Shown: positions 1 to 64,000 of the stretch, in pieces
How positions within the stretch are numbered: the stretch's first letter is position 1
How the letters are laid out: every line of letters begins with the position of its first letter
From: an uncultured delta proteobacterium
Lineage (GTDB): Bacteria > Desulfobacterota > Desulfobacteria > Desulfobacterales > B30-G6
NCBI GenBank assembly: GCA_963823335.1
Contig: CAWGLD010000006.1
Coordinates: 128,314 to 192,313, forward strand
Length of the DNA stretch: 64,000 bases
Direction: 5' to 3'
The notes under the pieces: model-generated
Told to the model about the DNA's origin: nothing
The model's input: the letters and a program-made list of their open reading frames with translations, nothing else
Database searches by the model: none
Position numbers and translations under genes: made by a program

Positions 1-206
1 AGAAACACTTCGATGAACTCCAGCGAATTCATAAGCATCACGGCGACCCGGTCTCCCTTTTCTATTCCCAGAGACTGCAGCCATGAGGCGGTTCGGTTGG
101 ATCGACCATGCAGCTCACGGTAGGTAATGACACGGTTATTGAAAATGACAGCCGGTTTTTCAGGATGCAGTTCCCGCCATCGTTGCACCCAGAAGGCGAT
201 GTTCAT
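1..206 (-). CDS. AMP-dependent acyl-CoA synthetase/ligase, N-terminal fragment (gene continues beyond window start)
   Basis: Not in the ORF track because it is truncated. Reverse translation from the ATG at complement 206-204 reads MNIAFWVQRWRELHPEKPAVIFNNRVITYRELHGRSNRTASWLQSLGIEKGDRVAVMLMNSLEFIEVF. This is the standard N-terminal layout of adenylate-forming ligases (TYxEL ... GIxKGDRVA ... NSxEFIE). Confidence 0.6.
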   Translation of the reverse strand, partial: MNIAFWVQRWRELHPEKPAVIFNNRVITYRELHGRSNRTASWLQSLGIEKGDRVAVMLMNSLEFIEVF

Positions 207-231
207 TGATTTTATCATTTTGGCATAAATT

Positions 232-268
232 GGTGTTTGTGTTTGTGTTTGGTATTTTGTGTTTGGTG
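232..268. repeat. W5 solo G/T arm (GGTGTTTGTGTTTGG words)
   Basis: 37 nt with no C, built of GTGTTTG/GTATTTT words. It matches the arms at 14246. Confidence 0.6.
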
Positions 269-300
269 CAGGCGTTTGATTACTTGCAAAACACGAAACA

Positions 301-723
301 CTATTTATTTTCAAACCCTTCCCACTTGTCGTCAATCAGTTCGAGCAGTACACCATTCATTTTGTCCGGGTGGATAAAGGCAAATTCACAATCACGGAAG
401 GAACGGGCACCACCGACAAATGGATATGACCTGGGTTCAAGTTCGTCTATGGCCTCCCGGGTGTTGTCGACATTCAGGCTGATCAGCATAATGCCTTCCC
501 CTCTTTTTTCGATGAACTTCGCCACCTCTCCATCGGGGGATGTCGATTCCATCAGCTCAAACCCGACATTGCCAAGCCAGTAACGGGCCACACGTATTTT
601 CTCAGGCTCGTCTACGTAGGCATCATCGGGTTTATCCTTGCCCAGCACCGGCTCCCAAATTTTTCTGGCCGATTCCAGATTCCTGACAGCAATACAGATG
701 TGATCAATTTTGTTGATTTTCAT
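301..723 (-). CDS. methylmalonyl-CoA epimerase / VOC (glyoxalase-fold) family protein
   Basis: 140 aa. The N-terminus KIDHICIAVRNLE and the later GIMLISLNVDN / FAFIHP strands fit the tandem VOC module of small epimerases. It sits between two acyl-CoA ligase genes. Confidence 0.65.
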   Translation of the reverse strand: MKINKIDHICIAVRNLESARKIWEPVLGKDKPDDAYVDEPEKIRVARYWLGNVGFELMESTSPDGEVAKFIEKRGEGIMLISLNVDNTREAIDELEPRSYPFVGGARSFRDCEFAFIHPDKMNGVLLELIDDKWEGFENK

Positions 724-1068
724 AGGTGCCCCCTGTCTTCTTGATTAGAACCTATCTCAAAAATGTCTTTTATCCCAATCTCTGTTTGCATTAAGATGAT
801 GCACTGTACCCCAACCTTAAAAAGCAAGTCAAGTTAGAAGGCTGCGCACCACAGGACGTGTCATCAAATTGGTCTTTCCAGCTTGACATTCACCGGGTTA
901 TCTGTGAGTTATATAGCCTGTATCAAATGTACATTTTCAGATGGATCAATTCCTACAAACCTTATATTCCTGAAGCCAATTTTCTTAAAACATGAAACAG
1001 GCACTTTTAAGTGTCACTATTTCCAATCCGTCATATTATTAACCTGGCAACTAAATAGCTCACAATGC

Positions 1069-1152
1069 GTCATGCCGGACTCGATCCGGCATCCAGTGCC
1101 TTTCTGGATAGCGCTAAAGCTTCACTTCATGCCCCGCCTGCGCGGGAATGAC
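1069..1152. repeat. REP-like palindromic element pair (GTCATGCCGGACTCGATCCGGCAT and CCCGCCTGCGCGGGAATGAC)
   Basis: Two short hairpins. The second is related to the copy at 15838-15864 (GTCATTCCCGCCAAGACGGGAAT). The spurious ORF 883-1215 reads through it (..PRLRGND..). Confidence 0.6.
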
Positions 1153-1241
1153 AGCCTTAACACATTCAATTGCCGGAGTAACACGATCACTGGTGTTCGC
1201 TATACAATCTTCTAACCTACTGAACAGGGAGGGCGTTTACC

Positions 1242-2945
1242 ATGTACGAAGATAGATTCTGGAAAAAAAATTGGGATGAAGGTGTTGATGATTTAGATCC
1301 AAATCTGTTTGAAACGACTTTTGTCACTATTATCGAAAAAGCGTTTCAAGATGTTCCGGATAAAACAGCCATGGGGTTTTTAGGCATCGATATAACTTTC
1401 AGTAAATTGAATGATTATGCCAATCAATTTGCCAACATGCTGATGCTAAATGGTTTCAAAAAAGGGGATGTGGTTGGGATCAACCTGCCAAATATTCCCC
1501 AGTATGTTATCAGCGTTATCGGAACCTTACGGGCGGGTTGCATCGTATCCGGGGTTTCACCACTTCTCTCTGCAGAACAGATCAAGTATCAGCTCAATGA
1601 TCTTGGAAGCACAGGCAAAAAAGTCGCCCTTGTCACCCTCGATGCGATCTTTGCTGGTCATCTTGTAAAAATTGCATCCGACATACCCCAGTTGAAGCTC
1701 GTTGTTGCAACGAGTGTTGCGAGTTTCCTTCCAAAAATCAAACAGTTCATGGGAAAACTTCTAAAAAAAATCCCCAGCGGCAAAGTCACACCGTTGCCTG
1801 GAATCACCGTTCTGGACTACCACAAAGATGTCTTTGCCAGATATAACACCAGGTCGGTTTCCGTCGACTTGACACCGGATGATCTGGGATGGATTCAATA
1901 TACGGGTGGCACAACCGGTGATCCCAAAGGTGCCATGCTGACCCATAGAAACGGGTGTCACAACATTATGAGCATCGCTGCCTGGCTGGGCTGGGCTCGC
2001 AATGAGGGTGTTCTGCTTTCTGGCTTTCCTTTTTTCCATATAGCCGGGCTGACCGTTTGCGAGAGCGCCATCTATATGGGTTGGACACAGGTGCTGATCC
2101 CCAATCCTCGGGACACGGACCACATTTGCAATGAAATGCTGAAATACCACCCTACCAATATGGCCAATGTTCCCTCCCTTTATCAGATGCTGATCGAAAA
2201 CCCAAAATTCCAGGAAATGGACCATGCCAGTCTCGGAACGTGTATTTCTGCGGCAGCCCCCTTTCCAAAGGAGTCTCAAGTAGTTCTGGAGAATATCATC
2301 GGAAAGGGAAAGCTACTGGAACTTTACGGAATGACGGAGACATCACCGGTGTCTACCATGAACCCCTCCAGAGGAAAAAAGAAGCTTGGAACGGTAGGTA
2401 TGCCGTTTTTGAATACGCAAATCAAACTTGTGGACCCGGCTTCGGGGGAAAACGTTCCTCCAGGCGAGCCGGGTGAGGTATGTGTCAAGGGTCCTCTGGT
2501 CATGAAAGGGTATTTCAACAAACCCGAAGCCACGGCCCAGGCTATCGATGCTGATGGATACATGCACACCGGCGATGTGGGTATTATGGACGAAGAAGGT
2601 TACATCAAGATTGTTGACAGAACAAAGGACATGATTATCGTGGGAGGGTTCAAAGTTTTCTCCAGCAAAGTGGAAGACATACTGGCTCAACACCCAGCTA
2701 TTTCCGTACTGGCCCTGATAGGTGTCGAAAACCCCGATCGTCCTGGTTCAGAAATAGTGAAAGCCTATATTCAGTTGACACCTGAAGCCACAAAGGATAC
2801 TGGCGAGGACGCTCTGAAAGAAGACATCATCGAATTTGCCAAGGATAAGTGTTCACCCTATGAAGTTCCCAAGATTATCGAATTCATGGATGAAATACCC
2901 CTGACGGCAGTTGGCAAAATCGATAAGAAGGTGCTGAGGAAATAA
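1242..2945 (+). CDS. AMP-forming acyl-CoA synthetase (FadD-like)
   Basis: 567 aa. AMP-binding signature YTGGTTGDPKGAMLTH and the hinge motif GDVGIMDEEGYIKIVDRTKDMII are present. Confidence 0.85.
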   Translation: MYEDRFWKKNWDEGVDDLDPNLFETTFVTIIEKAFQDVPDKTAMGFLGIDITFSKLNDYANQFANMLMLNGFKKGDVVGINLPNIPQYVISVIGTLRAGCIVSGVSPLLSAEQIKYQLNDLGSTGKKVALVTLDAIFAGHLVKIASDIPQLKLVVATSVASFLPKIKQFMGKLLKKIPSGKVTPLPGITVLDYHKDVFARYNTRSVSVDLTPDDLGWIQYTGGTTGDPKGAMLTHRNGCHNIMSIAAWLGWARNEGVLLSGFPFFHIAGLTVCESAIYMGWTQVLIPNPRDTDHICNEMLKYHPTNMANVPSLYQMLIENPKFQEMDHASLGTCISAAAPFPKESQVVLENIIGKGKLLELYGMTETSPVSTMNPSRGKKKLGTVGMPFLNTQIKLVDPASGENVPPGEPGEVCVKGPLVMKGYFNKPEATAQAIDADGYMHTGDVGIMDEEGYIKIVDRTKDMIIVGGFKVFSSKVEDILAQHPAISVLALIGVENPDRPGSEIVKAYIQLTPEATKDTGEDALKEDIIEFAKDKCSPYEVPKIIEFMDEIPLTAVGKIDKKVLRK

Positions 2946-2950
2946 GGAAA

Positions 2951-2989
2951 GGGTTCGAGGATTCGAGGGGCCAAGGGATCGAGGGGTTG
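2951..2989. repeat. W1 G-rich arm
   Basis: GGGTTCGAGGATTCGAGGGGCCAAGGGATCGAGGGGTTG, starting 5 nt after the TAA of the 1242-2945 gene. Confidence 0.7.
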
Positions 2990-3006
2990 TTTTACCGATG
3001 GAGAAA

Positions 3007-3148
3007 GAATGAACATCCAACGTCCAACGTCCAACATCGAATTTTGAACCGCAACAGCGAGCGCATTCCCCGTAGCTTGTTGCGAGGTTCCTCAATGTTT
3101 CTTTTAATTCGACGTTGGGTGTTTAATGTTTGTTGTTCGACGTTCATC
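3007..3148. repeat. W2 hairpin element with a T13-derived hairpin in its loop
   Basis: The left arm is GAATGAACATCCAACGTCCAACGTCCAACATCGAA. The right arm is TTCGACGTTGGGTGTTTAATGTTTGTTGTTCGACGTTCATC. The loop carries GAACCGCAACAGCGAGCGCATTCCCCGTAGCTTGTTGCGAGGTTCCTCAAT. Confidence 0.75.
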
Positions 3149-3209
3149 TTTTAAAAAATATGACATTATAACAATTCTACCTTATGAATGGTAATAGGCC
3201 CCATTAAAC

Positions 3210-4634
3210 ATGATCAATAAAACCAAAATAGTCGCTACGCTGGGTCCTGCATCCAACAGCCGGTCGGTAATTCAAAAAATGATTGAGGCTGGAATGAATG
3301 TTGTCCGTCTCAACTTTTCACATGGGACTTATGAAACCCACACAGAGTCCATCAAGCTGATTCGTTCGCTTTCACGTACAATGAACCGGCATGTCGGTAT
3401 TCTTCTCGATCTGCAGGGGCCTAAAATCAGAACCGGTAAACTGAAAGACGGTGAACCGATCTACCTAGAAACCGGAAAAACGATTCAAATAACGACTCAG
3501 GATATCGTCGGTACAACGGATAAAATATCAGCAACCTACGCGGACCTGGCCAATGACACAAAAAAGGGCGACACCATTCTTCTGGACGATGGTCTGCTTG
3601 AACTTGTGGTTATGTCCAAGAGAAAGGATGTCATAACCTGCAGGATTCGCAATGGTGGCTGGCTCAAAGAAAACAAGGGCATCAACCTGCCCGGGGTCTC
3701 GATAAGCGCGCCTTCTCTGACGCCAAAAGACGTCAGGGACTTGAATTTCGGTATCAAGATGAGTGTCGATTTCTTCGCCCTTTCCTTTGTCCGAAGTGCC
3801 GACGACGTGATGGAGATCAAGAAGCACATCCGCAAACAAGGACAAGACACACCGGTTATCGCTAAGATCGAGAAACCAGAAGCTGTCGACAACCTGGACG
3901 CCATACTGAAAGTTGCCGATGGCATCATGGTGGCCAGGGGTGATCTCGGCGTCGAGATGAAGCCCGAGAAAGTACCCACAATTCAAAAAACAATCATCAA
4001 AGCCGCCATCCTGGCCAACAAACCTGTTATTACGGCGACACAAATGCTGGAAACCATGTCTGTCAACCCAATTCCCACCAGGGCTGAGGCATCCGATGTA
4101 GCCAATGCCATTTATGACGGCACAGATGCGGTCATGCTTTCCGGTGAGACCGCCACGGGTAAGTATCCTGTGGAATCAGTCGGTATGATGACAAGAATTG
4201 CTGCCCGAACCGAGTGTTCGGTGTTCATGAAATACAATCGCAAACATAAGTGTGTCCCGGACGACCCGGTAGCACATGCTGTTTCCCGGTCTGCGGTGAA
4301 AATTCTGCACGAGCTCAACGCAAAAGGAATTCTGGCCTTTTCCGTGTCAGGCAACACGGCCAGGCTGATTTCCAAAAACCGCCCTTCCGAACCTGTTTTT
4401 GCTTTTTCACCCAGTCTGCCGACCTGCAATCAACTGACCCTTGTCTGGGGTGTCACACCACTCTATTTGCCCAATATCAAGGATGCACAGCAACTCATTA
4501 AAGCCAGCGTGCGCATAATGATCCATAAGAAGCTGACCAAGGTCAATGATCTCATCGTGATTGTTATCGGACTTGGGTTTAAAAAAGGATCCACCAATGT
4601 GATAAAGATCCATCGAATCGGCCAGGACGACTAA
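3210..4634 (+). CDS. pyk: pyruvate kinase
   Basis: 474 aa. TKIVATLGPAS, MNVVRLNFSHG and MVARGDLGVE motifs are present, with typical length. Confidence 0.95.
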   Translation: MINKTKIVATLGPASNSRSVIQKMIEAGMNVVRLNFSHGTYETHTESIKLIRSLSRTMNRHVGILLDLQGPKIRTGKLKDGEPIYLETGKTIQITTQDIVGTTDKISATYADLANDTKKGDTILLDDGLLELVVMSKRKDVITCRIRNGGWLKENKGINLPGVSISAPSLTPKDVRDLNFGIKMSVDFFALSFVRSADDVMEIKKHIRKQGQDTPVIAKIEKPEAVDNLDAILKVADGIMVARGDLGVEMKPEKVPTIQKTIIKAAILANKPVITATQMLETMSVNPIPTRAEASDVANAIYDGTDAVMLSGETATGKYPVESVGMMTRIAARTECSVFMKYNRKHKCVPDDPVAHAVSRSAVKILHELNAKGILAFSVSGNTARLISKNRPSEPVFAFSPSLPTCNQLTLVWGVTPLYLPNIKDAQQLIKASVRIMIHKKLTKVNDLIVIVIGLGFKKGSTNVIKIHRIGQDD

Positions 4635-4671
4635 ATACTTTTTAGAAAAATTTTTTGCAGCAACATATCCA

Positions 4672-5007
4672 ATGGCTATCATGACACTGCACAAAAAACG
4701 AACAGCTTTTTTTCTGATTGCGGGAACACTCGCCATACTTATGCTGTCAGGGACCTTGTCTAGCGCCAAAGATATCACTGGAAACTGGCAGGCGGCAGAT
4801 CTGAAAGAGAACAAAAATTTTTTGTTCTCTTTTGGACCTGAGCATGATTTTTTTATCGAGCCGGAAGTCAATGCTGTGTTTATTGGTGTCGATACCGATC
4901 CATCTCATGCGGACAACGAGGATAACGAGGATAATGAGGATGTCGATTGGAATGTCTATGCAAGCTGCTTTATAACGGGACTGGCGGGTATTTTTGGTTC
5001 ACCATAA
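4672..5007 (+). CDS. hypothetical exported protein with DNE tripeptide repeat
   Basis: 111 aa. The N-terminus is signal-peptide-like (FFLIAGTLAILMLSGTLSSA). An internal DNEDNEDNED is encoded by a 9-nt tandem repeat at about 4912-4940. No recognisable family. Confidence 0.35.
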   Translation: MAIMTLHKKRTAFFLIAGTLAILMLSGTLSSAKDITGNWQAADLKENKNFLFSFGPEHDFFIEPEVNAVFIGVDTDPSHADNEDNEDNEDVDWNVYASCFITGLAGIFGSP

Positions 5008-5070
5008 ACCTGTGTCCGTTCGATGTTCATTCGTTTTTAGCACCCAGTTATCACCCCAGATATATGGACC

Positions 5071-8000
5071 TTAGACTCTCACCTCCAGACAGTCTTCAGC
5101 CAGTATGCTTCCCAGCGTCTCCACGACATCATCGGCATTCTGCTCTGAAAAAACCATGGGCGGTTTCAGTTTCAGAACATTGTGCAGCGGACCATCTGTG
5201 CTGATCAAAATACCGTGCTCCCGTAATCGGTTGATAATATAGCTCGCCTCTTCCGCGGCTGGTTCCAGGGTTTCACGATTTTTTACCAGTTCCACGCCGA
5301 CAAAAAGTCCCTGACCGCGAACATCACCGATCAACGAAAAGCGCTGCTTTAATTTCTTGAAACCCGCTATCAAGCGATGCCCGACAATTCGTGCATTTTC
5401 CTGCAAGTGTTCTTTTTCAATGACATCCAAGACGGCCATGCCGATGGCACATGAAACTGGGTTCCCTCCAAAGGTATTGAAATATTCCATGCCGTTATGA
5501 AACGCTGCTGCTATCTTCGGGGTCGTAACCACCACCGCCATGGGATGCCCATTGCCGATGGGTTTTCCCAGCGTGACAATATCCGGTACGACGTCCTGGG
5601 TTTCAAACGCCCAGAAATGACTTCCAACGCGCCCAAAACCGACTTGGACTTCATCGGCGATACAGACGCCCCCGGCATCCCTGACATGCTGGAAAGCCTC
5701 TTTAAGATAGTTGTCCGGGAGTACAACCTGGCCGCCGCATCCCAGAACGCTCTCACAGATAAAGGCTGCTACGCCATTGCCCTGGGAGGCCACACGGCCG
5801 ATGGCTTTTTTTACATCATGCGCGTATGCTGAACCTATATCGCCACCCTGGCCCTTGAAGGGCCCTCGGTATCCATCCGGCATCTTCACCGTATGTACCC
5901 AGGAGGGGGCTCCGCTACCACCGGGACCAGCATGCTTGTATGGACTGATATCCACAAGCAGATTGGTATTACCATGATAGGCGCCCTCCACCGTAATGAT
6001 ATCTCTTTGCCCTGTATAGGTGCGTGCCAATCGGAAGGCCAGTTCATTGGCTTCACTCCCGGTGCACACAAAAAAGCAGACACGCAACGGCTCGGGAAAT
6101 TTGGACAGCAGTTTTTGGGAGTACGTGATAATATGGTCATGCAGATATCGGGTATTGGTATTGAGTATTCCCATCTGACGTTGTCCGGCGGCAACCACCT
6201 CGGGATGGCAATGCCCCACATGCGTGACATTGTTGACACCGTCCAGATAGGCCTGACCGTTCTGGTCGATGAGGTATTGCCCCCTGCCCCTGACAATTTT
6301 CAGGGGTTCGCTATAGGAAATGCTGTAATTTTTACCGATGTGTTCATTTCGAAAGTCAAGGATTTCCTCCCGGCTCCTTCCCCGTACCGGGAACATACTG
6401 TCGGGTATCCTCAATATCAGGTTAGGATCCGGCGAAAGCGCCTTCCACAACCGTTTCTGGCTTGGGGGAGCCACTCCTTTGTAATTTCCTGTTTCACCCA
6501 GCATGTCCGTAATGATCTGAAAATGAAGATGGGGCGGCCAGCCGCCGTTGACAAGGGTGTCACCAATTTCCGCAAATTTCTTGCCGCAAGCAATCACCTG
6601 GCCGACACTGAGATTTTCCAGAGACGCCAGGCTCAAATGACCGTAAAGTGTGTAGAAGGTGAATCCGTCTTGGGTTTCATGTGAAAGGATGATGGTCGGT
6701 CCGAAGTCATACGCAGCGGCGTTATTGTTAAAACTGTGAACCTTTCCATCATAAAAGGCCCGGATGCTGGATCCGGGCGCCATATATAGGTCGATACCCA
6801 TATGAATCGTACGCATTTCAGACATCTGATCACGCAGTTGCCTGTATGCATCTGAAATATATATGGCTCTGGGCTCACCGTAACAGCCGATACCAATGAC
6901 GGCATCGTTCTTACGAAGCTGCCCGAAAATAGCCTGAGACATGTCCGAGACGTCGTTTTGGCTTGCGACACTATTGACCAGCGGGCTTTCAACACTCAGA
7001 TCGAGCACCATGGATGACCCTTTTCCAGCAGCCGGGTCCACCAGCGGTTCAAAGCGGTCCTTATTGTCCTCAAGCCATTCAATTATTTTTTGCGCGTGAG
7101 GTACCGGTGACATATTGCAGGCATCCCGGAAATGGTATTCAGCAAGTCGCGGGTGAACGTCACTGAGTTGCCTGAGCAGCGTCCAGGCCGGTTTTTCGGA
7201 TATTTGCAGATAGGCGTTGTCCGGTGCCAATCGGGATTGATGGGCGGAGTGGCACACACTCATGCATAATCGCATCAGAATCAGATCCAACAGGACAGAA
7301 AGCTCCATGTCCTCCAGGGGATGCGCCTGGTGATATCCGGCCACAACAGGTTTTACGGCGGAAAGCGGATCTTTTTTATCCATCATGGCATAAGCACATA
7401 CAATGGCCAGTTCATTTATCGTGTGTGTATAAACCATATCACCATAGTCGATGACACCGTCTACCCTGTTTTTCCAGGTGCGATGCGGTGCAACCAGGAT
7501 ATTGTTATCATTACCGTCGTTGTGGATAACGCTCTGTCGCAAGCGGCTTAGTTTTGGCTGGGTGTGCGACTGGTAGCGTGTCAGGAACTTACGGATCATG
7601 GCTTGATTCTCTTTGTCACAAACCATTTCAATCAGACTTTCGATGACCTGGGGTGCCTGCTTGAGATCCCAGTGAAATATCCGGTGAGCCCCAGGATGAT
7701 CAAAGCTGCTGAGGGCAGCATCCAGACATCCGAGGAAAAGACCCAAGCTTTTCAGAAGACCGGCATCATGCGGCTTTACCTTTGAAAATGGCTTTCCAGG
7801 CAGATAGGACAGCATGCGTACATAATGGCTGTCACCTGCAGCGCTGGTAACAGTGTCGATACGTTCCCCATTCCGGGTTGTGCATATCTCGGGACATACG
7901 CACACACCCTCGGGGAATGTATCTTTGTGACGATTCACGTGGATCATGGCCTGGTTTTGAAATTCCAGTGCCTGTTTTTCTTCTGTTTTATTGGCGATCT

Positions 8001-8160
8001 TGAGGACGTATTCATTCAGCTCTTTTGTCTGAACATGAAAATTCTGATCCCGTTCGCTGGGAAGCTGCCTGAATACGCCGCGAATCCCGAAAAGATCCTT
8101 TGCGATCTGCTCTGCTTCTGTCGCGGAGAATCGAGGAGCATAGGATACGACTGATGGCAT
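5071..8160 (-). CDS. tri-domain protein: aminoglycoside/homoserine-kinase-like phosphotransferase + M23 metallopeptidase domain + class-III PLP aminotransferase
   Basis: 1029 aa. The N-terminal kinase fold has HNDGNDNN and IDYGDM. The central M23 motifs are HMGID (HxxxD) and HLHFQI (HxH). The C-terminal aminotransferase has [22 protein letters not shown] and [11 protein letters not shown] (PLP lysine). Confidence 0.85.
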
Positions 8161-8387
8161 TGGGTTTTCCCTTTGTCCTTAATTATTGGAGATAATAGTT
8201 GAGCCCCGGGCGGCAAGAAATAAGCTGCTTGAATCTTAATTATTTACTGTTTAGGGTTTTTACCACAAACCATTACAAATAAAAACAGCAGGATTTTGCT
8301 GAGCAAAGAAACAATTAAATCTGTCAATTTTGCCATGAATACGATAGATAAGAACAAAAGAGACTTTTATTGACAGGGAGATGAATC

Positions 8388-9287
8388 ATGAATACGAAAA
8401 ATTCCACTGTATCACTTCTCGTTACCGAAAACAGGAATACCGGTGTCGGTCTCTGTATCGACGCTCTGGGTATTAATCCTGTAATAAACAAGAACGTGCT
8501 CATCAAACCCAATTTCAACACGGCAGACCCCGCTCCGGGGTCCACCCACAACGACACCCTTGTTTCGCTCATAAAAAAAGTTTGGGACATGGGGGCCAGA
8601 TCCATCAGAATCGGAGAACGTAGCTATCCATTGACCTCTCAAGTCATGGACCAGAAAGGTATCCGTCCGCTTCTTAAAGACCTGGATGTCGATGTTGTGG
8701 ATTTTGATACATTGGACAAAAAAGACTGGATAAAGATTGACCCGGTCGATACGCACTGGCGGGATGGATTCCGGGTGGCCAGACCTGTTCTGGAGGCGGA
8801 ATGCCTGATTTCCACCGGTTGCCTGAAGACACACCAGTTTGGTGGTGTGTTTACCTTATCCCTCAAACTCCACGTGGGGGTCGTTCCCACAACCCGTCAT
8901 GGGTTTGACTACATGACCGAACTTCACACATCTTCTCATCAGAACAAACTGATCGCTGAAATCAACCAGCCTTTTCAACCTGATCTGGTTTTGATCGATG
9001 GCATCGATGCTTTTGTGGATGGCGGTCCTGCCACAGGAAAACACGTCCAGGGAAACCTTCTGCTGGCATCAACTGATCGTGTCGCCATGGATGCAGCAGG
9101 TGTTGCCGCACTAAAAACGCTTGGCAGCAACCGGGCGATCATGCAAACCAGGATTTTCGATCACGAGCAGATCGCCAGGGCAGCTGAAATCGGTATTGGC
9201 GTGACTTCCGTTGAGCAGATTGAACTTGTCCCTGTCACAAAAGAAAGCCGTCCGATCCGGGACAAAGTTCTGGCCCAGTTAATTTAA
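8388..9287 (+). CDS. DUF362 domain protein
   Basis: 299 aa. VLIKPNFN, CLKTHQFGGVFTLSLK and ASTDRVAMDAAG match the recalled DUF362 pattern. Confidence 0.65.
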   Translation: MNTKNSTVSLLVTENRNTGVGLCIDALGINPVINKNVLIKPNFNTADPAPGSTHNDTLVSLIKKVWDMGARSIRIGERSYPLTSQVMDQKGIRPLLKDLDVDVVDFDTLDKKDWIKIDPVDTHWRDGFRVARPVLEAECLISTGCLKTHQFGGVFTLSLKLHVGVVPTTRHGFDYMTELHTSSHQNKLIAEINQPFQPDLVLIDGIDAFVDGGPATGKHVQGNLLLASTDRVAMDAAGVAALKTLGSNRAIMQTRIFDHEQIARAAEIGIGVTSVEQIELVPVTKESRPIRDKVLAQLI

Positions 9288-9432
9288 ACTTGACGCTTTC
9301 TCCATATCTCGTGTATGGTTTTTCAGTCATCCTAAATTACAACTATGTGTACAGGTCACGATTCGGACAGGCATTAACAACAATTAATTTGATCCACTCA
9401 CCCAGACTTGTCAAAAGACATGAGGGAGTGAA

Positions 9433-9990
9433 ATGAAAAAATTTATTGTCGCTGCCGCTTTAGTAGGTTTCGGCGTATTCGTTGCGTTTCCCCTGTTCAG
9501 CCTCAGTTATTACACCATGGTCCGGACCTCCACACCCCAATTTTGTGCATCTTGCCACGAAATCAAATTCGCTTACAATACCTGGAAAACATCCACTCAT
9601 GTCAACAATGCCCAGGGTTTTGTGGCGGACTGCATGGACTGCCACCTTCCTGCCCCGCATGATACATTCAATTTTTTTTATGCCAAGACAGTCCACGGTA
9701 TCAAAGATATTTACATCCATCTTACACAAGACATGAGTCAATATGATCATGCCCTTCAGAAAGAGAAAGCCTACGCTTCATTCAAGAATGAACAATGCCA
9801 GAAATGCCATCGCAATATTCTTTATATACCCGACAAACGCGGGGCCATGCTGGCGCATCGATCCGTTCTGTACGCAAGACCAGGGTATGAAAAAAAATGT
9901 GTGGATTGCCATAAAAATCTGGTTCACAATCAGAAACCTATTTATGAATACAAGCAATACAAAACAGTTTATCGAGGGTTGGGCATTTGA
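9433..9990 (+). CDS. membrane-anchored tetraheme cytochrome c, NapC/NirT/NrfH family
   Basis: 185 aa. There is an N-terminal TM helix and four CxxCH motifs (CASCH, CMDCH, CQKCH, CVDCH). It lies immediately upstream of the octaheme gene. Confidence 0.85.
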   Translation: MKKFIVAAALVGFGVFVAFPLFSLSYYTMVRTSTPQFCASCHEIKFAYNTWKTSTHVNNAQGFVADCMDCHLPAPHDTFNFFYAKTVHGIKDIYIHLTQDMSQYDHALQKEKAYASFKNEQCQKCHRNILYIPDKRGAMLAHRSVLYARPGYEKKCVDCHKNLVHNQKPIYEYKQYKTVYRGLGI

Positions 9991-10026
9991 CCCGCATATT
10001 TCAGAACAAATGAAAGGGGGAGGATT

Positions 10027-11415
10027 ATGAGACCAAGAGCATTTCTGATGATGCTGATCCTGGCCTGTGTCACGGTGATGTTCTGCATGTCCACCGCCAT
10101 GGCGCAGAACATTCCGAAAACCAAGGAGTTTCGGATCGAAAGAGCCATGCCAAAGGAAGCCGTTGCCTGCATTGAATGTCACAAACGGGAACACCCCGGA
10201 CTTTTTGCAGACTGGGCTCGCAGTCGTCATGCAAGCGCCAACATCACATGTCTTGACTGTCACCAGGCCGAAGAATCAGATATGGATCTTAGCCGTGAGC
10301 ACTTCAAGCAGTACCAGCGGTCTGACCAGCCCTTCGGTACCAAAGAATACAAAGTTCCCATCACTGCGGTGGTTACACCCAAGGACTGCTCGCGCTGTCA
10401 TCCTGATGAAGCCAAACAATACAGTGTTAGCAAACATGCCAATACCATGGAAATTATATGGAAAATAGATCCCTGGCTCAACAAAGGCATGAACAGCGAC
10501 TTTGAAAGAACCGCTGGATGCTATCATTGCCATGGAACCATTCTGAAGATGAAAGATGGGAATCTTGATCCTGAAACCTGGCCAAATGTCGGTGTCGGCA
10601 GAATCAATCTGGATGGAAGCAAGGGCAGCTGCACGAGTTGCCACACGCGCCATATGTTTTCGGTCATGGAAGCCCGCAAGCCTGAAGCATGTGGCCAATG
10701 TCACCTGGGACCGGATCATCCCCAGATTGAAATCTTCATGGAATCAAAACATGGTGACATTTACACCGCCCATGGTGATGATTACAACTGGAACGCCGCT
10801 CCTGGCACATGGTCACCGGGAGTCGATTTTCGTGGCCCCACCTGTGCATCCTGTCACATGTCCGGTGCCGGCACGACGTTGACGAGTCATGATGTGACGG
10901 AACGTTTGTCATGGGAAATACAGGCACCACTGACCATTCGACCATCCGACTTCAAACCCTTCCCTGCCAAGAACAACTGGGAGACCGAACGTGATAAAAT
11001 GAAAGTGGTCTGTACCCAGTGTCATGGAAAAACCTGGGTTGACGATCATTATGTCAAGCTGGACAGGGTGGTGGAAGAATACAACGAAGTATATTTCAAA
11101 CCGGCAAAGAGTATGCTGGATCAGTTATACGAGAAGGAGCTGCTGGACAAAACAAGGTTCTTTGACGAACGACTTGAGGTCGAATACTATGAGCTCTGGC
11201 ATCATGAAGGCAGAAGAGCCCGTATGGGTACAGCCATGATGGCACCGGACTATGCCTGGTGGCATGGGTTTTATGAATGTAAAAAGCGTTTCAGCAATTA
11301 CATGGAGGAAGCCCGCCACCTCATAGACCAGAACCAGAAAGCCTATGTCGCAAAAGATTTTCCGAATGCCACCGGTAGTACCACCAAGCCAAAAGAGGTG
11401 TTTCCGGATAATTAA
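10027..11415 (+). CDS. octaheme cytochrome c, hydroxylamine-oxidoreductase-like (HAO family)
   Basis: 462 aa with a signal peptide. Eight CxxCH motifs are present (CIECH, CLDCH, CSRCH, CYHCH, CTSCH, CGQCH, CASCH, CTQCH). The CGQCHLGPDHPQIEIFMESKHG block is typical of HAO-type proteins as I recall them. Confidence 0.75.
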   Translation: MRPRAFLMMLILACVTVMFCMSTAMAQNIPKTKEFRIERAMPKEAVACIECHKREHPGLFADWARSRHASANITCLDCHQAEESDMDLSREHFKQYQRSDQPFGTKEYKVPITAVVTPKDCSRCHPDEAKQYSVSKHANTMEIIWKIDPWLNKGMNSDFERTAGCYHCHGTILKMKDGNLDPETWPNVGVGRINLDGSKGSCTSCHTRHMFSVMEARKPEACGQCHLGPDHPQIEIFMESKHGDIYTAHGDDYNWNAAPGTWSPGVDFRGPTCASCHMSGAGTTLTSHDVTERLSWEIQAPLTIRPSDFKPFPAKNNWETERDKMKVVCTQCHGKTWVDDHYVKLDRVVEEYNEVYFKPAKSMLDQLYEKELLDKTRFFDERLEVEYYELWHHEGRRARMGTAMMAPDYAWWHGFYECKKRFSNYMEEARHLIDQNQKAYVAKDFPNATGSTTKPKEVFPDN

Positions 11416-11428
11416 CGATAAATATGAT

Positions 11429-11526
11429 AGGAAGCCTGGAAGCCATGAGGCTGGGAAGCCGCCTTCAGTGATTGGCTGAAAGCCGATACCAGTCTCATAG
11501 CATCCTCGCTTCTCAGCATCACAGCC
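11429..11526. repeat. W12 element (GGAAGCC words ... AGCATCCTCGCTTCTCAGCAT)
   Basis: The left side is the word array GGAAGCCTGGAAGCCATGAGGCTGGGAAGCC. The loop carries the core-like GGCTGAAAGCCGATACCAG. The right arm recurs at 18069 and 63441. Confidence 0.6.
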
Positions 11527-11569
11527 CATCCTTCATTCACCTTTAAACCCATCCGTACCCGTCAATGGC

Positions 11570-12235
11570 TTATGGTGTTACACCAAATCTGAGCCATTTA
11601 AATCTCTTCTGATTATCGATCGACACATATTTTCCAGTACGTGCCATAAATAGATTTTCCGGCTTAAGGCATATATTCGGTTCGTTGGTCTGAAGTTCTT
11701 GAAAGCCAAAAGGATCAAATAATCTGATGAGTATTTTTCGATAAGCCAGTGCAGATTTTGCTGTACCATCCAGATCCCATGTCCAAGAGTACCCCACCAT
11801 ATACACGATCAGTTTCTCCACAATTGAGGGGCGCATCAGCTGCCCCAGGATTCTACCTGCAATCCCGTGGGACCGAAACCGACGGCATATTTCTATGGCT
11901 TTTACCTCCATCATCAATCCGGGCGTCATTTCTTGCCAGCGGTCCCCTTCGTCTGGGGGGCTGAGAACACCAAAACCGATGATATTCTCACCTTCCAATG
12001 CTAAGGTAACATTCGCATTGGCTTGTGATGTATTGTTTTCAAGACTTTCTCTTTTGGTGTAAAGAGACTTGTATTGCGCATGCATGCCAAACTGTCTGTC
12101 AAACGTATAGCGTCGTATCTCTTCCGGTTTGCAGAAAGAGCGGATGCAGATCTTAGGGTTGGAGGGGGTAAGCGCAGGGTTGGAGGGTTGGAGGGGTCGA
12201 GGGTTCGAGGGGGTGTCTTTTGTAGAATATACCAT
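11570..12235 (-). CDS. GNAT acetyltransferase, AcuA-like (start uncertain)
   Basis: 221 aa. YSWTWDLDGTAKSALAYRK and NLFMARTGK resemble recalled B. subtilis AcuA blocks (YYWHWDLKG, NCLMARIGK). The first ~25 codons (PSNPRPLQPSNPALTPSNP) translate a W1 repeat arm, so the true start may be downstream (for example Met at 12085). Confidence 0.6.
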   Translation of the reverse strand: MVYSTKDTPSNPRPLQPSNPALTPSNPKICIRSFCKPEEIRRYTFDRQFGMHAQYKSLYTKRESLENNTSQANANVTLALEGENIIGFGVLSPPDEGDRWQEMTPGLMMEVKAIEICRRFRSHGIAGRILGQLMRPSIVEKLIVYMVGYSWTWDLDGTAKSALAYRKILIRLFDPFGFQELQTNEPNICLKPENLFMARTGKYVSIDNQKRFKWLRFGVTP

Positions 12236-12338
12236 GCAATGATAGCCTTTTAGGGAGTTAGACTGTAGGCTGTTAGGTGCGTATAGCTAAAAGCTCTCAG
12301 CCACCCTCGAACCCTCGAAACCTTGGACCCTCGAACCC
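12153..12338. repeat. W1 hairpin element (full, ~186 bp) with W6-type core
   Basis: The G-rich arm is 12153-12213 and the C-rich arm is 12301-12338 (CCACCCTCGAACCCTCGAAACCTTGGACCCTCGAACCC). The loop contains TTAGACTGTAGGCTGTTAGGTGC, shared with 27540 and 42620. Confidence 0.8.
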
Positions 12339-12343
12339 TTGTT

Positions 12344-12898
12344 TTAAAAATCTGTCCATGTTGAATGCAGTCGTTTGACCATTATCACCATGTCATGGGT
12401 GCCGCCATCCGGGCCGACGGCATAGTTTTGGAGTTCTGCACGTTGAAAAAAATCAAATTTTTTTACGGCCTCGATGGCTGCATCTTCGATGCCTCTGACA
12501 AGATCCGTTCTTAATGTTTCCAGACCTTTGTCCATAGCGGCCTGAATCAAGTCCAGCAATATCCATGTTCCCAGCCGCTTGTTGCGGAATTCCGGCATAA
12601 CGACGATACGGAAACGCCCAACATGCTTGGTAGCACCGAATTCCCTGAAATGTAAACTACCGTGCCCGATCATTTCACTGTTACAGAATGCGATAATGGA
12701 GAACACGGCGCCACTGTCCATGTTTGAAATCCATTTTCGGATAATATCTGGTTTGGTGGTATCATAGCGCATGCACCAACGATCGTTTTCGGGTATTTTT
12801 TTATAAAACCGATTCAGCAGTGATTCGTCCTCCGGTTTCAGTGGACGGATCACTGCTTCTTCACAATCCTTGAGGATACATTCTTTGGGATATCTCAC
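12344..12898 (-). CDS. GNAT family N-acetyltransferase
   Basis: 184 aa. Acetyl-CoA binding motif FRNKRLGTWILLDLIQAA is present. Confidence 0.75.
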   Translation of the reverse strand: MRYPKECILKDCEEAVIRPLKPEDESLLNRFYKKIPENDRWCMRYDTTKPDIIRKWISNMDSGAVFSIIAFCNSEMIGHGSLHFREFGATKHVGRFRIVVMPEFRNKRLGTWILLDLIQAAMDKGLETLRTDLVRGIEDAAIEAVKKFDFFQRAELQNYAVGPDGGTHDMVIMVKRLHSTWTDF

Positions 12899-12970
12899 CG
12901 CTCGGACACCTCCCTTTTATTGTCAATTAATGACAGATTTCATGCCTTTTGCGACAAACAAATAAATGCA

Positions 12971-13071
12971 ATCACGAAAACACGCACGAAGTATCCTTAA
13001 CGGATAAATCTGAAAAACACGAAATTTTTCATGGTCTTTTTCGTGTTTTCGTACTTTCGTGTTTTCGTGAT
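12971..13071. repeat. W3 element (CACGAAAA words), ~100 nt
   Basis: The outer 14-bp stem pairs ATCACGAAAACACG with CGTGTTTTCGTGAT. Inner stems are present. Near-identical reverse-complement copy at 18586-18670 and a shorter copy at 45105-45185. Confidence 0.8.
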
Positions 13072-13081
13072 AAAAGATCGT

Positions 13082-14215
13082 TTATTCTGGTTTCCCCATG
13101 ACCTCTGCAAACATATCCATGTCCCAGCTTCTGCACTCGGCGATGTTCTGTCGAAACTTGATAAAGTCGATGGTATCCTGTCCTGTGATTTTCTTGGTGT
13201 TGAAAGCCCCGAAACCGAGAAACGCCTCTCCGCCCATATTGGCTGCAAGCCAGTGTCTGTGAGAGTTTTTCATGGTATCCCAGAAATATTTTTTCTTCTG
13301 TCGAATACTGTCGATGGACTCCATCAGACAACCCGGAAAAAGATTGGCAAATGTCCACACAATTTTGTCGACTTCCTTGTCCAGAAGTTCAAAATTTGAA
13401 TTGGGTTGATGTTCCTTGACAAAAGCACGCGCCTCTTTCAACGCCTCACCGGTTTTGTATTCACCAAAGACAATCTCACCGTCTTCCACATATTTATCAA
13501 TAGTAATCATGGGGTTTCGGACCCATCCACCATCGATGTTCAGAACCGGGACCACTTTACTGATCAGATTTTTGGCCTTCATTTTATAGGCTGACCACAT
13601 TTCGCAGGAAATGCAGTTCCACATGGAGTCTTCCATACTTAGAAACCACGGCAAAAAGTCTGATGATCCTCCTACCGGAGCAGACCCGTGTTTGGGGCCG
13701 GCCTGCCCATAAATGGCAAGATCCGAAGAAATGGCAAGATCGCAGGCCATACCAATCTCCTGGCCACCTGCCACCCGCATCCCGTTCACACGACAGATAA
13801 CCGGCTTTTTGCAAGCCAGTATGGCATCGACCATATGATTGAACAATTCCATATACTGGCCGTATTCATCTGGGCGGCGGCTGTAATATTCACTGTATTC
13901 TTTTGTATTTCCACCCGTACAGAACGCATAGGGGCCTGTGCCGGTAAAAACAACCGCCACAACGCTGCGATCGAGAGAAGCATTTTCAAAGCCGGCAATC
14001 ACTCCTTTGACCATTTCCGTTGTGTAAGAATTGTACTGTCTGGGATTGTTCAAGCGAATCCATGCAGTGTACAGACCGTCGATCATCTTCCCCGAAGGGT
14101 CCTGCAAGGGCTTTTTCTCGAATACGACACAGGGATCTTTGCTCCCCCAGTGTCCTTCCTCATGTAATTGGTGATCTTTTTTTTCGTTGTCGCGCGGCAT
14201 CCAGTCTAAAGCCAT
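13082..14215 (-). CDS. oah: 6-oxocyclohex-1-ene-1-carbonyl-CoA hydrolase (ring-cleaving, Oah/BamA type), crotonase superfamily
   Basis: 377 aa, unusually long for a crotonase and the length expected for Oah/BamA. It has a crotonase core (FCTGGN, VAGGQEIGMACD). It lies directly downstream of a Zn-ADH-type had-like gene, as in benzoyl-CoA pathway clusters. Confidence 0.7.
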   Translation of the reverse strand: MALDWMPRDNEKKDHQLHEEGHWGSKDPCVVFEKKPLQDPSGKMIDGLYTAWIRLNNPRQYNSYTTEMVKGVIAGFENASLDRSVVAVVFTGTGPYAFCTGGNTKEYSEYYSRRPDEYGQYMELFNHMVDAILACKKPVICRVNGMRVAGGQEIGMACDLAISSDLAIYGQAGPKHGSAPVGGSSDFLPWFLSMEDSMWNCISCEMWSAYKMKAKNLISKVVPVLNIDGGWVRNPMITIDKYVEDGEIVFGEYKTGEALKEARAFVKEHQPNSNFELLDKEVDKIVWTFANLFPGCLMESIDSIRQKKKYFWDTMKNSHRHWLAANMGGEAFLGFGAFNTKKITGQDTIDFIKFRQNIAECRSWDMDMFAEVMGKPE

Positions 14216-14245
14216 GATATTCTCCTTTGTATAAATAATTGATTT

Positions 14246-14378
14246 TTTGTTTTTGTGTTTTGTATTTTGTGTTTGGTGCTCAGTGTTTGGTGCCTGGAGA
14301 TGTTATTGGGTGGTTCTATTTGACGGTAGACCAAACACCAAGGACTAATTACTAAACACCAAATACCAAACACTAAAT
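14246..14378. repeat. W5 hairpin element between oah and had
   Basis: The G/T arm is TTGTTTTTGTGTTTTGTATTTTGTGTTTGGTGCTCAGTGTTTGGTG. The C/A arm is ACCAAACACCAAGGACTAATTACTAAACACCAAATACCAAACACTAAAT. Confidence 0.8.
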
Positions 14379-14389
14379 ATGATCTCAAT

Positions 14390-15493
14390 CTAGAAATCGG
14401 GCACCAGCACGATTCTTTTGTCCGGCGACTTCGTGTGTGCTTCTTCAAAAGCAGCTGCAATCGTACTCATGGGACGGGTCTGAACAAAAGGTTTCATATC
14501 GATCTTTCCTGAAAGAACCATTCCGAGAACCTGTGGATAATATTCCGGCAGGCATCCCCAGGTGCCGATGATTTCAGCATCAAATGCCATAAGGCGACTG
14601 ATGGAATATTCGAGTTTTTGCATACCAAAGCCCACAATGATCAATTTTCCTGTAAAGCTGAGGAGCCCCAGAGCGGTTTCCTGCCCGGGCTTGCTGCCGG
14701 TGACCTCGAAGATCTTCCATCCATAAGCAGGGAGATGTTTCTGCTTTCTCAGGGCTTTGATTTCATCCGAGATGTCTCTGGGCCCTTTGCCGGTGGCATT
14801 GATAGCCACATCAGCGCCGTAGTTTTGAATTTGTTCCAAGCGTTTTTCATCGATATCCACGGCGATAACGCATCCAGCCCCAAGCGCCTTGGCTATCTGA
14901 ACCATATACTGCCCAACACCACCGATACCGATGACAATAACGTTGTCACCGATTTGGAGATCGGCTCTTTTGGCTGCCTGAAACGGGGTTGTTGCGGCGT
15001 CCGCCACAACGGCCAGATGGGCCAAGGGAATCTCTCCCCTGCCCTTGATTTCACACAGATCAATACTCGGCACGGGTATGTGGCTTGAAAAACCTCCATA
15101 AATTCCGATACTGTTGCCAGGCATTTTCTGACTCAAGCACCGGTTTCCCCTGCCGGTTTTACACAAATGGCAACGACGGCACGGCATGACGGCTGGTATC
15201 AGGACTTCCTTTCCTATCCAGGCATCATCACCGGCTACCACGGTACCGGATATTTCGTGCCCAAGTGTCAAGGGAGGTTTTGAGACAGTTGGAACGCCAT
15301 CATAAAAGTAACCAAGATCCGTGTGGCAGACACCACAACCGGCGACTTCCACCAGTACATCCTGAGGCATCAAATCGGGAATTGGAAGTACTTTTTTTTC
15401 AATTTTTCCCGGAATGATTTCATTGGTCTCTTTGTTTCGGGTTGTCGGTTTTACCATTTGCCAGGTCTGGATCTGCTCGGGCATTTTTGCCAT
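14390..15493 (-). CDS. had: 6-hydroxycyclohex-1-ene-1-carbonyl-CoA dehydrogenase-like Zn-dependent alcohol dehydrogenase
   Basis: 367 aa. Zn-ADH motifs GCGVCHTDL and GHEISGTVV and the Rossmann motif GIGGVGQY are present. The specific assignment rests on synteny with oah. Confidence 0.65.
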   Translation of the reverse strand: MAKMPEQIQTWQMVKPTTRNKETNEIIPGKIEKKVLPIPDLMPQDVLVEVAGCGVCHTDLGYFYDGVPTVSKPPLTLGHEISGTVVAGDDAWIGKEVLIPAVMPCRRCHLCKTGRGNRCLSQKMPGNSIGIYGGFSSHIPVPSIDLCEIKGRGEIPLAHLAVVADAATTPFQAAKRADLQIGDNVIVIGIGGVGQYMVQIAKALGAGCVIAVDIDEKRLEQIQNYGADVAINATGKGPRDISDEIKALRKQKHLPAYGWKIFEVTGSKPGQETALGLLSFTGKLIIVGFGMQKLEYSISRLMAFDAEIIGTWGCLPEYYPQVLGMVLSGKIDMKPFVQTRPMSTIAAAFEEAHTKSPDKRIVLVPDF

Positions 15494-15583
15494 GCTCTAC
15501 CTCCTTGTTTTGACAGAATAAATTGTTCTGTAAATTTATGAATGCAAACCTAGTTCTTCTGCAATGAGTTGAAGTTATAATTT

Positions 15584-15598
15584 AGCTATAATGTAACT
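15584..15598. promoter_or_regulatory. AGCT-N7-AACT candidate operator (one half degenerate)
   Basis: AGCTataatgtAACT, overlapping the candidate -10 of the had-oah promoter. Confidence 0.3.
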
Positions 15599-15619
15599 TT
15601 TAGAACCATTTAAAGTCAA
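15590..15619 (-). promoter_or_regulatory. candidate promoter for had-oah
   Basis: On the minus strand: TTGACT (15619-15614), 18-nt spacer, TACATT (15595-15590). It is preceded by the same 25-nt hairpin as the 20724 promoter. Confidence 0.35.
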
Positions 15620-15760
15620 TAATAAAATCGCTTCGCGTTTTTATCTGCGCGAAATGGGCTCGCTGTTGACGTTCAAAACCAAGACAAGCAGCGTCAGGGT
15701 AAAATGACATTCCAAGTCTAAATCCTGCCTCCTGGCATCGGTGTGGCCATCATTTTTCTC

Positions 15761-15788
15761 TTGACTATTTATGTAGCTAATATATAGC
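15761..15788 (+). promoter_or_regulatory. candidate promoter for the SDR-thiolase-DUF35-hydratase operon
   Basis: TTGACT (15761-15766), 16-nt spacer, TATAGC (15783-15788). The -10 is weak. Confidence 0.3.
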
Positions 15789-15789
15789 T
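15775..15789. promoter_or_regulatory. AGCT-N7-AGCT candidate operator
   Basis: AGCTaatatatAGCT, overlapping the candidate -10 of the SDR operon promoter. Confidence 0.35.
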
Positions 15790-15837
15790 GTTAATGATTT
15801 GAACACGTTATCACTCCGGAAATTAAAGAACACACGC

Positions 15838-15864
15838 TTGTCATTCCCGCCAAGACGGGAATCT
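15838..15864. repeat. REP-like hairpin GTCATTCCCGCCAAGACGGGAATC
   Basis: It belongs to the same family as the reverse complement of 1126-1152. Confidence 0.5.
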
Positions 15865-15907
15865 TGATAATTACGATGTGCCAGACAGTTTATAATAAGG
15901 AGTTCAT

Positions 15908-16660
15908 ATGAAATTAGAGGGAAAAATCGCATTGGTAACCGGAAGTAGCCGCGGTGTCGGCAAAGCCGTAGCGCTCGGTTTTGCAGCGAGTGGGGCGGAT
16001 GTGGTAATCAACTACACCTCCAATCAGACTGCCGCCGATGGCGTGGTCTCAGAAATTCAATCCATGGGTCGTTCGGCGGTGGCTGTAAAGGCAGATGTTG
16101 CCGTCAAGGCGGATGTGGAGCGTCTTGTTGACACCGCTGTGGAGAAGTTTGGGAAACTCGATATTCTGGTCAACAATGCCGGATTTACCCGGCCTGCCAT
16201 GATGGTAAAAATGAGTGAAGAACAGTGGGATCAGGTGGTGGATATCCATTTGAAAGGCGCTTTTATGTGTTCCCAGGCTGCAGGAAAGGTGATGAAGGAA
16301 CAAAACAGCGGAAAGATTATCAACGTGACCTCGGTAGCCGGAATTGTGGGAACCGTAGGTCAGATCAATTACAGCGCCGCCAAGGGCGGGATCATCAGCA
16401 TGACCAAATCCATTGCCCGGGAAATGGCAAGATACAATGTTTGTGCCAATGTTATCTCTTTGGGGATCGTGGCAACAGACATGACCGAAAAGATCAGGAC
16501 CGATGAAAAACTAAAAGAAATTTATATGAATCGTATCCTGCTCAAACGTTTTGCAGAACCAGATGACATATCGCCCGCTTTTGTCTTTTTTGCCTCTGAT
16601 GATAGTAATTACATCACCGGGCAGCTGGTGTGTGTAGATGGTGGGTACGGAATGATCTAA
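15908..16660 (+). CDS. short-chain dehydrogenase/reductase (FabG-like 3-oxo/3-hydroxyacyl reductase)
   Basis: 250 aa. TGSSRGVGKA, NNAG and YSAAKGG motifs are present. Confidence 0.85.
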   Translation: MKLEGKIALVTGSSRGVGKAVALGFAASGADVVINYTSNQTAADGVVSEIQSMGRSAVAVKADVAVKADVERLVDTAVEKFGKLDILVNNAGFTRPAMMVKMSEEQWDQVVDIHLKGAFMCSQAAGKVMKEQNSGKIINVTSVAGIVGTVGQINYSAAKGGIISMTKSIAREMARYNVCANVISLGIVATDMTEKIRTDEKLKEIYMNRILLKRFAEPDDISPAFVFFASDDSNYITGQLVCVDGGYGMI

Positions 16661-16662
16661 AA

Positions 16663-16703
16663 ATAAAATCGTTGCACGATTTTATCTGGCGCGACTTCGT
16701 CGC
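16663..16703. repeat. W8 bipartite hairpin
   Basis: ATAAAATCG-TTGCA-CGATTTTAT, then CTGGC, then GCGAC-TTC-GTCGC, starting 3 nt after the fabG-like stop. Copies are at 34596, 38598 (reverse complement), 54003 and 20680 (reverse complement). Confidence 0.75.
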
Positions 16704-16783
16704 TTTAAGAAGGTACCGTTCTTCAATTTGTTTGGCGTTTCGATAGTCGAATTTAAAGTTTATCAACAGAGGAGAATCTACGT

Positions 16784-17950
16784 ATGAGTAAAGTAGCTAT
16801 CATCGGCGTCGGTCAGAGCACATTTGTTCGATCGTACCCCGGCTCCATTCGGGAGCTTGTCTTCGAAGGATTTAAAGACTGCATGCAGGATGCCCAGATC
16901 GCTGCCAGCGACATCGACGCATCGATTGTCTGTTCGGCTCCCGAATATGACAAGCAACGATCTCCGGCAGGTGTTTTTGCAGAATACCTGGGCCTGAATC
17001 CACAACCGACATTCTATGTCGAAAGTCTCTGTTCCTCCAGCACAACAGGGTTGAAACTGGCTTATTCCCTTGTCAAATCAGGACTTCACGACGTTGTGGC
17101 CGTTCTCGGCTTTCAAAAAATGTCCGAGATCTCCTCTTCGGAATCCCAGGAAAGGATGGGACGTGGGGCGGATATTCAATGGGAAAGCCCGTTTGGCACC
17201 ATGATGCCGGCGTATTATGCCATGTACGCCAGGGCATACCTGGAACGTTATGGCGCCAGTCTGGATGACCTTGCCCTGATACGAGTAAAAGCCGCAACCT
17301 ACGGCCAGATCAATGAAAAGGCCGTGTATCGAAAACCGGTTACATTTGAAATGTTCCAGGATCCCGAAAATATCATGGGAAGACCCGTATCGACACCCCT
17401 TCGGGTTGGCGATTGCTGCGCAAATGCGGATGGCAGTTCGTGCATCATCGTGGCTAGCGAGGAAAGAGCCAAATCCTTGTGTTCCAAACCCGTCTGGATT
17501 ATGGGTTTGGGTTCAGCTACCACCAGTGTGAACCTGGCCGGCAGAGATCTTTTTTCGGGTCTTTCGGTCGCACAGCACGCTGCCAGTCAAGCTTATAACA
17601 TGGCCGGGATTACACCCAAACATGTGGATGTTGCTGAGGTGCACGACTGTTTTACCATCGCTGAAATGATGGCATATGAAAATCTCGGCTTTGCCGAGCC
17701 AGGAGAAGGAAAAGATCTCATTAAAGGAAAGGAAACCTACAAAGAGGGAAGTATTCCTGTTAATGTTGATGGGGGGCTGCTCTCGAAAGGACATCCCATA
17801 GGGGCAACCGGTGGATCCCAGGTGCGAACCATTGTTTTACAGCTCAGGGACGAGGCCGGTGATATTCAGGTAAAAAATCCCGAAATCGGTCTGATCCATA
17901 ATATTGGCGGTGTCGGACTCTACGGGAATGTGACCATACTCGGACGTTAA
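16784..17950 (+). CDS. SCPx-type thiolase (thiolase domain protein)
   Basis: 388 aa. It has the active-site region SLCSSSTTG and the C-terminal HPIGATGG. It is followed by a DUF35 partner gene. Confidence 0.8.
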   Translation: MSKVAIIGVGQSTFVRSYPGSIRELVFEGFKDCMQDAQIAASDIDASIVCSAPEYDKQRSPAGVFAEYLGLNPQPTFYVESLCSSSTTGLKLAYSLVKSGLHDVVAVLGFQKMSEISSSESQERMGRGADIQWESPFGTMMPAYYAMYARAYLERYGASLDDLALIRVKAATYGQINEKAVYRKPVTFEMFQDPENIMGRPVSTPLRVGDCCANADGSSCIIVASEERAKSLCSKPVWIMGLGSATTSVNLAGRDLFSGLSVAQHAASQAYNMAGITPKHVDVAEVHDCFTIAEMMAYENLGFAEPGEGKDLIKGKETYKEGSIPVNVDGGLLSKGHPIGATGGSQVRTIVLQLRDEAGDIQVKNPEIGLIHNIGGVGLYGNVTILGR

Positions 17951-18006
17951 TTTATATATCATATCAGATTCTTAACAATATCAGATTTGTCAATAATCTT
18001 GTAAAT

Positions 18007-18103
18007 GGGTTCGAGGGATCAAGGATTCAAGGGTTCAAGTGTGGCTGAGGGCTAAAAGCAGACAGCGGCATCCAGGCCTTCAAGCATCCTCGCTTCCCAG
18101 CAT
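18007..18103. repeat. chimeric element: W1-type G arm + core + W12 right arm
   Basis: GGGTTCGAGGGATCAAGGATTCAAGGGTTCAAG, then GTGGCTGAGGGCTAAAAGCAGACAGCGG, then CATCCAGGCCTTCAAGCATCCTCGCTTCCCAGCAT. The two arms belong to different word families. Confidence 0.65.
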
Positions 18104-18116
18104 ACATGGAGGTAAC

Positions 18117-18551
18117 ATGGGAAAAAAAAATGAAATAGATGCTCGTTTTAATAAATTCGGAACAGTCAGTTTTACTGCGACCACCAAAACAAATGACTTT
18201 ATCGACTTCCTGGAGGAGGGAAAGGTCATGGGGTCTCGTTGCACGAGTTGCGGTCTTGTGTTTTTCCCTCCCAGAGCAGATTGCCACCATTGTTTGGGAA
18301 ACGAAATGGAGTGGTTCGAGGTAACAGGTACCGGCAAACTTGTCACCTACAGTAAGCTGACATTTGCGCCCATCGGCTTTGAAGACGACGTGCCCTACTG
18401 TATCGCACTTCTGGACTATGGTGCATTTAAAATTTTTGGGAGAATAGCATCCGGGTTTCCGGACGAAGAGTTACAGATCGGTATGGACATGAAAACAAGC
18501 GCCAACACACTTTCAAACGGCCAGTTGAATTATGTGTTTGGCCGGGCATAA
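18117..18551 (+). CDS. DUF35 OB-fold / Zn-ribbon protein (thiolase partner, BbsA-like)
   Basis: Zn ribbon CTSCGLVFFPPRADCHHC followed by an OB-fold region. I moved the start from the ORF-track 18039 to the ATG at 18117, which is preceded by GGAGG at 18109-18113. Upstream codons translate repeat DNA. Confidence 0.75.
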   Translation: MGKKNEIDARFNKFGTVSFTATTKTNDFIDFLEEGKVMGSRCTSCGLVFFPPRADCHHCLGNEMEWFEVTGTGKLVTYSKLTFAPIGFEDDVPYCIALLDYGAFKIFGRIASGFPDEELQIGMDMKTSANTLSNGQLNYVFGRA

Positions 18552-18585
18552 CACGAATAAGCCGGCTAAGAATATGTTTTATTTA

Positions 18586-18670
18586 ACACGAAATCACGAA
18601 AAAGACCGTGAACAATTTCGTGTTTTTCAGATTTATCCTTTACGGATACTTCGTGCGTGTTTTCGTGATT
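18586..18670. repeat. W3 element, reverse-complement copy
   Basis: CACGAAAAAGACCGTGAACAATTTCGTGTTTTTCAGATTTATCCTTTACGGATACTTCGTGCGTGTTTTCGTGATT aligns nearly base-for-base with the reverse complement of 12971-13071. Confidence 0.8.
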
Positions 18671-18756
18671 GTTTTCTATTACTGTTGCCAGAAAATCATT
18701 TTTTTCAGTTGTGTGACTAAAACAGTATAAAACCATCAAACCCAAGGATTTTAAAC

Positions 18757-19524
18757 ATGACCGACAAAACGATTGTCATCGAAAAATCAGACAGTGTTGC
18801 AACCGTTTATTTTGCAAGACCCAAGCACAACGTGTTCAACATCGACATGATGAATCTTTTCTGCGAGACCCTGGAGGACCTGTCCAAAGATCCTGATATT
18901 AAATGCCTGGTAATAAGGGGTCAAGGTTCGAGCTGGTGTGCCGGCGTCGATGTGGGCGACCACAAACCGGAGATGGCCGATCAGATGATTACAACCTTTA
19001 ACCGTTCCCTGCTGCTTTTGGAATCTCTCGATGTGCCCACCGTGGCGGCCGTACACGGTGCCTGTCTGGGCGGCGGCATGGAATACGCCATTGCGTGCGA
19101 CGTAATCATCGCCGGAGAAAGAGCGAAATTCGGGCAGCCTGAGGTGAAACTAGGATTTCTGCCGCCCTACGCAGCCATTCGTCTGCCTAAGCTGGTAGGA
19201 CCGGCCAAAGCTATTGAAATCTGCTGCTCCGGCAAAGTCTACAGCGCCGATGCAGCCAAATCCATGGGTTTTGTCAGCCTGACCGTTCCGGATGATCAAT
19301 TTGATGCGGCCGTTGATGACTGGCTTGAAGACATTCAGGCAAGCAGTCCGTTAATTCTTCGCCTCAACAAACAGGCCGTGACGCAACATCTCGGCATGAG
19401 AACACCAGAATCATTGCAAAGTGTCGGCAACCTGTTTCTCAACACCCTCATGCAAACAGAGGACACGCTGGAAGGTATTGCCAGTTTTTACGAAAAGAGA
19501 AGACCGAACTGGAAGAATAAATAG
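18757..19524 (+). CDS. enoyl-CoA hydratase/isomerase family protein (possible dienoyl-CoA hydratase)
   Basis: 255 aa. Crotonase fold with SWCAGVDVG and GACLGGGMEYAIACD. The Dch-like role is only a contextual guess. Confidence 0.75.
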   Translation: MTDKTIVIEKSDSVATVYFARPKHNVFNIDMMNLFCETLEDLSKDPDIKCLVIRGQGSSWCAGVDVGDHKPEMADQMITTFNRSLLLLESLDVPTVAAVHGACLGGGMEYAIACDVIIAGERAKFGQPEVKLGFLPPYAAIRLPKLVGPAKAIEICCSGKVYSADAAKSMGFVSLTVPDDQFDAAVDDWLEDIQASSPLILRLNKQAVTQHLGMRTPESLQSVGNLFLNTLMQTEDTLEGIASFYEKRRPNWKNK

Positions 19525-19548
19525 ATAGGCTGTAGGCTTCTATCCTGA

Positions 19549-19773
19549 ATGAAGATGACTCGCGAACAAATACTCAAAAACGAAGGCTGGACAAAACAAT
19601 CCTCCCACGATGAACCCCGCCTGTCCGATATTGTAGAAATGTACGAAGAGATCGGGCTAGAAGTTCTTCTTGAGCCCTTTAACCCGGATGAAGAACCCGG
19701 ATGTACAGATTGCATGCGGGGGTCCGCCCGTAATTACAAGACGATTTACACACGTGATAAACTCAGAATTTAG
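19549..19773 (+). CDS. hypothetical small protein
   Basis: 74 aa ORF tightly spaced after the hydratase gene. It contains a CTDC motif. No family recognised. Confidence 0.4.
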   Translation: MKMTREQILKNEGWTKQSSHDEPRLSDIVEMYEEIGLEVLLEPFNPDEEPGCTDCMRGSARNYKTIYTRDKLRI

Positions 19774-19854
19774 GGGTGGAGGTTTGAAGGGTTGACTGAA
19801 AGCCATCAGCGTTTAGTCACCCTCCACCCCTTCAAACCTCCGACCCTCAAACCC
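19773..19854. repeat. W1 compact hairpin element
   Basis: GGGGTGGAGGTTTGAAGGGTTGAC, loop TGAAAGCCATCAGCGTTTAG, then TCACCCTCCACCCCTTCAAACCTCCGACCCTCAAACCC. It begins on the last base of the TAG stop at 19771-19773. Confidence 0.85.
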
Positions 19855-19879
19855 ATTTCTGTATACCGGGAGCAACACA

Positions 19880-20494
19880 ATGAACTCAATAAACACAAAG
19901 AACCCAAAAAACGCCGCAGCTGAATCTCCCGCCCTTCTCATTATCGACATGGTTAAAGACAACTTCAAGAAAGAAAGAAACCTTCCCATCACACCTCTGG
20001 CGATAAAAACCATCGATCCTTTGAATCAGATCATCCGTTTTTTCCGTTCCCATGCATGGCCGGTTGTTTTTTCAACAGACGCATTCAATAAAAACGACTT
20101 TATCTTTACCGGTAGAATGCTGCCCCATTCGCTGGCCGGAACCGAAGGTGCAGAAGTGGTTGACGCGCTGGATTTTCAGGATACAGATACCTGGCTCCCC
20201 AAACCGCGGTTTTCAGCATTTTTCAAAACCGGACTCGAGAAGATGTTACATGATCGGGGAATTACACTTTGCGCGGTCGCTGGTATCGCCACACCCTTTT
20301 GTGTACTGACAACTGCCATGGATGCCCTGTGCCATGACTTCAAGGCCGTCATTCTAGAAAACTGCTCTACGGCATTTTCAGATGACTTGCACCAGCAAAC
20401 GCTGAGCCTCTATCGGCGCAATCCCCTTTATCCCCTCTTTCGTATCATGACATCCTCTGAACTGATGAATGAACTCAGCCCTGGCATTTCATAG
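19880..20494 (+). CDS. isochorismatase-family cysteine hydrolase
   Basis: 204 aa. ALLIIDMVKDNF and the catalytic Cys context GIATPFCVLTTAMDA are present. Confidence 0.8.
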   Translation: MNSINTKNPKNAAAESPALLIIDMVKDNFKKERNLPITPLAIKTIDPLNQIIRFFRSHAWPVVFSTDAFNKNDFIFTGRMLPHSLAGTEGAEVVDALDFQDTDTWLPKPRFSAFFKTGLEKMLHDRGITLCAVAGIATPFCVLTTAMDALCHDFKAVILENCSTAFSDDLHQQTLSLYRRNPLYPLFRIMTSSELMNELSPGIS

Positions 20495-20723
20495 ATACCC
20501 GGATCTGTTTTTATCCTGTAAGGGGTTTGACTACCGAATAACATCTCCTTTGATATAGAATTATACCGTTTGTCCTAATATTATTCCGAAAATAGGATGG
20601 CGGCATACGGGGTTGTAGCAGAAAAAGGCCCTCAATCGGAACGTTTATCTGACAACCCCTTATACGCTCTTGATGTTACTTGCGGCAAAGCCGCCTAAGA
20701 TAAAAACGCGCAGCGATTTTATC

Positions 20724-20752
20724 TTGACTTAACCGTTTTGTAGCTGTAATGT
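20724..20752 (+). promoter_or_regulatory. candidate sigma70-type promoter upstream of the ior cluster
   Basis: TTGACT (20724-20729), 17-nt spacer, TAATGT (20747-20752). It lies directly after a W8-type hairpin. Confidence 0.45.
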
Positions 20753-20756
20753 AGCT
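20742..20756. promoter_or_regulatory. AGCT-N7-AGCT candidate operator overlapping the -10
   Basis: AGCTgtaatgtAGCT. The same AT-spacer design occurs at 15775-15789, 15584-15598 and 38445-38470. Confidence 0.35.
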
Positions 20757-20839
20757 TCAATTAAATGTATAATCGAAGAGCACCCAGGATCAGATACAAG
20801 GGCCTCTTCCCGGCAAGAAATCGATCTGATTGATTCTTT

Positions 20840-21118
20840 TGCATTCCCCTTAGGTTCTGCCTTGCGGCAATACTTCGCATGCTGCGGGGTTAGCGAGCGA
20901 GTCAACTACCACCCGTGAAACGGGTGGCTTGGATTTCCCCCAAAATGGGGGAAAAACAAAGGAGACGGCACGTCTCCGCAAGTTCAGGTTCGGAGCCGCG
21001 TGCCAAGCACGCGGTTTGTAGAACAATCAAAATTAGACAGAATTCCTTACGGTCGCTGCGAAGCACTTCCGGACGGCAGAACATTCCTCGTAGCTTGCTG
21101 CGAGGTTCTTCAATCGTT
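20840..21118 (+). repeat. T13 twin-hairpin element interrupted by Q125 insertion
   Basis: 20840-20900 (..CATGCTGCGGGGTTAGCGAGCGA) and 21029-21118 (AAAATTAGACAGAATTCCTTACGGTCG..ATTCCTCGTAGCTTGCTGCGAGGTTCTTCAAT) are contiguous in the uninterrupted copy at 27615-27733 (reverse complement). Confidence 0.7.
20901..21028 (+). mobile_element. Q125 four-hairpin element, copy A
   Basis: 128 nt with four consecutive stems: CCACCCG/CGGGTGG, TTCCCCC/GGGGGAA, GGAGACG/CGTCTCC and CCGCGTG/CACGCGG. It matches the reverse complement of 23250-23375 except for 2 substitutions and 2 one-base indels. Confidence 0.7.
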
Positions 21119-21173
21119 ATCCAAATATGTTCGTAAAACACTTTTATTCCCCATAAATCTTAAGGAAACGACC

Positions 21174-23023
21174 ATGCACAAATTACTCACTGATGAGCCG
21201 GGCAAGAAAATGCTTCTTCTCGGAAATGAGGCCATCGCCAGAGGTGCCATCGAAGCAGGTGTCGCCTTTGCCACAACCTATCCAGGAACGCCGTCTTCTG
21301 AAATATCCCTTGCTCTTTTCCAGATGTCTCAGCAGTGCGACCTCTACTTCGAGTACAGCACAAATGAAAAAGTGGCCCTTGAAGTTGCTGCTGGAGCTGC
21401 CAATTCAGGTGTCAAAACCATGTGCATGATGAAACATGTGGGCTTGAATGTTGCAGCAGATCCACTCATGACCCTTGCTTACGTGGGTGTCAAAAGTGGT
21501 CTCGTCATCTTGACTGCAGATGACCCCTTTATGTTTTCGAGCCAGAATGAGCAGGACAACCGCTATTACGGAAAACTTTCGGGTTTGTCGATCATTGAGC
21601 CGTCTTCGGTGGAAGAAGCCAAGGAAATGATCCCTTATGCCTTTGATCTTTCACTAAAACTAAAGGAACCTGTCCTCTTCCGCACCACCACCCGCATTAA
21701 TCACTCCACAGGAATTGTCACCCTTGGTCCCATAGAGGAACGTATTACCAAGGGTACTTTTACAAAAGACCCGTTCAACTTGGTAACAGTGCCTGCTGTT
21801 TCACGAAAACTTCATGTCAAACTCCTGGATAACATTCAGAAAGCCCAGGAAATATCTGAGACATCAGAATACAATTTTTCTTCTGGTAATGGCCCTTGGG
21901 GTGTTGTCTGTAACGGAGTTAGTTACAATTACGTATGCGATGCCATCAAGGATCTGGGGATCGAAGATAAAACCAAACTCCTGCGAATCGGTTTTTCCCA
22001 TCCCTTGCCGGAAAAACGTATCCAGGAATTTATTTCCAGCTGTGAAAAAATACTCGTGGTCGAAGAAGGCGAACCCTTTATGGAAGAGGCCATCAGGTCA
22101 TTTGCACAGGAAATCCAGAGCACCATTCCCATCCAGGGAAAAGGTGAAGGGCTTTTCAGCCAACTTTATGAATTTGACCCCGCCCTGGTCAGGAGGGTTA
22201 TGGGCAAGTTCTTTGGGGTTCCCGTTTCAACGGCTGTGATTCCTGATCTGACCGATGTGCCGGAAATTCCCCAACGGCCGCCCAATCTGTGTGCGGGATG
22301 CTCCCACCGTGCCACTTTTTATGCTGTGGGAAAGGCGCTTGAAGGCCAAGAAACCATTTATCCAACCGATATCGGTTGTTACACACTCGGCTTTCTCCCC
22401 CCCTGTCCAAGGGTGATTTTCTCATTTGCATGGGTTCCTCAGTAAGCACATCCTGCGGGTTCTCAAAAACAACCGATAAAAAAGTCATTTCCTTTATCGG
22501 AGATTCTACATTCTTTCACTCCGGAATAACGGGGCTTGTCAATGCTGTCTTCAACAACCATAACTTCACTTTGATCATTCTCGACAACGGTACTACGGCC
22601 ATGACCGGGCATCAGCCCAACCCAGGTGTGGACATGGGCAATTTTAATCTGACCGATTTTGGCCGTATATCCATTGAAGAACTTGTCAAAGGAATCGGTG
22701 TAAAACATATCTCGAAAATCAAACCCTTCAGATTAAAAAAGAGCATACAGGCGATTAAAGACGCTGTAGCCTACGAGGGTGTCTCAGTAATCATAGCAGA
22801 AGAAATCTGTACCTTATACGCCAAGGGTTTGAAACAGTTAAAGGCCCGCCCCTTCCATGTAACCGACAAATGCAAGGACCATAAGGATTGTATCAGCAGT
22901 TTGGGATGCCCTGCATTTTTTATTGACGAGGGCCGTGTCAAAATTGATCCCGAGATATGTGTGGGATGTGCTGTCTGTGCTCAGATATGCCCTGAAAATG
23001 CAATATTGCCCATGAAATCATAG
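21174..23023 (+). pseudogene. iorA: indolepyruvate:ferredoxin oxidoreductase alpha subunit, interrupted by a frameshift in a C7 run (22397-22403)
   Basis: ORF 21174-22445 ends ...TDIGCYTLGFLPPCPRVIFSFAWVPQ*. The frame shifted by -1 continues LSPPLSKGDFLICMGSSVSTSCGF ... GDSTFFHSG ... CVGCAVCAQICP to 23023. Joined at the C run they give a contiguous ~616-aa IorA with TPP and 2x[4Fe-4S] regions. The start was moved to the ATG at 21174 (MHKLLTDEPGKKMLLLGNEA). Confidence 0.8.
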
Positions 23024-23193
23024 GGACGATTTCATGGAATGCGACCTTGTCGCTCCAACACAAAAGGCTATTAATCACGTATAGTTAGGACGATATGAAA
23101 TATGGATCATCTCCCAAAGAGTTGACCCAAATTAAGGATTCAAGGATTCCAGGGATCCAGGGTTCGAGTGAGATGACGTGAGGCGCCAGCTAA

Positions 23194-23489
23194 ATGCTTA
23201 AGAATTATAAAGAGTTAAAGGTTTGGAAACGCAGACGATGATATCCGGTGATTGTTCTACAAACCGCGTGCTTGGCACGCGGTTCCGAACCTGAACTTAC
23301 GGAGACGTGCCGTCTCCTTTGTTTTCCCCATTTTGGGGGAAATCCAAGCCACCCGTTTCACGGGTGGTAGTTGACTTGGATTATATGAACAAGGAAATGC
23401 TTGAGGAATTAAGAGAGGATCTTGGGGATGTAGAGAGAATGCTAAAAGCGATGATCAACTCCCTGGAAAACAAACACTTGAATCCTTGA
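23194..23489 (+). pseudogene. remnant of a four-helix-bundle (23S rRNA IVS-type) protein gene, middle replaced by Q125 insertion
   Basis: 23194-23241 reads MLKNYKELKVWKRRR*, which is family-typical (YKxLxVW). 23376-23489 reads LDYMNKEMLEELREDLGDVERMLKAMINSLENKHLNP*, which parallels the C-terminus of the intact copy at 55542 (YIDNETFNKLYSQAETVSRLTSGFIKYL). The Q125 element lies between the two pieces. Confidence 0.55.
23250..23375 (-). mobile_element. Q125 four-hairpin element, copy B (inverted relative to copy A)
   Basis: It is the reverse complement of copy A. It lies inside the four-helix-bundle pseudogene, splitting the N- and C-terminal remnants. Confidence 0.7.
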
Positions 23490-23611
23490 ATCCTGGACTC
23501 CTTGAACCCTTTCTCCCAACTGATTGGGAGAAGATCCTGAAATATTAACAAATTTTCTTTTTCGCGCTGCGCAAGCAGCGTGGAAAAAGAAAATTAAAGA
23601 TTGGACACATC

Positions 23612-24217
23612 ATGGAAACAAAAAGACTGATAATTGTAGCGGTGGGTGGCCAGGGAAACCTTCTGGCTTCGAAAGTTCTCGGCGAGGCGGCATTGATTTC
23701 CGACATACCAGTTAAAATGAGTGAAATTCATGGTATGGCTCAGAGGGGCGGCGTTGTTGAGTCCGCTATTGTTTTCGGAGATGCTAAAAGTACCATCATA
23801 TCTGACGGAGAGGCAGATATTCTGGTTGGGTTTGAACCTTCTGAAACCTTGCGTGCCCTGAACAAATGCAGCAAGGAGACAGTGGTTATTACCAACACAT
23901 CACCCCTGCCGCCATTTACCGTTGGCATTGGCATCGGAACATACCCTGACATGGATGAGCTCCAGCGCCTGATCAAGGAGAAAACGAGTCAATTGATTGC
24001 CTTTGATGCGTCTTCTCTGGCAAATCAGGCCGGCAACCCCATGTCTTTAAACATCGTTCTGCTGGGTGCGCTGATTCAGACAGGAATCCTGCCGTTGTCC
24101 GCCGAAAATATAAAGCATGCCATACGTACCACCACAAAACAGGCTTTTGTAGAGACCAATATCAAAGCCTTTGAGCTGGGTTTTTCTGCAGCAGAAAATG
24201 CTATGGAAAAGGAATGA
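23612..24217 (+). CDS. iorB: indolepyruvate:ferredoxin oxidoreductase beta subunit
   Basis: 201 aa. IIVAVGGQGNLLASKVLGEAA and HGMAQRGG motifs are present. It lies downstream of iorA. Confidence 0.85.
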   Translation: METKRLIIVAVGGQGNLLASKVLGEAALISDIPVKMSEIHGMAQRGGVVESAIVFGDAKSTIISDGEADILVGFEPSETLRALNKCSKETVVITNTSPLPPFTVGIGIGTYPDMDELQRLIKEKTSQLIAFDASSLANQAGNPMSLNIVLLGALIQTGILPLSAENIKHAIRTTTKQAFVETNIKAFELGFSAAENAMEKE

Positions 24218-24335
24218 ACATCGAACATTCAACATCGAATTTTGAATGAACAGATGAAGAAACAGATGTGTGACCTGGGGTTGAACTTTTTTCATTCATC
24301 ATTGGACGTTCGATGTTCGATGTTGGACGTTCATC
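24212..24335. repeat. W2 hairpin element between iorB and paaK
   Basis: The left arm is GAATGAACATCGAACATTCAACATCGAATTTTGAATGAAC and includes the iorB TGA stop at 24215-24217. The right arm is TTCATTCATCATTGGACGTTCGATGTTCGATGTTGGACGTTCATC. Confidence 0.8.
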
Positions 24336-24363
24336 TTTTAAAAAATCATCAAGGAGGTATCAA

Positions 24364-25671
24364 ATGCCCTGGAATAAAGAATTCGAGTGCATGCCGGCCG
24401 CAAAACTCAAAGCCTTGCAACTGGAAAAGCTGAAAGAAACGGTTGCGTGGGTATCCAAAAAAGTTCCTTTCTACCAAAAAAAATTCAAGGAAATGGGGGT
24501 TAGACCGGGTGACATTAAACGTCTGGAAGATATCGCCAAATTCCCTGTTACCGTTAAAGAGGATTTGCGCGACAATTACCCCTTTGGCTTGTGTGCAGTG
24601 CCTCTGAAGGAGGTTGTCAGGGTGCACGCCTCCTCAGGAACCACTGGTAAGCCGATTACCGGTCCTTATACCCAAGAAGACCTGGATCAGTGGACAGAAT
24701 GTATGGTCCGGAATTTCTGGGCCGCAGGTGTTCGGCCCGAAGATATCGTTCAGAATGCCTACGGTCATGGACTCTTCACCGGTGGTCTCGGTTTTCATCA
24801 AGGATCGACCGCCCTCAAGTGCACAACGGTTCCAACAAGCGCCGGGCTGACGGAACGTCAGATTACATTGATGAAGGACTTTGGTGCCGATGTGCTCTGC
24901 TGCACACCCTCATATGCATTGACAATTGCGGAACGCGCTGAAGAATTAAAAGTCGATATCCGCAAACTGCCCTTAAGGGTTGGCTTGTTCGGTGCCGAGC
25001 CCTGGACGACTCAAATGCGCATAGAAATTGAAGAACGTATGGGCATCAAGGCGCATGAAGCCTATGGTTTGACGGAACTCGGCGGACCTGGTGTTTCATT
25101 TGACTGCGAGGCTCAGGATGGCCTGCATATCAACGAGGACCACTTTCTGGCCGAAATTGTCGATCCGGTGACCATGGAACCGCTGCCTCTCGGTGAAAAA
25201 GGCGAACTTCTTTTCACATCTTTGCAGCGCAGGGCCATGCCCATGATTCGATATCGTACCAAAGATATCACCAGTCTCAGGCGGGAAAAATGTGCCTGCG
25301 GCCGCACCTTGATCAAAATGAAGAAGGTGTTTGGACGCACTGACGACATGCTGATCATCAGCGGTGTCAACGTGTTCCCATCCCAGATAGAATCCTTGCT
25401 GCTCGACATCGATGAAGTCGAACCGCAGTATCGCATGATTGTACGTAAAAAAGGCTATCTCGACCAGCTCGTGGTTCAGGTTGAAGGCAAAAAAGAAATA
25501 TATGATGCGGGGCCGGACAAGCGTTCAGAAATCGAAGGCAAGATCATGGGGCATATCAAGGGCAATATGGGCATCGGGGTCGAAGTCAATCTTGTAGAGC
25601 CCAAGTTTATCGCCAGAAGCGAAGGCAAGGCCCTGCGTGTTGTGGATGAACGGCCCAAACAATTAAGATAA
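24364..25671 (+). CDS. paaK: phenylacetate-CoA ligase family protein
   Basis: SSGTTGKPITGPYTQEDLDQW is PaaK-typical. The start was moved to the ATG at 24364, which follows AAGGAGG. Upstream codons translate a W2 repeat arm. Confidence 0.85.
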   Translation: MPWNKEFECMPAAKLKALQLEKLKETVAWVSKKVPFYQKKFKEMGVRPGDIKRLEDIAKFPVTVKEDLRDNYPFGLCAVPLKEVVRVHASSGTTGKPITGPYTQEDLDQWTECMVRNFWAAGVRPEDIVQNAYGHGLFTGGLGFHQGSTALKCTTVPTSAGLTERQITLMKDFGADVLCCTPSYALTIAERAEELKVDIRKLPLRVGLFGAEPWTTQMRIEIEERMGIKAHEAYGLTELGGPGVSFDCEAQDGLHINEDHFLAEIVDPVTMEPLPLGEKGELLFTSLQRRAMPMIRYRTKDITSLRREKCACGRTLIKMKKVFGRTDDMLIISGVNVFPSQIESLLLDIDEVEPQYRMIVRKKGYLDQLVVQVEGKKEIYDAGPDKRSEIEGKIMGHIKGNMGIGVEVNLVEPKFIARSEGKALRVVDERPKQLR

Positions 25672-25760
25672 AATACACCCGAGCTAAGGTAAGCGATACT
25701 GATCAAAGATTATATGGATTTTTGCAGATTTTATGCTTCGGATTTAAAGGGGGTATTTAT

Positions 25761-26705
25761 ATGAAAGAAAAATCGTCATTTAGTCCCCGGAAATTCGCTG
25801 TTATCGGTGCTGGCCCTGTGGGATGCATCGTTGCTGCTTTCCTCGCAAAGCACGGCTATGATGTCACCCTTTGCGATATCATGCCTGAATTGCTGAAACC
25901 GGCCCTGGACCCCGGTATCACCCTCGAAGGGGCTGAAAACCTCCTGCAACCGGTAAGCCGTACTTGCCTGACGGTTGACGAACTGGCAGACCACAAACCA
26001 GATGTCATTTTTATTACAGTCAAAGCCAATGCGCTCCCCTTGATCGTATCGGCCATTGAAGGCTTTTATCATGAGGGAATGTTTGTCGTCAGCTGGCAGA
26101 ACGGTATCGACACAGAGCTTGTAATTTCCAAGACCCTTGGAGACAAAGCTTCCCTGCGTGCCGTCGTAAATTACGGTTGTGCTTTAACATCACCCTGTCA
26201 CGTCTCCATGCCATTTCACCACCCACCGCACTTTATTCAGGAGCTCAATCCCGAGTCAAAAGATGCCGCCGTTGCCATTGCCAAGTCCCTAAGCCAGAGC
26301 GGTCTTGAGACAGAGCGCACCGACCAGATTATCTCGATGGTATGGCGCAAAGGGGTTTTGAATGCCTGCATGAATCCTGTATGTGCTGTAACCGGACTCA
26401 CCATGGCTCAGGCCATGAATGATCCTATTGTCTTCAACATTGTCGACAACCTTGTCAAGGAGTGCATCAAGGTTGCACGGGCTAATGAAATCAACTTGGG
26501 GTGGGACTTCTACCCCAATGCCATTGCCTACATGCGTAATGCCGGCAATCATAAACCTTCCATGTTGATGGATATCGAAAATAAACGACGAACGGAGATT
26601 GACTATATCAATGGGAAATTCGTCGAGTATGGCCAGCGGGCTGGCATTGAAACGCCCTACAACATCTCATTGCGTTCCCTGGTTAAAGGGTTAGAATCCA
26701 AATAA
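25761..26705 (+). CDS. 2-dehydropantoate 2-reductase family oxidoreductase (possible 2-oxoacid/arylpyruvate reductase)
   Basis: The Rossmann motif VIGAGPVGC and the family block KPSMLMDIENKRRTEIDYINGKFVEYG are present. The start was moved to the ATG at 25761. Confidence 0.75.
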   Translation: MKEKSSFSPRKFAVIGAGPVGCIVAAFLAKHGYDVTLCDIMPELLKPALDPGITLEGAENLLQPVSRTCLTVDELADHKPDVIFITVKANALPLIVSAIEGFYHEGMFVVSWQNGIDTELVISKTLGDKASLRAVVNYGCALTSPCHVSMPFHHPPHFIQELNPESKDAAVAIAKSLSQSGLETERTDQIISMVWRKGVLNACMNPVCAVTGLTMAQAMNDPIVFNIVDNLVKECIKVARANEINLGWDFYPNAIAYMRNAGNHKPSMLMDIENKRRTEIDYINGKFVEYGQRAGIETPYNISLRSLVKGLESK

Positions 26706-27523
26706 TGGCAGCATCGAAACCCATCTTTGTCGGCGTCGATGTGGGGGCATCCCGAACCAAGCTGGCTATTTTAGACTCAGGGCATCGGCTTCTCGGTCAT
26801 GCTGTCCAAAAATCAGGAACTGATTTTTCTGCAACAGCCGACCTCTGCCTTGAAACATCCCTCAAAATGGCCAACGCGGATAGATCCGATATCAAACGCG
26901 TGGTCTCTACGGGCTATGGCCGAAAAAATGTCACCTACTCTGACGAAACCAAAACCGAAATTGGGTGTCATGCAAAGGGCTGCTACCTGTATTTTCCTTT
27001 TGCGACCACCATTATCGATATCGGCGGACAGGACAACAAGGTAATCAAGCTGGACGACAGGGGTCACAGAACCAGTTTTAAAATGAACCGCAAATGCGCC
27101 GCTGGAACAGGCGCTTTTCTGGAGGAAATGTCCCCACGTTTGGACATCCCTCTCGAAGCAATGGATGGGCTGGCCAGGAAATCTGAGAACATGATTAAAC
27201 TGGGTAGCTTCTGTACTGTATTTTCCGGCACTGAAGTGCTTGAAAACATACGCAAGGGTAAAAAAGTCAGCGATATTATCAAGGGCTTGTTTTATTCGGT
27301 CATTAAGCGGGTCATCGAAATGGATGCATTTACAGATTCCGTGGTGATGACGGGTGGTGTGGTTGCTCATAATCCTTATCTCGTAACCATGATGGAAGAA
27401 ATCATTAATAAACAGATTCTCGTGCCCGAGTTTCCCCAATTGACCGGAGCCATCGGGGCGGCACTGTATGCACATGAAGGGTTTGAGGGTTCGAGGGGTG
27501 GAGGTTTGGAGGGGGGTAGCTGA
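26705..27523 (+). CDS. BadF/BadG/BcrA/BcrD-type ATPase, 2-hydroxyacyl-CoA dehydratase activase (HgdC-like)
   Basis: 272 aa. VGVDVGASRTK, IIDIGGQDNK and CAAGTGAFLE are present. The last ~15 codons (EGFEGSRGGGLEGGS) and the stop codon lie inside a W1 repeat. Confidence 0.85.
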   Translation: MAASKPIFVGVDVGASRTKLAILDSGHRLLGHAVQKSGTDFSATADLCLETSLKMANADRSDIKRVVSTGYGRKNVTYSDETKTEIGCHAKGCYLYFPFATTIIDIGGQDNKVIKLDDRGHRTSFKMNRKCAAGTGAFLEEMSPRLDIPLEAMDGLARKSENMIKLGSFCTVFSGTEVLENIRKGKKVSDIIKGLFYSVIKRVIEMDAFTDSVVMTGGVVAHNPYLVTMMEEIINKQILVPEFPQLTGAIGAALYAHEGFEGSRGGGLEGGS

Positions 27524-27567
27524 ACGCCTACAGCTGTAAGCACCTAACAGCCTACAGTCTAATCCCC
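27476..27567 (+). repeat. W1 G arm + conserved core, overlapping the 3' end of the activase gene
   Basis: GAAGGGTTTGAGGGTTCGAGGGGTGGAGGTTTGGAGGGGGG followed by TAGCTGAACGCCTACAGCTGTAAGCACCTAACAGCCTACAGTCTAATCCCC. The gene's TGA (27521-27523) lies in the core. Confidence 0.8.
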
Positions 27568-27614
27568 TGAAAAACGAATGCTATTGGTAAAGAAATAAAA
27601 AATCAAAACTCATA

Positions 27615-27733
27615 ATTGAAGAACCTCGCAGCAAGCTACGAGGAATCTTCGACCGTAAGGAATTCTTTCTAATTTAGATGCGCTCGCTAACCCCGCAGCA
27701 AGCTACGGGGAATGCGCTCGCTGTTGCGGTTCA
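27615..27733 (-). repeat. T13 twin-hairpin element, full-length copy
   Basis: The reverse complement reads GAACCGCAACAGCGAGCGCATTCCCCGTAGCTTGCTGCGGGGTTAGCGAGCGCATCTAAATTAGAAAGAATTCCTTACGGTCGAAGATTCCTCGTAGCTTGCTGCGAGGTTCTTCAAT. Confidence 0.75.
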
Positions 27734-27757
27734 ACATTAAACTAGTGAGGTAAACCG

Positions 27758-29005
27758 ATGAACGACGAAAAAAAGATCAATATTCGACGATTGAAAACAG
27801 CCCGGGATATGGGGAAATTCATGGCAGACTACTACTATGAATTGGATGATGCATCAAAAAGCGGCAAGCAGAAAATCGCCTGGTGCACCAGTGTGGGGCC
27901 TGCTGAAATCCTCAGGGGCATGGGGTTCCTGACGTACTTTCCGGAAACCCACTCTGCCATGCTCGGCACGACCCGAATGGCTGTGGATCTTATACCCAAA
28001 GCCAATGCAATGGGATATTCTCCGGAAATTTGTTCTTATCTGACTGCCGATATCGGGGCTTTTTTAGAGGGTGTCTCACCTCTATCCAGGGCATTTAAAG
28101 GAATCGAAGGGGTCCCCAAGCCGGACGTGCTGGTATTCAACACCAATCAGTGCCGGGATGTACAGGACTGGTTTGCATGGTATGGTGAAAAATTTAATGT
28201 ACCGGTTGTGGGTGTCCACACCTATCGGGGCGTGAAAGATGTAACACCTTCACACATTACCTCCATTGCCAGGCAGATGGAAAACATTGTCGAGCCGCTG
28301 GAAGAAGTTGCCGGACGAAAACTGGATATGGACGAGTTCAAGCACGCCGTTGGTTTATCCAGGGAGTGCTCAGACCTGTGGGAAAAATGTCTTGCTGCAG
28401 CAGCGGCTAAACCTTCTCCCCTTTCTTTTTTTGATGCCACCACCCTTATGGGCCCGGCTGTCGTTGGTCGCGGAACCCAGAAAGCACTCGATGCATACAA
28501 GCTCCTCCTGGAAGAACTGGAAGAGCGTGTTAGCGATGGAATCGGCACTATAGACAATGAGCGGCACCGCATTTACTGGGACGGCATGCCGGTCTGGGGC
28601 CGTTTGAGCATGCATTCCAAACTGTTTGCAGGCTTGAATGCCAACGTCATTGCATCCACCTACTGCAGTTCCTGGATATTCTCTGCCCTTGAAGCCGAGG
28701 ATCCTTTTAACAGCATGGCCCGGGCCTATACAGAGCTCTTTATCGTCAGGTCCGACGAATATAAAGAACAATATATTAAGGACAAACTCAGCTTGTTCGG
28801 TATCGATGGGGTTGTCTACCATGACGCCAAAACCTGCCCCAACAACTCCAACTGCAGATATGGTATGCCGCAACGACTTGAGGATGAAACTCACATACCA
28901 AGCCTGACCATCAACGGGGACTTAAATGATCTGCGACTTCTATCCGACGAACAGACCAAGACCAATGTGGAAGCGTTTATCGAACAACTGGAAGAAAATA
29001 GTTAA
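27758..29005 (+). CDS. 2-hydroxyacyl-CoA dehydratase family protein (single HgdB/BcrB-like subunit)
   Basis: 415 aa. IAWCTSVGPAEILRGMG is present, with conserved Cys contexts NQCRDVQDW and HDAKTCPNNSN. Confidence 0.8.
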   Translation: MNDEKKINIRRLKTARDMGKFMADYYYELDDASKSGKQKIAWCTSVGPAEILRGMGFLTYFPETHSAMLGTTRMAVDLIPKANAMGYSPEICSYLTADIGAFLEGVSPLSRAFKGIEGVPKPDVLVFNTNQCRDVQDWFAWYGEKFNVPVVGVHTYRGVKDVTPSHITSIARQMENIVEPLEEVAGRKLDMDEFKHAVGLSRECSDLWEKCLAAAAAKPSPLSFFDATTLMGPAVVGRGTQKALDAYKLLLEELEERVSDGIGTIDNERHRIYWDGMPVWGRLSMHSKLFAGLNANVIASTYCSSWIFSALEAEDPFNSMARAYTELFIVRSDEYKEQYIKDKLSLFGIDGVVYHDAKTCPNNSNCRYGMPQRLEDETHIPSLTINGDLNDLRLLSDEQTKTNVEAFIEQLEENS

Positions 29006-29087
29006 CCCAGGGAATCAAAAAGCCGGTTAGAAATTGAAATCCAGAGAAATTGGAAATAATCGTTAATGATAAACTTTAAATCCGAAT

Positions 29088-29239
29088 ATCGAAATACGAG
29101 ACAAATTTTACTATCGAATGTTCAAAGAATCAAAACAACGCAAGGGCTTGGAGTTAAGTTCTTGTTTTAATCATTTGAATTTGGGTATTTTTGTATTGTT
29201 TAGGATTTCGATATTCGTGCTTCGTATTTGATGGAGGAT
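29088..29239. repeat. W11 element (CGAATATCGAAATACGA words)
   Basis: The left arm is AAATCCGAATATCGAAATACGAGACAAA. The right arm is TTTAGGATTTCGATATTCGTGCTTCGTATTT. The same word family occurs at 36949-37032. Confidence 0.6.
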
Positions 29240-29242
29240 ACC

Positions 29243-31321
29243 ATGTTAGACACCCTATTCAGACCCAAATCCGTCGCCATTATCGGCGCATCGACCAAAG
29301 AGCTGTCCATCGGTAACCGCATCATTCGAAACCTTGTGGATTTTGGCTTCAAGGGACCCATTTTCCCTATCAATCCCAAAGCGGATGAGGTCAGGGGCAT
29401 CAAGGCCTACAAGTCCATATTGGATGCGCCGGACAATATCGATGTTGTCCACATGGTCATTCCAGCAAAATTCGTACCCATGGCTGTGGAAGACTGCGGC
29501 AAAAAAGGTGTCAAAAACATCATTATCAACTCGGGTGGTTTTTCCGAAATCGGCCCCGAAGGCGCTGTCTATGAAAAGGCGTTTCTTAAAAAAGCCAGAC
29601 AATACAATATTCGCGTTTTAGGCCCCAATTGCCAGGGAATCATCAATTCAGATCCCGAAGTAAGAGCCTACTGCAATTTTACATTTACCAAGCCCGATAC
29701 TGGTCATATCTCCATCGTGGCCCTCAGCGGTGGGGTAGCTGAAGTTATTCACCAGGGCTTTTCCGCCATGGGCGTAGGCACACGCATCTATGCTTCAAAC
29801 GGTAACGCCTGCGACATCACAATTCCGGAAATCATTCAATACCTCGGTGATGATGACGGGACGCGGGTAATCGTCACATACGTCGAAGGGTTGAGGGATC
29901 CGGCGACCTTCATGAAAGTCGCCCGGGAAGTTGCAGCAAAAAAACCGATCTTGGCTATGAAGGCCGGCAGAACCATGCAGGGGGCCAAAGCTGCAGCTTC
30001 TCATACCGGTGGTTTGGCCAAAGAAGATCTTGCAACAGACCTGATATTTAAAAAAGCCGGCGTACTGACTTTCATGGACGAGGGTGAGTTGATCCAGGCA
30101 GCCGCTGCCTTTGCATCCCAGCCTGTTCCAAAAGGTAATCGTGTGGGTATTATCACCAACACAGGGGGTCCGGCCGTCATCGCTACCGACATACTGGTGG
30201 GTGCCGGTGCGGAAATACCCCCGCTGTCAAAAAAAACAGAAACCCTCCTGAAAGACAGTCTCTTTCCGGAAGCATCTGTCAACAATCCGGTAGATGTGCT
30301 TGCCACGGGGAATGCCGCGCATTACCGAACATGTATGGATGCCATGATAGCAGACGATAGTTTTGATGCCCTCTATATCAATTTCGTAACACCCTTTTTT
30401 GTTGACACGGACAGCATCGCCAAGGAGATTGCCGCGGTCAATCAACAGGGGCGAAAGCCAATGGTCTGCAACCTGATGACGGACAAAAAACAGTGGGCGG
30501 AAACTACAAACATTCTGATGCAGGCGCAAGTTCCGACATATGCCCTGCCGGGCGAGGCTGCACGTGCCATGACTGCGCTGGTACGTTACCAGGGTATTCT
30601 GGCCCGTGACATAGGAGACGCTGCTGTTTTCAACGATGTAGACAAAGACAACGTCAGTGGAATTCTTAGCCGTGCCAAAGAGGCTGGGCTCACGTTTCTG
30701 ACGGCTGCGGACGCATACGATATACTGGGGGCATATGGCATTCCTTCGGCAAAATGGTCCATGGTGAACACGGCCGAACAGGGAGCCGCTGCCGCCGAAG
30801 ACATGGGGTATCCTGTTGTTGTCAAGGCAGACGCAGCTTCCATTGTACACAAAAGCGACATGGGTGCTGTGGCTGTGAATCTCAAGACTGCCGCCGAGGT
30901 TCAAAAAACCATCTCTGGAATGCGTGAACGTCTTAAAACGGACGATCTCAAGTTCTTTGTCCAGAAATATCTTCCAGGAGGACTTGAAATTATTCTGGGC
31001 GCCAAGGCGGAACCCGGTCTGGGTCATTTGATCATGTTCGGGATGGGAGGTATCTACGTCGAAGTACTCAAAGATGTGGTGTTCAACCTGACACCGGTAA
31101 CTTCATTTGAGGCTAGAGAAATGCTCGATGCCATTCAGCTGTCACCTATTTTAAAGGGTGTCCGGGGTCAGAAAGGGATATGTCGAGACGGCGTCACGGA
31201 CATCATTCAACGTTTGTCACAGCTCGTTTTGGATCACCCCATGATCCAGGAGCTGGACTTGAATCCCACATTGGCGTTTGAAGACAGGGTGGTAGTGGTG
31301 GATGCGAGGATCAGCATTTAG
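29243..31321 (+). CDS. ADP-forming acyl-CoA synthetase (fused alpha/beta, ACS-II-like)
   Basis: The CoA-binding N-terminus SVAIIGAS, the succinyl-CoA-synthetase-like flavodoxin domain (HTGGLA phosphohistidine loop) and a C-terminal ATP-grasp are present. The start was chosen at the ATG at 29243 after GGAGGA (29233-29238). Confidence 0.85.
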   Translation: MLDTLFRPKSVAIIGASTKELSIGNRIIRNLVDFGFKGPIFPINPKADEVRGIKAYKSILDAPDNIDVVHMVIPAKFVPMAVEDCGKKGVKNIIINSGGFSEIGPEGAVYEKAFLKKARQYNIRVLGPNCQGIINSDPEVRAYCNFTFTKPDTGHISIVALSGGVAEVIHQGFSAMGVGTRIYASNGNACDITIPEIIQYLGDDDGTRVIVTYVEGLRDPATFMKVAREVAAKKPILAMKAGRTMQGAKAAASHTGGLAKEDLATDLIFKKAGVLTFMDEGELIQAAAAFASQPVPKGNRVGIITNTGGPAVIATDILVGAGAEIPPLSKKTETLLKDSLFPEASVNNPVDVLATGNAAHYRTCMDAMIADDSFDALYINFVTPFFVDTDSIAKEIAAVNQQGRKPMVCNLMTDKKQWAETTNILMQAQVPTYALPGEAARAMTALVRYQGILARDIGDAAVFNDVDKDNVSGILSRAKEAGLTFLTAADAYDILGAYGIPSAKWSMVNTAEQGAAAAEDMGYPVVVKADAASIVHKSDMGAVAVNLKTAAEVQKTISGMRERLKTDDLKFFVQKYLPGGLEIILGAKAEPGLGHLIMFGMGGIYVEVLKDVVFNLTPVTSFEAREMLDAIQLSPILKGVRGQKGICRDGVTDIIQRLSQLVLDHPMIQELDLNPTLAFEDRVVVVDARISI

Positions 31322-31376
31322 CTCATAGCCTTTAGCTGTTAGATAGCTATCAGCTAAGGGCTAACAGCTATGAGCT
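31320..31376. repeat. W6 hairpin (AGCTCATAGC..GCTATGAGCT)
   Basis: AGCTCATAGCCTTTAGCTGTTAG, loop ATAGCTATCAGCTAAGGG, then CTAACAGCTATGAGCT. It starts inside the TAG stop (31319-31321). Confidence 0.8.
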
Positions 31377-31463
31377 GCGTCGTGTTGATAGATTCAGAAT
31401 AGTTTTAACTTCTCTTACTTACATAACAAGCAACGCTTTAATAAGACGCATAAGGAGACGCCC

Positions 31464-33029
31464 ATGACCGCCTGGATGAATTTGGGTCAGCAGTTAAAAA
31501 TAAATGCATCCAAGTACCCCGACACCATCGCACTGGCAGATAAAGACCGTAAATTTACCTATCCCGAGACCAACCAGCGGGTAAACAGAGTGTGCCATAG
31601 CCTACTGTCGTTGGGTTTGCGTAAGGGCGACAAGATAGCGGTGTTCATGGAAAACAGCATCGAGATCGTGGAAATTTTTCTGGCGACAGCCAAAACAGGC
31701 CTTGTGATCGTGCCCATCAATTTCCGTCTCGTGGGAAAAGAGGTCACCTACATCGTCAACAATTCAGATGCAAAAGCGTTCATTATTGATGCTGAGTTCA
31801 CACCCATGCTGGATGGTATCAAAGCGGACCTGGAGAATATCCCATCTGAAAATTACATCGTAGTCGGGAAAGCTGTTGATGGGTATCAAGCCTACGAGCT
31901 TTTCATGGGAAAAAGTCAGAGTCATGAACCTGAATGTCCTGTGGCGCCCGAAGATACCTGGATTTTGATCTACACCTCCGGCACAACCGGCAAACCGAAA
32001 GGGGTGGTTCGTTCCCACGAGTCTCATATTGCCTTTTTCCTTATCAATGCCATCGATTTCGGATTTAACGATCATGATGTCTGCCTGAATGTCATGCCCT
32101 TGTGTCATATCAACTCAACCTTTTTTACATTTACCTTCACCTATATCGGAGCAAGCGTATATATTCATCCGGCCCGTTCATTCAAACCCGAACAAATTCT
32201 CGATATTATTCAGAAGGAAAAAATCACGTTTATATCATTGATCCCAACCCACTATAACCTGATTCTGAACATTTCGGAAAAAGCCAAAAAATACAATGTC
32301 ACGTCTATCCGGAAACTACTCTGTTCTTCTGCACCGGTTCACAAAAAAATGAAACTTGCCATTATGGCGTTTTTCACGGACGTAGAACTTTTTGAAGCTT
32401 ATGGCTCCACAGAAGCCGGCATTGTCACGGTTCTGAAACCTGAAAATCAACTTCGAAAATTGGGTTCCATTGGACAAGAATCCCTTGGCACTGATTTTAT
32501 CAAAATTCTTGATGAAAACGGAAAAGAAGTCGCTCCCGGAGAGGTGGGCGAATTGTACTCCCGGGGTCCCATGTTGTTCGATGAATATTACAAACTGCCC
32601 GACAAAACAAAAGAGGCTTTTCAAGGGGAATGGTTCAGTGCCGGCGACATGGCCCGTAAAGATGCAGACGGTTTTTATCAGATCGTCGACAGAAAGGACA
32701 ACATGATCATCACCGGGGGGGAAAATGTCTACCCCAGTGAAATCGAAGAAGTTGTCGGCAGCAACGATTGCGTATTCGACTGCGCGGTTATCGGCATCCC
32801 CGACGACAAATGGGGCGAGAAAGTTGTCGCAGTGGTCATTCCCAAGGGCAGTGAGGAGATTCAAATCACCGAGAAAATGATCATGGATTGCTGCAAGGAT
32901 CAGATGGCAGGTTACAAACGACCAAAGGAAATCCTGTTTATCAAAGAGGATGAAATGCCCCGTACACCCACGGGGAAGATTCTGCACAGGAAATTGCGGG
33001 AGCATTTTAGAAATAGGGTTCCAGAATAA
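31464..33029 (+). CDS. AMP-forming acyl/aryl-CoA ligase
   Basis: 521 aa. YTSGTTGKPKGVVRSH and GDMARKDADGFYQIVDRKDNMII are present. Confidence 0.85.
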   Translation: MTAWMNLGQQLKINASKYPDTIALADKDRKFTYPETNQRVNRVCHSLLSLGLRKGDKIAVFMENSIEIVEIFLATAKTGLVIVPINFRLVGKEVTYIVNNSDAKAFIIDAEFTPMLDGIKADLENIPSENYIVVGKAVDGYQAYELFMGKSQSHEPECPVAPEDTWILIYTSGTTGKPKGVVRSHESHIAFFLINAIDFGFNDHDVCLNVMPLCHINSTFFTFTFTYIGASVYIHPARSFKPEQILDIIQKEKITFISLIPTHYNLILNISEKAKKYNVTSIRKLLCSSAPVHKKMKLAIMAFFTDVELFEAYGSTEAGIVTVLKPENQLRKLGSIGQESLGTDFIKILDENGKEVAPGEVGELYSRGPMLFDEYYKLPDKTKEAFQGEWFSAGDMARKDADGFYQIVDRKDNMIITGGENVYPSEIEEVVGSNDCVFDCAVIGIPDDKWGEKVVAVVIPKGSEEIQITEKMIMDCCKDQMAGYKRPKEILFIKEDEMPRTPTGKILHRKLREHFRNRVPE

Positions 33030-33038
33030 TTTCATAAA

Positions 33039-33268
33039 GATGAACGTCCAACATCGAACGCTGAACATCGAACATCGAATGAAAACAAATATTAAAGAGC
33101 ACACTGTAACAAGACTTGTCGACGAGGAGTTTGGCTGAGGCTCACTCGAAGACCTATAGTCAAGTCGCTACGGGAAATGTGCTCAGTATTGCCGTTCAAT
33201 ACTGACGTCTGTTTCTTCATATTTCAAATTCAACATTCGATGTTGGACGTTCGATGTTCGAAGTTCAT
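33039..33268. repeat. W2 hairpin element with degenerate T13 in loop
   Basis: The left arm is GATGAACGTCCAACATCGAACGCTGAACATCGAACATCGAATG. The right arm is TTCAACATTCGATGTTGGACGTTCGATGTTCGAAGTTCAT. The loop contains GCTACGGGAAATGTGCTCAGTATTGCCGTTCAA. Confidence 0.75.
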
Positions 33269-33408
33269 TTGTTTTTGGACACCAGGTTATTGTGTCGACA
33301 CCATAGGGTGGGATGCGAACCTTATTCGCAAATTCGTACTTTCGTAATAAAAGATTTTTATTGTGACGTAACAAGTTAAAACTAGTATTTACCGAAAGGA
33401 GACCGACA

Positions 33409-34599
33409 ATGTTAACCAAAGCCTTTATCCCCTACGGCGGTTATTACAGCTCACCGTTTTGCCGCTGGCAGGGAAGTCTGCAGAACGAAAATTCCATTGT
33501 ACTGGGTGCTGAAACCTCTAAACGGTGGCTTGCCGAAAAGGGCTACGATGCCGGTATGTTCGATTATCTTTACCTCGGTGTCACCATCAGTCAGATTCAT
33601 CAGTTCTACGCCGCTCCCTGGGCCGCAGCCTTGATGGGGGCCGGTCATGTACCCGGTATTGCCTTGAGTCAGGCCTGCACCACCGGTACCACCTGCGTTT
33701 TTCAGGCAGCCGTCGGCGTGGAAACAGGACTCTATAAAAATGCATACGTTCTGACGACGGACCGTACGTCCAACGGGCCACATACGATTTGGCCGAACCC
33801 CAAAGGACCCGGTGGTGAAGTTATTTCGGAGAACTGGCTCATGGACAACTTCAACGGTGACCCAAATGTTGGCCTGAGGATGATTGAAACGGCAGAAAAT
33901 GTTGCCAAAGAGGAAGGCATAACAAAGGAAGCCTGTGATGCCGCCTCATTGAAACGCTACGAGCAATATCTCATGGCGCTGGAAAACGACCGCGAGTTTC
34001 AGAAAAAATACATGTTTCCGGCGGAAATTCAACTATCCAGAAAAAAAAGTATTCTCGTGGAAGAAGATGAAGGCATTACACCCGCCACGGCCGAAGGATT
34101 GGCTTCCCTCAGGCCGTTGATACCCAACGGTGTTCTCAGTTTCGGTGCCCAGACCCATCCAGCCGACGGCAATTCGAGTATGATCGTCACCACCCAGGAG
34201 AAAGCCAAAGAACTGAGTGCCGATCCTTCCCTGCCGATTCAAGTGATCGCCTACGGTTTCTCCAGGGAGAGAAAGGGCTACATGGCAGCCGCCCCGGTTC
34301 CGGCGACCAAAATGGCGCTGGCTAATGCAGGTCTCGCTATCAACGACATGAAAGTCATCAAATCACACAACCCGTTTATCGTGAATGACATCAACTTTGC
34401 CAAACAATTCAATATCGATGTCGACAAAATGAATAACTATGGGTGTTCCATGATCTATGGACATCCCCAGGGATCTACGGCAACACGTCTGATTATAGAG
34501 GGTATCGAAGAAACCGTCATTAACGGCGGTGGCTATTTTCTCTGGACCGGCTGTGCCGCAGGAGACTGCGGGGCCGCTTTAATCCTCAAAATCGGATAA
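33409..34599 (+). CDS. thiolase-like protein (divergent acetyl-CoA acyltransferase family)
   Basis: 396 aa. The Cys region SQACTTG and the C-terminal GCAAGDCGAALILK are present. It is divergent from classical thiolases. Confidence 0.65.
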   Translation: MLTKAFIPYGGYYSSPFCRWQGSLQNENSIVLGAETSKRWLAEKGYDAGMFDYLYLGVTISQIHQFYAAPWAAALMGAGHVPGIALSQACTTGTTCVFQAAVGVETGLYKNAYVLTTDRTSNGPHTIWPNPKGPGGEVISENWLMDNFNGDPNVGLRMIETAENVAKEEGITKEACDAASLKRYEQYLMALENDREFQKKYMFPAEIQLSRKKSILVEEDEGITPATAEGLASLRPLIPNGVLSFGAQTHPADGNSSMIVTTQEKAKELSADPSLPIQVIAYGFSRERKGYMAAAPVPATKMALANAGLAINDMKVIKSHNPFIVNDINFAKQFNIDVDKMNNYGCSMIYGHPQGSTATRLIIEGIEETVINGGGYFLWTGCAAGDCGAALILKIG

Positions 34600-34636
34600 A
34601 TTCATTTCACGAATTTATATGACGCGACTTCGTCGC
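34596..34636. repeat. W8 bipartite hairpin
   Basis: ATAAATTC-ATTTCAC-GAATTTAT overlaps the TAA stop at 34597-34599. It is followed by ATGAC and then GCGAC-TTC-GTCGC. Confidence 0.7.
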
Positions 34637-34642
34637 TTATCT

Positions 34643-34687
34643 AACGCCCTGATAAAAAAAGACTTTTTATCAGGGCGTTTTTTTTCG
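34643..34687. terminator. bidirectional rho-independent terminator
   Basis: There is a perfect 16-bp stem, AACGCCCTGATAAAAA / TTTTTATCAGGGCGTT, followed by a T run. It lies between convergent genes (thiolase-like on + and histidine phosphatase on -). Confidence 0.8.
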
Positions 34688-34791
34688 TTTCGAACTATAT
34701 AGCATTTGGTACGAGTAGATCCGCTGATATATAATTCTTATATCGTAGCACAGGTCTTTAGACCTGTAAGAAAAGTGTACAGCCCATAATG

Positions 34792-35409
34792 CTAAAAGGC
34801 TGATCTTGGGGGCGTTTGGTTTAAGGACAACACATGGAGACTACCCTTCTGGTATTCAATCAGATTGAGCGCCGCGTAGTCCTGTGGAATGCTGAACAGT
34901 TCCTGGATCGGTTTTTTTAAAAGGTGGCATAAAATTATGCGATTTACACCGGCATGTGCCACCACCAGAACGTTTCCGAGCGTTTTTAAAGCTATGTTTA
35001 AAAATATCGGAATGACCCGTGCATGAAGATCCTGAAAGCTCTCGCCATTGGGTGGCCGAAAACGCTCCATACACCTGCCCCGTTCTTCCCAGGCATCCGG
35101 GAACCGCGTCTTGATATTTTCCATGCCTTTGCCGTCCCAGTCACCAAGATTGATTTCGCGCAATTGTGACATCGTTTCAACATCTGAAACAGGAAGATCG
35201 GACACGATCAGGGCGGTATCAAGCGCACGGCTCAAATCACTGGAATATACTTTTTCAAAGTCGATCTGGGCCAGTTCCGCTCTCCACAACGTTGCCTGGC
35301 GCCTGCCTTTTGAACTTAAAGAAACATTCGTCTGGCCGATATAGCGGTTTTTTTCACTACCGGCAATCTCGCCATGACGGAGCAGGTATATTTGTTTTTT
35401 ATTTTTCAT
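34792..35409 (-). CDS. histidine phosphatase family protein (phosphoglycerate mutase / CobC-like)
   Basis: 205 aa. The RHGE motif (LLRHGEIAG) and the downstream H in VVAHAGV are present. Confidence 0.8.
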   Translation of the reverse strand: MKNKKQIYLLRHGEIAGSEKNRYIGQTNVSLSSKGRRQATLWRAELAQIDFEKVYSSDLSRALDTALIVSDLPVSDVETMSQLREINLGDWDGKGMENIKTRFPDAWEERGRCMERFRPPNGESFQDLHARVIPIFLNIALKTLGNVLVVAHAGVNRIILCHLLKKPIQELFSIPQDYAALNLIEYQKGSLHVLSLNQTPPRSAF

Positions 35410-35636
35410 GTATCCAGTTATGATGATGTTTATTCTGTTTCAGAAATGGAACATAATCAATAGAAATCATCAGCGTATTGTGTTAACTGTGTATTTCATC
35501 ATCAATCCGGTGGGCACAAGACAGGGCTTTGTTTGATATGTCCTTTTGAAAAAAACAGGGTATCCCCTTTTCGGAGTAACCGGAACGTTATTTTGACAAA
35601 TGCTATAGACGTATAAATTATTTTAAACGTGCCACA

Positions 35637-36728
35637 ATGACCCAGAATCACTTAAAAAATATCCATATCCCCTTACTAAAATGGTACGACCACAACTGCC
35701 GGAATCTGCCCTGGAGAGAAACAAGCGACCCATATGCCATATGGGTTTCGGAAGTCATGCTGCAACAGACGCAGGTCAAAACGGTTATTCCCTATTACCA
35801 GCGATTTTTGGACGCCTTCCCAACCATACAGGATCTGGCGGCTTCAGACCTTCAAACCGTGTTAAAGATCTGGGAAGGTCTGGGATACTACGGGCGCGCC
35901 CGCAATATGCATCGTGCGGCCCATATCGTTGTGCAAGACTGTCATGGAACCTTTCCTGGCACATGGGAGCATATCCGCAACCTGCCGGGTATCGGTGATT
36001 ACATTGCCGCTGCTGTAATGAGCATCGTCTTCAACGGACAGCATGCCGTCGTGGATGGCAATGTCAAACGGGTTCTGGCACGTCTTCTCAGGGTCGACAC
36101 GCCGGTGAATCAGGCTTCTGCGGGCAACACGTTTAAGAAGTATGCCGATAAATTGCTCTATAAACCAGAACCCGGAAAATACAACCAGGCGATTATGGAA
36201 CTGGGTGCCCTGATCTGTACACCCTACGCTCCGCTTTGCGACACGTGTCCGATTCAACCGGTATGCCAGGCATACCAAACGTCTACGGTGGACATTTATC
36301 CCAAGCGCGTTAAGAAACAACAGACGCCTCTTTACAACATCGCCATCGGTGTCGTTATTAACCATGATAGGGTACTGATTACCCAGCGTCGTAACGATGG
36401 TCTGTTGGGGGGATTGTGGGAATTTCCGGGCGGTAAAATTAAAAAGGACGAAACATCTGCGAAAGCATGTATCCGTGAAATCAAGGAAGAAACCGGTCTG
36501 ACGGTTGCAGTTCATCAGTACTTGACTCAGGTCAAGCATGCCTATACCCATTTCAAGATCAGTGCGGATGTGTATATTTGTGACATTGTTTCTGGTATGG
36601 TTGCCCTGAATGGCCCGGTGGACTATCGATGGATCACACTGGAACAGATTGATGATTATCCATTTCCCAAGGCAAATCATAAGTTTATTCCTCGCCTCAG
36701 AGAGGCGATGGACGGAATGCAGGGGTGA
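35637..36728 (+). CDS. mutY: A/G-specific adenine DNA glycosylase
   Basis: 363 aa. It has LPWRETSDPYAIWVSEVMLQQTQV, an Fe-S cluster loop (CTPYAPLCDTCPIQPVC) and a NUDIX-like C-terminal domain. Confidence 0.9.
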   Translation: MTQNHLKNIHIPLLKWYDHNCRNLPWRETSDPYAIWVSEVMLQQTQVKTVIPYYQRFLDAFPTIQDLAASDLQTVLKIWEGLGYYGRARNMHRAAHIVVQDCHGTFPGTWEHIRNLPGIGDYIAAAVMSIVFNGQHAVVDGNVKRVLARLLRVDTPVNQASAGNTFKKYADKLLYKPEPGKYNQAIMELGALICTPYAPLCDTCPIQPVCQAYQTSTVDIYPKRVKKQQTPLYNIAIGVVINHDRVLITQRRNDGLLGGLWEFPGGKIKKDETSAKACIREIKEETGLTVAVHQYLTQVKHAYTHFKISADVYICDIVSGMVALNGPVDYRWITLEQIDDYPFPKANHKFIPRLREAMDGMQG

Positions 36729-36905
36729 AGGGGCGAAGGGTGATACAAGGGTTGGAGGGTAGCTAACAGCTATCAGCGATAAACCACTAAACGGGATAAA
36801 CCGGAAAAGGTAAAAGGCTTTTAAGAAATACGAGGGTCGAAAGGACGAAAAGGTTCTAAGGGTCTTAGGGTTGCTATGAGCTTGTAGTCGTGAGCTTTAA
36901 CTGTT
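36719..36905 (+). repeat. W1 G arm + core + interior module, no matching C arm
   Basis: The arm overlaps the mutY TGA (36726-36728). The core is GGTAGCTAACAGCTATCAGCGATAAACC. The interior ATAAACCGGAAAAGGTAAAAGGCTTTTAAG is homologous to 40108-40132. Confidence 0.7.
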
Positions 36906-36948
36906 GACACCCAATGCCATTAACGTTAAGTATTTTAGATGAACTGCA

Positions 36949-37032
36949 GAATATCGAACAAGAAATATCGAATTTCGAAGTGTTTTCTTTGACTTCTGCG
37001 GTTCGAAATTTATTGTTCAATATTCGATATTT
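36949..37032. repeat. W11 hairpin element
   Basis: GAATATCGAACAAGAAATATCGAATTTCGAAG, a loop, then CGGTTCGAAATTTATTGTTCAATATTCGATATTT. Confidence 0.7.
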
Positions 37033-37054
37033 ATTTTCAACCAACAGGTTTTAC

Positions 37055-37945
37055 ATGATAATCAAAGAACGTCACTTCGGCCCCATATGGTTCATTCCTG
37101 GGGATAACAAGGGTAAATATCCATTCTGTCACTCCATCTATATCGAAGGACCCGGCATCCTGATCGACCCGGCATCCAACCGTGAAAGACTGATGGAGCT
37201 TAAAAAAGATCCTGGTGTAAAGAGCATATGGCTGAGTCACTGGCATGAAGATCATTTCATGCATCTCGACCTTTTCGATGAATTGCCGTTCATGGTGTCC
37301 CGGGAAGACGCCCCTCCCCTTTCCGGTATTGAGAACTTTCTCGATGCTTATGGCATTGAGCCGCAGGCGCGTGATGAATGGCGATCTTTGGCCACTGATT
37401 TTTTTCATTTTCATTCCAGGAAACCACATGCATTTCTTCCGGTTGGTTCATCACTCTCCTTTGGGTCCATTCATGTAGAACTCCTGGCCGTGCCAGGTCA
37501 TACCCCCGGAAGTATTGCCTTGCATTTTCCTGACAACGGTATTCTGTTCATGGCCGATTATGACCTGACCCCTTTCGGGCCCTGGTATGGTGATGTGGAA
37601 TCGAGTATCGAACAAACCATAGCATCCATCAAAAAGCTGAGCCAGATACCGGCATCCACCTGGCTGACGTCCCATGAACAAGGTGTATTTGAGCAACCGC
37701 CCGGCCCATTGTGGCAACGCTATCTGGATGTTATCCATGAACGTGAAGCAAAACTATTGGCCCTCCTTGAAAGGCCTTGTTCCATCCAAGATATCGTCAA
37801 CGCTTGGATCGTCTATCGTAAGCCGAGAGAACCACTCTCTTTCTATGTTTTTACTGAAAAAGCTTTGATGACAAAACACCTGGAGCTATTGATGCGCAAG
37901 GGTCTTGTTAAACAGGATAACGGTAACTACACGAGGATTGCATGA
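37055..37945 (+). CDS. MBL-fold metallo-hydrolase
   Basis: The HWHEDH metal motif is present. The start was moved to the ATG at 37055, because upstream ORF-track codons translate a W11 repeat. Confidence 0.75.
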   Translation: MIIKERHFGPIWFIPGDNKGKYPFCHSIYIEGPGILIDPASNRERLMELKKDPGVKSIWLSHWHEDHFMHLDLFDELPFMVSREDAPPLSGIENFLDAYGIEPQARDEWRSLATDFFHFHSRKPHAFLPVGSSLSFGSIHVELLAVPGHTPGSIALHFPDNGILFMADYDLTPFGPWYGDVESSIEQTIASIKKLSQIPASTWLTSHEQGVFEQPPGPLWQRYLDVIHEREAKLLALLERPCSIQDIVNAWIVYRKPREPLSFYVFTEKALMTKHLELLMRKGLVKQDNGNYTRIA

Positions 37946-38349
37946 GCACAGATACAGATGTCATTGGCTACATGAAAAAAATCACAGTCGCTCTGGAGGC
38001 AGGTACATCTCCGGACAACATGGATTTAAGTAAACACCCCTTCTCATTTCAGTTCATTTATGGCGTGGGTACCGAGGGTGTCTGTCTGTTTGAAAAGGCT
38101 CTTTATGAAAAACGGTCAGGTGAAAAAATCCTCTTGCAGGTAAATCCGCGCCAGGCAGGAGAGATCTTTGGTCATCTCAGGCAAGCCTTGATGGGCTTTC
38201 TGCCCAAGACCGCTCCCTTTTATTTGAAAACAACGGTAACCGTCATCGAAACCGCGGATAATCGTGAAATAGTGCGGGCCATATCCAAAGGAGCTGGGTC
38301 AAGTGATTGCGGTGGAGGCTGTGATTGTGGTTGCGACTGTGATTGTTGA
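37942..38349 (+). CDS. hypothetical protein with Cys/Asp-rich C-terminal tail
   Basis: 135 aa. Its start overlaps the MBL stop (ATGA). The tail is SSDCGGGCDCGCDCDC. The body loosely recalls SlyD/FKBP-type chaperones. Confidence 0.5.
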   Translation: MSTDTDVIGYMKKITVALEAGTSPDNMDLSKHPFSFQFIYGVGTEGVCLFEKALYEKRSGEKILLQVNPRQAGEIFGHLRQALMGFLPKTAPFYLKTTVTVIETADNREIVRAISKGAGSSDCGGGCDCGCDCDC

Positions 38350-38386
38350 ACCACGGGAACTTTTGTTAACCCTTCGGAATTCTGAA

Positions 38387-38409
38387 ATAAAATCGTGCAA
38401 CGATTTTAT
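38387..38409. repeat. W8 hairpin A only
   Basis: ATAAAATCG-TGCAA-CGATTTTAT. Confidence 0.6.
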
Positions 38410-38444
38410 TTGCATTCGATCTTAAAAAATAGTATTTCACATAC

Positions 38445-38470
38445 AGCTATTTTAAAGCTATAATAAAGCT
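38445..38470. promoter_or_regulatory. triple AGCT-N7-AGCT-N7-AGCT candidate operator upstream of the Mo enzyme genes
   Basis: AGCTattttaaAGCTataataaAGCT. Confidence 0.35.
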
Positions 38471-38597
38471 ATAAAACCGCATCAAAAAACCTCGAACATG
38501 AAAGCAGTGCTGTATATCAGGTTTTCTGACGAGTGAGCACGTCTTTCTCCTGCGGTTTTATCAATCGCAAAATGGGATACCCCATTTCGCTCTAAGA

Positions 38598-38638
38598 GCG
38601 ACGAAGTCGCGTATGATAAATTCGTAGAACGAATTTAT
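38598..38638. repeat. W8 bipartite hairpin, reverse orientation
   Basis: GCGAC-GAA-GTCGC, then GTATG, then ATAAATTCG-TAGAA-CGAATTTAT. It ends 15 nt before the ATG at 38654. Confidence 0.7.
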
Positions 38639-38653
38639 AGGGGGTAACGACGC

Positions 38654-39151
38654 ATGAAACATGAAATCACATTGAAGGTCAACAATGACACTTATTCTCT
38701 GGCCATTGACCCCTGGCGTACCTTGAACGAGGTTTTGCGGGAAGATTTAAATCTTACCGGAACGAAACTTGGATGTGGTTCCGGAGATTGTGGTGCCTGT
38801 ACCGTGATTGTGGACGGGCGCTCCATCAGTTCATGTCTCACGCTGGCTGTGGAAATGGACCAGAAGGATATTATGACCATCGAAGGTTTGGCCCCTTCCG
38901 GTGAAAAATTGCATCCCATCCAGGAGGCGTTTATTGAAAAAGGCGCCATCCAGTGCGGTTTTTGCACACCCGGCATGGAACTGTCTGCTTACAATCTGCT
39001 CTCGCAGAATCCACAACCAAGCGAGATAGAAATCAGGGAATCCCTTTCTGGTAATTTGTGTCGCTGTACCGGATACACCAAAATCGTGGAGGCTATCGCG
39101 GAGTCTGCCGATAAAATGAAGCCCAAAAAGAGTAAAGGAAGAAAGAAATGA
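38654..39151 (+). CDS. xanthine-dehydrogenase-family enzyme, [2Fe-2S] small subunit
   Basis: 165 aa. CGSGDCGACTV and CGFCTPG ... CRCTGY cluster motifs are present. Confidence 0.9.
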   Translation: MKHEITLKVNNDTYSLAIDPWRTLNEVLREDLNLTGTKLGCGSGDCGACTVIVDGRSISSCLTLAVEMDQKDIMTIEGLAPSGEKLHPIQEAFIEKGAIQCGFCTPGMELSAYNLLSQNPQPSEIEIRESLSGNLCRCTGYTKIVEAIAESADKMKPKKSKGRKK

Positions 39152-40026
39152 CCCTTTCCAGGTTCGAATTGTTTTCACCTCAAGATTTAAATGAGGCTGT
39201 CGCCCTGCTGAAAGAAAAAGGGAAAGACACATTTGTCATGGCCGGGGGAACCGATCTGCTGATCAAACGACGTCACCAGATTCTCCATCCAAAAACGATT
39301 GTCAGTCTTAAGAAAATCGGTGGATTGAATCGTATTTCATTCAGTGCCAACAAAGGTCTTACCATCGGTGCGACGGCATTATTAGGAGATGTCGCCAGGC
39401 ATCCGACTATTCTTGAGATATATCCTGCTATTGCAAAAGCAGCCGCAAATACAGCAAATGTTCAAATCAGAAACATGGGCACCCTTGTAGGAAATCTCTG
39501 CAATGCATCACCTGCGGCTGACAATGCACCCACGCTTTTGGCCATGAACGCTGAGTTGACTATTTTGGGACCCCAGGGCGAAAGAACGATCGCCCTGGAA
39601 GATTTTTTCCTAGGACCTGGTTCTACAGCTCTTCAGTCTGCTGAAATCGTTACATCTGTTTTTGTGCCCACACCACTTCCCGGATCTGGAACCACGTACC
39701 TTCACCTGTCCGCAAGGGGGCGTATCGATTGTTCTGCTGCCAGTACGGGTGTCTCTTTATCTCTGAAAGGTTCCAGGGTCGACAATGTCAGGATTTTTGT
39801 GGGCGCCTGCGGTCCCACGCCTTTGCGAATGCCCAGAACAGAAGAACAACTGATTAATCAAAACATCACCAAAACCATAGCGGAAAAGGCCGGCCTGCAG
39901 GCTTCAAAAGAATCCAAACCCATCTCGGATGTTCGGGCCAATGAGGATTATCGCTCTAAAATGGTAGCGGTTTTGGTAAAGAGGGCCATACTGGAGGCGT
40001 ATGGGCTGGCGCGGGAAAACAAATGA
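39148..40026 (+). CDS. xanthine-dehydrogenase-family enzyme, FAD-binding medium subunit
   Basis: 292 aa. AGGTDL and the CoxM-like layout are present. Its start overlaps the small-subunit stop. Confidence 0.85.
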   Translation: MTLSRFELFSPQDLNEAVALLKEKGKDTFVMAGGTDLLIKRRHQILHPKTIVSLKKIGGLNRISFSANKGLTIGATALLGDVARHPTILEIYPAIAKAAANTANVQIRNMGTLVGNLCNASPAADNAPTLLAMNAELTILGPQGERTIALEDFFLGPGSTALQSAEIVTSVFVPTPLPGSGTTYLHLSARGRIDCSAASTGVSLSLKGSRVDNVRIFVGACGPTPLRMPRTEEQLINQNITKTIAEKAGLQASKESKPISDVRANEDYRSKMVAVLVKRAILEAYGLARENK

Positions 40027-40239
40027 GGGTTCGAGGGTTGGAGGGTGGCTTAAAGCTTTTGGCGATAAGCAGTGAATAAACTGTGGCCTAAACCCTAAAA
40101 TGTATAAACCGGAAAAGATAAAAATCTTTTATCACGAAAGTACGAAAACACGAAAAAGACCATAGAGGGGTTCGAAAGTGGATTTCTACTATCAGCGAAA
40201 AACCCACTCGAACCCTCGACCCCTTGAATCCTTGAACCC
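40025..40239. repeat. W1 hairpin element (215 bp) inside the Mo-enzyme operon, containing a W3 half-element
   Basis: The G arm GAGGGTTCGAGGGTTGGAGGGTGG starts inside the TGA at 40024-40026. The C arm is CCACTCGAACCCTCGACCCCTTGAATCCTTGAACCC (40203-40239). The interior holds ATCACGAAAGTACGAAAACACGAAAAAGACCAT. Confidence 0.8.
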
Positions 40240-40296
40240 TTTTGATTATTAAACATAGTTAGTGAATCTAAGATAAACTGAATTAGAGGTCCCCAT

Positions 40297-42573
40297 ATGA
40301 GTAAAGCCTACACAGTAATTGGCCACGATATTCCCCGAACCGATGGTCGTGAAAAAGCCACCGGCAGCGCAGTTTATACCGATGACATGAAATTGCCGGG
40401 CATGCTGCATGGCAAGCTTTTGAGAAGCCCGGTAGCCCACGCCCGTATTGCTCATATCGATGTGAGCAAGGCTGCTGCCCTACCCGGTGTCAAATGTGTC
40501 ATTACCGGGGAAGATACGCCTAAAATTAAATATGGCAACTGGCGTCTGTTCCCGGCGACCCAGGACGAGTACCCCCTGGCTATCGACAAGGTACGTTTTA
40601 TCGGCGATGAGGTTGCCGCTGTCGCTGCGGTTGACAAGGACATTGCAGCGGAAGCCCTTGAATTGATACGGGTGGAGTATGAGGAGCTGCCGGCTGTTTT
40701 CGATATCGAAAATTCCCTGGCCAAGGGGGCTCCGATTATTCACGAGACATCCCCCAGCAACATCAGCATCGATCGAAAAATTCAATATGGGAGCATTCAA
40801 AAAGGCTTTGCCGAAGCCGATTATGTCAGGGAGGACGTTTTTTCCGTCCACGCTGTCAGTCCGGCCTATCTCGAACCCTGCTCCTCCCTTGCCCAGTGCG
40901 AGATCGATGGAAGAATAACTCTCTGGACATCGACCCAGGTTCCTTATATTGTCCAGTGCCTGCTCGCATCCACACTCAACATGCGCGAAAATGACATCCG
41001 CGTTATCAAACCTGCTGTTGGCGGAGGCTTTGGCGGCAAAATGGAGTTACGTCCCTGGGAATTCTGTGCGGCGTTCATGGCCATCAAAACGGGCAAGCCG
41101 GTCAAATTTACCCTGACCCGCGAGGAAGAGCTCACAACCGGCCGCAGACGTCATCCCATGAAACTGCGCTCCAAAGTAGGCTTCAAGAAAGACGGTACCC
41201 TTCTGGCAAAAGACCTGCATATCTATCTGGATGGTGGCGCCTACAATGCCATGGGACCCACGGCGACTTTTCTGTGCGGAAACTTCGGCGCCATGCTCTA
41301 CCGCTATCCCAATTACCGGTTTGTGGGCGAACATGTGTATACCAACAAGCCACCGGCAAGTGCCATGAGAGGATTTGGTGCGCCACAATCCCTGTTCGCG
41401 GCAGAGTCCCAGATGAATATCGCCGCCCAGGAACTGGGTATCGATCCCATCGATCTGAGGATCAAGAATGCCATGGTCACCGGTGATAAAATCCCGGATG
41501 TCGCCACCGTATCGAGCTGCGGATTCATTGAATCTCTGGAAGCGGTCAGGGAAATGTCAAACTGGAAGAAAAACCGCCGTCGAAAAAAGAAGGGCTATGG
41601 CATCGGTATCGGCTGCTACAGTTTTATTTCCGGGGGCGTGTTCAACTGGTTCAACACCCAGTACCCCTTTTCAGCCGCAGAGGTCAAAGTATTTTCAGAT
41701 GGTACCGCCCATCTGTTGACCATGGCTTCAGATATCGGCCAGGGTGCCAACACGGTTCTCAAACAGATCCTGGCCGAGGAGCTTGGGCTCCGGATGGAGG
41801 ACATCCGTCTCACCGCGGCGGACACCGCCATGACGCCCCAGGCTGATCTGGGAACCTGGGGTAGTCGGGTCACACTTATGGCGGGCAATGCCATCCTGCA
41901 GGCCGCCCGTCAGATAAAAGACGAAATTTTCGGTGCCGTCTCGGCCCGTTTTAACCTGAATGTCATTTTCGACATGGTGTGCAAAGATGGCCAGGTGTAT
42001 GCCGAAGGAAAACCCGACCGGGGAATGTCCTTTGGTGAAGCCGTTGCCATGGTCCAAAAAGCCAATCGAGGGGAGCCGCTCATTGCCAGAGGATATTACA
42101 CACCACGTGGCAAAGGTCTGGTAACGCCCGCTTTCAGTTTTGGTGCACAGGTCGCCGAAGTTGCGGTGGACACGGAAACCGGTATCGTCAAGGTCGAAAA
42201 AATGTATACCGCCCACGACTGCGGAACCGTCATCAACCCCATGGCTGTCGAAGGACAACTGGAGGGCTCTATTCACATGGGTCTCGGGTATGCATTGTCG
42301 GAGGAATTGATTGTGGAGCAAGGCCGCACCCTCAACAACACCTTTCTCGATTATAAAATGCCCACGGCCCTGGATATGCCACCCGGTGAATCCGTCTGCA
42401 TCGAAACCTACGAACCCGAAGGTCCCATGGGTGCCAAAGAAGCCGGTGAAGGCCTGGCCTCCCCCACGGCCCCGGCCATCGCTGAAGCTGTCTATCATGC
42501 CACCGGGTATCGCTGTATGGATCTTCCCATTACAGCGGATAAGGTGCTGAAGGGGCAGAAAAAAAGGGTTTGA
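40297..42573 (+). CDS. xanthine-dehydrogenase-family enzyme, molybdopterin-binding large subunit
   Basis: 758 aa. GGGFGGK, MRGFGAPQ and GAKEAGEG blocks are present. Confidence 0.9.
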   Translation: MSKAYTVIGHDIPRTDGREKATGSAVYTDDMKLPGMLHGKLLRSPVAHARIAHIDVSKAAALPGVKCVITGEDTPKIKYGNWRLFPATQDEYPLAIDKVRFIGDEVAAVAAVDKDIAAEALELIRVEYEELPAVFDIENSLAKGAPIIHETSPSNISIDRKIQYGSIQKGFAEADYVREDVFSVHAVSPAYLEPCSSLAQCEIDGRITLWTSTQVPYIVQCLLASTLNMRENDIRVIKPAVGGGFGGKMELRPWEFCAAFMAIKTGKPVKFTLTREEELTTGRRRHPMKLRSKVGFKKDGTLLAKDLHIYLDGGAYNAMGPTATFLCGNFGAMLYRYPNYRFVGEHVYTNKPPASAMRGFGAPQSLFAAESQMNIAAQELGIDPIDLRIKNAMVTGDKIPDVATVSSCGFIESLEAVREMSNWKKNRRRKKKGYGIGIGCYSFISGGVFNWFNTQYPFSAAEVKVFSDGTAHLLTMASDIGQGANTVLKQILAEELGLRMEDIRLTAADTAMTPQADLGTWGSRVTLMAGNAILQAARQIKDEIFGAVSARFNLNVIFDMVCKDGQVYAEGKPDRGMSFGEAVAMVQKANRGEPLIARGYYTPRGKGLVTPAFSFGAQVAEVAVDTETGIVKVEKMYTAHDCGTVINPMAVEGQLEGSIHMGLGYALSEELIVEQGRTLNNTFLDYKMPTALDMPPGESVCIETYEPEGPMGAKEAGEGLASPTAPAIAEAVYHATGYRCMDLPITADKVLKGQKKRV

Positions 42574-42686
42574 GGGGCTGAGGTTTGGAGGGTTGAAGGG
42601 TGACTGAAAGCTATCAGCGGTAAGCACCTGACAGCCTACAGTCTATTCCAATTTAAAACTCAAAATTAAAAATTAAAAATTGAACT
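42565..42686 (+). repeat. W1 G arm + conserved core + W10 A/T word array
   Basis: AGGGTTTGAGGGGCTGAGGTTTGGAGGGTTGAAGGGTGA contains the TGA at 42571-42573. It is followed by CTGAAAGCTATCAGCGGTAAGCACCTGACAGCCTACAGTCTA and then AAAACTCAAAATTAAAAATTAAAAATTGAAC. Confidence 0.8.
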
Positions 42687-42689
42687 TTC

Positions 42690-43466
42690 ATGCATACAGA
42701 CAACGTCATCCAACACATCGTAAAAGAGTTGAACGCCTATTGTGACAAAGCAGGGTTAAAGGGATTTGTGGTCGGGGTTTCCGGCGGGATCGACTCTGCC
42801 GTCACATCCACACTCAGCGCCAAAACAGGCAGGAAAACCATTGCCCTCAACATGCCTATCCTTCAGGCAAAAAGCCAGGACTCGCTTTCATCCAGTCATA
42901 TTGCCTGGCTTGAAAAAGCTTACCCGAACGTACAGGGAATCCGCGTCGATCTTTCCGAGGCGTTCCTGACTCTATGCAGGACCCTCCCCTCCGATATCCA
43001 GGATGAACTCAGCATGGCCAACACGCGTTCACGACTGCGCATGCTGACCCTGTATGCCTATGCAACCCACTACCGGTTTTTGGTAGTGGGCACCGGCAAC
43101 AAGGTTGAAGATTTCGGGGTGGGGTTTTTTACAAAATACGGCGACGGTGGCGTGGACATTTCACCTATTGCAGATCTTTTAAAATCAGAGGTCTTTTTAC
43201 TAGGTCAAACCCTTGGTGTCATCGAGGACATCATTCATGCCGCTCCCACGGACGGCCTATGGGAAGACAACCGGACCGATGAAAGCCAGATCGGTGCGAG
43301 CTATGCCGAACTGGAATGGGCCATGGCAGCGGCGACCCAGGAGAATACGGACAGCTTCACAGCACGTCAAAAAGAAGTGCTGTCGATTTATCGCCGTTTT
43401 CACGCCCGGAACCGGCATAAAATGGATCCGATACCGGTGATAAAGATACCGGAGAAATTTCGCTGA
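42690..43466 (+). CDS. nadE: NH3-dependent NAD+ synthetase
   Basis: 258 aa. The PP-loop SGGIDSAV and GTGNKVEDFGVGFFTKYGDGG are present. Confidence 0.9.
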   Translation: MHTDNVIQHIVKELNAYCDKAGLKGFVVGVSGGIDSAVTSTLSAKTGRKTIALNMPILQAKSQDSLSSSHIAWLEKAYPNVQGIRVDLSEAFLTLCRTLPSDIQDELSMANTRSRLRMLTLYAYATHYRFLVVGTGNKVEDFGVGFFTKYGDGGVDISPIADLLKSEVFLLGQTLGVIEDIIHAAPTDGLWEDNRTDESQIGASYAELEWAMAAATQENTDSFTARQKEVLSIYRRFHARNRHKMDPIPVIKIPEKFR

Positions 43467-43503
43467 AGTGAAGTTCAATTGAGAGAGTGCTTATGGTTAA
43501 CCG

Positions 43504-43804
43504 TTTTTTATTTTCGCCACAGACTCACACAGACAATCTTCGGCCGACATAGCCGAAGATCAATCTCAATGCCCTTCGGGCATTAAATTTTTGCTTATTT
43601 TATCAAAAACCGCTTCGCAACTTATTTGAGTAAATCTAATTTATGTAAATTTTTTTTGAAAATAAGAGATCATACCTCGCGATAGCCATAATTGGTTATC
43701 TTCGATCAAGTCGATCGAAGATAAAAATAAAATGTCTGTGATTGTCTGCGTACCCCTCAAGGGGGTATTAAACAGAATGTGTCTGCGGCTACATAAAAAG
43801 GATC
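43504..43804. mobile_element. W4 MITE-like element with long terminal inverted repeats
   Basis: The left end is TTTTTTATTTTCGCCACAGACTCACACAGACAATC. The right end is ATGTCTGTGATTGTCTGCG..GTGTCTGCGGCTACATAAAAAGGATC. Internal hairpins are CTTCGGCC-GACAT-AGCCGAAG, ATGCCC-TTCG-GGCAT and ATCTTCGATC-AAGTC-GATCGAAGAT. Confidence 0.7.
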
Positions 43805-43816
43805 TACACCGTTCAC

Positions 43817-43910
43817 GAAACACCAAATACAAAACACCAAACACTAGACCCAACGAACGCAACAAACCCAACAAACTCAATGAACGCAACAAACCCAATA
43901 AACATAACTG
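43817..43910. repeat. solo C/A arms: W5 followed by W7
   Basis: GAAACACCAAATACAAAACACCAAACACTA followed by GACCCAACGAACGCAACAAACCCAACAAACTCAATGAACGCAACAAACCCAATAAAC. It contains the ATG used by the GNAT gene at 43880. Confidence 0.7.
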
Positions 43911-44377
43911 GCTATACCCCCGGCGCCATCGGTCGTATAACCGAACTTCATGGCAGGTATTACAATCAATCGTGGGGGTTTGGACCGTTCTTCGAGGCCA
44001 AAGTGGCCACCGAGTTATCCGAATTCATCGGCCGATTCGATGACCAGAAGGATGGCTTCTGGACGGCCTGCCTCGACAACCGCGTTCAGGGTTCAATTGT
44101 CATTGATGCTAAAAACGCCGATTCAGAAGGAGTCCATTTACGATGGTATATCGTTTCAGAAAGTCTTCACGGTCAAGGCATCGGTGGTCTTCTTCTATCA
44201 GTGGCCATGCACTTTTGCCGTGAGCGGCACTATAAACAGGTGTTTCTCTGGACATTCAAGGGTCTCGATCCTGCCAGACATCTGTATGATAAAAATGGGT
44301 TCAAGTTGGTACATGAGCAACAAGGATCTCAGTGGGGCACAACCGTCAAAGAACAGAAATATATCTGTGAGCTCTGA
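43880..44377 (+). CDS. GNAT family N-acetyltransferase
   Basis: 165 aa. LHGQGIGGLLLSVAMHF is present. The start codon and first codons (MNATNPIN) lie in a W7 C/A arm. Confidence 0.7.
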   Translation: MNATNPINITGYTPGAIGRITELHGRYYNQSWGFGPFFEAKVATELSEFIGRFDDQKDGFWTACLDNRVQGSIVIDAKNADSEGVHLRWYIVSESLHGQGIGGLLLSVAMHFCRERHYKQVFLWTFKGLDPARHLYDKNGFKLVHEQQGSQWGTTVKEQKYICEL

Positions 44378-44427
44378 GCCTGACGGATCATCGCCCAATT
44401 TTAATTTATTTGGCTTATAGCTCCGTA

Positions 44428-44467
44428 TTAAAAACTCAAAACTAAAAATTAAGAATTAAAAATTGAT
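44428..44467. repeat. W10 A/T word array
   Basis: TTAAAAACTCAAAACTAAAAATTAAGAATTAAAAATTGATC, similar to 42650-42686. Confidence 0.55.
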
Positions 44468-45077
44468 CTTCTTAAAAGGTTTCATCATCGGCATATCCAT
44501 CGCGGCGCCCGTCGGTCCCATCGGTGTGCTCTGCATTCAACGAACCATCAGCCATGGCAAGTTGAGCGGTCTGGCAACGGGTCTCGGTGCTGCCAGTGCA
44601 GATGCCGTATACGGTTTTGTGGCTGCCTTCGGTTTGACATTTATTTCCAACTTTCTTGTTGCCCAGCAAACCTGGTTCCGTCTTATCGGCGGCGGATTCC
44701 TCATCTATTTGGGCGTGCGGGCCTATTTTTCAAACCTGGACAATAGAACAGTAAACACAAACAACCCGAGCCTTGCCGGCGCTTACGGCACCACGTTTCT
44801 GCTGACCCTTTCCAATCCCATGACCATCCTCTCATTTGCAGCAATTTTTTCCGGTTTCGGTCTCGTGGATGCATCAATTCATTATGGTTCGGCAGCACTG
44901 ATGGTTATCGGTGTCTTTTGGGGATCCGCCTCCTGGTGGCTTTTCCTCTCCAGCGGCACCAACCTTTTACGTGGGAGACTGAATCAGAGACTGGTATGGG
45001 TCAACAAGTTATCCGGGATTGTCATTGCCGTCTTTGGTGTTGTAGCGATTGGCAGTCTATTGATAACAAGATACTAG
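44463..45077 (+). CDS. LysE family amino-acid exporter
   Basis: 204 aa with about 6 hydrophobic helices. The N-terminus FLKGFIIGISIAAPVGPIG is LysE-typical. The start is TTG. Confidence 0.75.
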   Translation: MIFLKGFIIGISIAAPVGPIGVLCIQRTISHGKLSGLATGLGAASADAVYGFVAAFGLTFISNFLVAQQTWFRLIGGGFLIYLGVRAYFSNLDNRTVNTNNPSLAGAYGTTFLLTLSNPMTILSFAAIFSGFGLVDASIHYGSAALMVIGVFWGSASWWLFLSSGTNLLRGRLNQRLVWVNKLSGIVIAVFGVVAIGSLLITRY

Positions 45078-45104
45078 ATTTCGGCCATGTTTTGAAATAA
45101 AAGC

Positions 45105-45185
45105 AATCACGAAAACACGAAAATTTAAAAACACGAAAATCTTCATGGTCTATTTCGTGGTTTCGTACTTTCGTGATTTCGTGAT
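45105..45185. repeat. W3 element, short copy
   Basis: AATCACGAAAACACGAAAATTTAAAAACACGAAAATCTTCATGGTCTATTTCGTGGTTTCGTACTTTCGTGATTTCGTGAT. It matches 12971-13071 minus an internal ~30-nt hairpin. Confidence 0.75.
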
Positions 45186-45231
45186 AAATGATCTTTTTCT
45201 TTTCTCGTTTATCCAAACTGGAAAGTAAAAA

Positions 45232-45930
45232 ATGCATTTTCAGAAATTTATGCAGGGGATCTTGCGGTTTTTTCGTGGCTGGGGATTTTCCATCGTTGCG
45301 GCTGTTCTGATTGCCACGTCTTTCAAATCCGCCATTGCCGATTGGAACGATGTCCCGACAGGTTCCATGAAACCGACCATACTCGTGGGAGACAGGGTCT
45401 TTATCAACAAACTGTCGTACGGTCTCAAAATCCCATACACAACCTGGCATGTCACCCGTTGGGGATCCCCCGCGCATGGCGATATCGTTGTCTTCTATTC
45501 TCCCGCAGACGGCAAACGTCTGATCAAGCGAGTGATCGGCCTACCCGGGGATGAAATAGCTCTGCGCAACAACAAACTGACTATCAATGGGAAAGCACTC
45601 GATTACAAAATAATTGACAAAACATCCCCCGGTCCCACAAACACAATAACGGAAGATGACTACGTCTACCTGCTTGAGGATCTTTTAGGTAAGCGTCATT
45701 CCATCATGATATCAGATACTGGAACTCCTTTCGATTCTTTTGATCCTGTTATAGTACCAGAAGGCAGGATTTTTTTAATGGGAGATAACCGGGATAATTC
45801 AGCCGATTCCCGGTTTTTTGGTTTTGTCGAATTAAACCAGGTGCTGGGACATGCAACTAACATTGTTCTCAGTCGTGATGGATCGTTCCTGAATCCGAGA
45901 TGGGAGCGGTTCTTCAAAAAGCTTTTATAG
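45232..45930 (+). CDS. lepB: signal peptidase I
   Basis: 232 aa. GSMKPTI (Ser box), RVIGLPGD (Lys box region) and GDNRDNSADSR are present. Confidence 0.9.
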   Translation: MHFQKFMQGILRFFRGWGFSIVAAVLIATSFKSAIADWNDVPTGSMKPTILVGDRVFINKLSYGLKIPYTTWHVTRWGSPAHGDIVVFYSPADGKRLIKRVIGLPGDEIALRNNKLTINGKALDYKIIDKTSPGPTNTITEDDYVYLLEDLLGKRHSIMISDTGTPFDSFDPVIVPEGRIFLMGDNRDNSADSRFFGFVELNQVLGHATNIVLSRDGSFLNPRWERFFKKLL

Positions 45931-46066
45931 TTTTCAACGCAGTGTTGATAGCGCACGATTGTAAGGCTGGAATGATGGTGGTGAGAGATTAAAATATGCA
46001 TGGTGTCTGAGTTTAACGATATATAGATCTCCTATGAGTCTCTACGCTGAAATATAAGGAGTTAAC

Positions 46067-46732
46067 ATGGAATTACGAGAAGCCATCCTGAATCGACGCA
46101 GTGTCCGAAAATTTTTAAAGAAAGATGTTCCTGAGGAACTGATCAAGGAGGTTCTGATGGATTCCCAGTGGGCGCCGTCCTGGGGAAACACACAACCATG
46201 GGAGGTCATGGTCATCACAGGGGCCCCTCTGGAAGAATTCAAACAGAAAAACAAAGAGGCTCTCTTCAGCGGTATAAAGCCGAAGCCTGAAATTCAGATG
46301 CCGGAAGTTTTTCCTTCCCGTTTAAAACATCGCTATGTCGATGTAGGCAAGAGAGTTCTGAAATCTCTTTCCATCGACCGGGAAGATCTCGACGCTCGAC
46401 TCAAGTATTATGGTGATATGTTTTATCTCTTCGATGCGCCTGTCTTGGTCCTGTTTCTACTGAGAAAGGATGTTTTGCTGGAATATGCAATGTTGGATGT
46501 TGGTTTATACCTTCAGACATTGCTGCTGTCAGCCCATGACAAGGCGCTCGGTGGTATCGTGTTGGCGGCATCGGTCAACTATCCGGACATCCTCCGTTCC
46601 CTCTTCCCCATCGATGCAGAAAAAACCATTGTTATGGGAACCGCTCTCGGCTGGCCGGACCACAAGGCGCCGGTGAATTGTTTTGAACGACAACGGGCCA
46701 GCCTGGACGATACGGTTACCTGGATCAAATGA
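46067..46732 (+). CDS. nitroreductase family protein
   Basis: 221 aa. RRSVRKF and the QPW motif are present. Confidence 0.8.
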   Translation: MELREAILNRRSVRKFLKKDVPEELIKEVLMDSQWAPSWGNTQPWEVMVITGAPLEEFKQKNKEALFSGIKPKPEIQMPEVFPSRLKHRYVDVGKRVLKSLSIDREDLDARLKYYGDMFYLFDAPVLVLFLLRKDVLLEYAMLDVGLYLQTLLLSAHDKALGGIVLAASVNYPDILRSLFPIDAEKTIVMGTALGWPDHKAPVNCFERQRASLDDTVTWIK

Positions 46733-46797
46733 ATAGAATCCTTTGAAAATATTTCTAAAATCATCATTCTTGAAATTTGAAACACTCACTTTAGATC

Positions 46798-46826
46798 TTG
46801 ACAATTTCACCCTATCCTCTTAATGT
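46798..46826 (+). promoter_or_regulatory. candidate sigma70-type promoter for the Liv-type ABC operon
   Basis: TTGACA (46798-46803), 17-nt spacer, TAATGT (46821-46826), 133 nt upstream of the ATG at 46959. Confidence 0.5.
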
Positions 46827-46958
46827 TATTTTTAATTTAAACCCTGCCATATTCTATGAATGCTTTTTATTTCGGGCAAGCTACCATACGGTACTGCTTT
46901 GGGTCGTTTGCCTAATGTCAGAACGAATTGTTTTAATTTTTTAACCAAGGAGGGGATC

Positions 46959-48152
46959 ATGCTTTCAAGAAGTTTTATAGTGTTCGTCTTGGCGTCTTTT
47001 CTTCTTATGCCCTGCACTGTTTTTGCCAACGACCCTGGGATTACCGACGATGAAATCGTTCTCGGCGTGACACAACCGTTGACGGGCCCGGCTGCCGGAT
47101 GGGGTGTTGCCATTACCGGTGGTATGCAGGCATGGGCAGACCACATCAACAACCAGGGGGGTATCCATGGCCGCAAAATCAAACTCATCATTAAGGACGA
47201 CGGCTACAACCCGGCCAGAGCGATGGCAAACCTGCAGGAAATGAAAGACAAAATATTTGCAGTCGTGGCCCAGCTGGGCTCCGCCCCCTGCAACGCCGCA
47301 AAAGACTTTTATCCTGAAAACAAGATACCCTTGATAACCGCTTACGGAAGCCTGGGTATATATCAACACCAGCCCAAGGAAGCCCAGAAATACTACTTTA
47401 TCTCCTACCCGGATTACGGAGACGAAACCGAATTTATGGCCACGTATGCCATAAAGAATCTCGGGGCCAAAAAAATTGCCCATTTCTACCAAAACGACGA
47501 ATATGGCTTGGGAGCCAATGCCGGTATTAAAAAAGCACTGAAAGCCAACCCCGGTGCGGCGACACTGGTGGCGGAAATTCCCTATGAAGTCACCGAAAGA
47601 GCTTTGGGGACCCACGCGCTCAAACTGAAAGAATCCGGGGCAGATCTACTCATCATGACAACCATGATGTCGAGTGGCGCCATTATGACCAAAGAACTCG
47701 CAAAAATTGCCTATCACCCCACAGTCATGGGAAACTTCCCCATTGGCATGCCCGTCATGTATAAAATTGCCGGCGAAACATGGGAAGGCACCTACACCAA
47801 TGCGTCTGCTCACATGGGTCTGCCGGGTTTTCATCCCCCTGCAGACAGAGTTGCCGATATCATCAACGAGATCAATCCAAAACTCAAAGGGCAGGAAGTT
47901 CTCGCTCTGTTTGGCGCTGCCTCGATGATGCACTTTGCCGAAGGAGCTAAAAACGCCGGCCGAAACCTTACAAGGGAATCCTTGATCAAGGGAATGGAAA
48001 TGATCAAAGACTGGAAACCGGAAGGAATGGGGGCACCGGTTACATACGGACCCGATCGGCATAACGGTGTCAATGCCATCTACCTCCAGATTGCCAAAGA
48101 CGGCCAACACGTGCCCGTTGGAGACTACGTTGTCTTTCCGCCAAAATTTTAA
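46959..48152 (+). CDS. ABC transporter substrate-binding protein, branched-chain-amino-acid (LivK/type I PBP) family
   Basis: Signal peptide MLSRSFIVFVLASFLLMPCTVFA. ITDDEIVLGVTQPLTGPAAGWG is typical of the family. The start was moved to the ATG at 46959 after AAGGAGGGG. Confidence 0.85.
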   Translation: MLSRSFIVFVLASFLLMPCTVFANDPGITDDEIVLGVTQPLTGPAAGWGVAITGGMQAWADHINNQGGIHGRKIKLIIKDDGYNPARAMANLQEMKDKIFAVVAQLGSAPCNAAKDFYPENKIPLITAYGSLGIYQHQPKEAQKYYFISYPDYGDETEFMATYAIKNLGAKKIAHFYQNDEYGLGANAGIKKALKANPGAATLVAEIPYEVTERALGTHALKLKESGADLLIMTTMMSSGAIMTKELAKIAYHPTVMGNFPIGMPVMYKIAGETWEGTYTNASAHMGLPGFHPPADRVADIINEINPKLKGQEVLALFGAASMMHFAEGAKNAGRNLTRESLIKGMEMIKDWKPEGMGAPVTYGPDRHNGVNAIYLQIAKDGQHVPVGDYVVFPPKF

Positions 48153-48162
48153 TCTCGTACGG

Positions 48163-48238
48163 GTTAATTCCCCGCAGCTTGCTGCGATAAGATTGGTATA
48201 ATCTATTTTTAGCTACCTCGTGGCTTGCCGCGAGGTAG
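48163..48238. repeat. T13-related hairpins
   Basis: ATTCCCCGCAGCTTGCTGCG followed by CTACCTCGTGGCTTGCCGCGAGGTAG. Same hairpin design as T13, with different stem bases. Confidence 0.5.
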
Positions 48239-48289
48239 TTCATTCCTTGACTTTTCGGATCTTTGGAACCTGTTTGAAGTCACTTCTAT

Positions 48290-49045
48290 ATGTCTTTACT
48301 GAACATACATAATCTCAGCATCAGTTTCGGCGGCATCCAGGCCTTGTCGAACATCGATATCTCAGTCGAACCCGAGCAGATCATGGCCGTCATCGGCCCC
48401 AACGGTTCAGGAAAAACTACGCTTTTCAACTGCATCTCGGGGTCCTATCGCCCACAGGAAGGTACGATAAATTTCAATGGCGAAAGTCTCTTGGGGCTGT
48501 CTCCGGACAAGGTCGCACGAAGAGGTATCGCACGCACTTTCCAGAACCTGAGACTGTTCCTGCACATGACGGTCCTCGACAACCTCCTCCTGGGAAGGCA
48601 TGTCAAGTTCAAAAAGAACCCGTTTCATGCCGTTTTTAGAATCCGTCGGGAAGAGATGAAACACCGGCAGAAAGTCGAAGAACTCATCGATTTTCTGCAA
48701 CTCGAAGCCTACCGTGCAGTGAGAATTTCCGACTGTCCCTATGGGGTGCAAAAAAGAGCGGAAATCGGTCGTGCGCTTGCAACGGAACCCCGGATGCTGA
48801 TGCTGGACGAACCGATCTCCGGACTGACCGCAGAAGAAAAGCAGGAAACCGCATATTTGATCAATGAAATCCGGGGACGCTTCAAACCAACTATATTGCT
48901 GGTGGAACATGATTTGAGGCTGGCTTCGTCCCTGTCCGACCGAATGGTGGCGCTCGACACCGGTATTAAAATAGCCGAAGGTACCCCTGAAGAAGTCCAG
49001 CGAAATTCCGCGGTCATCAAGGCATATCTGGGAGATGACGACTGA
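48290..49045 (+). CDS. livG: ABC transporter ATP-binding protein (LivG-like)
   Basis: 251 aa. Walker A GPNGSGKTT, signature SGLTAEEK region and Walker B LMLDEP are present. Confidence 0.85.
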   Translation: MSLLNIHNLSISFGGIQALSNIDISVEPEQIMAVIGPNGSGKTTLFNCISGSYRPQEGTINFNGESLLGLSPDKVARRGIARTFQNLRLFLHMTVLDNLLLGRHVKFKKNPFHAVFRIRREEMKHRQKVEELIDFLQLEAYRAVRISDCPYGVQKRAEIGRALATEPRMLMLDEPISGLTAEEKQETAYLINEIRGRFKPTILLVEHDLRLASSLSDRMVALDTGIKIAEGTPEEVQRNSAVIKAYLGDDD

Positions 49046-49052
49046 GAAAGAG

Positions 49053-49266
49053 CAATTTTGAATTATGAATTTTGATTATGAATTAGATAGCTGATGACTG
49101 ATAGCTCATAGGTTATAGGCAAGCGCTAGCATGCTGGATGCATTGTCAAAAACTCATCGTCGATCAAGTCGATCGATGATTGTCAGTGTGTGTCTGTGGC
49201 TAAATAAAAAAGATTTACACCTTTAGCGAAACACCAAACACTAAACACAAAATACCAAACACAAAT
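49053..49266. repeat. composite of W10 (reverse), W6, W4 right end and W5 C/A arm
   Basis: CAATTTTGAATTATGAATTTTGATTATGAATT; AGATAGCTGATGACTGATAGCTCATAGG; TCATCGTCGATC-AAGTC-GATCGATGATTGTCAGTGTGTGTCTGTGGCTAAATAAAAAAGAT; GAAACACCAAACACTAAACACAAAATACCAAACAC. Confidence 0.7.
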
Positions 49267-49272
49267 TACACA

Positions 49273-50061
49273 ATGAACCCAACAAACACACCGCTACTGC
49301 GCATCGCCAACATCGAAACACTCTATTTCGACAGGATCTATGCGCTGCATGGGCTTTCTCTCGAGATTCAGGAGGGCGAAATATTTGCGGTGCTGGGCCC
49401 GAATGGTGCCGGCAAAACCACCCTTCTTAAAACCATTGCCGGCCTCCTGAAAGACCAGCCCAAAAAAGGTGTCATCGAATTCATGGGCAAACGCATTCAC
49501 CGCCACCCGCCTGAACGTGTGGCCAATCTCGGCATCGTATATGTTCCCGAAGATCGCGGACTTTTCAGGGAATTGACCGTACGGGAAAACTTGGATATCG
49601 GATGCTGGGGCAGAAAAGGAAAGGAAGTTCAGGAAGACTTGGAGTTTGTCTACACGCTGTTTCCCATATTAAAGGAGAGAGGCAAGCAGCAGGCAGAAAC
49701 CCTGTCAGGTGGTCAACAGCAGATGCTGGCAGTTGCAAGGGCCATGCTCCGCCGACCCAAGCTTCTCATGCTGGACGAGCCATCCCTGGGACTGGCTCCG
49801 CTGGTAGCAAAAGATGTTTATGGAGCACTCGTCAAGATCAGCGAAACCGGGACGACCATTCTCCTTGTAGAACAGAATGCAAAACTGGCGCTTGGAATTG
49901 CCGACTATGGTTATATCATGGAATCCGGACGCATTGTCCTCGAGGGCACTTCCCAGGATCTCAAGGAAAATGAAGATGTTCAGGAACTCTATTTGGGCAT
50001 TGGCCAGGAAGATGCCGCATCTAAAGGATTCAGATTGTACAAGAAAAGGAGAACCTGGTAA
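49273..50061 (+). CDS. livF: ABC transporter ATP-binding protein (LivF-like)
   Basis: 262 aa. GPNGAGKTT, LSGGQQQML and LLMLDEPS are present. The start codon lies in repeat-derived sequence. Confidence 0.85.
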   Translation: MNPTNTPLLRIANIETLYFDRIYALHGLSLEIQEGEIFAVLGPNGAGKTTLLKTIAGLLKDQPKKGVIEFMGKRIHRHPPERVANLGIVYVPEDRGLFRELTVRENLDIGCWGRKGKEVQEDLEFVYTLFPILKERGKQQAETLSGGQQQMLAVARAMLRRPKLLMLDEPSLGLAPLVAKDVYGALVKISETGTTILLVEQNAKLALGIADYGYIMESGRIVLEGTSQDLKENEDVQELYLGIGQEDAASKGFRLYKKRRTW

Positions 50062-51854
50062 TGACCTTTCAGGCTGACCATTTTCCAGATCTCTTCTTTC
50101 ATCAGACCAAGCGCCTGGGGGATAAAGTGGCACTTCGCCACAAAGATTACGGCATCTGGAATCGAATTTCCTGGAAAGAATATGGGAAAAATGTTCGTAC
50201 GGCTGCCGCCGGATTCCTGGCCGCTGGTATCGACCTGGGCGACCGCATTGCCATTTTGGGCGACAACCGACCGGAATGGCTCATCTGTCACCTGGGTGCC
50301 ATGACGGCCGGAGGTGTTACCTGCGGCATCTACCCCACCTCTTCTCCCGAAGAAATTGAATATGTCGTAGAACATTCCGAGTCCAAAATACTGTTTGTGG
50401 AAAATGAAGAGCAGATTGACAAAATACTTCAAATTATCGACCGTCTCAATGTCTCAAAAGTCATCATCTGGGACAAACAGGGACTCTGGGGGTTCTCACA
50501 TCCACGGGTGGTTTTTTACGAGGAATTTATGGCCGGCGGCCAAGCATACCTCGATGCCCATCCAATGGGAATTGAAGATAGATTGGCTGCCATCCAGCGG
50601 GACGATGTTGCCATGATGATCTACACGTCAGGCACCACTGGAAGACCCAAAGGCGCCATGATATCGCATGAGAATATTCTCTCTTTGACCGAGTCGCTCG
50701 TGAGCGTGATCGGAGAAAAAGAAAACGACGAACTTCTCTCATACCTCCCTTTGGCGCATATTTATGAAAACCTGATATCGGTATTTCAGGCAGTCTGGAC
50801 CGGGGCCACTGTCAGTTTTGTCGAAAGTATCGATACCCTGTCCATCAACCTGAGAGAGATCTCTCCCACCATCTTCGCAAGTGTTCCCAGACTGTGGGAA
50901 AAATTCGTATCCATGGTCGAAATCAAAATATCGGATTCCACCATCGTGAAAAGGGCATTTTACCGTCTGGCTATCAACGTCGGCCTGCAACGGATTCGGA
51001 CACCGGAAGACTCCCCCCGACGAAAGTGGCTGAATATTGCCTACTTGCCCTTGTACTGGACTGTATTGTACCACCTCAAACGACAAATCGGACTGGAAAG
51101 AATCCGATATTCCATCTGTGGTGCGGCACCAGCCAGCCCTGAGCTGTTTGAGTGGTTTAACGCCATCGGTGTCCCCCTGAGGGAAGGCTACGGACAAACA
51201 GAATCGACAGGTGTTATTGCCATTCAGCGCCTGGATCGCTCACGATCCGGTTATGTGGGTGAAGCCTTGCCCGGGGTTGAGATAAAAATTGCCGAAGACG
51301 GTGAAATTCTTTCCAGGGGAAAAGGTGTCTTCAAGGGCTATTACAAGCAGCCGGAGCTGACTGCCGAAACCATTCAAAACGGGTGGCTTCATACGGGAGA
51401 TGTGGGCAAACTCGAGGACGGTTTTCTTAAAATTCTGGACAGAAAAAAAGATATCATCATCACCCGGGGCGGTAAAAACATTACCCCGGCTTTCATCGAA
51501 AACAAACTGAAATTCAGTTTTTACATCCAGGACGCCGTTGTCATCGGCGACAACCGCAAATACCTGACGGCCCTTATCCTCATCGACGAGGACACTGTCA
51601 ACAAATATGCCCAGGATCATGCCATACCCTTTACGACGTTTGCCGATCTGACCAAAAATGAGGAAATCAATAAATTGATCGACAAAGAGATTGACACTGT
51701 CAACAAGACGCTTGCCCGGGTGGAAACCATAAAAAAATTCAAACTTCTGCCCAGACGTTTCTATGCCGAAGACGGGGATGTCACCCCCACCCAGAAGGTC
51801 AAGCGACGGGCATTGGAAAAGACCTATGGAGAACTGATCGAATCAATGTACTAA
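50061..51854 (+). CDS. long-chain/aromatic acyl-CoA synthetase (AMP-forming) embedded in ABC transporter operon
   Basis: 597 aa. YTSGTTGRPKGAMISH and GDVGKLEDGFLKILDRKKDII are present. The start overlaps the livF stop. Confidence 0.85.
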   Translation: MTFQADHFPDLFFHQTKRLGDKVALRHKDYGIWNRISWKEYGKNVRTAAAGFLAAGIDLGDRIAILGDNRPEWLICHLGAMTAGGVTCGIYPTSSPEEIEYVVEHSESKILFVENEEQIDKILQIIDRLNVSKVIIWDKQGLWGFSHPRVVFYEEFMAGGQAYLDAHPMGIEDRLAAIQRDDVAMMIYTSGTTGRPKGAMISHENILSLTESLVSVIGEKENDELLSYLPLAHIYENLISVFQAVWTGATVSFVESIDTLSINLREISPTIFASVPRLWEKFVSMVEIKISDSTIVKRAFYRLAINVGLQRIRTPEDSPRRKWLNIAYLPLYWTVLYHLKRQIGLERIRYSICGAAPASPELFEWFNAIGVPLREGYGQTESTGVIAIQRLDRSRSGYVGEALPGVEIKIAEDGEILSRGKGVFKGYYKQPELTAETIQNGWLHTGDVGKLEDGFLKILDRKKDIIITRGGKNITPAFIENKLKFSFYIQDAVVIGDNRKYLTALILIDEDTVNKYAQDHAIPFTTFADLTKNEEINKLIDKEIDTVNKTLARVETIKKFKLLPRRFYAEDGDVTPTQKVKRRALEKTYGELIESMY

Positions 51855-51865
51855 AGGCTTTTTGT

Positions 51866-51931
51866 AGATCGGTATCTCCCGATCGGTGTTAAAAAAAGGC
51901 ACTCTCTGTGACCTCTGTGTCTCTGTGGTGG
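51866..51931. repeat. W4-like half element (CTCTGTG words)
   Basis: The GATCGG-TATCTC-CCGATC hairpin is followed by GGCACTCTCTGTGACCTCTGTGTCTCTGTGGTGG. Confidence 0.5.
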
Positions 51932-51992
51932 AAAAAAAGAACCCTTTACCGATGCATTCTTAAACCTAAAGCCATTTAATTAGGATACTACG

Positions 51993-52973
51993 TTGGACTT
52001 AGTTGAAAGTTACGCCGAAGAACTGAAGCTCATCCGCAAAACCGGCACCAAAGCCTGGGTGTTTGCAGTGGTAATTGCCATATTTCTTTTGCCCCTCTAT
52101 GCGCCCGAACACTTGGTATATGTGACCACGATCATCGCCATCTATGCCATCGGCATCATGGGGCAAAATCTCTTGATCGGGTACACCGGTCAGATCTCTT
52201 TTGCCCAGGCCGGGTTTTTCTGTATCGGGGCTTTTGCCTTCGGGCACTTGTATCGTGCCGGCATCCCATGGCCTGTGAGCGTTCTTGGGGCAGGTCTCAT
52301 CACCGGACTGGTGGGTATACCCGTCGGGATTCCTTCCTTGCGGCTGAAGGGCCCTTACCTCGCCATCGCCACCATGGGCTTCGGGATTGCCGTCTACCAG
52401 GTCTTTGTCAATTCTCCCCTCCTCTCAGGCGGCCGCATGGGACTCATGATAACCAAGCTTGAACCCATGTTCGGCCTCTCCAGGGTCAATACCTATTTCT
52501 ACATCAATCTGATCATCGCGGTTCTTTTCACCCTGATTGCCTACAACATCGTTTCTTCCTACATGGGCCGCGCATTCATCGCAATCCGTGACAATGACAT
52601 TGCCGCCGAAGTCCTCGGTGTAAACCTGTTACAGTACAAACTGTTGTCCTTTGCCATCAGTTCCTTTTACGTGGGGGTCCAGGGCGGTCTCTACGCCCTC
52701 TTTCTGGGCTACCTGGAACCGAACATGTTCACCTTCATGGAAACCATCACCTTCCTTGTAGCAGTCATTGTAGGGGGATTGGCATCCGTGGAAGGCGCCA
52801 TCATGGGGGCGGCTTTTGTGATACTCGTTCCCCATTTTTTCAGTGATCTGAAAGAATTTATACCGGTCATCTATGGTGTGGTCATTATCGTCATCCTCAT
52901 CTTCGAGCCGGGCGGTATCGCCGGCCGCTGGATGAAGATAAGGCTCTATTTCCGTAACTGGCCATTCAGATAG
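51993..52973 (+). CDS. livM: branched-chain-amino-acid-type ABC permease (LivM-like)
   Basis: 326 aa polytopic membrane protein. GYTGQISFAQAGFF is typical of LivM. The start is TTG and uncertain. Confidence 0.8.
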   Translation: MDLVESYAEELKLIRKTGTKAWVFAVVIAIFLLPLYAPEHLVYVTTIIAIYAIGIMGQNLLIGYTGQISFAQAGFFCIGAFAFGHLYRAGIPWPVSVLGAGLITGLVGIPVGIPSLRLKGPYLAIATMGFGIAVYQVFVNSPLLSGGRMGLMITKLEPMFGLSRVNTYFYINLIIAVLFTLIAYNIVSSYMGRAFIAIRDNDIAAEVLGVNLLQYKLLSFAISSFYVGVQGGLYALFLGYLEPNMFTFMETITFLVAVIVGGLASVEGAIMGAAFVILVPHFFSDLKEFIPVIYGVVIIVILIFEPGGIAGRWMKIRLYFRNWPFR

Positions 52974-52976
52974 TTA

Positions 52977-53102
52977 GATGAGTTTATTGGGTTCGTTGAG
53001 TTCGTTGGGTTGGTTGACAGTTATCGGGCTCCCTAATTTCCTGTCCGCCTGTTTACAGTTAACAACTCAATGAACACAATAAACACAACAAGCTCAAGAA
53101 AC
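52977..53102. repeat. W7 hairpin element without ORF, between livM and livH
   Basis: The G/T arm is GATGAGTTTATTGGGTTCGTTGAGTTCGTTGGGTTGGTTGAC. The loop is 39 nt. The C/A arm is GTTAACAACTCAATGAACACAATAAACACAACAAGCTCAAGAAAC. Confidence 0.8.
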
Positions 53103-53115
53103 AAAGAAGGTTAAT

Positions 53116-54000
53116 ATGGAACGTATTCTTCAGTATACCGTATCAGGTCTCAGCCAGGGAAGTCTCTACGCCCTGGTAGCCTTGGGCGTCGTCCTCATCT
53201 ACCGTTCGAACAGGGTGCTCAACTTTGCTCACGGAGACGTCACGACAGCCGGTACCTTCATCGCACTTTCTTTCATGCTGATGAATTTTAACTGGTGGCT
53301 GGCCGCCTCCCTGTCCCTAATTATGGGAGCCGTGATATCCATTCTGTTCTATTTTGTTATCCTCCTACCTGCACAACGACGTGAAGCCACCCCGCTGGGG
53401 CAGGTGATCTTGACCCTGGGCTTTGGCCTCATTCTCCAGGGATTGATACTCAAATTCTGTAACACCGCCGAACCCCAGAACTTCCCCTTCCCGCTTTCGG
53501 ACACCAAGGTGTTCATGTTCGGAAATATCATCGTCAGTCATCTCAGCCTTGGGACTCTCGTGGTGGGAATTGTGGGCAGTCTTCTTTTCTATCTTCTCAT
53601 CCAAAAAACCCGCATCGGTCTGGCCATGCGAGCCACATCGGAAAACCTGCAGGCAGCCCAGACGCTTGGCATCCCTACCCGTGGCATCCTGGCCCTTTCC
53701 TGGGGGATGGCAGCGTTTATCGGTGTACTGGCGGGACTTTTTTTGGCTGCCCAACTTCTCATCGACCCTTTTTTCATGCTGGAACCCTTTTTAAAAGGAT
53801 TTGCTGCTGCCATTCTGGGCGGACTCAACAGTCTGCCCGGTGCCATTGTCGGCGGTTTGACATTAGGTGTGGTCGAAGCATTATTTGGCGGGTTCATCTC
53901 TGTCGCCTTTAAAAACACCCTGGCATTTCTGATCATCATCATTGTGCTCGTTTTCAGGCCCGAGGGGCTGTTGGGTAAAGAGTTCATCGAACGTATATAA
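53116..54000 (+). CDS. livH: branched-chain-amino-acid-type ABC permease (LivH-like)
   Basis: 294 aa. The N-terminus LSQGSLYALVALGVVLIYRSNRVLNFAHGD is typical of LivH. Confidence 0.85.
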   Translation: MERILQYTVSGLSQGSLYALVALGVVLIYRSNRVLNFAHGDVTTAGTFIALSFMLMNFNWWLAASLSLIMGAVISILFYFVILLPAQRREATPLGQVILTLGFGLILQGLILKFCNTAEPQNFPFPLSDTKVFMFGNIIVSHLSLGTLVVGIVGSLLFYLLIQKTRIGLAMRATSENLQAAQTLGIPTRGILALSWGMAAFIGVLAGLFLAAQLLIDPFFMLEPFLKGFAAAILGGLNSLPGAIVGGLTLGVVEALFGGFISVAFKNTLAFLIIIIVLVFRPEGLLGKEFIERI

Positions 54001-54002
54001 GA

Positions 54003-54043
54003 ATAAATTCGTATTGCGAATTTATCATACGCGACGCTGTCGC
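54003..54043. repeat. W8 bipartite hairpin
   Basis: ATAAATTCG-TATTG-CGAATTTAT, then CATAC, then GCGAC-GCT-GTCGC, starting 3 nt after the livH stop. Confidence 0.75.
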
Positions 54044-54188
54044 TCTACGCTTCGCTTGATTTGGGATAAAAACGTTTCTTACGTTTAAACCATGATCAGC
54101 GATTAATTACGCGCGCAGCGCAAATGTCGCCCGTAGGGCTAATGACATACCGGCAGAGCCACAACTCTTTTTTTATGGAGATAATCGT

Positions 54189-55463
54189 ATGACTGACGAT
54201 CTGCTCAAGAAGGCCAAAAAATATCGCTGGTACATTTTCTGGATCCTCGCTCTTGGATATGTTCTGGTATACTTCCATCGACTCTGCCCGGCGGTCGTTG
54301 CGGTGGAAATGATGAAGGACCTCAATGCCACCGGCGCTTTGACCGGATTTCTGGGCGCCGCCTATTTCTACCCGTATGCAGCCATGCAGTTGCCGGCCGG
54401 ACTCCTGTCGGACTCCTGGGGACCCCGGAACACCATTACCCTCTTTTTCATCATCGCCTTTTTCGGATCCGTCATTCTCGGTCTGGCACCCTCTGTTTCT
54501 ATCGCAATCGTGGGACGGACTTTGGTGGGGCTTGGCGTTGCCATGCTTTTTGTGCCCACCATGAAGATCCTGGCAGAGTGGTTTCATATCAAAGAATTCG
54601 CCACCATGACCGGTATTCTCATGGCACTGGGCGGTGTGGGCTCTCTGATAGCCGCAACACCACTGGTTTGGGTCAGCAGCTGGATAGGTTGGCGACAGTC
54701 ATTCATTCTGGTGGGTGTCATCACTGTGGTTCTGGCAATTCTCGTGTACTTGATTGTTCGGGATCGACCCGCAATAATGGGCTGGCCTTCCCCGGCCGGG
54801 ACACCCCAGGCACCACCAAAACCCATTGCCCTCATGGCGGGTGTCAAGAAAGTGCTCACTACCCCATTTTTCTGGCCCGTGGCGATTTGGTTTTTCTTTG
54901 ACTGTGCTATTTTTTTCTCATTCGGTGGTCTTTGGGGCGGCCCTTATCTCATGCAGGTCTATGGCTACAGCAAAGCCCAGTCCGGACATATTCTCTCCAT
55001 GCTGGCCATCGGCATGATCGTCGGCAGTCCTCTGCTGAGCTATTTTTCGAACACAGTGCTCAGATCCAGAAAAATTGCCGTTATGATTTCGAGTGTGATG
55101 GTTCTCTGTCTGGTTTTCCCGCTTGCTTTTTTTACGGCAGAAATTCCCCTCATGGGGCATTACATCATCTGTCTGGGGCTGGGAATGTTTTCCAGCGCCA
55201 TCGTGGTTATCGGTTTCACCACCAACAAGGAACTCTTTCCGGTTCAAATGGCCGGAACTGCCACCGGCATGATCAATCTGTTCCCTTTTTCAGGTGGTGC
55301 TGTGTTTCAACCGGTTCTGGGTTATGTGTTGGAAAAACAAGGCCGCATAGAGGGCGCATTTACTCTGGGTGGCTATCAGCAGGCGTTTCTGGTTCTGTTT
55401 GCCTGCAGTGTCATTGCCTTGATCGCCAGTTTTTTCTTCAAGGAAACACTTCAAAAAGGCTGA
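54189..55463 (+). CDS. MFS transporter
   Basis: 424 aa with about 12 predicted TM helices and the MFS loop motif GLLSDSWGPR. Confidence 0.8.
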   Translation: MTDDLLKKAKKYRWYIFWILALGYVLVYFHRLCPAVVAVEMMKDLNATGALTGFLGAAYFYPYAAMQLPAGLLSDSWGPRNTITLFFIIAFFGSVILGLAPSVSIAIVGRTLVGLGVAMLFVPTMKILAEWFHIKEFATMTGILMALGGVGSLIAATPLVWVSSWIGWRQSFILVGVITVVLAILVYLIVRDRPAIMGWPSPAGTPQAPPKPIALMAGVKKVLTTPFFWPVAIWFFFDCAIFFSFGGLWGGPYLMQVYGYSKAQSGHILSMLAIGMIVGSPLLSYFSNTVLRSRKIAVMISSVMVLCLVFPLAFFTAEIPLMGHYIICLGLGMFSSAIVVIGFTTNKELFPVQMAGTATGMINLFPFSGGAVFQPVLGYVLEKQGRIEGAFTLGGYQQAFLVLFACSVIALIASFFFKETLQKG

Positions 55464-55473
55464 AAGCCTTTTT
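55453..55473 (+). terminator. possible terminator hairpin overlapping the MFS stop codon
   Basis: AAAAAGGC-TGAAA-GCCTTTTT. The T run is short and lies inside the stem. Confidence 0.35.
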
Positions 55474-56011
55474 GGGTTATTGAGTTTGTTGGGTTTATTG
55501 AGTTCGTTGGGTTCGTTGCGTTTATTATTTGGGTGCAGTAAATGCCGATTAGAAGGTTTGAAGATATTGATGCATGGAAAGAGGCCAGAAAACTTGTTAT
55601 TTTGGTCTATCAGGCGATTGATTCCAATGATTTTTTCAGAAAAGATTACAGACTTGTCAATCAAATTCAAGGTGCGGCAGTTTCTGCAATGTCAAATATT
55701 GCAGAGGGTTTTTCAAGAAGAAGCAACAAAGAATTCATCCAGTTTCTTTTTATTTCGAAAAGTTCAGCTGCAGAGGTTCAAAGTCAACTATACGTCGCCC
55801 TCGACCAGAAATATATCGACAATGAAACATTTAATAAACTTTATTCACAAGCCGAAACAGTTTCAAGACTTACTTCCGGCTTCATCAAATACCTAAGATC
55901 TCAACTCAACAAACCAAGGCAACCAGGTTAACTCAATGGCACTCCCATATGCCCCAGAGCATTCAACAACTCGACGAACTCAATAAACCCAACGAACCCA
56001 ACGAACACGAC
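55474..56011 (+). mobile_element. IVS-like element: W7 inverted-repeat arms enclosing an intact four-helix-bundle gene
   Basis: The left G/T arm is 55474-55533. The right C/A arm is 55964-56011 (CAACAACTCGACGAACTCAATAAACCCAACGAACCCAACGAACACGAC). The ORF 55542-55931 lies in the loop. Confidence 0.7.
55542..55931 (+). CDS. four-helix-bundle protein (23S rRNA intervening-sequence protein / S23p family, Avd-related)
   Basis: 129 aa. FEDIDAWKEARKLVILVY, QIQGAAVSAMSNIAEGFSRRSNKEFIQFL and ISKSSAAEVQSQL are the family hallmarks as I recall them. The gene lies in the loop of a W7 inverted repeat. Confidence 0.8.
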   Translation: MPIRRFEDIDAWKEARKLVILVYQAIDSNDFFRKDYRLVNQIQGAAVSAMSNIAEGFSRRSNKEFIQFLFISKSSAAEVQSQLYVALDQKYIDNETFNKLYSQAETVSRLTSGFIKYLRSQLNKPRQPG

Positions 56012-56085
56012 AATCCTCTCTTGAAAATCATTCAAAACAGTTTATAGTTAGAATATCATTATCCAATTTAATTTGGGGGTATCGT

Positions 56086-56535
56086 ATGAAACTCAAACAA
56101 ATCACCATTTCAATTGAAAATGAGCCCGGTCGACTACTGGAAGTAACGGAGGCCCTGGGCAATGCCGGGATCAACCTCCGGGCACTCAATCTGGTGGACA
56201 CCGGCGCCTTTGGTCAGCTGCGATTGCTTGTCTCCGATGTCAGAAAAACCCGTCACATCCTGATGGGTTTGCAAGCGGCAGCTCATGTCGAAGAAGTCGT
56301 TGCAGCAGAAATCGAAGACAAATCCGGCAGTTTGGCGGCCATCTTAAAACCACTCAAGGCTGCAAACATCAATGTTGTTTTCATGTACGCCTTTATTGGC
56401 TTGTCATCCGACAAGGCCGTCATGATCTTCAAATTCAGCGACAACGACAGGGCAATAGAACTCCTTCAAAGCATTCATGTCCGTATACTGGATGCCAAAG
56501 CCTTTGGCATCCTGGAGTCGGGGAACAACCATTAG
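56086..56535 (+). CDS. ACT domain-containing protein (tandem ACT)
   Basis: 149 aa. Two beta-alpha-beta-beta-alpha-beta-like halves begin ITISIENEPGRLLEVTEAL and VAAEIEDKSGSLAAILKPL. Confidence 0.7.
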   Translation: MKLKQITISIENEPGRLLEVTEALGNAGINLRALNLVDTGAFGQLRLLVSDVRKTRHILMGLQAAAHVEEVVAAEIEDKSGSLAAILKPLKAANINVVFMYAFIGLSSDKAVMIFKFSDNDRAIELLQSIHVRILDAKAFGILESGNNH

Positions 56536-56572
56536 GCTGTTAGGCTGTAGACTATGAGGGTTTGAGGGTAGC
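56533..56572. repeat. W6 words followed by short W1 words
   Basis: TAGGCTGTTAGGCTGTAGACTATGAGGGTTTGAGGGTAGC, starting on the TAG stop (56533-56535) of the ACT gene. Confidence 0.6.
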
Positions 56573-56629
56573 GTTCATTAATCAGATCGCTTTTTCGTAA
56601 AGCGCTAAATTGTTTTGACGTTGAGAAAC

Positions 56630-56947
56630 GAGTGAACATCGAACGTCCAACATCGAACATCGAATTTTGAACCGCAACAGCGTGCGCATTCCCGTAGGTT
56701 CTGCCGCACGGCAGAACATTCCTCGTAGCTTGCTGCGAGGTTCTTCAATTTAAAAAGAAGAAGAAACAGGCAAATCGTTGAAGGGCTTCCAAATATCAGA
56801 GCAAGTAAACATGTTGTGGCCAATTGTTAAGATTGAAAGCGTTGCCATACCCAAGGCATCAAACAAATTGAAAAGAAACAGATATAATTCGATATTGATA
56901 TTTGTTTTCATTCGATGTTGGACGTTGGACGTTCGATGTTCGACGTT
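56630..56947. repeat. W2 hairpin element (318 bp) with T13 variant in loop
   Basis: The left arm is GAGTGAACATCGAACGTCCAACATCGAACATCGAATTTTG. T13 lies at 56668-56749. The right arm is TTCATTCGATGTTGGACGTTGGACGTTCGATGTTCGACGTT. Confidence 0.75.
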
Positions 56948-56977
56948 ATTCTTTTAAATAGTAACTCGGTAAATAAA

Positions 56978-59302
56978 ATGAACAAACAACCATCTAGTGA
57001 CTCCCACGGCCTGGAGGATGCCGGAAGCTTAGAAGCCTGTGACATACCTCAGGACCGCTATCGTGTTTTCATTCAGGACGTTGCCGATGCATTTTTTGAA
57101 ACAAACATTCAGGGAGATTTTATATTCTTCAACGACGCGCTGTGCCGTATATTCGGATATTCCAGAGAGGAGATCGAACATCAGAATTTCAGGCTTTTTA
57201 TGGACGGTGCCACTGCTGAATATGCCTTTGACAGCTTCAACAAGATGTTCGAAACGGGAAAAGGTGTCAACAACATCCTATGGGAAATATCCAGAAAAGA
57301 TGGTGGAACCCGAATACTCGAAATAAATGCCAACCTCTTAGAAGATACAAACGGTGTCAAGGTAGGATTTCAGGGTATCGCCAGGGATGTTACCGACAAG
57401 ATCAAAGCCGAGCAGGCATTGAAAGCATCGGACAAGCAAATCCAGGAGCAGTATCTGGCCAGCCGCATGGCAGAGCAGCGCTATCGCTCATTTATGGAAT
57501 TCATGCCGGTTCCGGTGTTTGTCTTCAATATGGATGGCACCGTCTCTTATCTTAACCCGGCATTTGAAAAAACATTTGGATGGACACTGGGCGAGCTCGA
57601 GGGCCGACATATCTCTTTTGTACCGGAGGATCAGAAGGCAAAAACCCGTCAGGGTATTCAGCAGCTCTTTGAAAAGAAAAGAATAACGGGCTTCAAAACC
57701 CAGCGTCTTACCAAGGACGGAAAAATTCTCGATATTGTTTTGGATGGCGCTATTTTTTATGACGAGAACAACCAGCCCGCCGGTCAGGTAGTCACACTCC
57801 AGGACGTCACACAGGAAAACCGCGGCGCCCGCATCAACCAGGCCCTCTTCAGGATCGCCCAGGCACTCTATCAATTCAGGGGACTGGACGAACGGCTGGA
57901 ATTTATTGCCAAGGAAGTCAAGGAGCTCATCGACGGCAGCGGCGCCATGGTCATTCTGGTGGATCATAAAACAAACGAATTCTTTTTTCGCGAAGCCGCT
58001 TTTGAAAGCGAAATCACCGGCCAGAAAATAAAAGAACTTCGCTTTCCCCTGGACAAGGGTGTCGCCGGAGAAGTCTATCGTACCGGCAAACCCATGATCG
58101 TCAACGACACCTCTAAAAACCCTCATATCTTCAGAAAAGTAGATGACCAGGCCGGGATGCAGACCCACAGCATGCTGGATGTCCCCATCCATATCGAAAA
58201 CCGGATGATCGGGGTTTTGTGCATTGTCAACAAGCGCAGCGGCCCCTTTGACCAGGCAGACACCGACCTGGTGAGTACCATCGCCAACATGGTGGCACTT
58301 CCCATCGAAAATGCCCGTATCAACGAAGCCCTCCGAAAGTCCTATGAAAATGTCACAAACCTGAACAGGGCCAAAGACCGGGTGATTCACCATCTGTCCC
58401 ACGAACTCAAAACACCCGTGTCTGTTTTATCAGCCTCATTGAATCTTTTAAAGAAACGATATCAGGGGCCCGACGCAGCAGGTCTTTCGAAAATCCTGGA
58501 TCGTGCCGAACGGAATCTCGATCGGATCCTGGACATGCAGTATGAAATCGAAGATATCATGGATCGACGTGACTATCGGAGTCATCGTATGCTCTCTTCC
58601 CTGCTGGATGTCTGTCAAGACGAACTCGAGGTCATGGTTGCCGATGAAACTGGTTCGGAACGATTTACAGATCGTTTGCGGCATCGTATCGACAGCCTTT
58701 TTGGTCCACGCAATATCATATCTGAGGAAATCAAACCCGCTTCTCTTTTATCGAATCTTTTTGAATCGTTGCGCCCTCGTTTCGCACATCGTTCTTTTGA
58801 CATCGAAACACGCTTTGATCCTACCGAAGCGATATTGATTCCCCCGGAAGTCCTGACTAAAATTGCGGAAGGGCTTATTCGTAATGCCATTGAAAACACA
58901 CCGGATGGCGGGCGCATTGTCATATCGTTGACCCAGGGATCCAAGGGGCCTGAGTTGGTTGTCCAGGATTTTGGCGTGGGGATATCGGAAGAGAACCAGC
59001 GCTTGATTTTCGAAAACTATTTCACGGCATATGAGACAGCCCAATACGCATCACGCAAACAATATGACTTCAACGCCGGCGGCAAGGGGTTCGATCTTAT
59101 TCGGATACGAATATTTTCCGAAAGATACCACTTTAAATTGAAGATGACATCCAAACGATGCCCTCATCTTACAAACGATAAGGATTCAGGCCCCGGCAGC
59201 ATCGCTGCTTGTGAGCATTGCAGAAAAGATGCAGATTGTTTATCATCCGGAACCACCATGACAGTACTGTTTTTACCGGCTAAGACGGTAGCGGTTCAAT
59301 GA
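56978..59302 (+). CDS. sensor histidine kinase with two PAS domains and a GAF domain
   Basis: The H-box is HHLSHELKTPVS. PAS-like repeats and a GAF region (GVAGEVYRTGKPMIVND) are present, with a divergent HATPase. The C-terminus is Cys-rich (CPH..CEHC..C). The start was moved to the ATG at 56978, because upstream codons translate a W2 arm. Confidence 0.8.
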   Translation: MNKQPSSDSHGLEDAGSLEACDIPQDRYRVFIQDVADAFFETNIQGDFIFFNDALCRIFGYSREEIEHQNFRLFMDGATAEYAFDSFNKMFETGKGVNNILWEISRKDGGTRILEINANLLEDTNGVKVGFQGIARDVTDKIKAEQALKASDKQIQEQYLASRMAEQRYRSFMEFMPVPVFVFNMDGTVSYLNPAFEKTFGWTLGELEGRHISFVPEDQKAKTRQGIQQLFEKKRITGFKTQRLTKDGKILDIVLDGAIFYDENNQPAGQVVTLQDVTQENRGARINQALFRIAQALYQFRGLDERLEFIAKEVKELIDGSGAMVILVDHKTNEFFFREAAFESEITGQKIKELRFPLDKGVAGEVYRTGKPMIVNDTSKNPHIFRKVDDQAGMQTHSMLDVPIHIENRMIGVLCIVNKRSGPFDQADTDLVSTIANMVALPIENARINEALRKSYENVTNLNRAKDRVIHHLSHELKTPVSVLSASLNLLKKRYQGPDAAGLSKILDRAERNLDRILDMQYEIEDIMDRRDYRSHRMLSSLLDVCQDELEVMVADETGSERFTDRLRHRIDSLFGPRNIISEEIKPASLLSNLFESLRPRFAHRSFDIETRFDPTEAILIPPEVLTKIAEGLIRNAIENTPDGGRIVISLTQGSKGPELVVQDFGVGISEENQRLIFENYFTAYETAQYASRKQYDFNAGGKGFDLIRIRIFSERYHFKLKMTSKRCPHLTNDKDSGPGSIAACEHCRKDADCLSSGTTMTVLFLPAKTVAVQ

Positions 59303-59383
59303 TAAATATCATTAACAGAATGTGTTTGGAGCAAATAAAAAAGCATTCGGACTTGTTTAAATTCTTATTATTGATGTAATACA

Positions 59384-59472
59384 CATTGGAATGCTGAACG
59401 ACCGGAATATTGGAATGATGGAAGGTTGGAATAGCGTTACACACTTAGACCAACCCAACATTCCATTATTCC
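59384..59472. repeat. W9 hairpin element (GGAATRWT words)
   Basis: CATTGGAATGCTGAACGACCGGAATATTGGAATGATGGAAGGTTGGAATAGC, a loop, then CCAACCCAACATTCCATTATTCC. Confidence 0.65.
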
Positions 59473-59481
59473 TTTCAAGTA

Positions 59482-60282
59482 ATGGAATTCAACATGAACG
59501 AAAAAGAACAATTCCCAAAAAATGATTCCTTCTTTCAAGAACTGTCCGTAGAGTTCCTCATTCACGAGCTCAAAGATCCCATTGCGGTGATCGAAACAGG
59601 TGCACGTACCCTGCTTGAAAAACAGGACAAATTCGGATCCCTGTCATCTCGCCAAGAAAAGACCATGAGCCGGATCATACGTAATGCCGGCAAGGCACGG
59701 GAAATGTTGTACAGCCTGCTGGAGGTGGGACGATCCGAAGCCGGCAGCTTTGCCTGTGATCAGTTTAAACCCGTAGAAACGACTTTTGACGTGCTGGCAA
59801 ACTGCCTGGAAGTGCATGACCCTTCTATTACCGATGAAATGCACCAGAATCCGGACATGGCTCAAGTTTTGACCACTCTCATTTCATACGGTATTTCAGT
59901 ATCTTCTGAACCGGACCTGCTTCAGATGGACATGCATCAGGATCAGGTTAAGTATCGCCAAATTGTCGGGAATCTTGTAAAAAATGCCCTGCATTTCCGG
60001 CGTGAACGCATTGACATCAAAATGGAAAAACACAAAGGCTGCCTGATGGTTACAGTGACGGATGACGGCCCAGGTGTTGAGCCTGAGCAGTGTGAATCTA
60101 TTTTTCAGCGCTATTCTCAAGCAAATGATTGTACTATTACCCAGCGCCAGGGACACGGTTTGGGACTGGCCGGTGCCCGTATCATGGCTCGCTGTTTGGG
60201 TGGTGATATTGAACTGACATGCAGCAAAACCGAAGGCACAAGATTTCAATTGACACTGCCGATAAACTTTACAACGATGTAA
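59482..60282 (+). CDS. histidine kinase without recognisable sensor domain
   Basis: 266 aa. The H-box is IHELKDPIAVI. The HATPase region has DDGPGV and GHGLGLAGARI. Confidence 0.8.
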   Translation: MEFNMNEKEQFPKNDSFFQELSVEFLIHELKDPIAVIETGARTLLEKQDKFGSLSSRQEKTMSRIIRNAGKAREMLYSLLEVGRSEAGSFACDQFKPVETTFDVLANCLEVHDPSITDEMHQNPDMAQVLTTLISYGISVSSEPDLLQMDMHQDQVKYRQIVGNLVKNALHFRRERIDIKMEKHKGCLMVTVTDDGPGVEPEQCESIFQRYSQANDCTITQRQGHGLGLAGARIMARCLGGDIELTCSKTEGTRFQLTLPINFTTM

Positions 60283-60341
60283 ATAATCCTGTCAAATAAA
60301 TCTAATATCGGATTTGTTATTCAAATCGAGGGGGTAATTAA

Positions 60342-60893
60342 ATGACTGGGCATACATTTCTCGCGGGCAAATCGATTTTGGCGGTAGATGATGAAGCGGA
60401 TATCCTGGAGACCATCGAAGATATCCTGGAAGAAGCGAACGTGGACACGGCACGGGACTATGAAAGTGCTTCTGAAAAAATAAGAAAACAGACCTATGAT
60501 CTGGTGATTCTCGATATTATGGGCGTCAACGGCCTGCAACTGTTGGAAGAATCTGTTGCAAAAGGCTTCCCGACCGTCATGCTGACAGCCCATGCCGTCA
60601 ACCCGGAGTCTCTCATGGCCTCCATTCGCAAGGGTGCCATCTCTTATCTCCCTAAAGAGTCCCTGTCAGACCTGGATGAACTTCTGAATGATCTGCTGGG
60701 TGCCTATGAAAGAGGTGAAGCACCCTGGAAACTGCTTTTCAGTAAACTGGGCGCCTATTTTGATGAACGCTTTGGTGCCGACTGGAAAAAGAGCGACAAG
60801 ACATTCTGGTCTGATTTCGACCGCACCTATGAAATCGGCAAAGGCATCCAGGAGCGTTTGAAAAAAGATTCGCGTATCGTCGGTAAATTTTAG
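60342..60893 (+). CDS. response regulator, receiver domain with uncharacterised C-terminal extension
   Basis: 183 aa. LAVDDE, the phospho-acceptor context LVILDIMG and the conserved K in YLPKE are present. No DNA-binding domain is seen. Confidence 0.8.
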   Translation: MTGHTFLAGKSILAVDDEADILETIEDILEEANVDTARDYESASEKIRKQTYDLVILDIMGVNGLQLLEESVAKGFPTVMLTAHAVNPESLMASIRKGAISYLPKESLSDLDELLNDLLGAYERGEAPWKLLFSKLGAYFDERFGADWKKSDKTFWSDFDRTYEIGKGIQERLKKDSRIVGKF

Positions 60894-60912
60894 AAAGTTA
60901 TACCGCTGGGTA

Positions 60913-61244
60913 GATCTTTTTTATTAGCCACAGACACACACAGACCTACACAGACAACCATCGATCGACTTGATCGATGAATACCTATCAATGCCCTGCG
61001 GGCATACTCAAGTATTCCGAGGAGTTGAAGCAAGGGACCAACACAGAAATTGGGCTAAAAAACTTTTTTGAGATAGCTTCTATTCTTTGTCTTAGAAAAT
61101 ATGATGGATTTGTTCGGCCAAGTCGGCCAAACAAATGTCTGTGTTCGTCTGCGAGTGTCTGCGGTAAATAAATAAAACACCTTTCAACTCGTAAACTGTA
61201 ACAACCGTCCGTGCAAGTCCGTGTGTGTCTGTGGCAAAATATAA
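60913..61244. mobile_element. W4 MITE-like element
   Basis: The left TIR is GATCTTTTTTATTAGCCACAGACACACACAGAC. The right end is GTCCGTGTGTGTCTGTGGCAAAATATAATT. Internal hairpins are CATCGATC-GACTT-GATCGATG, ATGCCC-TGCG-GGCAT and TTTGTTCGGCC-AAGTC-GGCCAAACAAA. Confidence 0.7.
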
Positions 61245-62090
61245 TTAAAAACCGTCAGCTAAGAGCATCTTGTCTGCAAGCTCCTTCAACAGTTTCGCCG
61301 CCACCATGGCTGTCATACCATTGATATCTCGCAAGGGATTATACTCCACAATATCCGCGCCTACGATGGGCGCTTTGATCTGCTGAATTACCGAAATGAT
61401 ATCCCGCGTTCTCAAACCACCCGGTTCAAGATGCGATACCCCCGGGGCATAGGCCGGGTCCAGTGCGTCCAGATCGAGAGAGATATAGACCGGCCCGTTA
61501 AGTTTAAGTCTGGAAAGACCTTTTGGCCATGATTTCATATCGATAACCGTAACATTGAACCGATCGGCCTGCTCTTGCAGGTGGGGCGTCATGGTTCGGA
61601 TGCCCACCTGCACCAATTTATGTATGAGCCCCTCTTCCATGATCCGGGCAAACGGGCAGGCATGTGAATATCGATTCCCTTGGAATTCGTCGTAAAGATC
61701 CGGGTGCGCATCAAATTGCAGAATATTCAGATGCGGAAAATGCTTTTCGTAGGCTCGAATAATAGGCAGCGTCACGGCATGGTCTCCCCCCAGAGACAGG
61801 ACCCTTGCCTGGTTATCGAGTAGTTCCTGATAAACATGCTCGATGTGTCCCAGTACATTCATGCTCTTTTTCAGCTCCAGATCGCCCACATCGAAGAAAC
61901 TTTTTTGTTTGACCAGATCAAGCCCACTCTCCGTACATTTATTGGTGGCATCAGAGTTAAATGCTTCCCTGATTTTAGGGGGAGCTTTGGCCGGTCCCTT
62001 CATAAACGAAGAGTTTTCGTCGTAAGGAACCCCTACAACCGCCACGGATTTTCTATCAAGCTTGTTGTCTATTATGTCATTTAAATTCAT
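61245..62090 (-). CDS. speB: agmatinase / ureohydrolase family
   Basis: 281 aa. Mn-binding motifs GGDHAVT, DAHPD and SLDLDALDPAYAPG are present. Confidence 0.85.
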   Translation of the reverse strand: MNLNDIIDNKLDRKSVAVVGVPYDENSSFMKGPAKAPPKIREAFNSDATNKCTESGLDLVKQKSFFDVGDLELKKSMNVLGHIEHVYQELLDNQARVLSLGGDHAVTLPIIRAYEKHFPHLNILQFDAHPDLYDEFQGNRYSHACPFARIMEEGLIHKLVQVGIRTMTPHLQEQADRFNVTVIDMKSWPKGLSRLKLNGPVYISLDLDALDPAYAPGVSHLEPGGLRTRDIISVIQQIKAPIVGADIVEYNPLRDINGMTAMVAAKLLKELADKMLLADGF

Positions 62091-62139
62091 ATTGTTATAT
62101 CTTTATATTAACAATTAAGAACTCATAATTGCCCATATT

Positions 62140-63222
62140 TCATTTTTCTGTTTTCCCCCCGAACATCGCCTCCATCTTCAGCACCAGTTCAAACTCCCCC
62201 TCAACCGTATATTTCTCCTGAAAGAACATCGCCTGGCCATCGGCCTTGCCGGTCATGATGTCCATCCACACGTCAAATGGTGTTTTGATGGTAACAGATG
62301 GGGTGGCATGCTTGCCCATTTCCGCCCCTATCAACCCGTTTTCAATCGAAATAAAACAATCACCCTGCACGGAACCACTGAAACAGAACTGCATGATGGC
62401 CTGTATATCTCTTGCCCCTTCAGGGTTGAACCCCAGTTTGAGGATGGCCATATAACTCTCCAGGGAATCGGGTCTCGGGATCATGCCTTTTTTTTCAAAT
62501 TCTTTGGGGGTCACCCCCTCTGCGATGCAGGTCTTCCAGAAGAGGTTTATCAGCCCCTTGAACGAACCAGATTCACTAGAGATCGGCTGCTGAATCTGGG
62601 CCATTGTGTTTTCGGATACCGATTTGCTCTCTACAATTTCCCGACCGGCCTCCTTTACCGCTTCAGCAATACGGGTTTTGATGTCTTCCGTTCCGGGGTT
62701 CAGCATACTTTCTGCCCCGGGTCGATAAATCTCCGCGAGAAGCCTGTTTTTATACAAATAGCTAATATACTGTGATAATTGATCAAAAACCCCAAGTTCT
62801 GAGAACCCGGCCACGGATATGCAGACCACATCCGGGTGCTGGTACCTAAGAGGGTGACTCGACCGGCCATCCTCTCGCTTGATCACAAAAGGCTCGAGAA
62901 TGGGCAGGGTCCTTTCAATAAAGGCTTTTAACTGTGCGTTAATTGTAAAGTGATATAGCGGTGTTGCATAGACCACCAGATCCGCCGCTATAAATTTTGG
63001 AAATAGCTCTGCACTCATGTCATCCTTGTGAATGCATTGACCCGGTGTTTTTGTCCAGCAGGTAAAGCAGCCGATGCAATAGTTGATTTTCTTTTTGCGC
63101 AGGTCGACCTTTTCCACGGTTGCCCCGGCAGCTTGCATACCCGACACCAGATGATCGAGCATCCATTCCGTCTTGCTCTGTCCCCCGCCCCGCGGACTCG
63201 AATTCAGCGCTAAAACTTTCAT
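62140..63222 (-). CDS. iron-sulfur flavoprotein-like (flavodoxin-fold FMN reductase) fused to a C-terminal SCP2 domain
   Basis: 360 aa. The N-terminus is MKVLALNSSPR, with the compact Cys motif CIGCFTCWTKTPGQC. The C-terminal ~100 aa match the SCP2 pattern (TIKTPFDVWMDIMTGKADGQAMFFQEKYTVEGEFELVLKMEAMFGG). Confidence 0.7.
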   Translation of the reverse strand: MKVLALNSSPRGGGQSKTEWMLDHLVSGMQAAGATVEKVDLRKKKINYCIGCFTCWTKTPGQCIHKDDMSAELFPKFIAADLVVYATPLYHFTINAQLKAFIERTLPILEPFVIKREDGRSSHPLRYQHPDVVCISVAGFSELGVFDQLSQYISYLYKNRLLAEIYRPGAESMLNPGTEDIKTRIAEAVKEAGREIVESKSVSENTMAQIQQPISSESGSFKGLINLFWKTCIAEGVTPKEFEKKGMIPRPDSLESYMAILKLGFNPEGARDIQAIMQFCFSGSVQGDCFISIENGLIGAEMGKHATPSVTIKTPFDVWMDIMTGKADGQAMFFQEKYTVEGEFELVLKMEAMFGGKTEK

Positions 63223-63257
63223 GTGTAGGTCCCTTTTTAGACAGTAGAGGTTTAAAA

Positions 63258-63440
63258 GATCTTTTATTTAGCCACGGACACACACAGACAATCACAGACA
63301 TTTCTCTCTTTCGACTTGAAAGAGAGAAAAAATGCATTCACTTCGTGTCAGTATGATATGCCCAAAGGGCATTGAGATTGATCTTCGACCATGTCGGTCG
63401 AAGATTGTCTATGTGTGTCCGTGGCTAAAATAGAAATAAA
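63258..63440. mobile_element. W4 MITE-like element, compact copy
   Basis: The left end is GATCTTTTATTTAGCCACGGACACACACAGACAATC. The right end is GATTGTCTATGTGTGTCCGTGGCTAAAATAGAAATAAA. Internal hairpins are TTTCTCTCTTTC-GACTT-GAAAGAGAGAAA, ATGCCC-AAAG-GGCAT and CTTCGACC-ATGTC-GGTCGAAG. Confidence 0.75.
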
Positions 63441-63500
63441 CGGATGACGGATAGCAGCCTCCAAACATACCAGCTTCCCAGCATCAACCAGCCGTCTCGC
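63441..63500. repeat. W12-type arm
   Basis: GCAGCCTCCAAACATACCAGCTTCCCAGCATCAACCAGCC, related to 11493-11526 and 18069-18103. Confidence 0.5.
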
Positions 63501-64000
63501 TTACAAGCGCCAAAAACGAACATGGTGCCTTTCCACGGCATCTGGATCGAACATGGACTTAACATCAATCAAACATCCACCGGGAATCAGCTTATTTACA
63601 ATTTTATCAAGTGGCTGCTCGACATAAAACGAATGTGCCACGGCAACCACCAGGGCATCCAGATCTTTCAGTTCTTCGAATGACACCAGACTAACTCCGT
63701 AAAATGCTTTGGCCTCATCTGGATCAGCCATCGGATCGTGCATCAAAACCTCAATGCCGTAGGTTGCCAGTTCCGCTGCAATGTCCGGCACCCGCGAGTT
63801 TCTCAGATCCGGGCAGTTCTCCTTGAAAGTCAACCCCAAGACGCCCACCCTGCTTTCCTTGATGTGAGATCCGGCTGCGATCATCATCTTGACCGTTTTC
63901 TCGGCAATAAACTTGCCCATGTTGTCATTGATGCGCCGCCCTGCCAGGATGATTTCCGGATGATAGCCCACCAGTTCGGCCTTGTGGGTCAGATAATACG
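63501..64000 (-). CDS. nucleotide-sugar (UDP-glucose/GDP-mannose) dehydrogenase family, C-terminal part (gene continues beyond window end)
   Basis: The frame stays open to the window edge (..YYLTHKAELVGYHPEIILAGRRINDNMGKF..). GLTFKENCPDLRNSRV is the family UDP-binding domain signature. Confidence 0.8.
   Translation of the reverse strand, partial: YYLTHKAELVGYHPEIILAGRRINDNMGKFIAEKTVKMMIAAGSHIKESRVGVLGLTFKENCPDLRNSRVPDIAAELATYGIEVLMHDPMADPDEAKAFYGVSLVSFEELKDLDALVVAVAHSFYVEQPLDKIVNKLIPGGCLIDVKSMFDPDAVERHHVRFWRL

Follow-up and report, generated by a model that had tools for sequence, protein, structure and literature searches.

Mobile insertion cassettes carry passenger genes between transposon ends and are mobilised in trans, and 23S rRNA intervening sequences with an S23p ORF occur in Leptospira. 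Short tandemly repeated repetitive (STRR) heptamer sequences were reportedly described in heterocystous cyanobacteria by Mazel et al. in 1990. The STRR sequences of these cyanobacteria (Mazel et al., 1990) are cited in PMC4692102 and PMC2408588, and no mention of a cargo gene was found in the STRR literature. G-rich heptamer arrays also occur in the intergenic DNA of Xanthomonas (GGGAATC) and Nostoc (GGGGAYT); the Xanthomonas word forms 70-75 convergent inverted pairs per genome, in patterns that vary between close relatives, and neither mobility nor a gene cassette was connected with it (Rehm et al., 2015, PMC4692102). The TAACTGA direct repeats of marine Beggiatoaceae, cyanobacteria and Bacteroidetes are intergenic heptamers that end just before start codons; they are patchily distributed across the phylogeny and have no known function, and four-helix-bundle genes are not mentioned in their description (MacGregor, 2015, PMC4679880). 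In Coxiella, a 23S rRNA intervening sequence holds a PF05635 ORF within a long inverted-sequence stem and is described as selfish, with a decaying ORF (Warrier et al., 2016, PMC4990558). REP/REPIN elements, which are mobilised by RAYT transposases, form abundant intergenic hairpins, single or as inverted pairs within operons (PMC3116915, PMC3733652).

The 64,000-nucleotide stretch of Desulfobacterales DNA analysed here (the window) resembles each of these systems in part. Its short-word arrays, like STRR sequences, are dispersed between genes, belong to several word families per genome, often form inverted pairs and vary between close relatives. The host is different, the periods are 7, 8 and 9 compared with 7 only, the word sequences differ, and the STRR1-3 words were not found in the window. 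The Xanthomonas repeats, by contrast, are a single word family read as a G-quadruplex motif (PMC4692102), and TAACTGA is essentially one word that is nearly always direct, with one inverted case (PMC4679880). The rRNA intervening sequences are embedded in helices of 23S rRNA, from which RNase III removes them, whereas the window elements lie between protein-coding genes. Terminal inverted repeats, target-site duplication, internal-deletion derivatives and a small passenger gene without a transposase are shared with MITEs and mobile insertion cassettes, but the ends in the window hold tandem short degenerate words inside the termini. REPs differ in that each is one palindrome of 20-40 nt whose GTAG or CGTC head is conserved; they have neither tandem words nor an enclosed gene, and no RAYT gene was seen here.

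Word arrays and hairpins in the window

The initial annotation described hairpins of 7-9-nt word arrays in intergenic gaps. This observation is real and is confirmed here, and the positions listed for families W1 to W12 match the sequence (Table 1). TRF (at least 2.5 copies) detected 41 merged arrays of period 7-9 in the window, compared with 0.8 +/- 0.9 in 30 dinucleotide-preserving shuffles, and the word periodicity is thus borne out against this null. Nearly all of the window arrays are intergenic, and the 9,980 nt of intergenic DNA hold 31 arrays against 0.33 expected. Elements had been placed in most of the larger gaps; they are indeed present there, but their share is slightly more than half rather than most, because 23 of the 41 gaps of at least 80 nt between genes carry one or more arrays. 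The sharing of one architecture among many families with differing words is true of the window, its relatives and unrelated phyla.

Table 1. Elements of the window, in order of position; z values refer to RNA folds.
Feature	Position	Strand	Evidence and context
Lone G-rich W1 array	2950..2985	+	4 nt past stop codon
W2 hairpin, A/C-rich arm first (GAACATC / GATGTTC)	3005..3140	+	inverted repeat, RNA fold; loop holds REP-like insert
W12 hairpin (GGAAGCC / GCTTCCC words)	11425..11545	+	z -3.0
W1 hairpin (AGGGTTCG)n ... (CGAACCCT)n, conserved loop	12176..12339	.	inverted repeat
W3 element (CACGAAAA / TTTTCGTG)	12957..13081	.	94% identity to inverted copy 18588-18671
W5 hairpin (TTTTGTG/TTTGGTG ... 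ACCAAAC)	14245..14379	-	inverted repeat; z -5.1
W1-like arm beside W12' arm, chimeric juxtaposition	18007..18103	+	no stable hairpin; z -0.9
W3 element	18586..18680	.	orientation opposite to 12957-13081
W1 hairpin	19769..19850	+	inverted repeat; z -5.9
Lone W7-like A/C-rich array	19874..19912	+	overlaps predicted start codon
MITE-like element	23104..23537	+	inverted repeat; gene-profile match 23295-23486; outer termini; 8-bp duplication
W2 hairpin	24214..24334	+	inverted repeats; z -4.3; fills the gap between stop codon and predicted start codon
Lone W1 array and conserved W1 loop module	27478..27572	+	array is tail of ORF 26705-27523
Second W11 inverted repeat	within gap 29006-29227		seen by eye
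W6 hairpin (AGCTNNNAGC words)	31319..31375	+	z -4.2; begins inside stop codon
W2 hairpin	33040..33268	+	inverted repeat; L003 retains left arm only
Lone W1-type arrays	36721..36908	+	heavily different from 99%-identical L001
W11 hairpin (AATATCGAA words)	36950..37031	+	inverted repeat
W1 hairpin	40025..40241	+	begins inside stop codon; half W3 element nested at 40133-40156; L003 has shorter form without nested W3 part
W1 array, W6-like module and W10 (AATTAAA)n array	42565..42681	+	non-cognate, not folding; W1 array overlaps stop codon, W10 array 8 nt before next start codon
W4 element, long inverted termini TTTTATTTTCGCCACAGACTCACACAGACAATC / ...GTCTGCGGCTACATAAAAA	43504..43795	.	conserved inner hairpins
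Lone A/C-rich W5 and W7 arrays	43814..43903	+	run into predicted start codon
W3 hairpin	45106..45185	+	inverted repeat; z -5.4
Chain: W10 left arm, W6 module, W4 right end, lone W5 array	49054..49262	+	no fold as a whole
W7 hairpin without gene	52972..53103	+	inverted repeat; z -5.2; spans upstream gene's stop codon to 12 nt before next start codon
Complete W7 cassette	55474..56016	+	inverted repeats; ORF match PF05635 E 6e-32, TIGR02436 E 2e-31
Left part: G/T-rich W7 arm	55474-55522		9-nt words TTGGGTTCG
Four-helix-bundle gene, 129 aa, 23S_rRNA_IVP / Avd-like (PF05635, 23S-rRNA-IVS protein)	55542..55931	+	
Right part: A/C-rich W7' arm	55968-56016		
W2 hairpin	56634..56941	+	inverted repeat; arms 94% complementary, 244-nt interior
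W9 hairpin (TGGAATGA words)	59384..59482	+	z -3.5
W4 element(s)	60917..61238	.	two inverted repeats
W4 element	63258..63432	.	inverted repeat; arms 96% complementary

The description of the arms as nearly C-free or nearly G-free is roughly right, because their keto/amino bias (G+T versus A+C; mean 0.40 compared with 0.25 in random-word arrays, p=3e-12) and |GC skew| (0.52 compared with 0.43, p=7e-5) exceed the null. The keto/amino bias is the main one. C makes up 0.03-0.14 of the G-rich arms and G makes up 0.00-0.18 of the A/C-rich arms; the purine/pyrimidine and A+T/G+C biases do not depart from the null.

A repeat search of the window returned 97 inverted pairs within 600 nt, whose arms measure 24-49 nt and are 73-96% complementary. 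In a stricter test (Smith-Waterman score, z of at least 5 against shuffled flanks), 11 array hairpins passed in the window and 40 when its close relatives were included, and 84% of the pairs in these 40 are Watson-Crick; the complementarity of the arms therefore survives comparison with shuffled controls. RNA folds gave z of -3.5 to -5.9 for eight hairpins and -3.0 for W12. The hairpin pairing proposed for the families applies to approximately half of the arrays, which form imperfect hairpins, and the remaining half are lone arrays without a partner. Arms of different families are juxtaposed as described, but pairing between them is not confirmed. The chimeras at 18004-18106 (z=-0.9) and 42562-42690 (z=-1.1) and the chained arms at 49050-49199 (z=-1.0) fold no better than shuffles, and the A/C chain at 43800-43915 is unstructured (MFE -3.6 kcal/mol). 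The hairpin elements are not terminators.

The arms are 0.83 complementary in register, 0.69 when shifted by one word and 0.25 off period, and several pairing registers are possible between them. Word variants follow a mirrored order in the two arms, with 26 of 31 hairpins beating word-order permutations (p=2e-4). The word-array trait is confined to a single lineage of uncultured Desulfobacterales, and close relatives differ completely in the elements they contain. The coding DNA of one strain (L001) is 99% identical to that of the window, and its intergenic regions either match exactly or have been replaced in full. Slippage or conversion among the words, which had been suggested as the source of the diversity, is plausible in view of the multi-register pairing, the mirrored variant order and these identical-or-replaced regions.

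Local replication slippage could also have made the arrays, the host keeping them as RNA-level regulators on which four-helix-bundle genes merely land. Array starts lie within 12 nt of a stop codon in 22/52 cases and array ends within 12 nt of a predicted start codon in 26/54; lone arrays are G-rich after stop codons and C-rich before start codons (Fisher p 1e-5), a polarity that follows transcription. These positions, the unstructured A/C chains, some cassettes that appear inserted into long direct arrays and the translational regulation proposed for TAACTGA repeats (MacGregor, 2015, PMC4679880) would all suit such a reading. The roles envisaged, which are binding platforms for proteins of the S1, Csp or CsrA type, unstructured A/C leaders that aid translation, or stems that stabilise or process operon mRNA, are nevertheless doubtful, and the slippage origin itself is unlikely. 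G.U pairs (40) are not commoner than A.C mismatches (41) on the sense strand of the hairpins, and selection on the fold of the sense RNA is therefore not apparent. The mirrored word order, the partnerless half of the arrays and the chimeras that do not fold also argue against it, as do the unrelated elements that occupy orthologous gaps in relatives and the identical words with conserved non-array interiors that are found at many loci in several species.

A four-helix-bundle gene within complete elements

Complete copies of the hairpin elements carry a small four-helix-bundle gene, and this cargo gene is the new result. The product of the gene in the W7 cassette at 55474-56016 matches PDB 2GSC (XCC0516; E 6e-13), and its C-terminal tail points toward the A/C-rich arm. 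More than 3,500 homologues were found, whose lengths step by 3 aa and whose C-terminal tails are encoded by 9-nt words. The gene is intact in the W7 cassette, and its dN/dS of ~0.13 marks it as functional. This cassette is not present in the orthologous gap of L002 and L003, and no target-site duplication was detected for W7-type cassettes, the best 8-mer matches being no better than controls.

Decayed copies of the gene were also observed inside hairpins of other word families. Remnants lie within a W7 hairpin of L001 (6746-6856, E 2e-13) and within the AAGGATTC hairpin of the window (23295-23486, E 3.9e-4, C-terminal part of the gene profile). L002 has a frameshifted copy between GACTATTAGGCTGTTAG and CCTAACAGCCTAAC arms (2204-2520, PF05635 E 2.6e-7), and L172 has a truncated copy between AATTTTG and AATTCAA arms. 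The L001 gap orthologous to the lone arrays at 43814-43903 contains a full W7 hairpin with a gene remnant.

The element at 23104-23537 has outer inverted termini (GGATCATCTCCCAAAGAGTTG / CAACTGATTGGGAGAAGATCC) and inner inverted arrays (AAGGATTC)n at 23134-23170 and 23475-23511, which enclose an internally deleted four-helix-bundle gene. An 8-bp duplication, TGAAATAT, flanks it at 23096-23103 and 23538-23545, and another repeat interrupts it at about 23249-23376. For this element and its copies in other contexts, the 8-bp duplications match at 8/8, 8/8, 7/8, 7/8 and 6/8 positions, and the gene lengths form a series of 105, 91, 60, 55 and 42 aa. The family displays the hallmarks of a transposon in full (termini, inner arrays, gene deletion series and 8-bp duplications), and the outer terminal inverted repeats with the target-site duplications identify it as a MITE-like transposon; these features also run counter to the slippage origin. 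No transposase matching the termini was identified.

The association of gene and arrays extends to other genomes. Among the 67 usable metagenome loci, which carry homologues at 51-80% identity, 66 carry a flanking array of period 6-10, and the arms are clearly inverted in 34. Arrays are concentrated around the gene, at 4.07/kb up to 250 nt away compared with 0.64/kb elsewhere. Arrays abut the gene at all 12 named plasmid loci, from cyanobacteria (Nostoc, Calothrix, Anabaena, Aulosira, Pseudanabaena, Stanieria and Picosynechococcus) and Riemerella, so that the likeness to STRR-bearing genomes includes the same gene family. At metagenome and plasmid loci the flanking arrays are usually inverted, and their words change from one lineage of the gene to another. 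In Riemerella, no comparable array was found in the remaining 100 kb of the record, which is a further point against arrays kept as host regulators. One Xanthomonas GGGAATC array likewise adjoins a PF05635 gene, at the start of XCC0516 (a single row of a published table), the homologue of the cargo gene whose structure was solved as PDB 2GSC. The contexts are unrelated, with flanking genes common to only 56 of 2,080 cassette locus pairs. Adjacency to the gene alone is weak evidence in array-rich genomes, because approximately half of the intergenic gaps carry arrays anyway. Chance capture of the gene is hard to argue, because the association recurs in at least three phyla and the single Xanthomonas case with different words in each.

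Of the arrays that follow the gene, 39 are C-rich and 2 are G-rich (p 8e-10); on the upstream side, C-rich arrays account for 13 of 43. In L173 and some other cassettes, A/C-rich arrays flank the gene on either side in direct orientation. These direct arrays and the C-rich upstream arrays could reflect insertion of the gene into pre-existing arrays.

Origin of the shared design

Small, non-autonomous mobile cassettes that form a superfamily are the probable source of the hairpins, which would be their ends and decayed relics. In its complete form, such a cassette would consist of a G/T-rich array of 3-8 degenerate 7-9-nt words, the PF05635 gene and a complementary A/C-rich array, in that order, with a short outer inverted terminus before the G/T-rich array in at least one family. 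Cassettes would insert into spacers between genes, mostly operon-oriented, and would then lose the gene by internal deletion, lose one arm, or swap through array recombination, leaving hairpins without a gene, lone arrays and chimeras. The arrays are candidate multi-copy binding sites (subterminal repeats) for a trans-acting protein, and RNase III may act on the co-transcribed stems, as it does in 23S rRNA intervening sequences. The design would remain constant while the alphabet varies because lineages of the cargo gene carry different words. We infer that all twelve families descend from PF05635-gene cassettes with inverted word arrays, and such descent explains the shared design better than de novo diversification.

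The initial annotation had set these elements apart from ordinary MITE families. That contrast is not supported, given the conserved non-array parts in each family, the dispersed copies in both orientations and the one family with termini and 8-bp duplications. The families might be unrelated MITE- or REP-like elements with different transposases, a convergent architecture and the gene as an occasional passenger of a few. W2, W3 and W4 point in this direction, as their termini and interiors are discrete and conserved, neither a copy with cargo nor a remnant of the gene was seen in the sequences examined, and their A/C-rich arm comes first, the reverse of gene-bearing cassettes; target duplications were also found in one family only (23104-23537). 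Unrelated origins are still improbable, considering that arrays of period 7-9 occur at ~50 times chance and in all families, that the keto/amino split of the arms is common to the families, and that the gene-array association spans the phyla listed above with different words.

A templated process had been raised as a second source of the varying arms. In a retro-process of this kind, a reverse transcriptase helped by the Avd-like four-helix-bundle protein would build or renew them, as in diversity-generating retroelements. Avd, which is an accessory protein in these retroelements, belongs to PF05635 or resembles it, some gene copies have a weak PF22296 bAvd match, and one arm is strongly divergent between the window and the 99%-identical strain. 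No reverse transcriptase was found among 30 scanned window proteins, however, and neither a template/variable repeat pair near the gene nor a close relative of the gene in viral contigs was detected. The mismatches in the arms are not adenine-specific, and a process of this type is very improbable.

Descent from mobile PF05635-gene cassettes is accordingly the reading we favour for the window. The unexplained heptamer repeats of cyanobacteria, Riemerella and, in one case, Xanthomonas are now linked to one gene family.

Word arrays in the window and its relatives

Genes are densely packed in the window, mostly on the + strand, and its G+C content is about 47%. Its coding content is that of ordinary anaerobic catabolism and transport, with AMP-dependent ligases, an indolepyruvate:ferredoxin oxidoreductase, a xanthine-dehydrogenase-type molybdoenzyme, a Liv-type ABC transporter operon, multihaem cytochromes and sensor kinases. 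The nearest genomes are MAGs labeled uncultured Desulfobacterales or 'delta proteobacterium', in which the 758-aa molybdoenzyme shows 96-97% amino acid identity. The metagenome contig L001 is 99% identical to the window over 9 kb.

The initial annotation described hairpin elements with arms of tandem degenerate 7-9 nt words, in which one strand-asymmetric design is shared by families with different words. This overall observation holds. The window contains at least 12 dispersed word families, and the tandem-word periodicity exceeds the compositional null, with 41 merged arrays of period 7-9 (TRF) compared with 0.8 +/- 0.9 in dinucleotide shuffles. By period, 24 TRF rows have period 8, 15 have period 7 and 8 have period 9. 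Of the 41 arrays, 34 are intergenic; a count restricted to the 9,980 nt of intergenic DNA gave 31 (0.33 expected). Among 41 gaps measuring 80 nt or more, 23 contain an array, so 'most' of the larger gaps amounts to slightly more than half. The asymmetry of arm composition is real. Its chief component is the keto/amino split (G+T versus A+C, p=3e-12), GC skew is weaker (p=7e-5), and the arms exhibit neither a purine/pyrimidine nor an A+T/G+C bias.

Many arrays lie close to gene ends: 22 of 52 stop-proximal arrays overlap the stop codon or begin within 12 nt of it, and 26 of 54 start-proximal arrays end within 12 nt of the predicted start codon. On the sense strand, lone arrays are G-rich after stop codons (14 vs 2) and C-rich before start codons (18 vs 3; p=1e-5 for the polarity). 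Gene-bearing cassettes have the same polarity, which fits an origin of the lone arrays as cassette relics, because a hairpin with the G-rich arm first reads alike from both strands. Two functional reasons are also conceivable: A/C words include neither start nor stop codons, and an arm rich in C and poor in G that emerges second would pair at once. Some arrays enter predicted coding regions (see table). Three ORFs, none with a ribosome-binding site in view, begin with W7 words (MNATNP.., MNPTNT.. and MNSINT..), and a fourth has a W1 array as its tail. Miscalled starts or tails encoded by the arrays probably account for these cases.

Per 10 kb, the window contains 6.4 arrays and the nine closest loci contain 3-12; the figure is 0-1 in almost all of the remaining 70 loci with the same gene (Desulfosarcina, Desulfomonile, Syntrophobacter and others). 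Close relatives share the word families of the window, and orthologous gaps contain quite different elements. The gaps of L001 either match those of the window exactly or have been replaced: a W4 element with a W5 array corresponds to a full W7 hairpin, and a second stretch is heavily altered. At the site of the whole W7 cassette, the related locus L002 retains only the W7 left arm. Lone arms come from partial replacement. L172 comes from a different, low-GC organism (38% G+C) of the sample series that also gave L001. Its word families are its own, with the 10-nt words ACACAGATTT / AATCTGTGTA among them, and it carries two four-helix-bundle genes within 8 kb.

Features of the window and of compared loci (window positions unless a locus is named)
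Feature	Position	Sequence or arrangement
Intact PF05635 ORF	55542-55931	inside W7 hairpin 55474-56016; arms 55474-55522, 55968-56016
MITE-like (mini four-helix-bundle) element	23104-23537	outer inverted termini GGATCATCTCCCAAAGAGTTG / CAACTGATTGGGAGAAGATCC; termini of GGATCATCTCC type; inner inverted (AAGGATTC)n arrays
Gene remnant in hairpin	23295-23486	AAGGATTC arms
Gene remnant in hairpin	L001	W7 arms
Gene remnant in hairpin	L002	GGCTGTTAG-type arms
Gene remnant in hairpin	L172	AATTTTG arms
Nostoc punctiforme cassette		GGGTGTGGGGTGTGGGGTGTAG, gene, CCCACACCCTACACCCTACACCC
W4 element and W5 array, replaced in L001	43467-43855	
Stretch altered relative to L001	36820-36908	
ORFs beginning with W7 words	starts 43880, 49273, 19880	
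ORF with W1 tail	26705-27523	
Inner W4 hairpin	43568-43584	AATGCCCTTCGGGCATT
130-nt inverted repeat	20900-21029 / 23249-23376	
Split oxidoreductase alpha gene	21000-22445, 22376-23023	two frames
IS110-family transposase gene	L180 about 1690-3074; L186 about 1050-1718	after junction TTTCTCCCAACT/AACCCCCATGCC
Downstream transposase fragment	L181 about 1690-2295	different junction sequence
REP-like element	27614-27738, 3040-3089, 56663-56750, 48170-48250; L002 13390-13510; L003 7240-7413, 17168-17341	CCYCGCAGCAAGCTRCGRGG-type hairpins
Double-hairpin family	16663-16710, 34596-34638, 38591-38638, 54003-54046	AATAAAATCGTTGCACGATTTTATC...GCGACTTCGTCGC
Similar motifs, by eye	near 15620, 20700, 38385	
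PDDEXK_3 (GxxExxY) gene	L172 11564-11962	inverted repeat, A/C-rich arm first, CCACGGATGAACACAAATAGACAC / GTGTTTATTTGTGTCCATTTGCGG

Pairing between the arms

About half of the arrays have an inverted partner, with shuffled flanks as the null, and RNA folding of eight hairpins gave z values of -3.5 to -5.9. Arms of different families are juxtaposed, as first described, and fold no better than shuffles; chimeric arms were therefore rejected as functional hairpins. Complementarity between arms drops from 0.83 in register to 0.69 when one arm is shifted by a word and to 0.25 off period, and adjacent words within one arm have an identity of 0.73. In 26 of 31 informative hairpins the actual word order scores above permutations. 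The arms are therefore mirror copies in decay, still able to pair in several registers. Separate homogenization of the arms, with mismatches phased with the word period, is not general (p<0.05 in 3 of 29 hairpins; Fisher combined p 0.31).

Selection on the fold of the sense-strand RNA left no signal. Among 998 paired positions in co-directional contexts, 40 G.U pairs and 41 A.C mismatches were counted, so the complementarity reflects copying at the DNA level rather than selection on sense RNA. A role as intrinsic terminators was likewise rejected: 26 terminator-like sites were found at 36.5-56.5 kb compared with 22.4 expected, none of them at word-array hairpins, and U tails on array hairpins were not found. 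The sole terminator-like site tied to any element is the inner W4 hairpin, which is followed by T-rich sequence on either strand. No Rfam family and no rRNA were detected in the window at gathering thresholds.

A four-helix-bundle gene between inverted arrays

The W7 hairpin encloses an intact ORF that matches PF05635 (23S rRNA intervening-sequence protein, E 6e-32) and TIGR02436 (four helix bundle protein); the nearest solved relative of its product is Xanthomonas XCC0516 (PDB 2GSC). Genes for an MFS transporter and an ACT-domain protein flank the cassette, and branched-chain amino-acid permease and sensor kinase genes are also nearby. The gene is under purifying selection (dN/dS about 0.13). 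Lengths among its more than 3,500 homologues step by 3 aa, since the tail (...NKPNEPNEP...) is translated from 9-nt words. Remnants of the gene were also observed inside other hairpins, among them hairpins of different word families (see table). W2, W3 and W4, which have the A/C-rich arm first, show no link to it. An origin of the gene from phage was rejected, as viral contigs contain no close relative, and a match of five words per arm to the pentameric protein was rejected, as arrays contain anywhere from about 2.5 to 27 copies, with no fixed number. A Methanosarcinales archaeon MAG has an annotated protein (P0056) 76% identical to that of the window, reflecting either horizontal transfer or a binning error.

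The association extends beyond the window. A metagenome scan yielded 80 loci with homologues of 51-80% identity. An array of period 6-10 lies beside the gene in 66 of the 67 loci with usable flanks, and inverted arms are clear in 34. The words shift as the gene diverges, with several 9-mers, 8-mers and 7-mers among these loci. Array density within 250 nt of the gene is 6.3 times that elsewhere in the same contigs, and among arrays downstream of the gene, 39 are C-rich compared with 2 that are G-rich. The cassettes occupy unrelated genomic contexts; the gene sits within operons and is co-oriented with its upstream neighbor in 54 of 59. A tblastn search of plasmids gave matches in cyanobacteria and Riemerella only, and arrays abut the gene, mostly inverted, in all 12 plasmid loci inspected. 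No other comparable array was found in 100 kb around the Riemerella gene. The GGGAATC repeat no. 15 in the supplementary table of Rehm et al. (PMC4692102) lies at the start of XCC0516. Among the cyanobacterial plasmid loci L168, L169 and L175 (Anabaena 90, Pseudanabaena and Picosynechococcus), cassettes are inserted in CRISPR-cas operons, separating cas6 from cas4 or cas10 from cmr3, and elsewhere lie between ribonucleotide reductase genes.

The MITE-like element provides evidence of mobility. Its copy of the gene carries an internal deletion (MLKNYKEL/LETQTMISGDLDYM...SLENKHLNP), and a perfect 8-bp duplication, TGAAATAT, flanks the element. Copies with the same ends occur in other contexts, and the 8-bp target-site duplications of this family match at 8/8 positions in the window and L179, 7/8 in L182 and L183, and 6/8 in L184. 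Near-full-length versions (L186 and L187) have the same ends and 105-aa ORFs with a nonsense codon upstream; ORF lengths in this family are 105, 91, 60, 55 and 42 aa. W2 and W4 have long inverted ends, and other window families occur as dispersed copies in both orientations with conserved non-array interiors. In an automated boundary search of 33 W7-type cassettes, target-site duplications were indistinguishable from the control, and none of the 30 window proteins scanned was a cognate transposase for the termini.

Several neighboring structures were observed. A 130-nt inverted repeat, 96-98% complementary and containing four short hairpins, brackets 2.2 kb with the indolepyruvate oxidoreductase alpha gene, which appears split in two frames; its second copy is inserted within the mini four-helix-bundle element. 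The segment could be invertible or a composite element. In two genomic contexts, an IS110-family transposase gene follows an identical junction within the right terminal hairpin of the mini element, which suggests that the IS targets this hairpin. A REP-like element of ~125 nt occurs in both orientations, is often nested in W2 loops and is kept in related species. A separate double-hairpin family, without tandem words, is located directly after stop codons or before genes. In L172, a small PDDEXK_3 gene between operon genes is flanked by an inverted repeat and may be a second small cargo gene with similar ends. As cargo of the A/C-first families this gene was rejected, with no remnant in the window or close relatives.

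Relation to known repeats and significance

The elements resemble several known systems in part. STRR-type repeats share tandem short units above chance, 7-nt units among them, and the intergenic dispersal of several word families per genome; their host is cyanobacterial, whereas that of the window belongs to Desulfobacterales. The canonical STRR units CCCCAGT, TTGGTCA and CAACAGT have no window match at one mismatch or fewer, and the known heptamers (STRR1-3, TAACTGA, GGGAATC and GGGGATT) are absent from the window. Terminal inverted repeats like those of MITEs or mobile insertion cassettes were observed in the mini element, and a PF05635 ORF in a long stem is common to the W7 cassette and to 23S rRNA intervening sequences with an S23p ORF. 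The latter reside in a 23S rRNA helix, whereas the W7 cassette lies between protein-coding genes. REP and REPIN elements are single 20-40-nt imperfect palindromes with a conserved head tetranucleotide, in contrast to window arms of tandem words that differ by family. A diversity-generating retroelement was rejected: no reverse transcriptase lies beside the Avd-like gene in the window or in the contexts of L172-L174, no template/variable repeat pair is present (W7 words are the sole direct repeats within 52.5-58 kb), and arm mismatches have no adenine bias.

On the best explanation, the design that the families share represents the ends of small mobile cassettes belonging to one superfamily, the complete members of which carry the PF05635 gene, and the window content consists mostly of gene-less relics of such cassettes. 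A much bolder proposal, which we consider rather unlikely, is that PF05635 proteins (pentameric, nucleic-acid-binding and Avd-like) are the specific array-binding factor of an unrecognized, widespread class of mobile cassettes, each protein lineage recognizing its own word. Cyanobacterial STRR heptamers, Xanthomonas GGGAATC, Bacteroidota heptamers, ORF-bearing 23S rRNA intervening sequences and the Desulfobacterales hairpins would then be its ends or relics, and the constant design with a varying alphabet would be explained.

The arrays affect annotation by creating false starts and artificial tails at the N- and C-termini of predicted proteins, and they affect metagenome assembly, as most cassette copies are on contigs of 1-2 kb. 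To our knowledge, Avd, the accessory protein of diversity-generating retroelements, is the sole characterized member of the large PF05635 family. Short tandem-word repeats in cyanobacterial intergenic DNA have reportedly been described since 1990, with no origin or function assigned. Intergenic short-word repeats have been described, without origin or function, in Xanthomonas (PMC4692102) and Beggiatoaceae (PMC4679880) since 2015. In the literature searched, no paper linking the PF05635 gene family to STRR or heptamer repeats was found; a physical link between PF05635 proteins and the arrays would give an experimental handle on both problems.

Follow-up and report, generated by a model that had tools for sequence, protein, structure and literature searches.

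The REP/BIME elements of Enterobacteria and Pseudomonas are short imperfect palindromes that occur in many copies, strictly extragenic and in both orientations, at gene ends and intercistronic sites. They form mosaic units with a second motif, and their stem pairing is kept by covariation. Correia elements of Neisseria, dispersed hairpin-forming repeats 100-155 bp long that are bounded by terminal inverted repeats and duplicate a TA target, have ends that abut or contribute promoter hexamers and may influence neighbouring genes. UP elements of sigma-70 promoters are A/T tracts at -38 to -59 that are contacted by the RNA polymerase alpha subunit. At the Azoarcus PN promoter, the benzoyl-CoA-responsive repressor BzdR uses TGCA-N6-TGCA operators (PMC6678401).

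For the window, the 64,000-nt stretch of DNA analysed here, the original prediction was that a hairpin followed by TTGACT forms a portable promoter module that builds a regulon from three catabolic gene sets (had-oah, ior and Mo-enzyme genes) or, alternatively, that a dispersed repeat stands next to a -35 box by chance. The hairpin shares the above features of REP/BIME elements. It is unlike them in that its arms are A/T-rich rather than G+C-rich and the palindrome 5' end has no GTAG-type head, its flanks being GTTAT, GTTTC or AAC; no RAYT transposase was seen in the window, where Pfam scans returned no transposase domain. It is also dispersed and hairpin-forming in the manner of Correia elements, and one of its subfamilies precedes TTGAC, but the unit is only 23-45 nt long and has no recognised target duplication, and at the window loci the -35 was there before the repeat. 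The promoters, in turn, resemble the targets of BzdR: self-complementary tetramers about one helical turn apart overlap the core promoter, several operators occur per regulon, and the genes governed belong to the anaerobic benzoyl-CoA pathway. As with BzdR, the motif overlaps the -10 or start region of several functionally linked operons across species. In contrast to BzdR, the tetramer is AGCT with a spacing of 7 and an 11-bp period, not TGCA-N6-TGCA, the hosts are Desulfobacteraceae with class II (Bam) enzymes, and no BzdR-like gene was found nearby. As in UP elements, an A/T-rich segment lies directly upstream of the -35, and the ATTTTAT arm of the hairpin occupies the position of the T or A run seen in 19 of 19 hairpin-less promoters; we presume that this segment is not close to the published UP consensus. 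The reading that we favour, and hold to be reasonably probable, is that two things are superimposed in the window: a dispersed REP/BIME-like repeat and conserved sigma-70-type promoters with AGCT operators.

The hairpins and their repeat family

The hairpins at had and ior, and the features that compose them, are as follows.

15622-15646, minus strand: had hairpin copy, reading AGATAAAAACGCGAAGCGATTTTAT, then TA, then TTGACT (plus-strand positions 15614-15619)
15622-15646, minus strand: arms of the had copy, AGATAAAAACGC-GAA-GCGATTTTAT, with an A.A mismatch at stem position 7
20698-20722, plus strand: ior hairpin copy, reading AGATAAAAACGCGCAGCGATTTTAT, then C, then TTGACT (20724-20729)
20682-20722, plus strand: ior compound repeat, with the GC hairpin GCGGC-AAA-GCCGC (20682-20694), the linker CTA and the 25-mer AGATAAAAACGC-GCA-GCGATTTTAT

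The two 25-mers are identical at 24 of 25 positions. With up to three mismatches allowed, the 25-mer occurs at two places only in the window, and 100 shuffles gave 0 matches; the sequence and the shuffles confirm both copies as first described, with TTGACT after 2 nt at had and 1 nt at ior. As DNA the had copy folds at -5.3 kcal/mol (z -3.7), and in a 51-nt RNA context its hairpin was not the minimum-energy fold. The ior compound repeat folds as RNA at -19.1 kcal/mol (z -3.4).

The 25-mer belongs to an intergenic palindrome family that is common in uncultured Desulfobacterales. The core of this family is a 23-nt palindrome, ATAAAAWCG-N5-CGWTTTTAT, which forms a 10-bp stem and a triloop: the outer arms (ATAAAAT, ATTTTAT) are A/T-rich and invariant, the G+C inner stem is short, and the triloop is mostly GNA. 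The window holds four strict copies, against 0.16-0.3 expected, and four variants (at 23012, 34596, 38616 and 54003), a total of eight in 64 kb, all intergenic. The fourth strict copy (16663-16685) and the four variants had been overlooked in the first reading. A scan of 185,579 species genomes found the palindrome at at least 114 loci and, among the matches listed, these belong nearly all to Desulfobacterales or Desulfobacteraceae MAGs. Watson-Crick pairing joins spacer positions 1 and 5 in 92 of the 121 copies (56 expected), with T-A and C-G covariation (Fisher p=1.1e-11), both among the matches listed, and stem changes that compensate each other occur in related promoters (TCAC/GTGA in L116, TCA/TGA in L156). 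Palindrome DNA folds range from -5.3 to -8.9 kcal/mol (z -3.7 to -6.8).

Where these copies lie bears on what they are. With ORFs at the at least 114 loci called crudely, as longest ORFs without a gene finder, 41 of 100 copies among the matches listed fall within 25 nt of a gene 3' end, often providing its TAA stop codon. Other copies separate a stop codon from the ribosome-binding site that follows it, or border tRNA ends, and tRNA genes are directly followed by copies in L038 and L060. The palindrome is usually accompanied by a GC hairpin, GCGRC-N3-GYCGC: in the window each of the 6 has a palindrome 3-6 nt away, and elsewhere the two are paired in 56 of 121 copies among the matches listed, under a strict hairpin test. 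Such compound units in the window include the following.

16663-16703, minus strand: compound repeat separating the SDR gene from the thiolase gene, made of palindrome 16663-16685 and GCGAC-TTC-GTCGC 16691-16703, beginning 3 nt past the SDR stop codon
23012-23053, plus strand: variant palindrome and GC hairpin at the iorA 3' end
34596-34636, plus strand: variant palindrome and GC hairpin at the thiolase gene 33409-34599, whose stop codon they overlap
54003-54043, plus strand: variant palindrome and GC hairpin, 3 nt past the permease gene 53116-54000

Given its gene-end, intercistronic and tRNA-side positions, its hairpin and its pairing with the GC hairpin, the palindrome is therefore a REP/BIME-like repeat and not a regulon-specific site, with no special tie to aromatic catabolism. 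The observation is real, but its hairpin part is fairly ordinary. The two-hairpin family itself appears to be undescribed so far: a full-text literature search returned no earlier description, and an Rfam scan of the whole window gave no family at its gathering score. By extrapolation, the repeat would reach hundreds of copies per genome.

Promoters, operators and their conservation

Beside these hairpins lie predicted promoters and operators of a shared design.

15614-15619, minus strand: predicted -35 TTGACT of the had-oah promoter, also present in related had promoters, whether these have the hairpin or lack it
15590-15595, minus strand: predicted had -10 TACATT, after an 18-nt spacer (TTGACT-18-TACATT, 9/12 to consensus)
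15573-15598, minus strand: had operator AGTT-N7-AGCT-N7-AACT, overlapping the -10 and the predicted start site
15753-15789, plus strand: predicted divergent SDR-thiolase-hydratase promoter, with T-tract 15753-15757, TTGACT 15761-15766, N8 and AGCTAATATATAGCT 15775-15789
20724-20756, plus strand: predicted ior promoter core, TTGACT 20724-20729, 17-nt spacer, TAATGT 20747-20752
20742-20756, plus strand: ior operator AGCT-N7-AGCT, AGCTGTAATGTAGCT, within the ior promoter core
26-bp operator sequence: AGCTAATATATAGCTAATATGTAACC

The had operator may be read as a 26-bp near-palindrome or as three 11-bp-phased tetramers. Exact AGCT-N7-AGCT occurs 5 times in the window (0.43 expected), and triple-tetramer sites scoring at least 10/12 occur 8 times, all intergenic (0.36 expected); the operator is present at four promoters. 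One of these, at 15761-15789 and divergent from had, had escaped the first reading. Three matches were rejected as promoter-type sites: that at 31334 lies inside a 57-nt AGCT-rich imperfect palindrome, and those at 27623, a copy of the CCYCGYAGCWWGCTRCGRGG repeat, and 48211 are both in G+C-rich hairpin sequence.

The predicted ior -10, TAATGT, is weak (3/6), and TTGACT-17-TAATGT, at 8/12, falls below the promoter-scan threshold; promoter-like matches in the region are no more numerous than in shuffles. The predicted promoters appear to draw their real support from conservation in relatives and not from scan scores. Related had promoters keep TACAT down to a Had identity of about 78%, TAATGT is invariant in relatives of ior, and the SDR-thiolase-hydratase promoter is near-identical in L116, L117, L118, L120, L141 and L157. 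The strain contig L001, at 99% identity to the window, is too close for footprinting. The predicted -10 boxes at 17-18 nt and the AGCT-N7-AGCT/AACT sites overlapping them were found as proposed, and they are conserved across relatives.

The third site precedes the genes of a Mo enzyme resembling 4-hydroxybenzoyl-CoA reductase.

38387-38409, plus strand: perfect palindrome copy, 38 nt past the stop of ORF 37942-38349, followed by TTGCAT
38436-38470, plus strand: predicted promoter of the 4-hydroxybenzoyl-CoA-reductase-like Mo-enzyme genes, TTCACA-17-TATAAT 38436-38464 (11/12)
38445-38470, plus strand: triple operator AGCT-N7-AGCT-N7-AGCT
38598-38638, plus strand: another compound repeat, located in the leader of the Mo operon immediately upstream of the ribosome-binding site and made up of GCGAC-GAA-GTCGC and the variant palindrome ATAAATTCGTAGAACGAATTTAT

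In L159 and L162 the equivalent palindrome overlaps the stop codon of the counterpart of ORF 37942-38349, and in L160 and L161 a repeat occupies the same leader position as that at 38598-38638. The hairpin and TTGCAT are present as claimed, but the promoter geometry of had and ior is not, because the best sigma-70 match starts 26 nt downstream of the hairpin. TTGCAT is unlikely to be the Mo-enzyme -35, given this 11/12 promoter, a -10 between the second and third AGCT that is conserved in five relatives, and the retention of TTGCA(A/T)T without the hairpin in L160.

The hairpin is also dispensable elsewhere. The had promoter is found without it in L120, L122-L124, L126-L128, L130 and L132, with the -35 and operator region kept, more weakly in L122 and L123; the Mo-enzyme promoter is found without it in L160. 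Desulfosarcina alkanivorans and Desulfonema magnum have the T-tract, TTGACT, N12 and the operator without any hairpin, and the 21-mer AGCTGTAATGTAGCTTCAATT of the ior promoter also precedes the SDR operon of Desulfonema magnum. Since the same promoters exist without the hairpin, TTGACT belongs to the promoter and not to the repeat. In each of the 19 hairpin-less operator promoters, at least four T or A stand in a run no more than 11 nt from the -35. In L117 and L157, where the had hairpin is degenerate, its proximal arm GATTT(T/A)AT is retained, and hairpin decay leaves just the T-rich arm beside the -35. Hairpin-less and hairpin-bearing promoters (L120 or L160 versus the window) differ beyond the repeat, with no clean duplication visible.

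The operator, as AGYT-N7-AGCT, is conserved across genera, with 30 distinct sites in related loci that include two cultured genera and bamB promoters. The protein encoded by the bamB gene that it precedes elsewhere matches PDB 4z3w chain A (E=4e-254), and in L042 an OYE-family gene follows the operator. The gap between operator and -35 is variable (N3/4, N8, N11/12, N14/15), as expected for an operator and not for a core promoter element. What the predicted aromatic-degradation promoters really share is a T-tract, TTGACT and a candidate AGCT-N7-AGCT operator. The regulon would be built by the operator, not by the hairpin. Of the original prediction, then, the promoters and the AGCT site stand, while the specificity of the hairpin for the three gene sets does not: a hairpin-plus-promoter module as builder of the regulon is not supported, the hairpin being lineage-wide at gene ends, between cistrons and at tRNAs and absent from the same promoters in relatives. 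The alternative offered with it, a dispersed repeat happening to abut a -35, is nearer the evidence.

Near-identity of the two hairpins and other readings

Both window copies carry a rare A at stem position 7 (the A.A mismatch), found in 1 of 121 family copies among the matches listed, and both have a 5' AG; the hairpins of related contigs have T at this position at both promoters. Linkers to the -35 are locus-specific (TA at had, C at ior), and in L157, which carries both promoters, the had and ior hairpins are not alike. The 24/25 identity is peculiar to the window's lineage. The near-identity is best explained not by descent from one common promoter cassette but probably by recent homogenisation through gene conversion, in which some 25 nt would have passed from the ior copy to the had copy.

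A purely passive repeat offers no explanation for the recurring 1-3 nt adjacency of hairpin and promoter, seen at 4 of 4 ior loci and in the TTGNN that follows 8 of 20 C-GNA-G copies among the matches listed. This adjacency could mean that the C-GNA-G repeat subfamily, with its T-rich 3' arm, plus TTGAC is a portable promoter cassette, an UP-like element with a -35 that, moving as copies from locus to locus, would create promoters or strengthen them in the manner of Neisseria Correia elements, a reading that we regard as unlikely. Among the matches listed from unrelated MAG loci, TTGNN lies within 5 nt of those 8 of 20 C-GNA-G copies versus 4 of 36 other oriented copies (p=0.018), and TTGA[CT] is found at offset 3 in 7 of 248 flanks versus about 1 at other offsets. 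Five unrelated MAG loci (L009, L036, L064, L082, L103) have the order GC hairpin, GTTAT, palindrome, AAC, TTGAC. The hairpin adjoins the -35 at ior in 4 of 4 close relatives, the block from hairpin to promoter being conserved while its flanks are unalignable; at had it does so clearly in the window, its strain L001, L116, L118, L121 and L141. The 23-nt palindrome spans about -37 to -59, roughly the position of an UP element. However, had, ior-type and SDR promoters in other genera and contigs have their TTGACT but no hairpin, so the -35 came first at these loci. Most copies, at gene ends and intercistronic, have no promoter room or promoter-like sequence, several AAC-TTGAC copies have no plausible -10 at 16-18 nt (flanks judged by eye), and the Mo-enzyme promoter is 26 nt further downstream.

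A more doubtful version makes the C-GNA-G subfamily a mobile promoter-building module that spreads by short-tract gene conversion via T-tract/TTGACT microhomology, the had/ior identity being a fresh trace of it. The module may be ordered as GC hairpin, palindrome whose core GCGAAGC is a known, very stable DNA mini-hairpin, T-rich arm and TTGAC. If true, it would supply an UP-like element, and sometimes a -35, that tunes or rewires catabolic operons in uncultured sulfate reducers.

We give still less weight to the idea that the two-hairpin unit acts as an insulator or terminator with a promoter, blocking upstream (isochorismatase side) or antisense read-through and giving regulated promoters a clean background. 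Many copies do lie exactly at gene 3' ends, with a modestly U-rich tail after the GC hairpin in that orientation (16691-16709, GCGACTTCGTCGCTTTAAG; L157, GCGACGTTGTCGCTCTTTTATT), tRNA genes in L038 and L060 are directly followed by copies, and the ior unit sits between two same-strand gene sets. But the ior unit has the opposite orientation to gene-end copies and no U-tract on either strand, had has no same-strand gene upstream to terminate, and an efficient stop would do harm at the copies between iorA and iorB and before ribosome-binding sites. The inner G+C stem of the palindrome is just 3-4 bp. We reject the palindrome as a canonical terminator, since a scan found no terminator-like match at 15622-15646, 20682-20722 or 38387-38409, the three promoter-adjacent copies, and orientation to the adjacent gene is inconsistent (11 same, 8 opposite, among the matches listed). 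A dimeric activator site co-regulating the three gene sets would suit a perfect 9-10 bp inverted repeat of fixed spacing that ends 1-2 nt from the -35 at two promoters, but it is very improbable and is disfavoured by the distribution of copies (at least 114 loci whose settings have nothing in common, gene ends and the sides of tRNA genes among them), by the absence of the palindrome from related promoters of other genera that keep the operator, by spacer covariation and compensatory stem changes that point to base pairing and not half-site recognition, and by a substitution in the better half-site in the close strain L001 (99% identical).

A putative regulator and its operator

In the favoured reading, of a repeat superimposed on conserved promoters, the had-oah, SDR-thiolase, ior-paaK and Mo-enzyme gene sets would each be driven by a sigma-70-type promoter of one design: a T or A run just upstream of the -35, TTGACT, and two or three AGCT-like tetramers at 11-bp intervals. 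This operator, overlapping the -10/start region, would bind a putative repressor, and its presence before bamB also suggests a repressor of the benzoyl-CoA pathway, which may respond to an intermediate of that pathway. In the window's lineage, the had and ior promoters each have a copy of the repeat abutting their -35, where its promoter-proximal arm ATTTTAT takes the place of the T-tract, may play an UP-like role, and is the sole part kept upon hairpin decay.

Neither the window ORFs nor the 10-kb flanks of L156-L158, L163 and L164 gave a helix-turn-helix regulator. Besides sensor kinases, the search of window ORFs and neighbours yielded just a protein with a receiver domain alone (60342-60893), a conserved GNAT protein and an unknown protein of 211-221 aa. 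An AAA_33 kinase-like gene beside the Desulfosarcina cluster has no DNA-binding domain in the part within the locus, whose end cuts the gene. This local absence is compatible with a regulator encoded outside the searched window and flanks.

Telling a generic genome repeat apart from the regulatory signal prevents the false definition of a regulon by its hairpin. The repeat family should be masked in motif searches, and could serve for binning or typing of these MAGs. The T-tract/TTGACT/AGCT-N7-AGCT design precedes bamB, had-oah, SDR-thiolase, ior-paaK and 4-hydroxybenzoyl-CoA-reductase-like enzyme genes, and spans Desulfonema, Desulfosarcina and uncultured relatives. For anaerobic benzoate degradation, the specific regulators named in PMC6678401 and PMC4424350 are those of Rhodopseudomonas, Azoarcus and Geobacter only, and a 2025 study that infers conserved regulation in Desulfobacteraceae yielded no such motif to a term search of its text (PMC11887813). 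The 26-bp site is thus a ready bait for the regulator.

Hairpins, predicted operators and genes in the window

The 25-mers on which the original prediction rested differ at one of 25 positions (15646-15622, minus strand, against 20698-20722, plus strand) and are followed by TTGACT after 2 nt and 1 nt, respectively, as it had stated. With up to three mismatches the 25-mer had no further match in the window, and none in 100 shuffles. Its palindromic core, ATAAAAWCG-N5-CGWTTTTAT, has four strict copies (15622, 16663, 20700 and 38387; 0.16-0.3 expected) and four variant copies (23012, 34596, 38616 and 54003), and all six GC hairpins of the form GCGRC-N3-GYCGC adjoin a palindrome. There are five exact AGCT-N7-AGCT sites, where 0.43 would be expected. 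Scored as three tetramers, eight positions reach 10/12 or better (0.36 expected); all are intergenic, and six of them fall in four predicted promoters.

Genes of the cluster in the window
13082-14215, minus strand, oah
14390-15493, minus strand, had
15908-20494, plus strand, SDR, thiolase, DUF35-like, enoyl-CoA hydratase and isochorismatase-like genes
from 21174, plus strand, iorA, iorB, PaaK-like ligase and further CoA-ester enzymes
38654-42573, plus strand, Fer2/FAD/Mo enzyme (matches 4-hydroxybenzoyl-CoA reductase alpha best, with 753 bits, a score under the curated cut-off)

Among the products of the 64-kb window, no DNA-binding regulator was found. A GNAT acetyltransferase gene and a gene for a 211-221-aa protein without clear family adjoin the cluster here (11570-12898), in Desulfosarcina alkanivorans (L163:2138-3411) and in Desulfonema magnum (L164:153-1461); no DNA-binding domain was detected in either protein. 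Downstream of transporter genes, 56915-60893 encodes two kinases, one of them a PAS/GAF histidine kinase, and a receiver protein of 183 aa whose C-terminal 70 residues have no family assignment; together they may form a signalling module. The iorA gene (21174-23023) is read in two overlapping frames, 21174-22445 and 22376-23023, and the best 120 homologues are all single proteins of ~616 aa; the split is a frameshift, through assembly error or pseudogene formation.

A dispersed repeat of the Desulfobacterales

When each species was represented by a single genome, the palindrome was found at no fewer than 114 loci, nearly all in Desulfobacterales or Desulfobacteraceae MAGs. Among the matches listed, the first and last bases of the unconstrained 5-nt spacer form Watson-Crick pairs in 92 of 121 copies, where base frequencies predict 56, and T-A (52) and C-G (39) outnumber T-G (11) and C-A (9; Fisher p=1.1e-11). 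The element is thus a hairpin whose 10-bp stem is capped by a triloop, mostly GNA (TNC on the opposite strand). Also among the matches listed, 41 of 100 copies lie within 25 nt of a gene 3' end, often providing the TAA stop; many others sit between a stop codon and the following ribosome-binding site, with too little room for a promoter, and two adjoin tRNA ends. The copies keep no consistent orientation towards the gene beside them (11 same, 8 opposite), and about half of the listed copies have a GC hairpin, itself with a covarying stem, 3-6 nt away. An Rfam search of the window gave no match.

By its behaviour, the palindrome is a REP/BIME-like repeat: a dispersed hairpin at gene boundaries with a coupled second motif. 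It differs from classical REPs in having A/T-rich arms and no GTAG head. As DNA, the four strict copies fold at -5.3 to -8.9 kcal/mol (z -3.7 to -6.8); in RNA context the had hairpin is not the minimum-energy fold, and a terminator scan gave no match at the three promoter-adjacent copies. At gene ends, the palindrome could possibly attenuate transcription weakly or stabilise 3' ends.

Other repeats were also seen. Members of a second family, the hairpin CCYCGYAGCWWGCTRCGRGG flanked by conserved sequence, occur at 21086, 27624, 27691 and 56721; at a number of MAG loci (L031, L049, L057, L066, L107) this hairpin comes after the palindrome and its GC partner, which suggests longer mosaic units. 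The ior leader (20757-21173) measures ~418 nt, compared with roughly 95-230 nt in the related loci L156-L158, and its additional length is made up of a patchwork of small hairpins of other types (20909-20927, 20961-20977, 20999-21014 and 21086-21105). Between ADP-forming acyl-CoA synthetase and CoA ligase genes, at 31319-31377, there is an imperfect palindrome of 57 nt that is rich in AGCT, AGCTCATAGC...GCTATGAGCT; similar stretches rich in CTGTTAGC occur in L008, L035 and L156.

Promoters with and without the hairpin

Among 40 metagenome loci encoding Had relatives, the close ones L116, L118, L121 and L141 have the hairpin, TA, TTGACT, N15 and AGTTACATTATAGCTAATNTATAACT. The hairpin is degenerate in L117 and L157 and lacking in L120, where two divergent -35 boxes lie just 8 nt apart. 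At more distant loci (L124, L126-L128, L130, L132), TTGACA occurs together with the same operator region but without a hairpin; TTGACT persists in L122 and L123, where the operator is weaker. At three loci syntenic with ior (IorA identity 87-88%), an invariant block runs GCGGC-GNA-GCCGC, a linker of 5 nt with AG at its end, palindrome, C, TTGACT, TAACCGTTTTGT (L158 differs by one substitution) and AGCTGTAATGTAGCT. Flanks are unalignable on either side, and the inner stem and loop vary with compensation (e.g. TCA/TGA in L156). No hairpin accompanies the promoters of two cultured genera: upstream of oah, Desulfosarcina alkanivorans reads T9-C-TTGACT-N12-AGCTAATATATAGCTAATATGTAACC, and upstream of the SDR gene, Desulfonema magnum reads T7-GC-TTGACT-N12-AGCTGTAATGTAGCTTCAATTTAGCT. 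The latter promoter includes the 21-mer found in the ior operator of the window.

Four of five relatives of the Mo-enzyme promoter carry the hairpin (L160 does not), and all five have AAAAAATAGTAT, a -35-like hexamer and AGCT-N7-AGCT, with a -10 directly after the second AGCT (TATAAT, TATGTT, TACAAT, TATATT or TACTAT). The TTGCAT noted earlier beside this hairpin is present in the window; the best predicted promoter, however, TTCACA-17-TATAAT (38436-38464, 11/12 to consensus), starts 26 nt past the hairpin, and TTGCAT is therefore probably not its -35. Upstream of this operon, an ORF at 37942-38349 (135 aa, no family match, cysteine-rich tail CGGGCDCGCDCDC) is kept in L159-L162, and in L162 an IS element (3989-5148; HTH_Tnp_1 and rve integrase) separates the FAD and Mo subunit genes.

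Both window copies of the had and ior hairpin have A at stem position 7, giving an A.A mismatch seen in one of 121 other family copies among the matches listed; corresponding hairpins of related contigs have T there at both promoters. Both are preceded by AG (AT or CT in related had copies), the linkers to the -35 are locus-specific (TA for had, C for ior), and the two hairpins of L157, which bears both promoters, are unalike. The simplest reading would be a recent conversion of ~25 nt in the window's lineage, from the ior to the had copy, from which the 24/25 identity would stem.

A passive repeat does not fully account for the 1-3 nt adjacency to the -35. Of 248 oriented flanks, 7 have TTGA(C/T) at offset 3, compared with ~1 at other offsets, and TTGNN follows within 5 nt of 8 of 20 copies of the C-GNA-G loop subfamily against 4 of 36 other oriented copies (p=0.018), both among the matches listed; the window's had and ior copies belong to this subfamily. 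Five unrelated MAG loci have in common GC hairpin, GTTAT, palindrome, AAC and TTGAC. We therefore retain, as unlikely, the alternative that this subfamily spreads as a module combining an UP-like element with a -35, i.e. a promoter cassette; as a novel reading, such spreading seems to us quite improbable. The suggestion that a hairpin module builds a three-set regulon is not borne out, given the same promoters without hairpin in relatives and the palindrome's dispersal across Desulfobacterales MAGs. The observation stands and its interpretation is partly supported.

A predicted operator

What recurs in relatives and cultured genera is the promoters with their AGCT-N7-AGCT site. Among the loci compared there are 30 distinct sites of the form TTGAC(T/A), N3-15, AGYT-N7-AGCT, at genes including had, SDR and ior. 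Sites with a T-tract, TTGAC(T/A) and AGTT-N7-AGCT also lie upstream of bamB (L125:4161, L127:6757, L132:5580, L144:2307), whose product matches PDB 4z3w chain A (E=4e-254, residues 1-446); these would extend the predicted regulon to the ring-reduction step by class II benzoyl-CoA reductase. At L042:302-340, TTGACA and a triple AGCT-N7-AGCT-N7-AGCT precede an OYE-family Fe-S flavoenzyme gene; this contig, binned as Anaerolineales, bears the Desulfobacterales palindrome and may therefore be mis-binned.

The core, RT-AGYT-AMWWTRT-AGCT-AWWTTRT, often followed by AACY or AGCT, comprises two or three units in 11-bp phase. How far it lies from the -35 depends on promoter class (3/4, 8, 11/12 or 14/15 nt), so the motif is predicted to be an operator, not a core promoter element. 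In every case it overlaps the -10/start region, which argues for action in repression. The controlled genes all make or consume benzoyl-CoA-type thioesters, and the proposed logic thus resembles repression by BzdR, which acts on TGCA-N6-TGCA in Azoarcus (PMC6678401), with another tetramer and another spacing here.

Every one of the 19 hairpin-less promoters has a T- or A-run, 4 nt or longer, no more than 11 nt upstream of its -35; in hairpin-bearing ones the arm ATTTTAT takes this place, and an ATTTTAT-type arm is the surviving part of the decayed hairpins in L117 and L157. We infer that the T-rich segment, possibly UP-like, is the selected part and the hairpin as such dispensable. The regulon signal would be a conserved promoter-operator design with a candidate repressor, not the hairpin. 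No specific regulator or motif for Desulfobacteraceae is named in PMC6678401, PMC4424350 or PMC11887813. The predicted operator offers a tangible starting point for studying how this family controls anaerobic degradation of aromatics.

Follow-up and report, generated by a model that had tools for sequence, protein, structure and literature searches.

Results

The locus and its repeats

The DNA analysed here, referred to as the window, is a stretch of 64,000 nt with about 47% GC. It carries dense, co-directional metabolic genes, and the closest homologs of its proteins are found in named Desulfobacterales or Desulfobacteraceae MAGs. Between these genes, most of the sequence is taken up by short tandem arrays (period 7, 8 or 9 nt), many of which pair as hairpins. 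One family, W1, is a tandem array of the G-rich octamer GGGTTNGA; TRF reports it with period 8 and the consensus AGGGTTCG or AGGGTTGG at 2950, 12176, 27478, 40025 and 42565. On the plus strand, G-strand W1 arrays lie at 2951, 12176, 18007, 19773, 23134, 27476, 36720, 40025 and 42565, with decayed copies at 36831 and 56553, while C-arms (i.e., minus-strand G-arrays) lie at 12339, 19854, 23511 and 40240. Three or four copies are paired, namely 12176/12339, 19773/19854 and 40025/40240 plus the distant pair 23134/23511. Five arms (2951, 18007, 27476, 36720 and 42565) are solitary; that is, they have no inverted partner.

In the window's lineage, W1 is the 5′ module of a dispersed composite of about 100 nt, which is co-oriented with transcription and is itself built of short arrays. 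The core that follows the G-array on its 3′ side is likewise array-built and is conserved in this lineage, in the order GGCTGAnAGCTnnCAGC, CACCTAACAGCCTACAGTCTAA, CCCCTAAAAGGCTATCA. Recurring 9- and 10-mers were dropped as a repeat marker because their coding-DNA background is 72% and 22%, respectively, and TRF arrays and manual reading were used instead. A strict regular expression for G-arrays in Desulfobacterota loci returned only 15 arrays and added no information. The motif GGTTCGA resembles a tRNA T-loop. Units of another family, W6, contain GCCTAAC/GTTAGGC, and integron attC sites were considered but set aside, since the genes on either side belong to core metabolic operons whose synteny is kept in every relative.

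The features on which the analysis rests are as follows.

2951 to 2989, plus strand: solitary W1 G-arm, 5 nt (GGAAA) past TAA 2943-2945 of an AMP-binding gene
12176 to 12216, plus strand: partner G-array, the C-arm of the minus-strand transcript
12296 to 12339, minus strand: W1 G-arm and core, 5 nt (AACAA) past TAA 12346-12344 of a GNAT gene; partner at 12176-12216
18007 to 18040, plus strand: W1 G-arm, an exception, 56 nt past the stop at 17950; the spacer between them is conserved in the relatives L119 and L120
19549 to 19773, plus strand: conserved 74-aa gene, the last two or three codons and stop of which (CTC AGA ATT TAG) are the first, decayed W1 unit
19763 to 19796, plus strand: the focal W1 G-arm, containing TAG 19771-19773; inverted-repeat arms 19769-19794 and 19825-19850
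19797 to 19819, plus strand: loop or core of the focal hairpin (CTGAAAGCCATCAGCG...)
19820 to 19854, plus strand: focal C-arm, a minus-strand G-array, with its G-strand 5′ end toward the start of the next gene, 25 nt off
19855 to 19879, plus strand: ribosome-binding-site region before the isochorismatase ATG, kept in all relatives; the right-hand limit of the element
23134 to 23168, plus strand: W1 G-arm, an exception, 110 nt past the stop at 23023 and behind a W8-like hairpin; partner C-arm at 23477-23511
27476 to 27575, plus strand: W1 G-arm (27476 to about 27518) and core; the activase ORF crosses the arm to TGA 27521-27523
36718 to 36760, plus strand: W1 G-arm with the MutY stop, TGA 36726-36728, inside it
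40024 to 40047, plus strand: W1 G-arm, the first unit of which, TGAGGGTT, holds TGA 40024 of an FAD-binding subunit gene; pairs with 40203-40241
40203 to 40241, plus strand: C-arm partner, 55 nt upstream of ATG 40297
42565 to 42645, plus strand: W1 G-arm (42565-42601) and core; the first unit holds TGA 42571-42573 of a molybdopterin subunit gene

W1 arms lie at or near the stop codon of the upstream gene

The upstream ORFs of all listed arms are real genes, with Pfam domains or homologs. The initial annotation had placed the W1 G-arm at or inside the upstream stop codon in seven of nine cases. All seven relations could be read directly from the sequence, with the reservation that two of the arms (2951 and 12338) begin 5 nt past the stop rather than on it; the seven thus range from 5 nt past the stop to full overrun of it. 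The focal arm truly starts about 8 nt earlier than listed, with a decayed first unit, AGAATTTAG, where orthologs read AGGGTTTGA, and therefore TAG 19771-19773 is also inside an arm. The two exceptions named in the annotation stand at the distances given above: at 18007 the 56 nt in between are conserved, and at 23134 the W8-like hairpin, which itself starts at the stop, comes first.

If every arm were dropped uniformly at random into the spacer that holds it, the probability of seven or more of nine lying this close would be 1e-5, although this null is naive because the spacers consist mostly of repeats. Three further W1-like arrays (12176-12216, 36831-36880 and 56553-56566) sit behind other repeats, and the stop-adjacent fraction is therefore nearer 7 of 12. 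The positions reported for other families relative to stops, namely W6 at 31319 and 56533, W2 at 24215, and W8 at 16660, 34599 and 54000, all proved correct. W2, W6, W8 and the GCTGGGAG family show the same stop adjacency as W1; its occurrence in several unrelated families argues against a family-specific target site.

Arrays supply stop codons and C-terminal residues

The same annotation had proposed that the element provides the stop codon and last residues of several genes, and comparison with orthologs bears this out for at least three, namely the activase, MutY and the 74-aa gene. Reading through the W1 arm gives the activase of the window a tail of 15 residues, EGFEGSRGGGLEGGS; an exact sequence look-up found no exact match on record for this protein. 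Of 120 activase homologs listed, 47 have at most 3 residues after the conserved ...GAALYA, and these short-ended proteins typically finish with ...GAALYAM[EAQ] and a stop at 256-258 aa. By contrast, tails of the type EGFEGSRVQGSEGG, EGFKDSRGQG or EGSKDPSVR occur in 20 of the 27 closest homologs listed (78-98% identity). These tails are translated octamer arrays, all from the same codon, and therefore an array replaced the native activase stop and was inherited through the clade. The L121 activase, which has no tail, is followed by a different repeat, W8, whose TAAAATCG opens with a stop.

MutY ends with ...LREAM, after which a W1 array (in the window) or GCTGGGAG arrays (in L119 and L120) follow from the same codon; its last residues and stop are array-supplied in all three. 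The 74-aa gene has 102 homologs of 56-90 aa, in which a core ending ...YKTIYTRxK is followed by the variable tails LRI, LRV, PRV or LKS, and it is syntenic in L242-L245. In L242 and L243 it ends in LRV or PRV, encoded by CTC or CCC followed by AGG GTT TGA. These codons are W1 in its canonical form, of which AGA ATT TAG in the window is a decayed version. The L244 ortholog finishes with LKS and takes its TAA from the loop of a W8 hairpin. At these same gene ends, relatives thus draw their stop and final residues from repeat families unrelated to W1.

Folding, terminator and quadruplex analyses

One explanation of the stop adjacency is retention at the RNA level, with the arrays kept as stabilising 3′ stem-loops, as terminators, or as attenuators in the footprint of the terminating ribosome. 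Consistent with this, the stems of paired copies are very stable and start at the stop: the focal hairpin (19765-19860) has a predicted energy of -42 kcal/mol (z = -6.2), the pair at 12170-12345 one of -69 kcal/mol (z = -6.6), and the pair at 40020-40250, with the stop at 40024 within the stem, one of -74 kcal/mol (z = -6.4). In addition, the element at the ends of the activase and thiolase genes is conserved over relatives with 80-98% protein identity, and 15 of the 16 W1-core copies listed in the metagenome scan described below are co-oriented with transcription. Against it, the solitary arms, five of nine, fold no better than shuffled sequences (z from -1.4 to +0.6; +0.5 for the arm at 2951). 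A consensus fold of 16 W1-core copies is weak (RNAalifold, -11 kcal/mol), with one compensated pair and no covariation in the core (term +0.62), and Rfam returned no match for the element. Moreover, the repeat content of orthologous junctions turns over rapidly between close relatives, and the closeness to starts on the other strand described below has no common RNA-level reading. We consider retention at the RNA level unlikely.

A terminator role, which the initial annotation had put forward, is not upheld. Only paired copies fold, and none of the W1 hairpins is followed by a T-run; the focal hairpin is followed by ATTTCTGTATACC. A terminator scan of 18000-37999 reports none of the elements at 18007, 19773, 23134, 27476 and 36720. 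Most copies, furthermore, lie inside conserved operons, where termination would be harmful. It is possible, by analogy with REP elements near stops, that paired copies act as stabilisers or translation attenuators.

We also considered a G-quadruplex reading of the window arms. At least four G3 tracts are present in 8 of 13 arms, but only 1 of 13 fits a canonical quadruplex motif (loops of at most 7 nt), so that this reading, and with it quadruplex-driven polar deletion, is weakly grounded for W1. Across phyla, the G-tract count among the matches listed peaks at three, which is partly an artefact, since the search pattern requires three.

Independent arrays and the 5′ polarity of adjacency

Independent samples came from an exact scan for GGGTTNGAGGGTTNGAGGG with one genome per species. 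The matches listed comprise 107 non-redundant arrays from Bacteroidota, Desulfobacterota, Cyanobacteria, Acidobacteriota, Verrucomicrobiota and others. A stop was counted at the array edge if it belonged to a co-directional ORF of at least 100 codons and started between -15 and +5 nt from that edge. Such a stop was found at the 5′ edge of 31 of the 107 GGGTTNGA arrays listed (29%), versus 3.2% of 5000 random positions. Among the matches listed, the junctions read TAA or TGA directly followed by GGG, or a stop followed by 1-10 nt, and the arrays at stops usually have 60-900 nt left before the next ORF.

Stops are not the only sequences abutted: at its 5′ end the G-strand hugs whichever end of an ORF is there, and at its 3′ end it does not. 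Among the solitary arrays listed, which represent many phyla, the 5′ ORF is nearer than the 3′ ORF in 36 of 46 cases and farther in 10 (p = 1.6e-4). On the 5′ side of the G-strand, the median distance in these arrays is 5.5 nt to a stop and 26 nt to an other-strand start, compared with 62 nt to stops and 207 nt to starts on the 3′ side. In one L119 spacer, a unique centre is flanked on either side by a G-rich array; the two arrays belong to different families, lie on opposite strands and have their outer edges 1 nt after a TGA and directly before a ribosome-binding site. In L120 only the unique centre is kept. Precise targeting of stop codons, as suggested in the annotation, is not borne out: start-codon regions on the 5′ side are abutted just as tightly, and several unrelated families share the adjacency. 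From the sequences, a looser targeting of gene boundaries, or a role as 3′ stabiliser, would be possible.

Copies of the W1 core were collected by a scan of metagenomes. The chain heuristic used for array starts is noisy, and the matches listed were curated manually. About 8 of 17 evaluable copies lie at most 8 nt from a stop, and most of the others are stacked behind repeats or behind another copy. The orientation bias noted above (15 of 16 copies listed co-directional with the upstream ORF) exceeds what an orientation-blind boundary effect predicts, which suggests added selection or oriented insertion. Tandem units make up 8 of the 22 copies listed.

These observations bear on targeted integration, i.e., the proposal that a recombinase, a transposase or template switching places the elements at gene ends, so that the adjacency reflects the insertion site. 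Candidate sites would be, for example, positions next to T(A/G)(A/G) and A-rich sequence, or pre-existing 3′ hairpins. The sharp peak at 0-8 nt, present even where a long spacer remains, is in keeping with this, as are the orientation bias, the occurrence of different families at the same gene end in different lineages, and recurrent A-rich linkers of 0, 5 or 8 nt between the stop and the first GGG. The linkers seen are TAA GGAAA, TAA AACAA, TAA GAGCA, TAA GACCA and TAA AAAAA. Further, tandem W1-core units join as ...GGCTAATAA directly followed by GGGTT (TAATAA, then GGG), so that the element may carry its own TAA. However, the stop-like triplets before the first GGG are largely partial units, and neither a target-site duplication nor a fixed junction phase is seen; no direct repeats flank the window copies or the junction that differs by presence and absence between L119 and L120. 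Five or more unrelated repeat families would need to share one target, no transposase was noticed in the 64-kb window, and other-strand start-codon regions are approached equally closely, both here and in Rehm et al. 2015 (PMC4692102). Targeted integration is thus, in our judgement, improbable.

Array turnover and junction length

The relatives L119 and L120 are 97% identical over 15.6 kb, and 7 of the 11 indels of at least 7 nt that separate them fall in arrays. Four of these add or remove whole units (7, 8, 8 and 27 nt); two others, each a 39-nt array block, mark the edges of the DUF35-ECH spacer. From these indels, we conclude that the arrays change by slippage. Whether insertion or loss took place could not be polarised at any junction compared.

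Junctions without an element are short in close relatives (5 nt in L242, an ATGA overlap in L245, 33 nt in L120, and in a further case 17 nt), and in the window they measure 24 and 50 nt. Downstream of the 74-aa gene, all relatives compared keep the 25 nt of ribosome-binding sequence that precede the next ATG. The more distant L247 has no arrays and spacers of 60-184 nt, so that junctions were not always tight, which counts against a boundary model.

The shortness of element-free junctions raises the question of whether junction geometry alone, or chance, would suffice; that is, repeats might simply fill short operon junctions, with the G-arm as the outermost module. The present spacers of the window are mostly repeats, and TRF arrays, which reach within 7-12 nt of start codons, fit as well. 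On the other hand, arrays in other phyla abut the stop with 60-900 nt to spare on their 3′ side, and geometry alone is therefore insufficient there; it also leaves the asymmetry between 5′ and 3′ sides and the orientation bias unexplained. Chance is excluded by the comparison of 31 of 107 arrays listed with the 3.2% of random positions, together with the placement null of 1e-5. We therefore regard geometry or chance as a very doubtful explanation.

Discussion

A proposed boundary effect at gene junctions

What is observed are the positions of the arrays, the replaced stops, unit-wise slippage and polarity. The explanation that we favour, and that we would expect to be right about half the time, is a boundary effect, in which slippage-prone, self-terminating arrays fill gene junctions up to the first constrained base, and the stop as such is not recognised. 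Arrays would colonise junctions that are short when element-free, from a 1-nt overlap to about 50 nt in close relatives. Toward the next gene, such a junction consists of that gene's conserved ribosome-binding region, so that the stop, give or take a few bases, would be the only place where an array is tolerated. The 5′ end of the G-strand would then abut the nearest constrained sequence, either a stop or, where a gene on the other strand starts there, the region in which its ribosomes bind. Stop triplets (TGA or TAG) are frequent in the units, and each 8-nt repeat shifts the frame, so that an overrun ORF should usually close within a few codons; the tails in the cases seen have 2 to 15 codons. 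An ORF can therefore tolerate the replacement of its native stop and final residues, and the change can outlast speciation.

Two candidate causes may underlie the polarity. The first is that copying of the G-strand erodes its 5′ flank in a polar manner; the second is selection against sense G-rich arrays, which would resemble Shine-Dalgarno sequences, upstream of starts. There may also be a process independent of repeat family by which, in many phyla, short tandem arrays are placed or lengthened precisely at the borders of ORFs (stops, and the edges of ribosome-binding regions on the other strand). A candidate for it would be strand-polar mutation that arises when G-rich arrays are copied or where coupled transcription-translation ends. 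We consider such a process a long shot; if it exists, it would keep rewriting stop codons and C-terminal residues.

Taken together, the stop adjacency of W1 looks like an edge-seeking habit of G-rich repeats, and not like stop recognition or terminator function. In these genomes the 3′ ends of genes are not fixed: arrays overwrite native stops, and proteins gain or exchange 2-15 C-terminal residues in a way that outlasts speciation. Such rewriting affects annotation, comparisons of ortholog length, and protein C-termini. Since the 5′-end rule now holds for a second unit type and in many phyla, it is a general trait of how bacterial intergenic regions are organised. The natural alleles of W1 (paired or solitary, overlapping the stop or 5 nt away from it) can be used to probe effects on translation termination, mRNA ends and replication.

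Comparison with known systems

Paired W1 copies, of which there are three or four, resemble intrinsic terminators in that a stable, GC-rich hairpin lies shortly past the stop. They differ in the absence of a U-tract, in stems of 25-40 bp with long loops, and in their location inside operons, and solitary arms are unfolded. With MITEs such as Nezha and Correia/CREE, paired W1 shares terminal inverted repeats, a length of 80-380 nt from arm to arm, and many dispersed copies. Unlike MITEs, W1 shows no target-site duplication, no related transposase was found, more than half of the copies are one-armed, and the arms consist of tandem sub-repeats that change by unit slippage.

REP, BIME and REPIN elements are dispersed extragenic palindromes of enterobacteria and pseudomonads that lie mostly 3′ of genes, often in operons. 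A REP is one imperfect palindrome that carries a conserved GTAG at its 5′ end and has a RAYT as its cognate transposase; REP elements stabilise upstream mRNA segments. In E. coli, a REP at most 15 nt from a stop reportedly attenuates translation of the upstream gene, as described by Liang, Rudd and Deutscher in 2015. W1, in contrast to REP, is a tandem octamer array, is often without a partner arm, and has no GTAG at the arms examined.

MIRU units, reportedly described by Supply and colleagues in 1997, are said to be 46-100 bp long and often tandem, and to lie in operon junctions in the orientation of the genes around them. The units are said to overlap the stop and start of the neighbouring genes with their ends, and to carry small ORFs that bridge both for translational coupling. 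W1 is similar in its location at operon junctions, its co-orientation (15 of 16 copies listed) and its tandem units (8 of 22 listed). It differs in being built of 8-nt sub-repeats, and the focal spacer has no ORF bridging stop and start; the one ORF inside it (TTG, 19792-19923) starts away from the stop and is read in a different frame from ATG 19880.

Intergenic tandem 7-mers are also known from the TAACTGA direct repeats of Beggiatoaceae and from the heptamer STRR arrays of cyanobacteria (MacGregor 2015, PMC4679880). The TAACTGA repeats hold stops in three frames, 13 sets overlap the stop of the upstream gene, and the repeats are shared across distant phyla (PMC4679880). Unlike W1, TAACTGA sets are A/T-rich and lie mainly just upstream of starts, in forward orientation (PMC4679880).

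The nearest counterparts are the G-rich heptamers GGGAATC and GGGGA(C/T)T described in annotated Xanthomonas and Nostoc genomes by Rehm et al. 2015 (PLoS One, PMC4692102). GGGNATC heptamers lie on the coding strand, 0-50 bp from the stop and in some cases overlapping it, and are nearer to the 5′ ORF whatever its orientation (PMC4692102). The Xanthomonas and Nostoc heptamers are over-represented between co-directional ORFs, their unit number differs between close relatives, inverted copies can form stem-loops, and their function was left unresolved in that work (PMC4692102). W1 shares with these heptamers tandem G-rich units of 7-9 nt, a stop-proximal position on the coding strand, the 5′-neighbour rule and variation in unit number. 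It differs in its unit, which is the octamer GGGTTNGA and not GGGNATC, and, as far as the tract counts above go, in the rarity of canonical quadruplex motifs in the window arms, with no preference for four units seen. It is, moreover, the 5′ module of the ~100-nt composite, which is also tandem and strongly co-oriented with genes, and for W1 there is evidence that arrays took the place of native stops and gave a whole clade C-terminal tails. A search of the literature for the W1 unit strings, or for octamer repeats in sulfate reducers, returned no match. G-rich tandem repeats at and over stop codons, with a 5′-neighbour rule, are of a kind already described; new are the octamer family and its composite element of about 100 nt, the presence of the octamer family in many phyla, and the ortholog evidence of replaced stops and of C-terminal tails inherited throughout a clade.

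Repeat elements at gene ends

Besides W1, the G-rich octamer array that lies at or over stop codons, the spacers of the window contain W8, an element made up of a pair of small hairpins, one being (A)TAAAATCGTnnnACGATTTTAT and the other GCGACTTCGTCGC. The gene upstream of W8 often uses the TAA of the element as its stop codon. At the related locus L244, the loop of the W8 hairpin holds the stop, and the final three residues of the gene product, LKS, are encoded by the left arm. Copies of W8 were also found in the related loci L120, L121 and L245, and in the window at:

16664-16705, W8 copy
23027-23055, W8 copy
34600-34640, W8 copy
38390-38420, W8 copy
54004-54045, W8 copy

Two further repeat types occupy these spacers. 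One is the W6-type array, with the sequence CCTAACAGCCTACAGTCTA and the complement TAGACTGTAGGCTGTTAGG. Among the matches listed in the metagenome scan (L122-L241), it is very common in environmental contigs; in these matches it often forms hairpins with its own complement, and its range extends far outside the W1 lineage. A palindromic repeat family, CCYCGYAGCWWGCTRCGRGG, lies in several spacers downstream of array elements:

~3070, palindromic repeat
27640-27720, palindromic repeat
48170-48250, palindromic repeat

A 56-nt spacer follows the thiolase-like gene:

17951-18006, spacer 3' of the thiolase-like gene

It contains two copies of the direct repeat ATATCAGATT. The spacer is kept in L119 and L120, two relatives that are 97% identical to each other, and its edge is the limit of the W1 array; it may be a protein-binding site.

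Differences between close relatives

Comparison of L119 with L120 shows one spacer (2636-2735 and 2702-2723, respectively) that differs by two 39-nt array blocks, located at its two edges, i.e., after the TGA and before the ribosome-binding site. Whole repeat units (7, 8, 8 and 27 nt) account for four of the nine other indels of at least 7 nt between these loci.

The iorA gene is flanked by inverted copies of a ~70-nt segment, each with two small GC hairpins, CCACCCGTGAAACGGGTGG and GGAGACGTGCCGTCTCC, and T-rich tails:

20909-20977, ~70-nt segment copy
21000-22445, first iorA ORF, POR_N
22376-23023, second iorA ORF, TPP_enzyme_C and Fer4
23301-23367, ~70-nt segment copy, inverted relative to the first

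The window iorA (21000-23023) consists of two overlapping ORFs. The split is also present in L120; in L119 and L242-L244 the gene is unsplit, encoding 613-616 residues. Either a frameshift or an assembly error accounts for the split.

Arrays at start codons

Nine-base arrays of the AACNCAAYA family cross start codons and encode N-termini:

19874-19912, nine-base array
43848-43903, nine-base array
52979-53103, nine-base array
55472-55522, nine-base array

The unit length is divisible by three, so translation through these arrays stays in frame. The isochorismatase N-terminus, MNSINTKNPKN, is array-coded in the window, and L242-L244 share this array-coded start.

A-rich heptamer arrays are found at three other starts:

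42650-42681, before ATG 42690
44427-44464, overlapping the TTG start at 44463
49229-49265, before ATG 49273

The distance between array end and ATG is 7-8 nt at both ATG sites. At ATG 42690, the one site of the three where it was sought, no Shine-Dalgarno motif lies between array and start. The A-rich heptamer arrays before starts in the window resemble the TAACTGA repeats of Beggiatoaceae, which are located upstream of starts (MacGregor 2015, PMC4679880).
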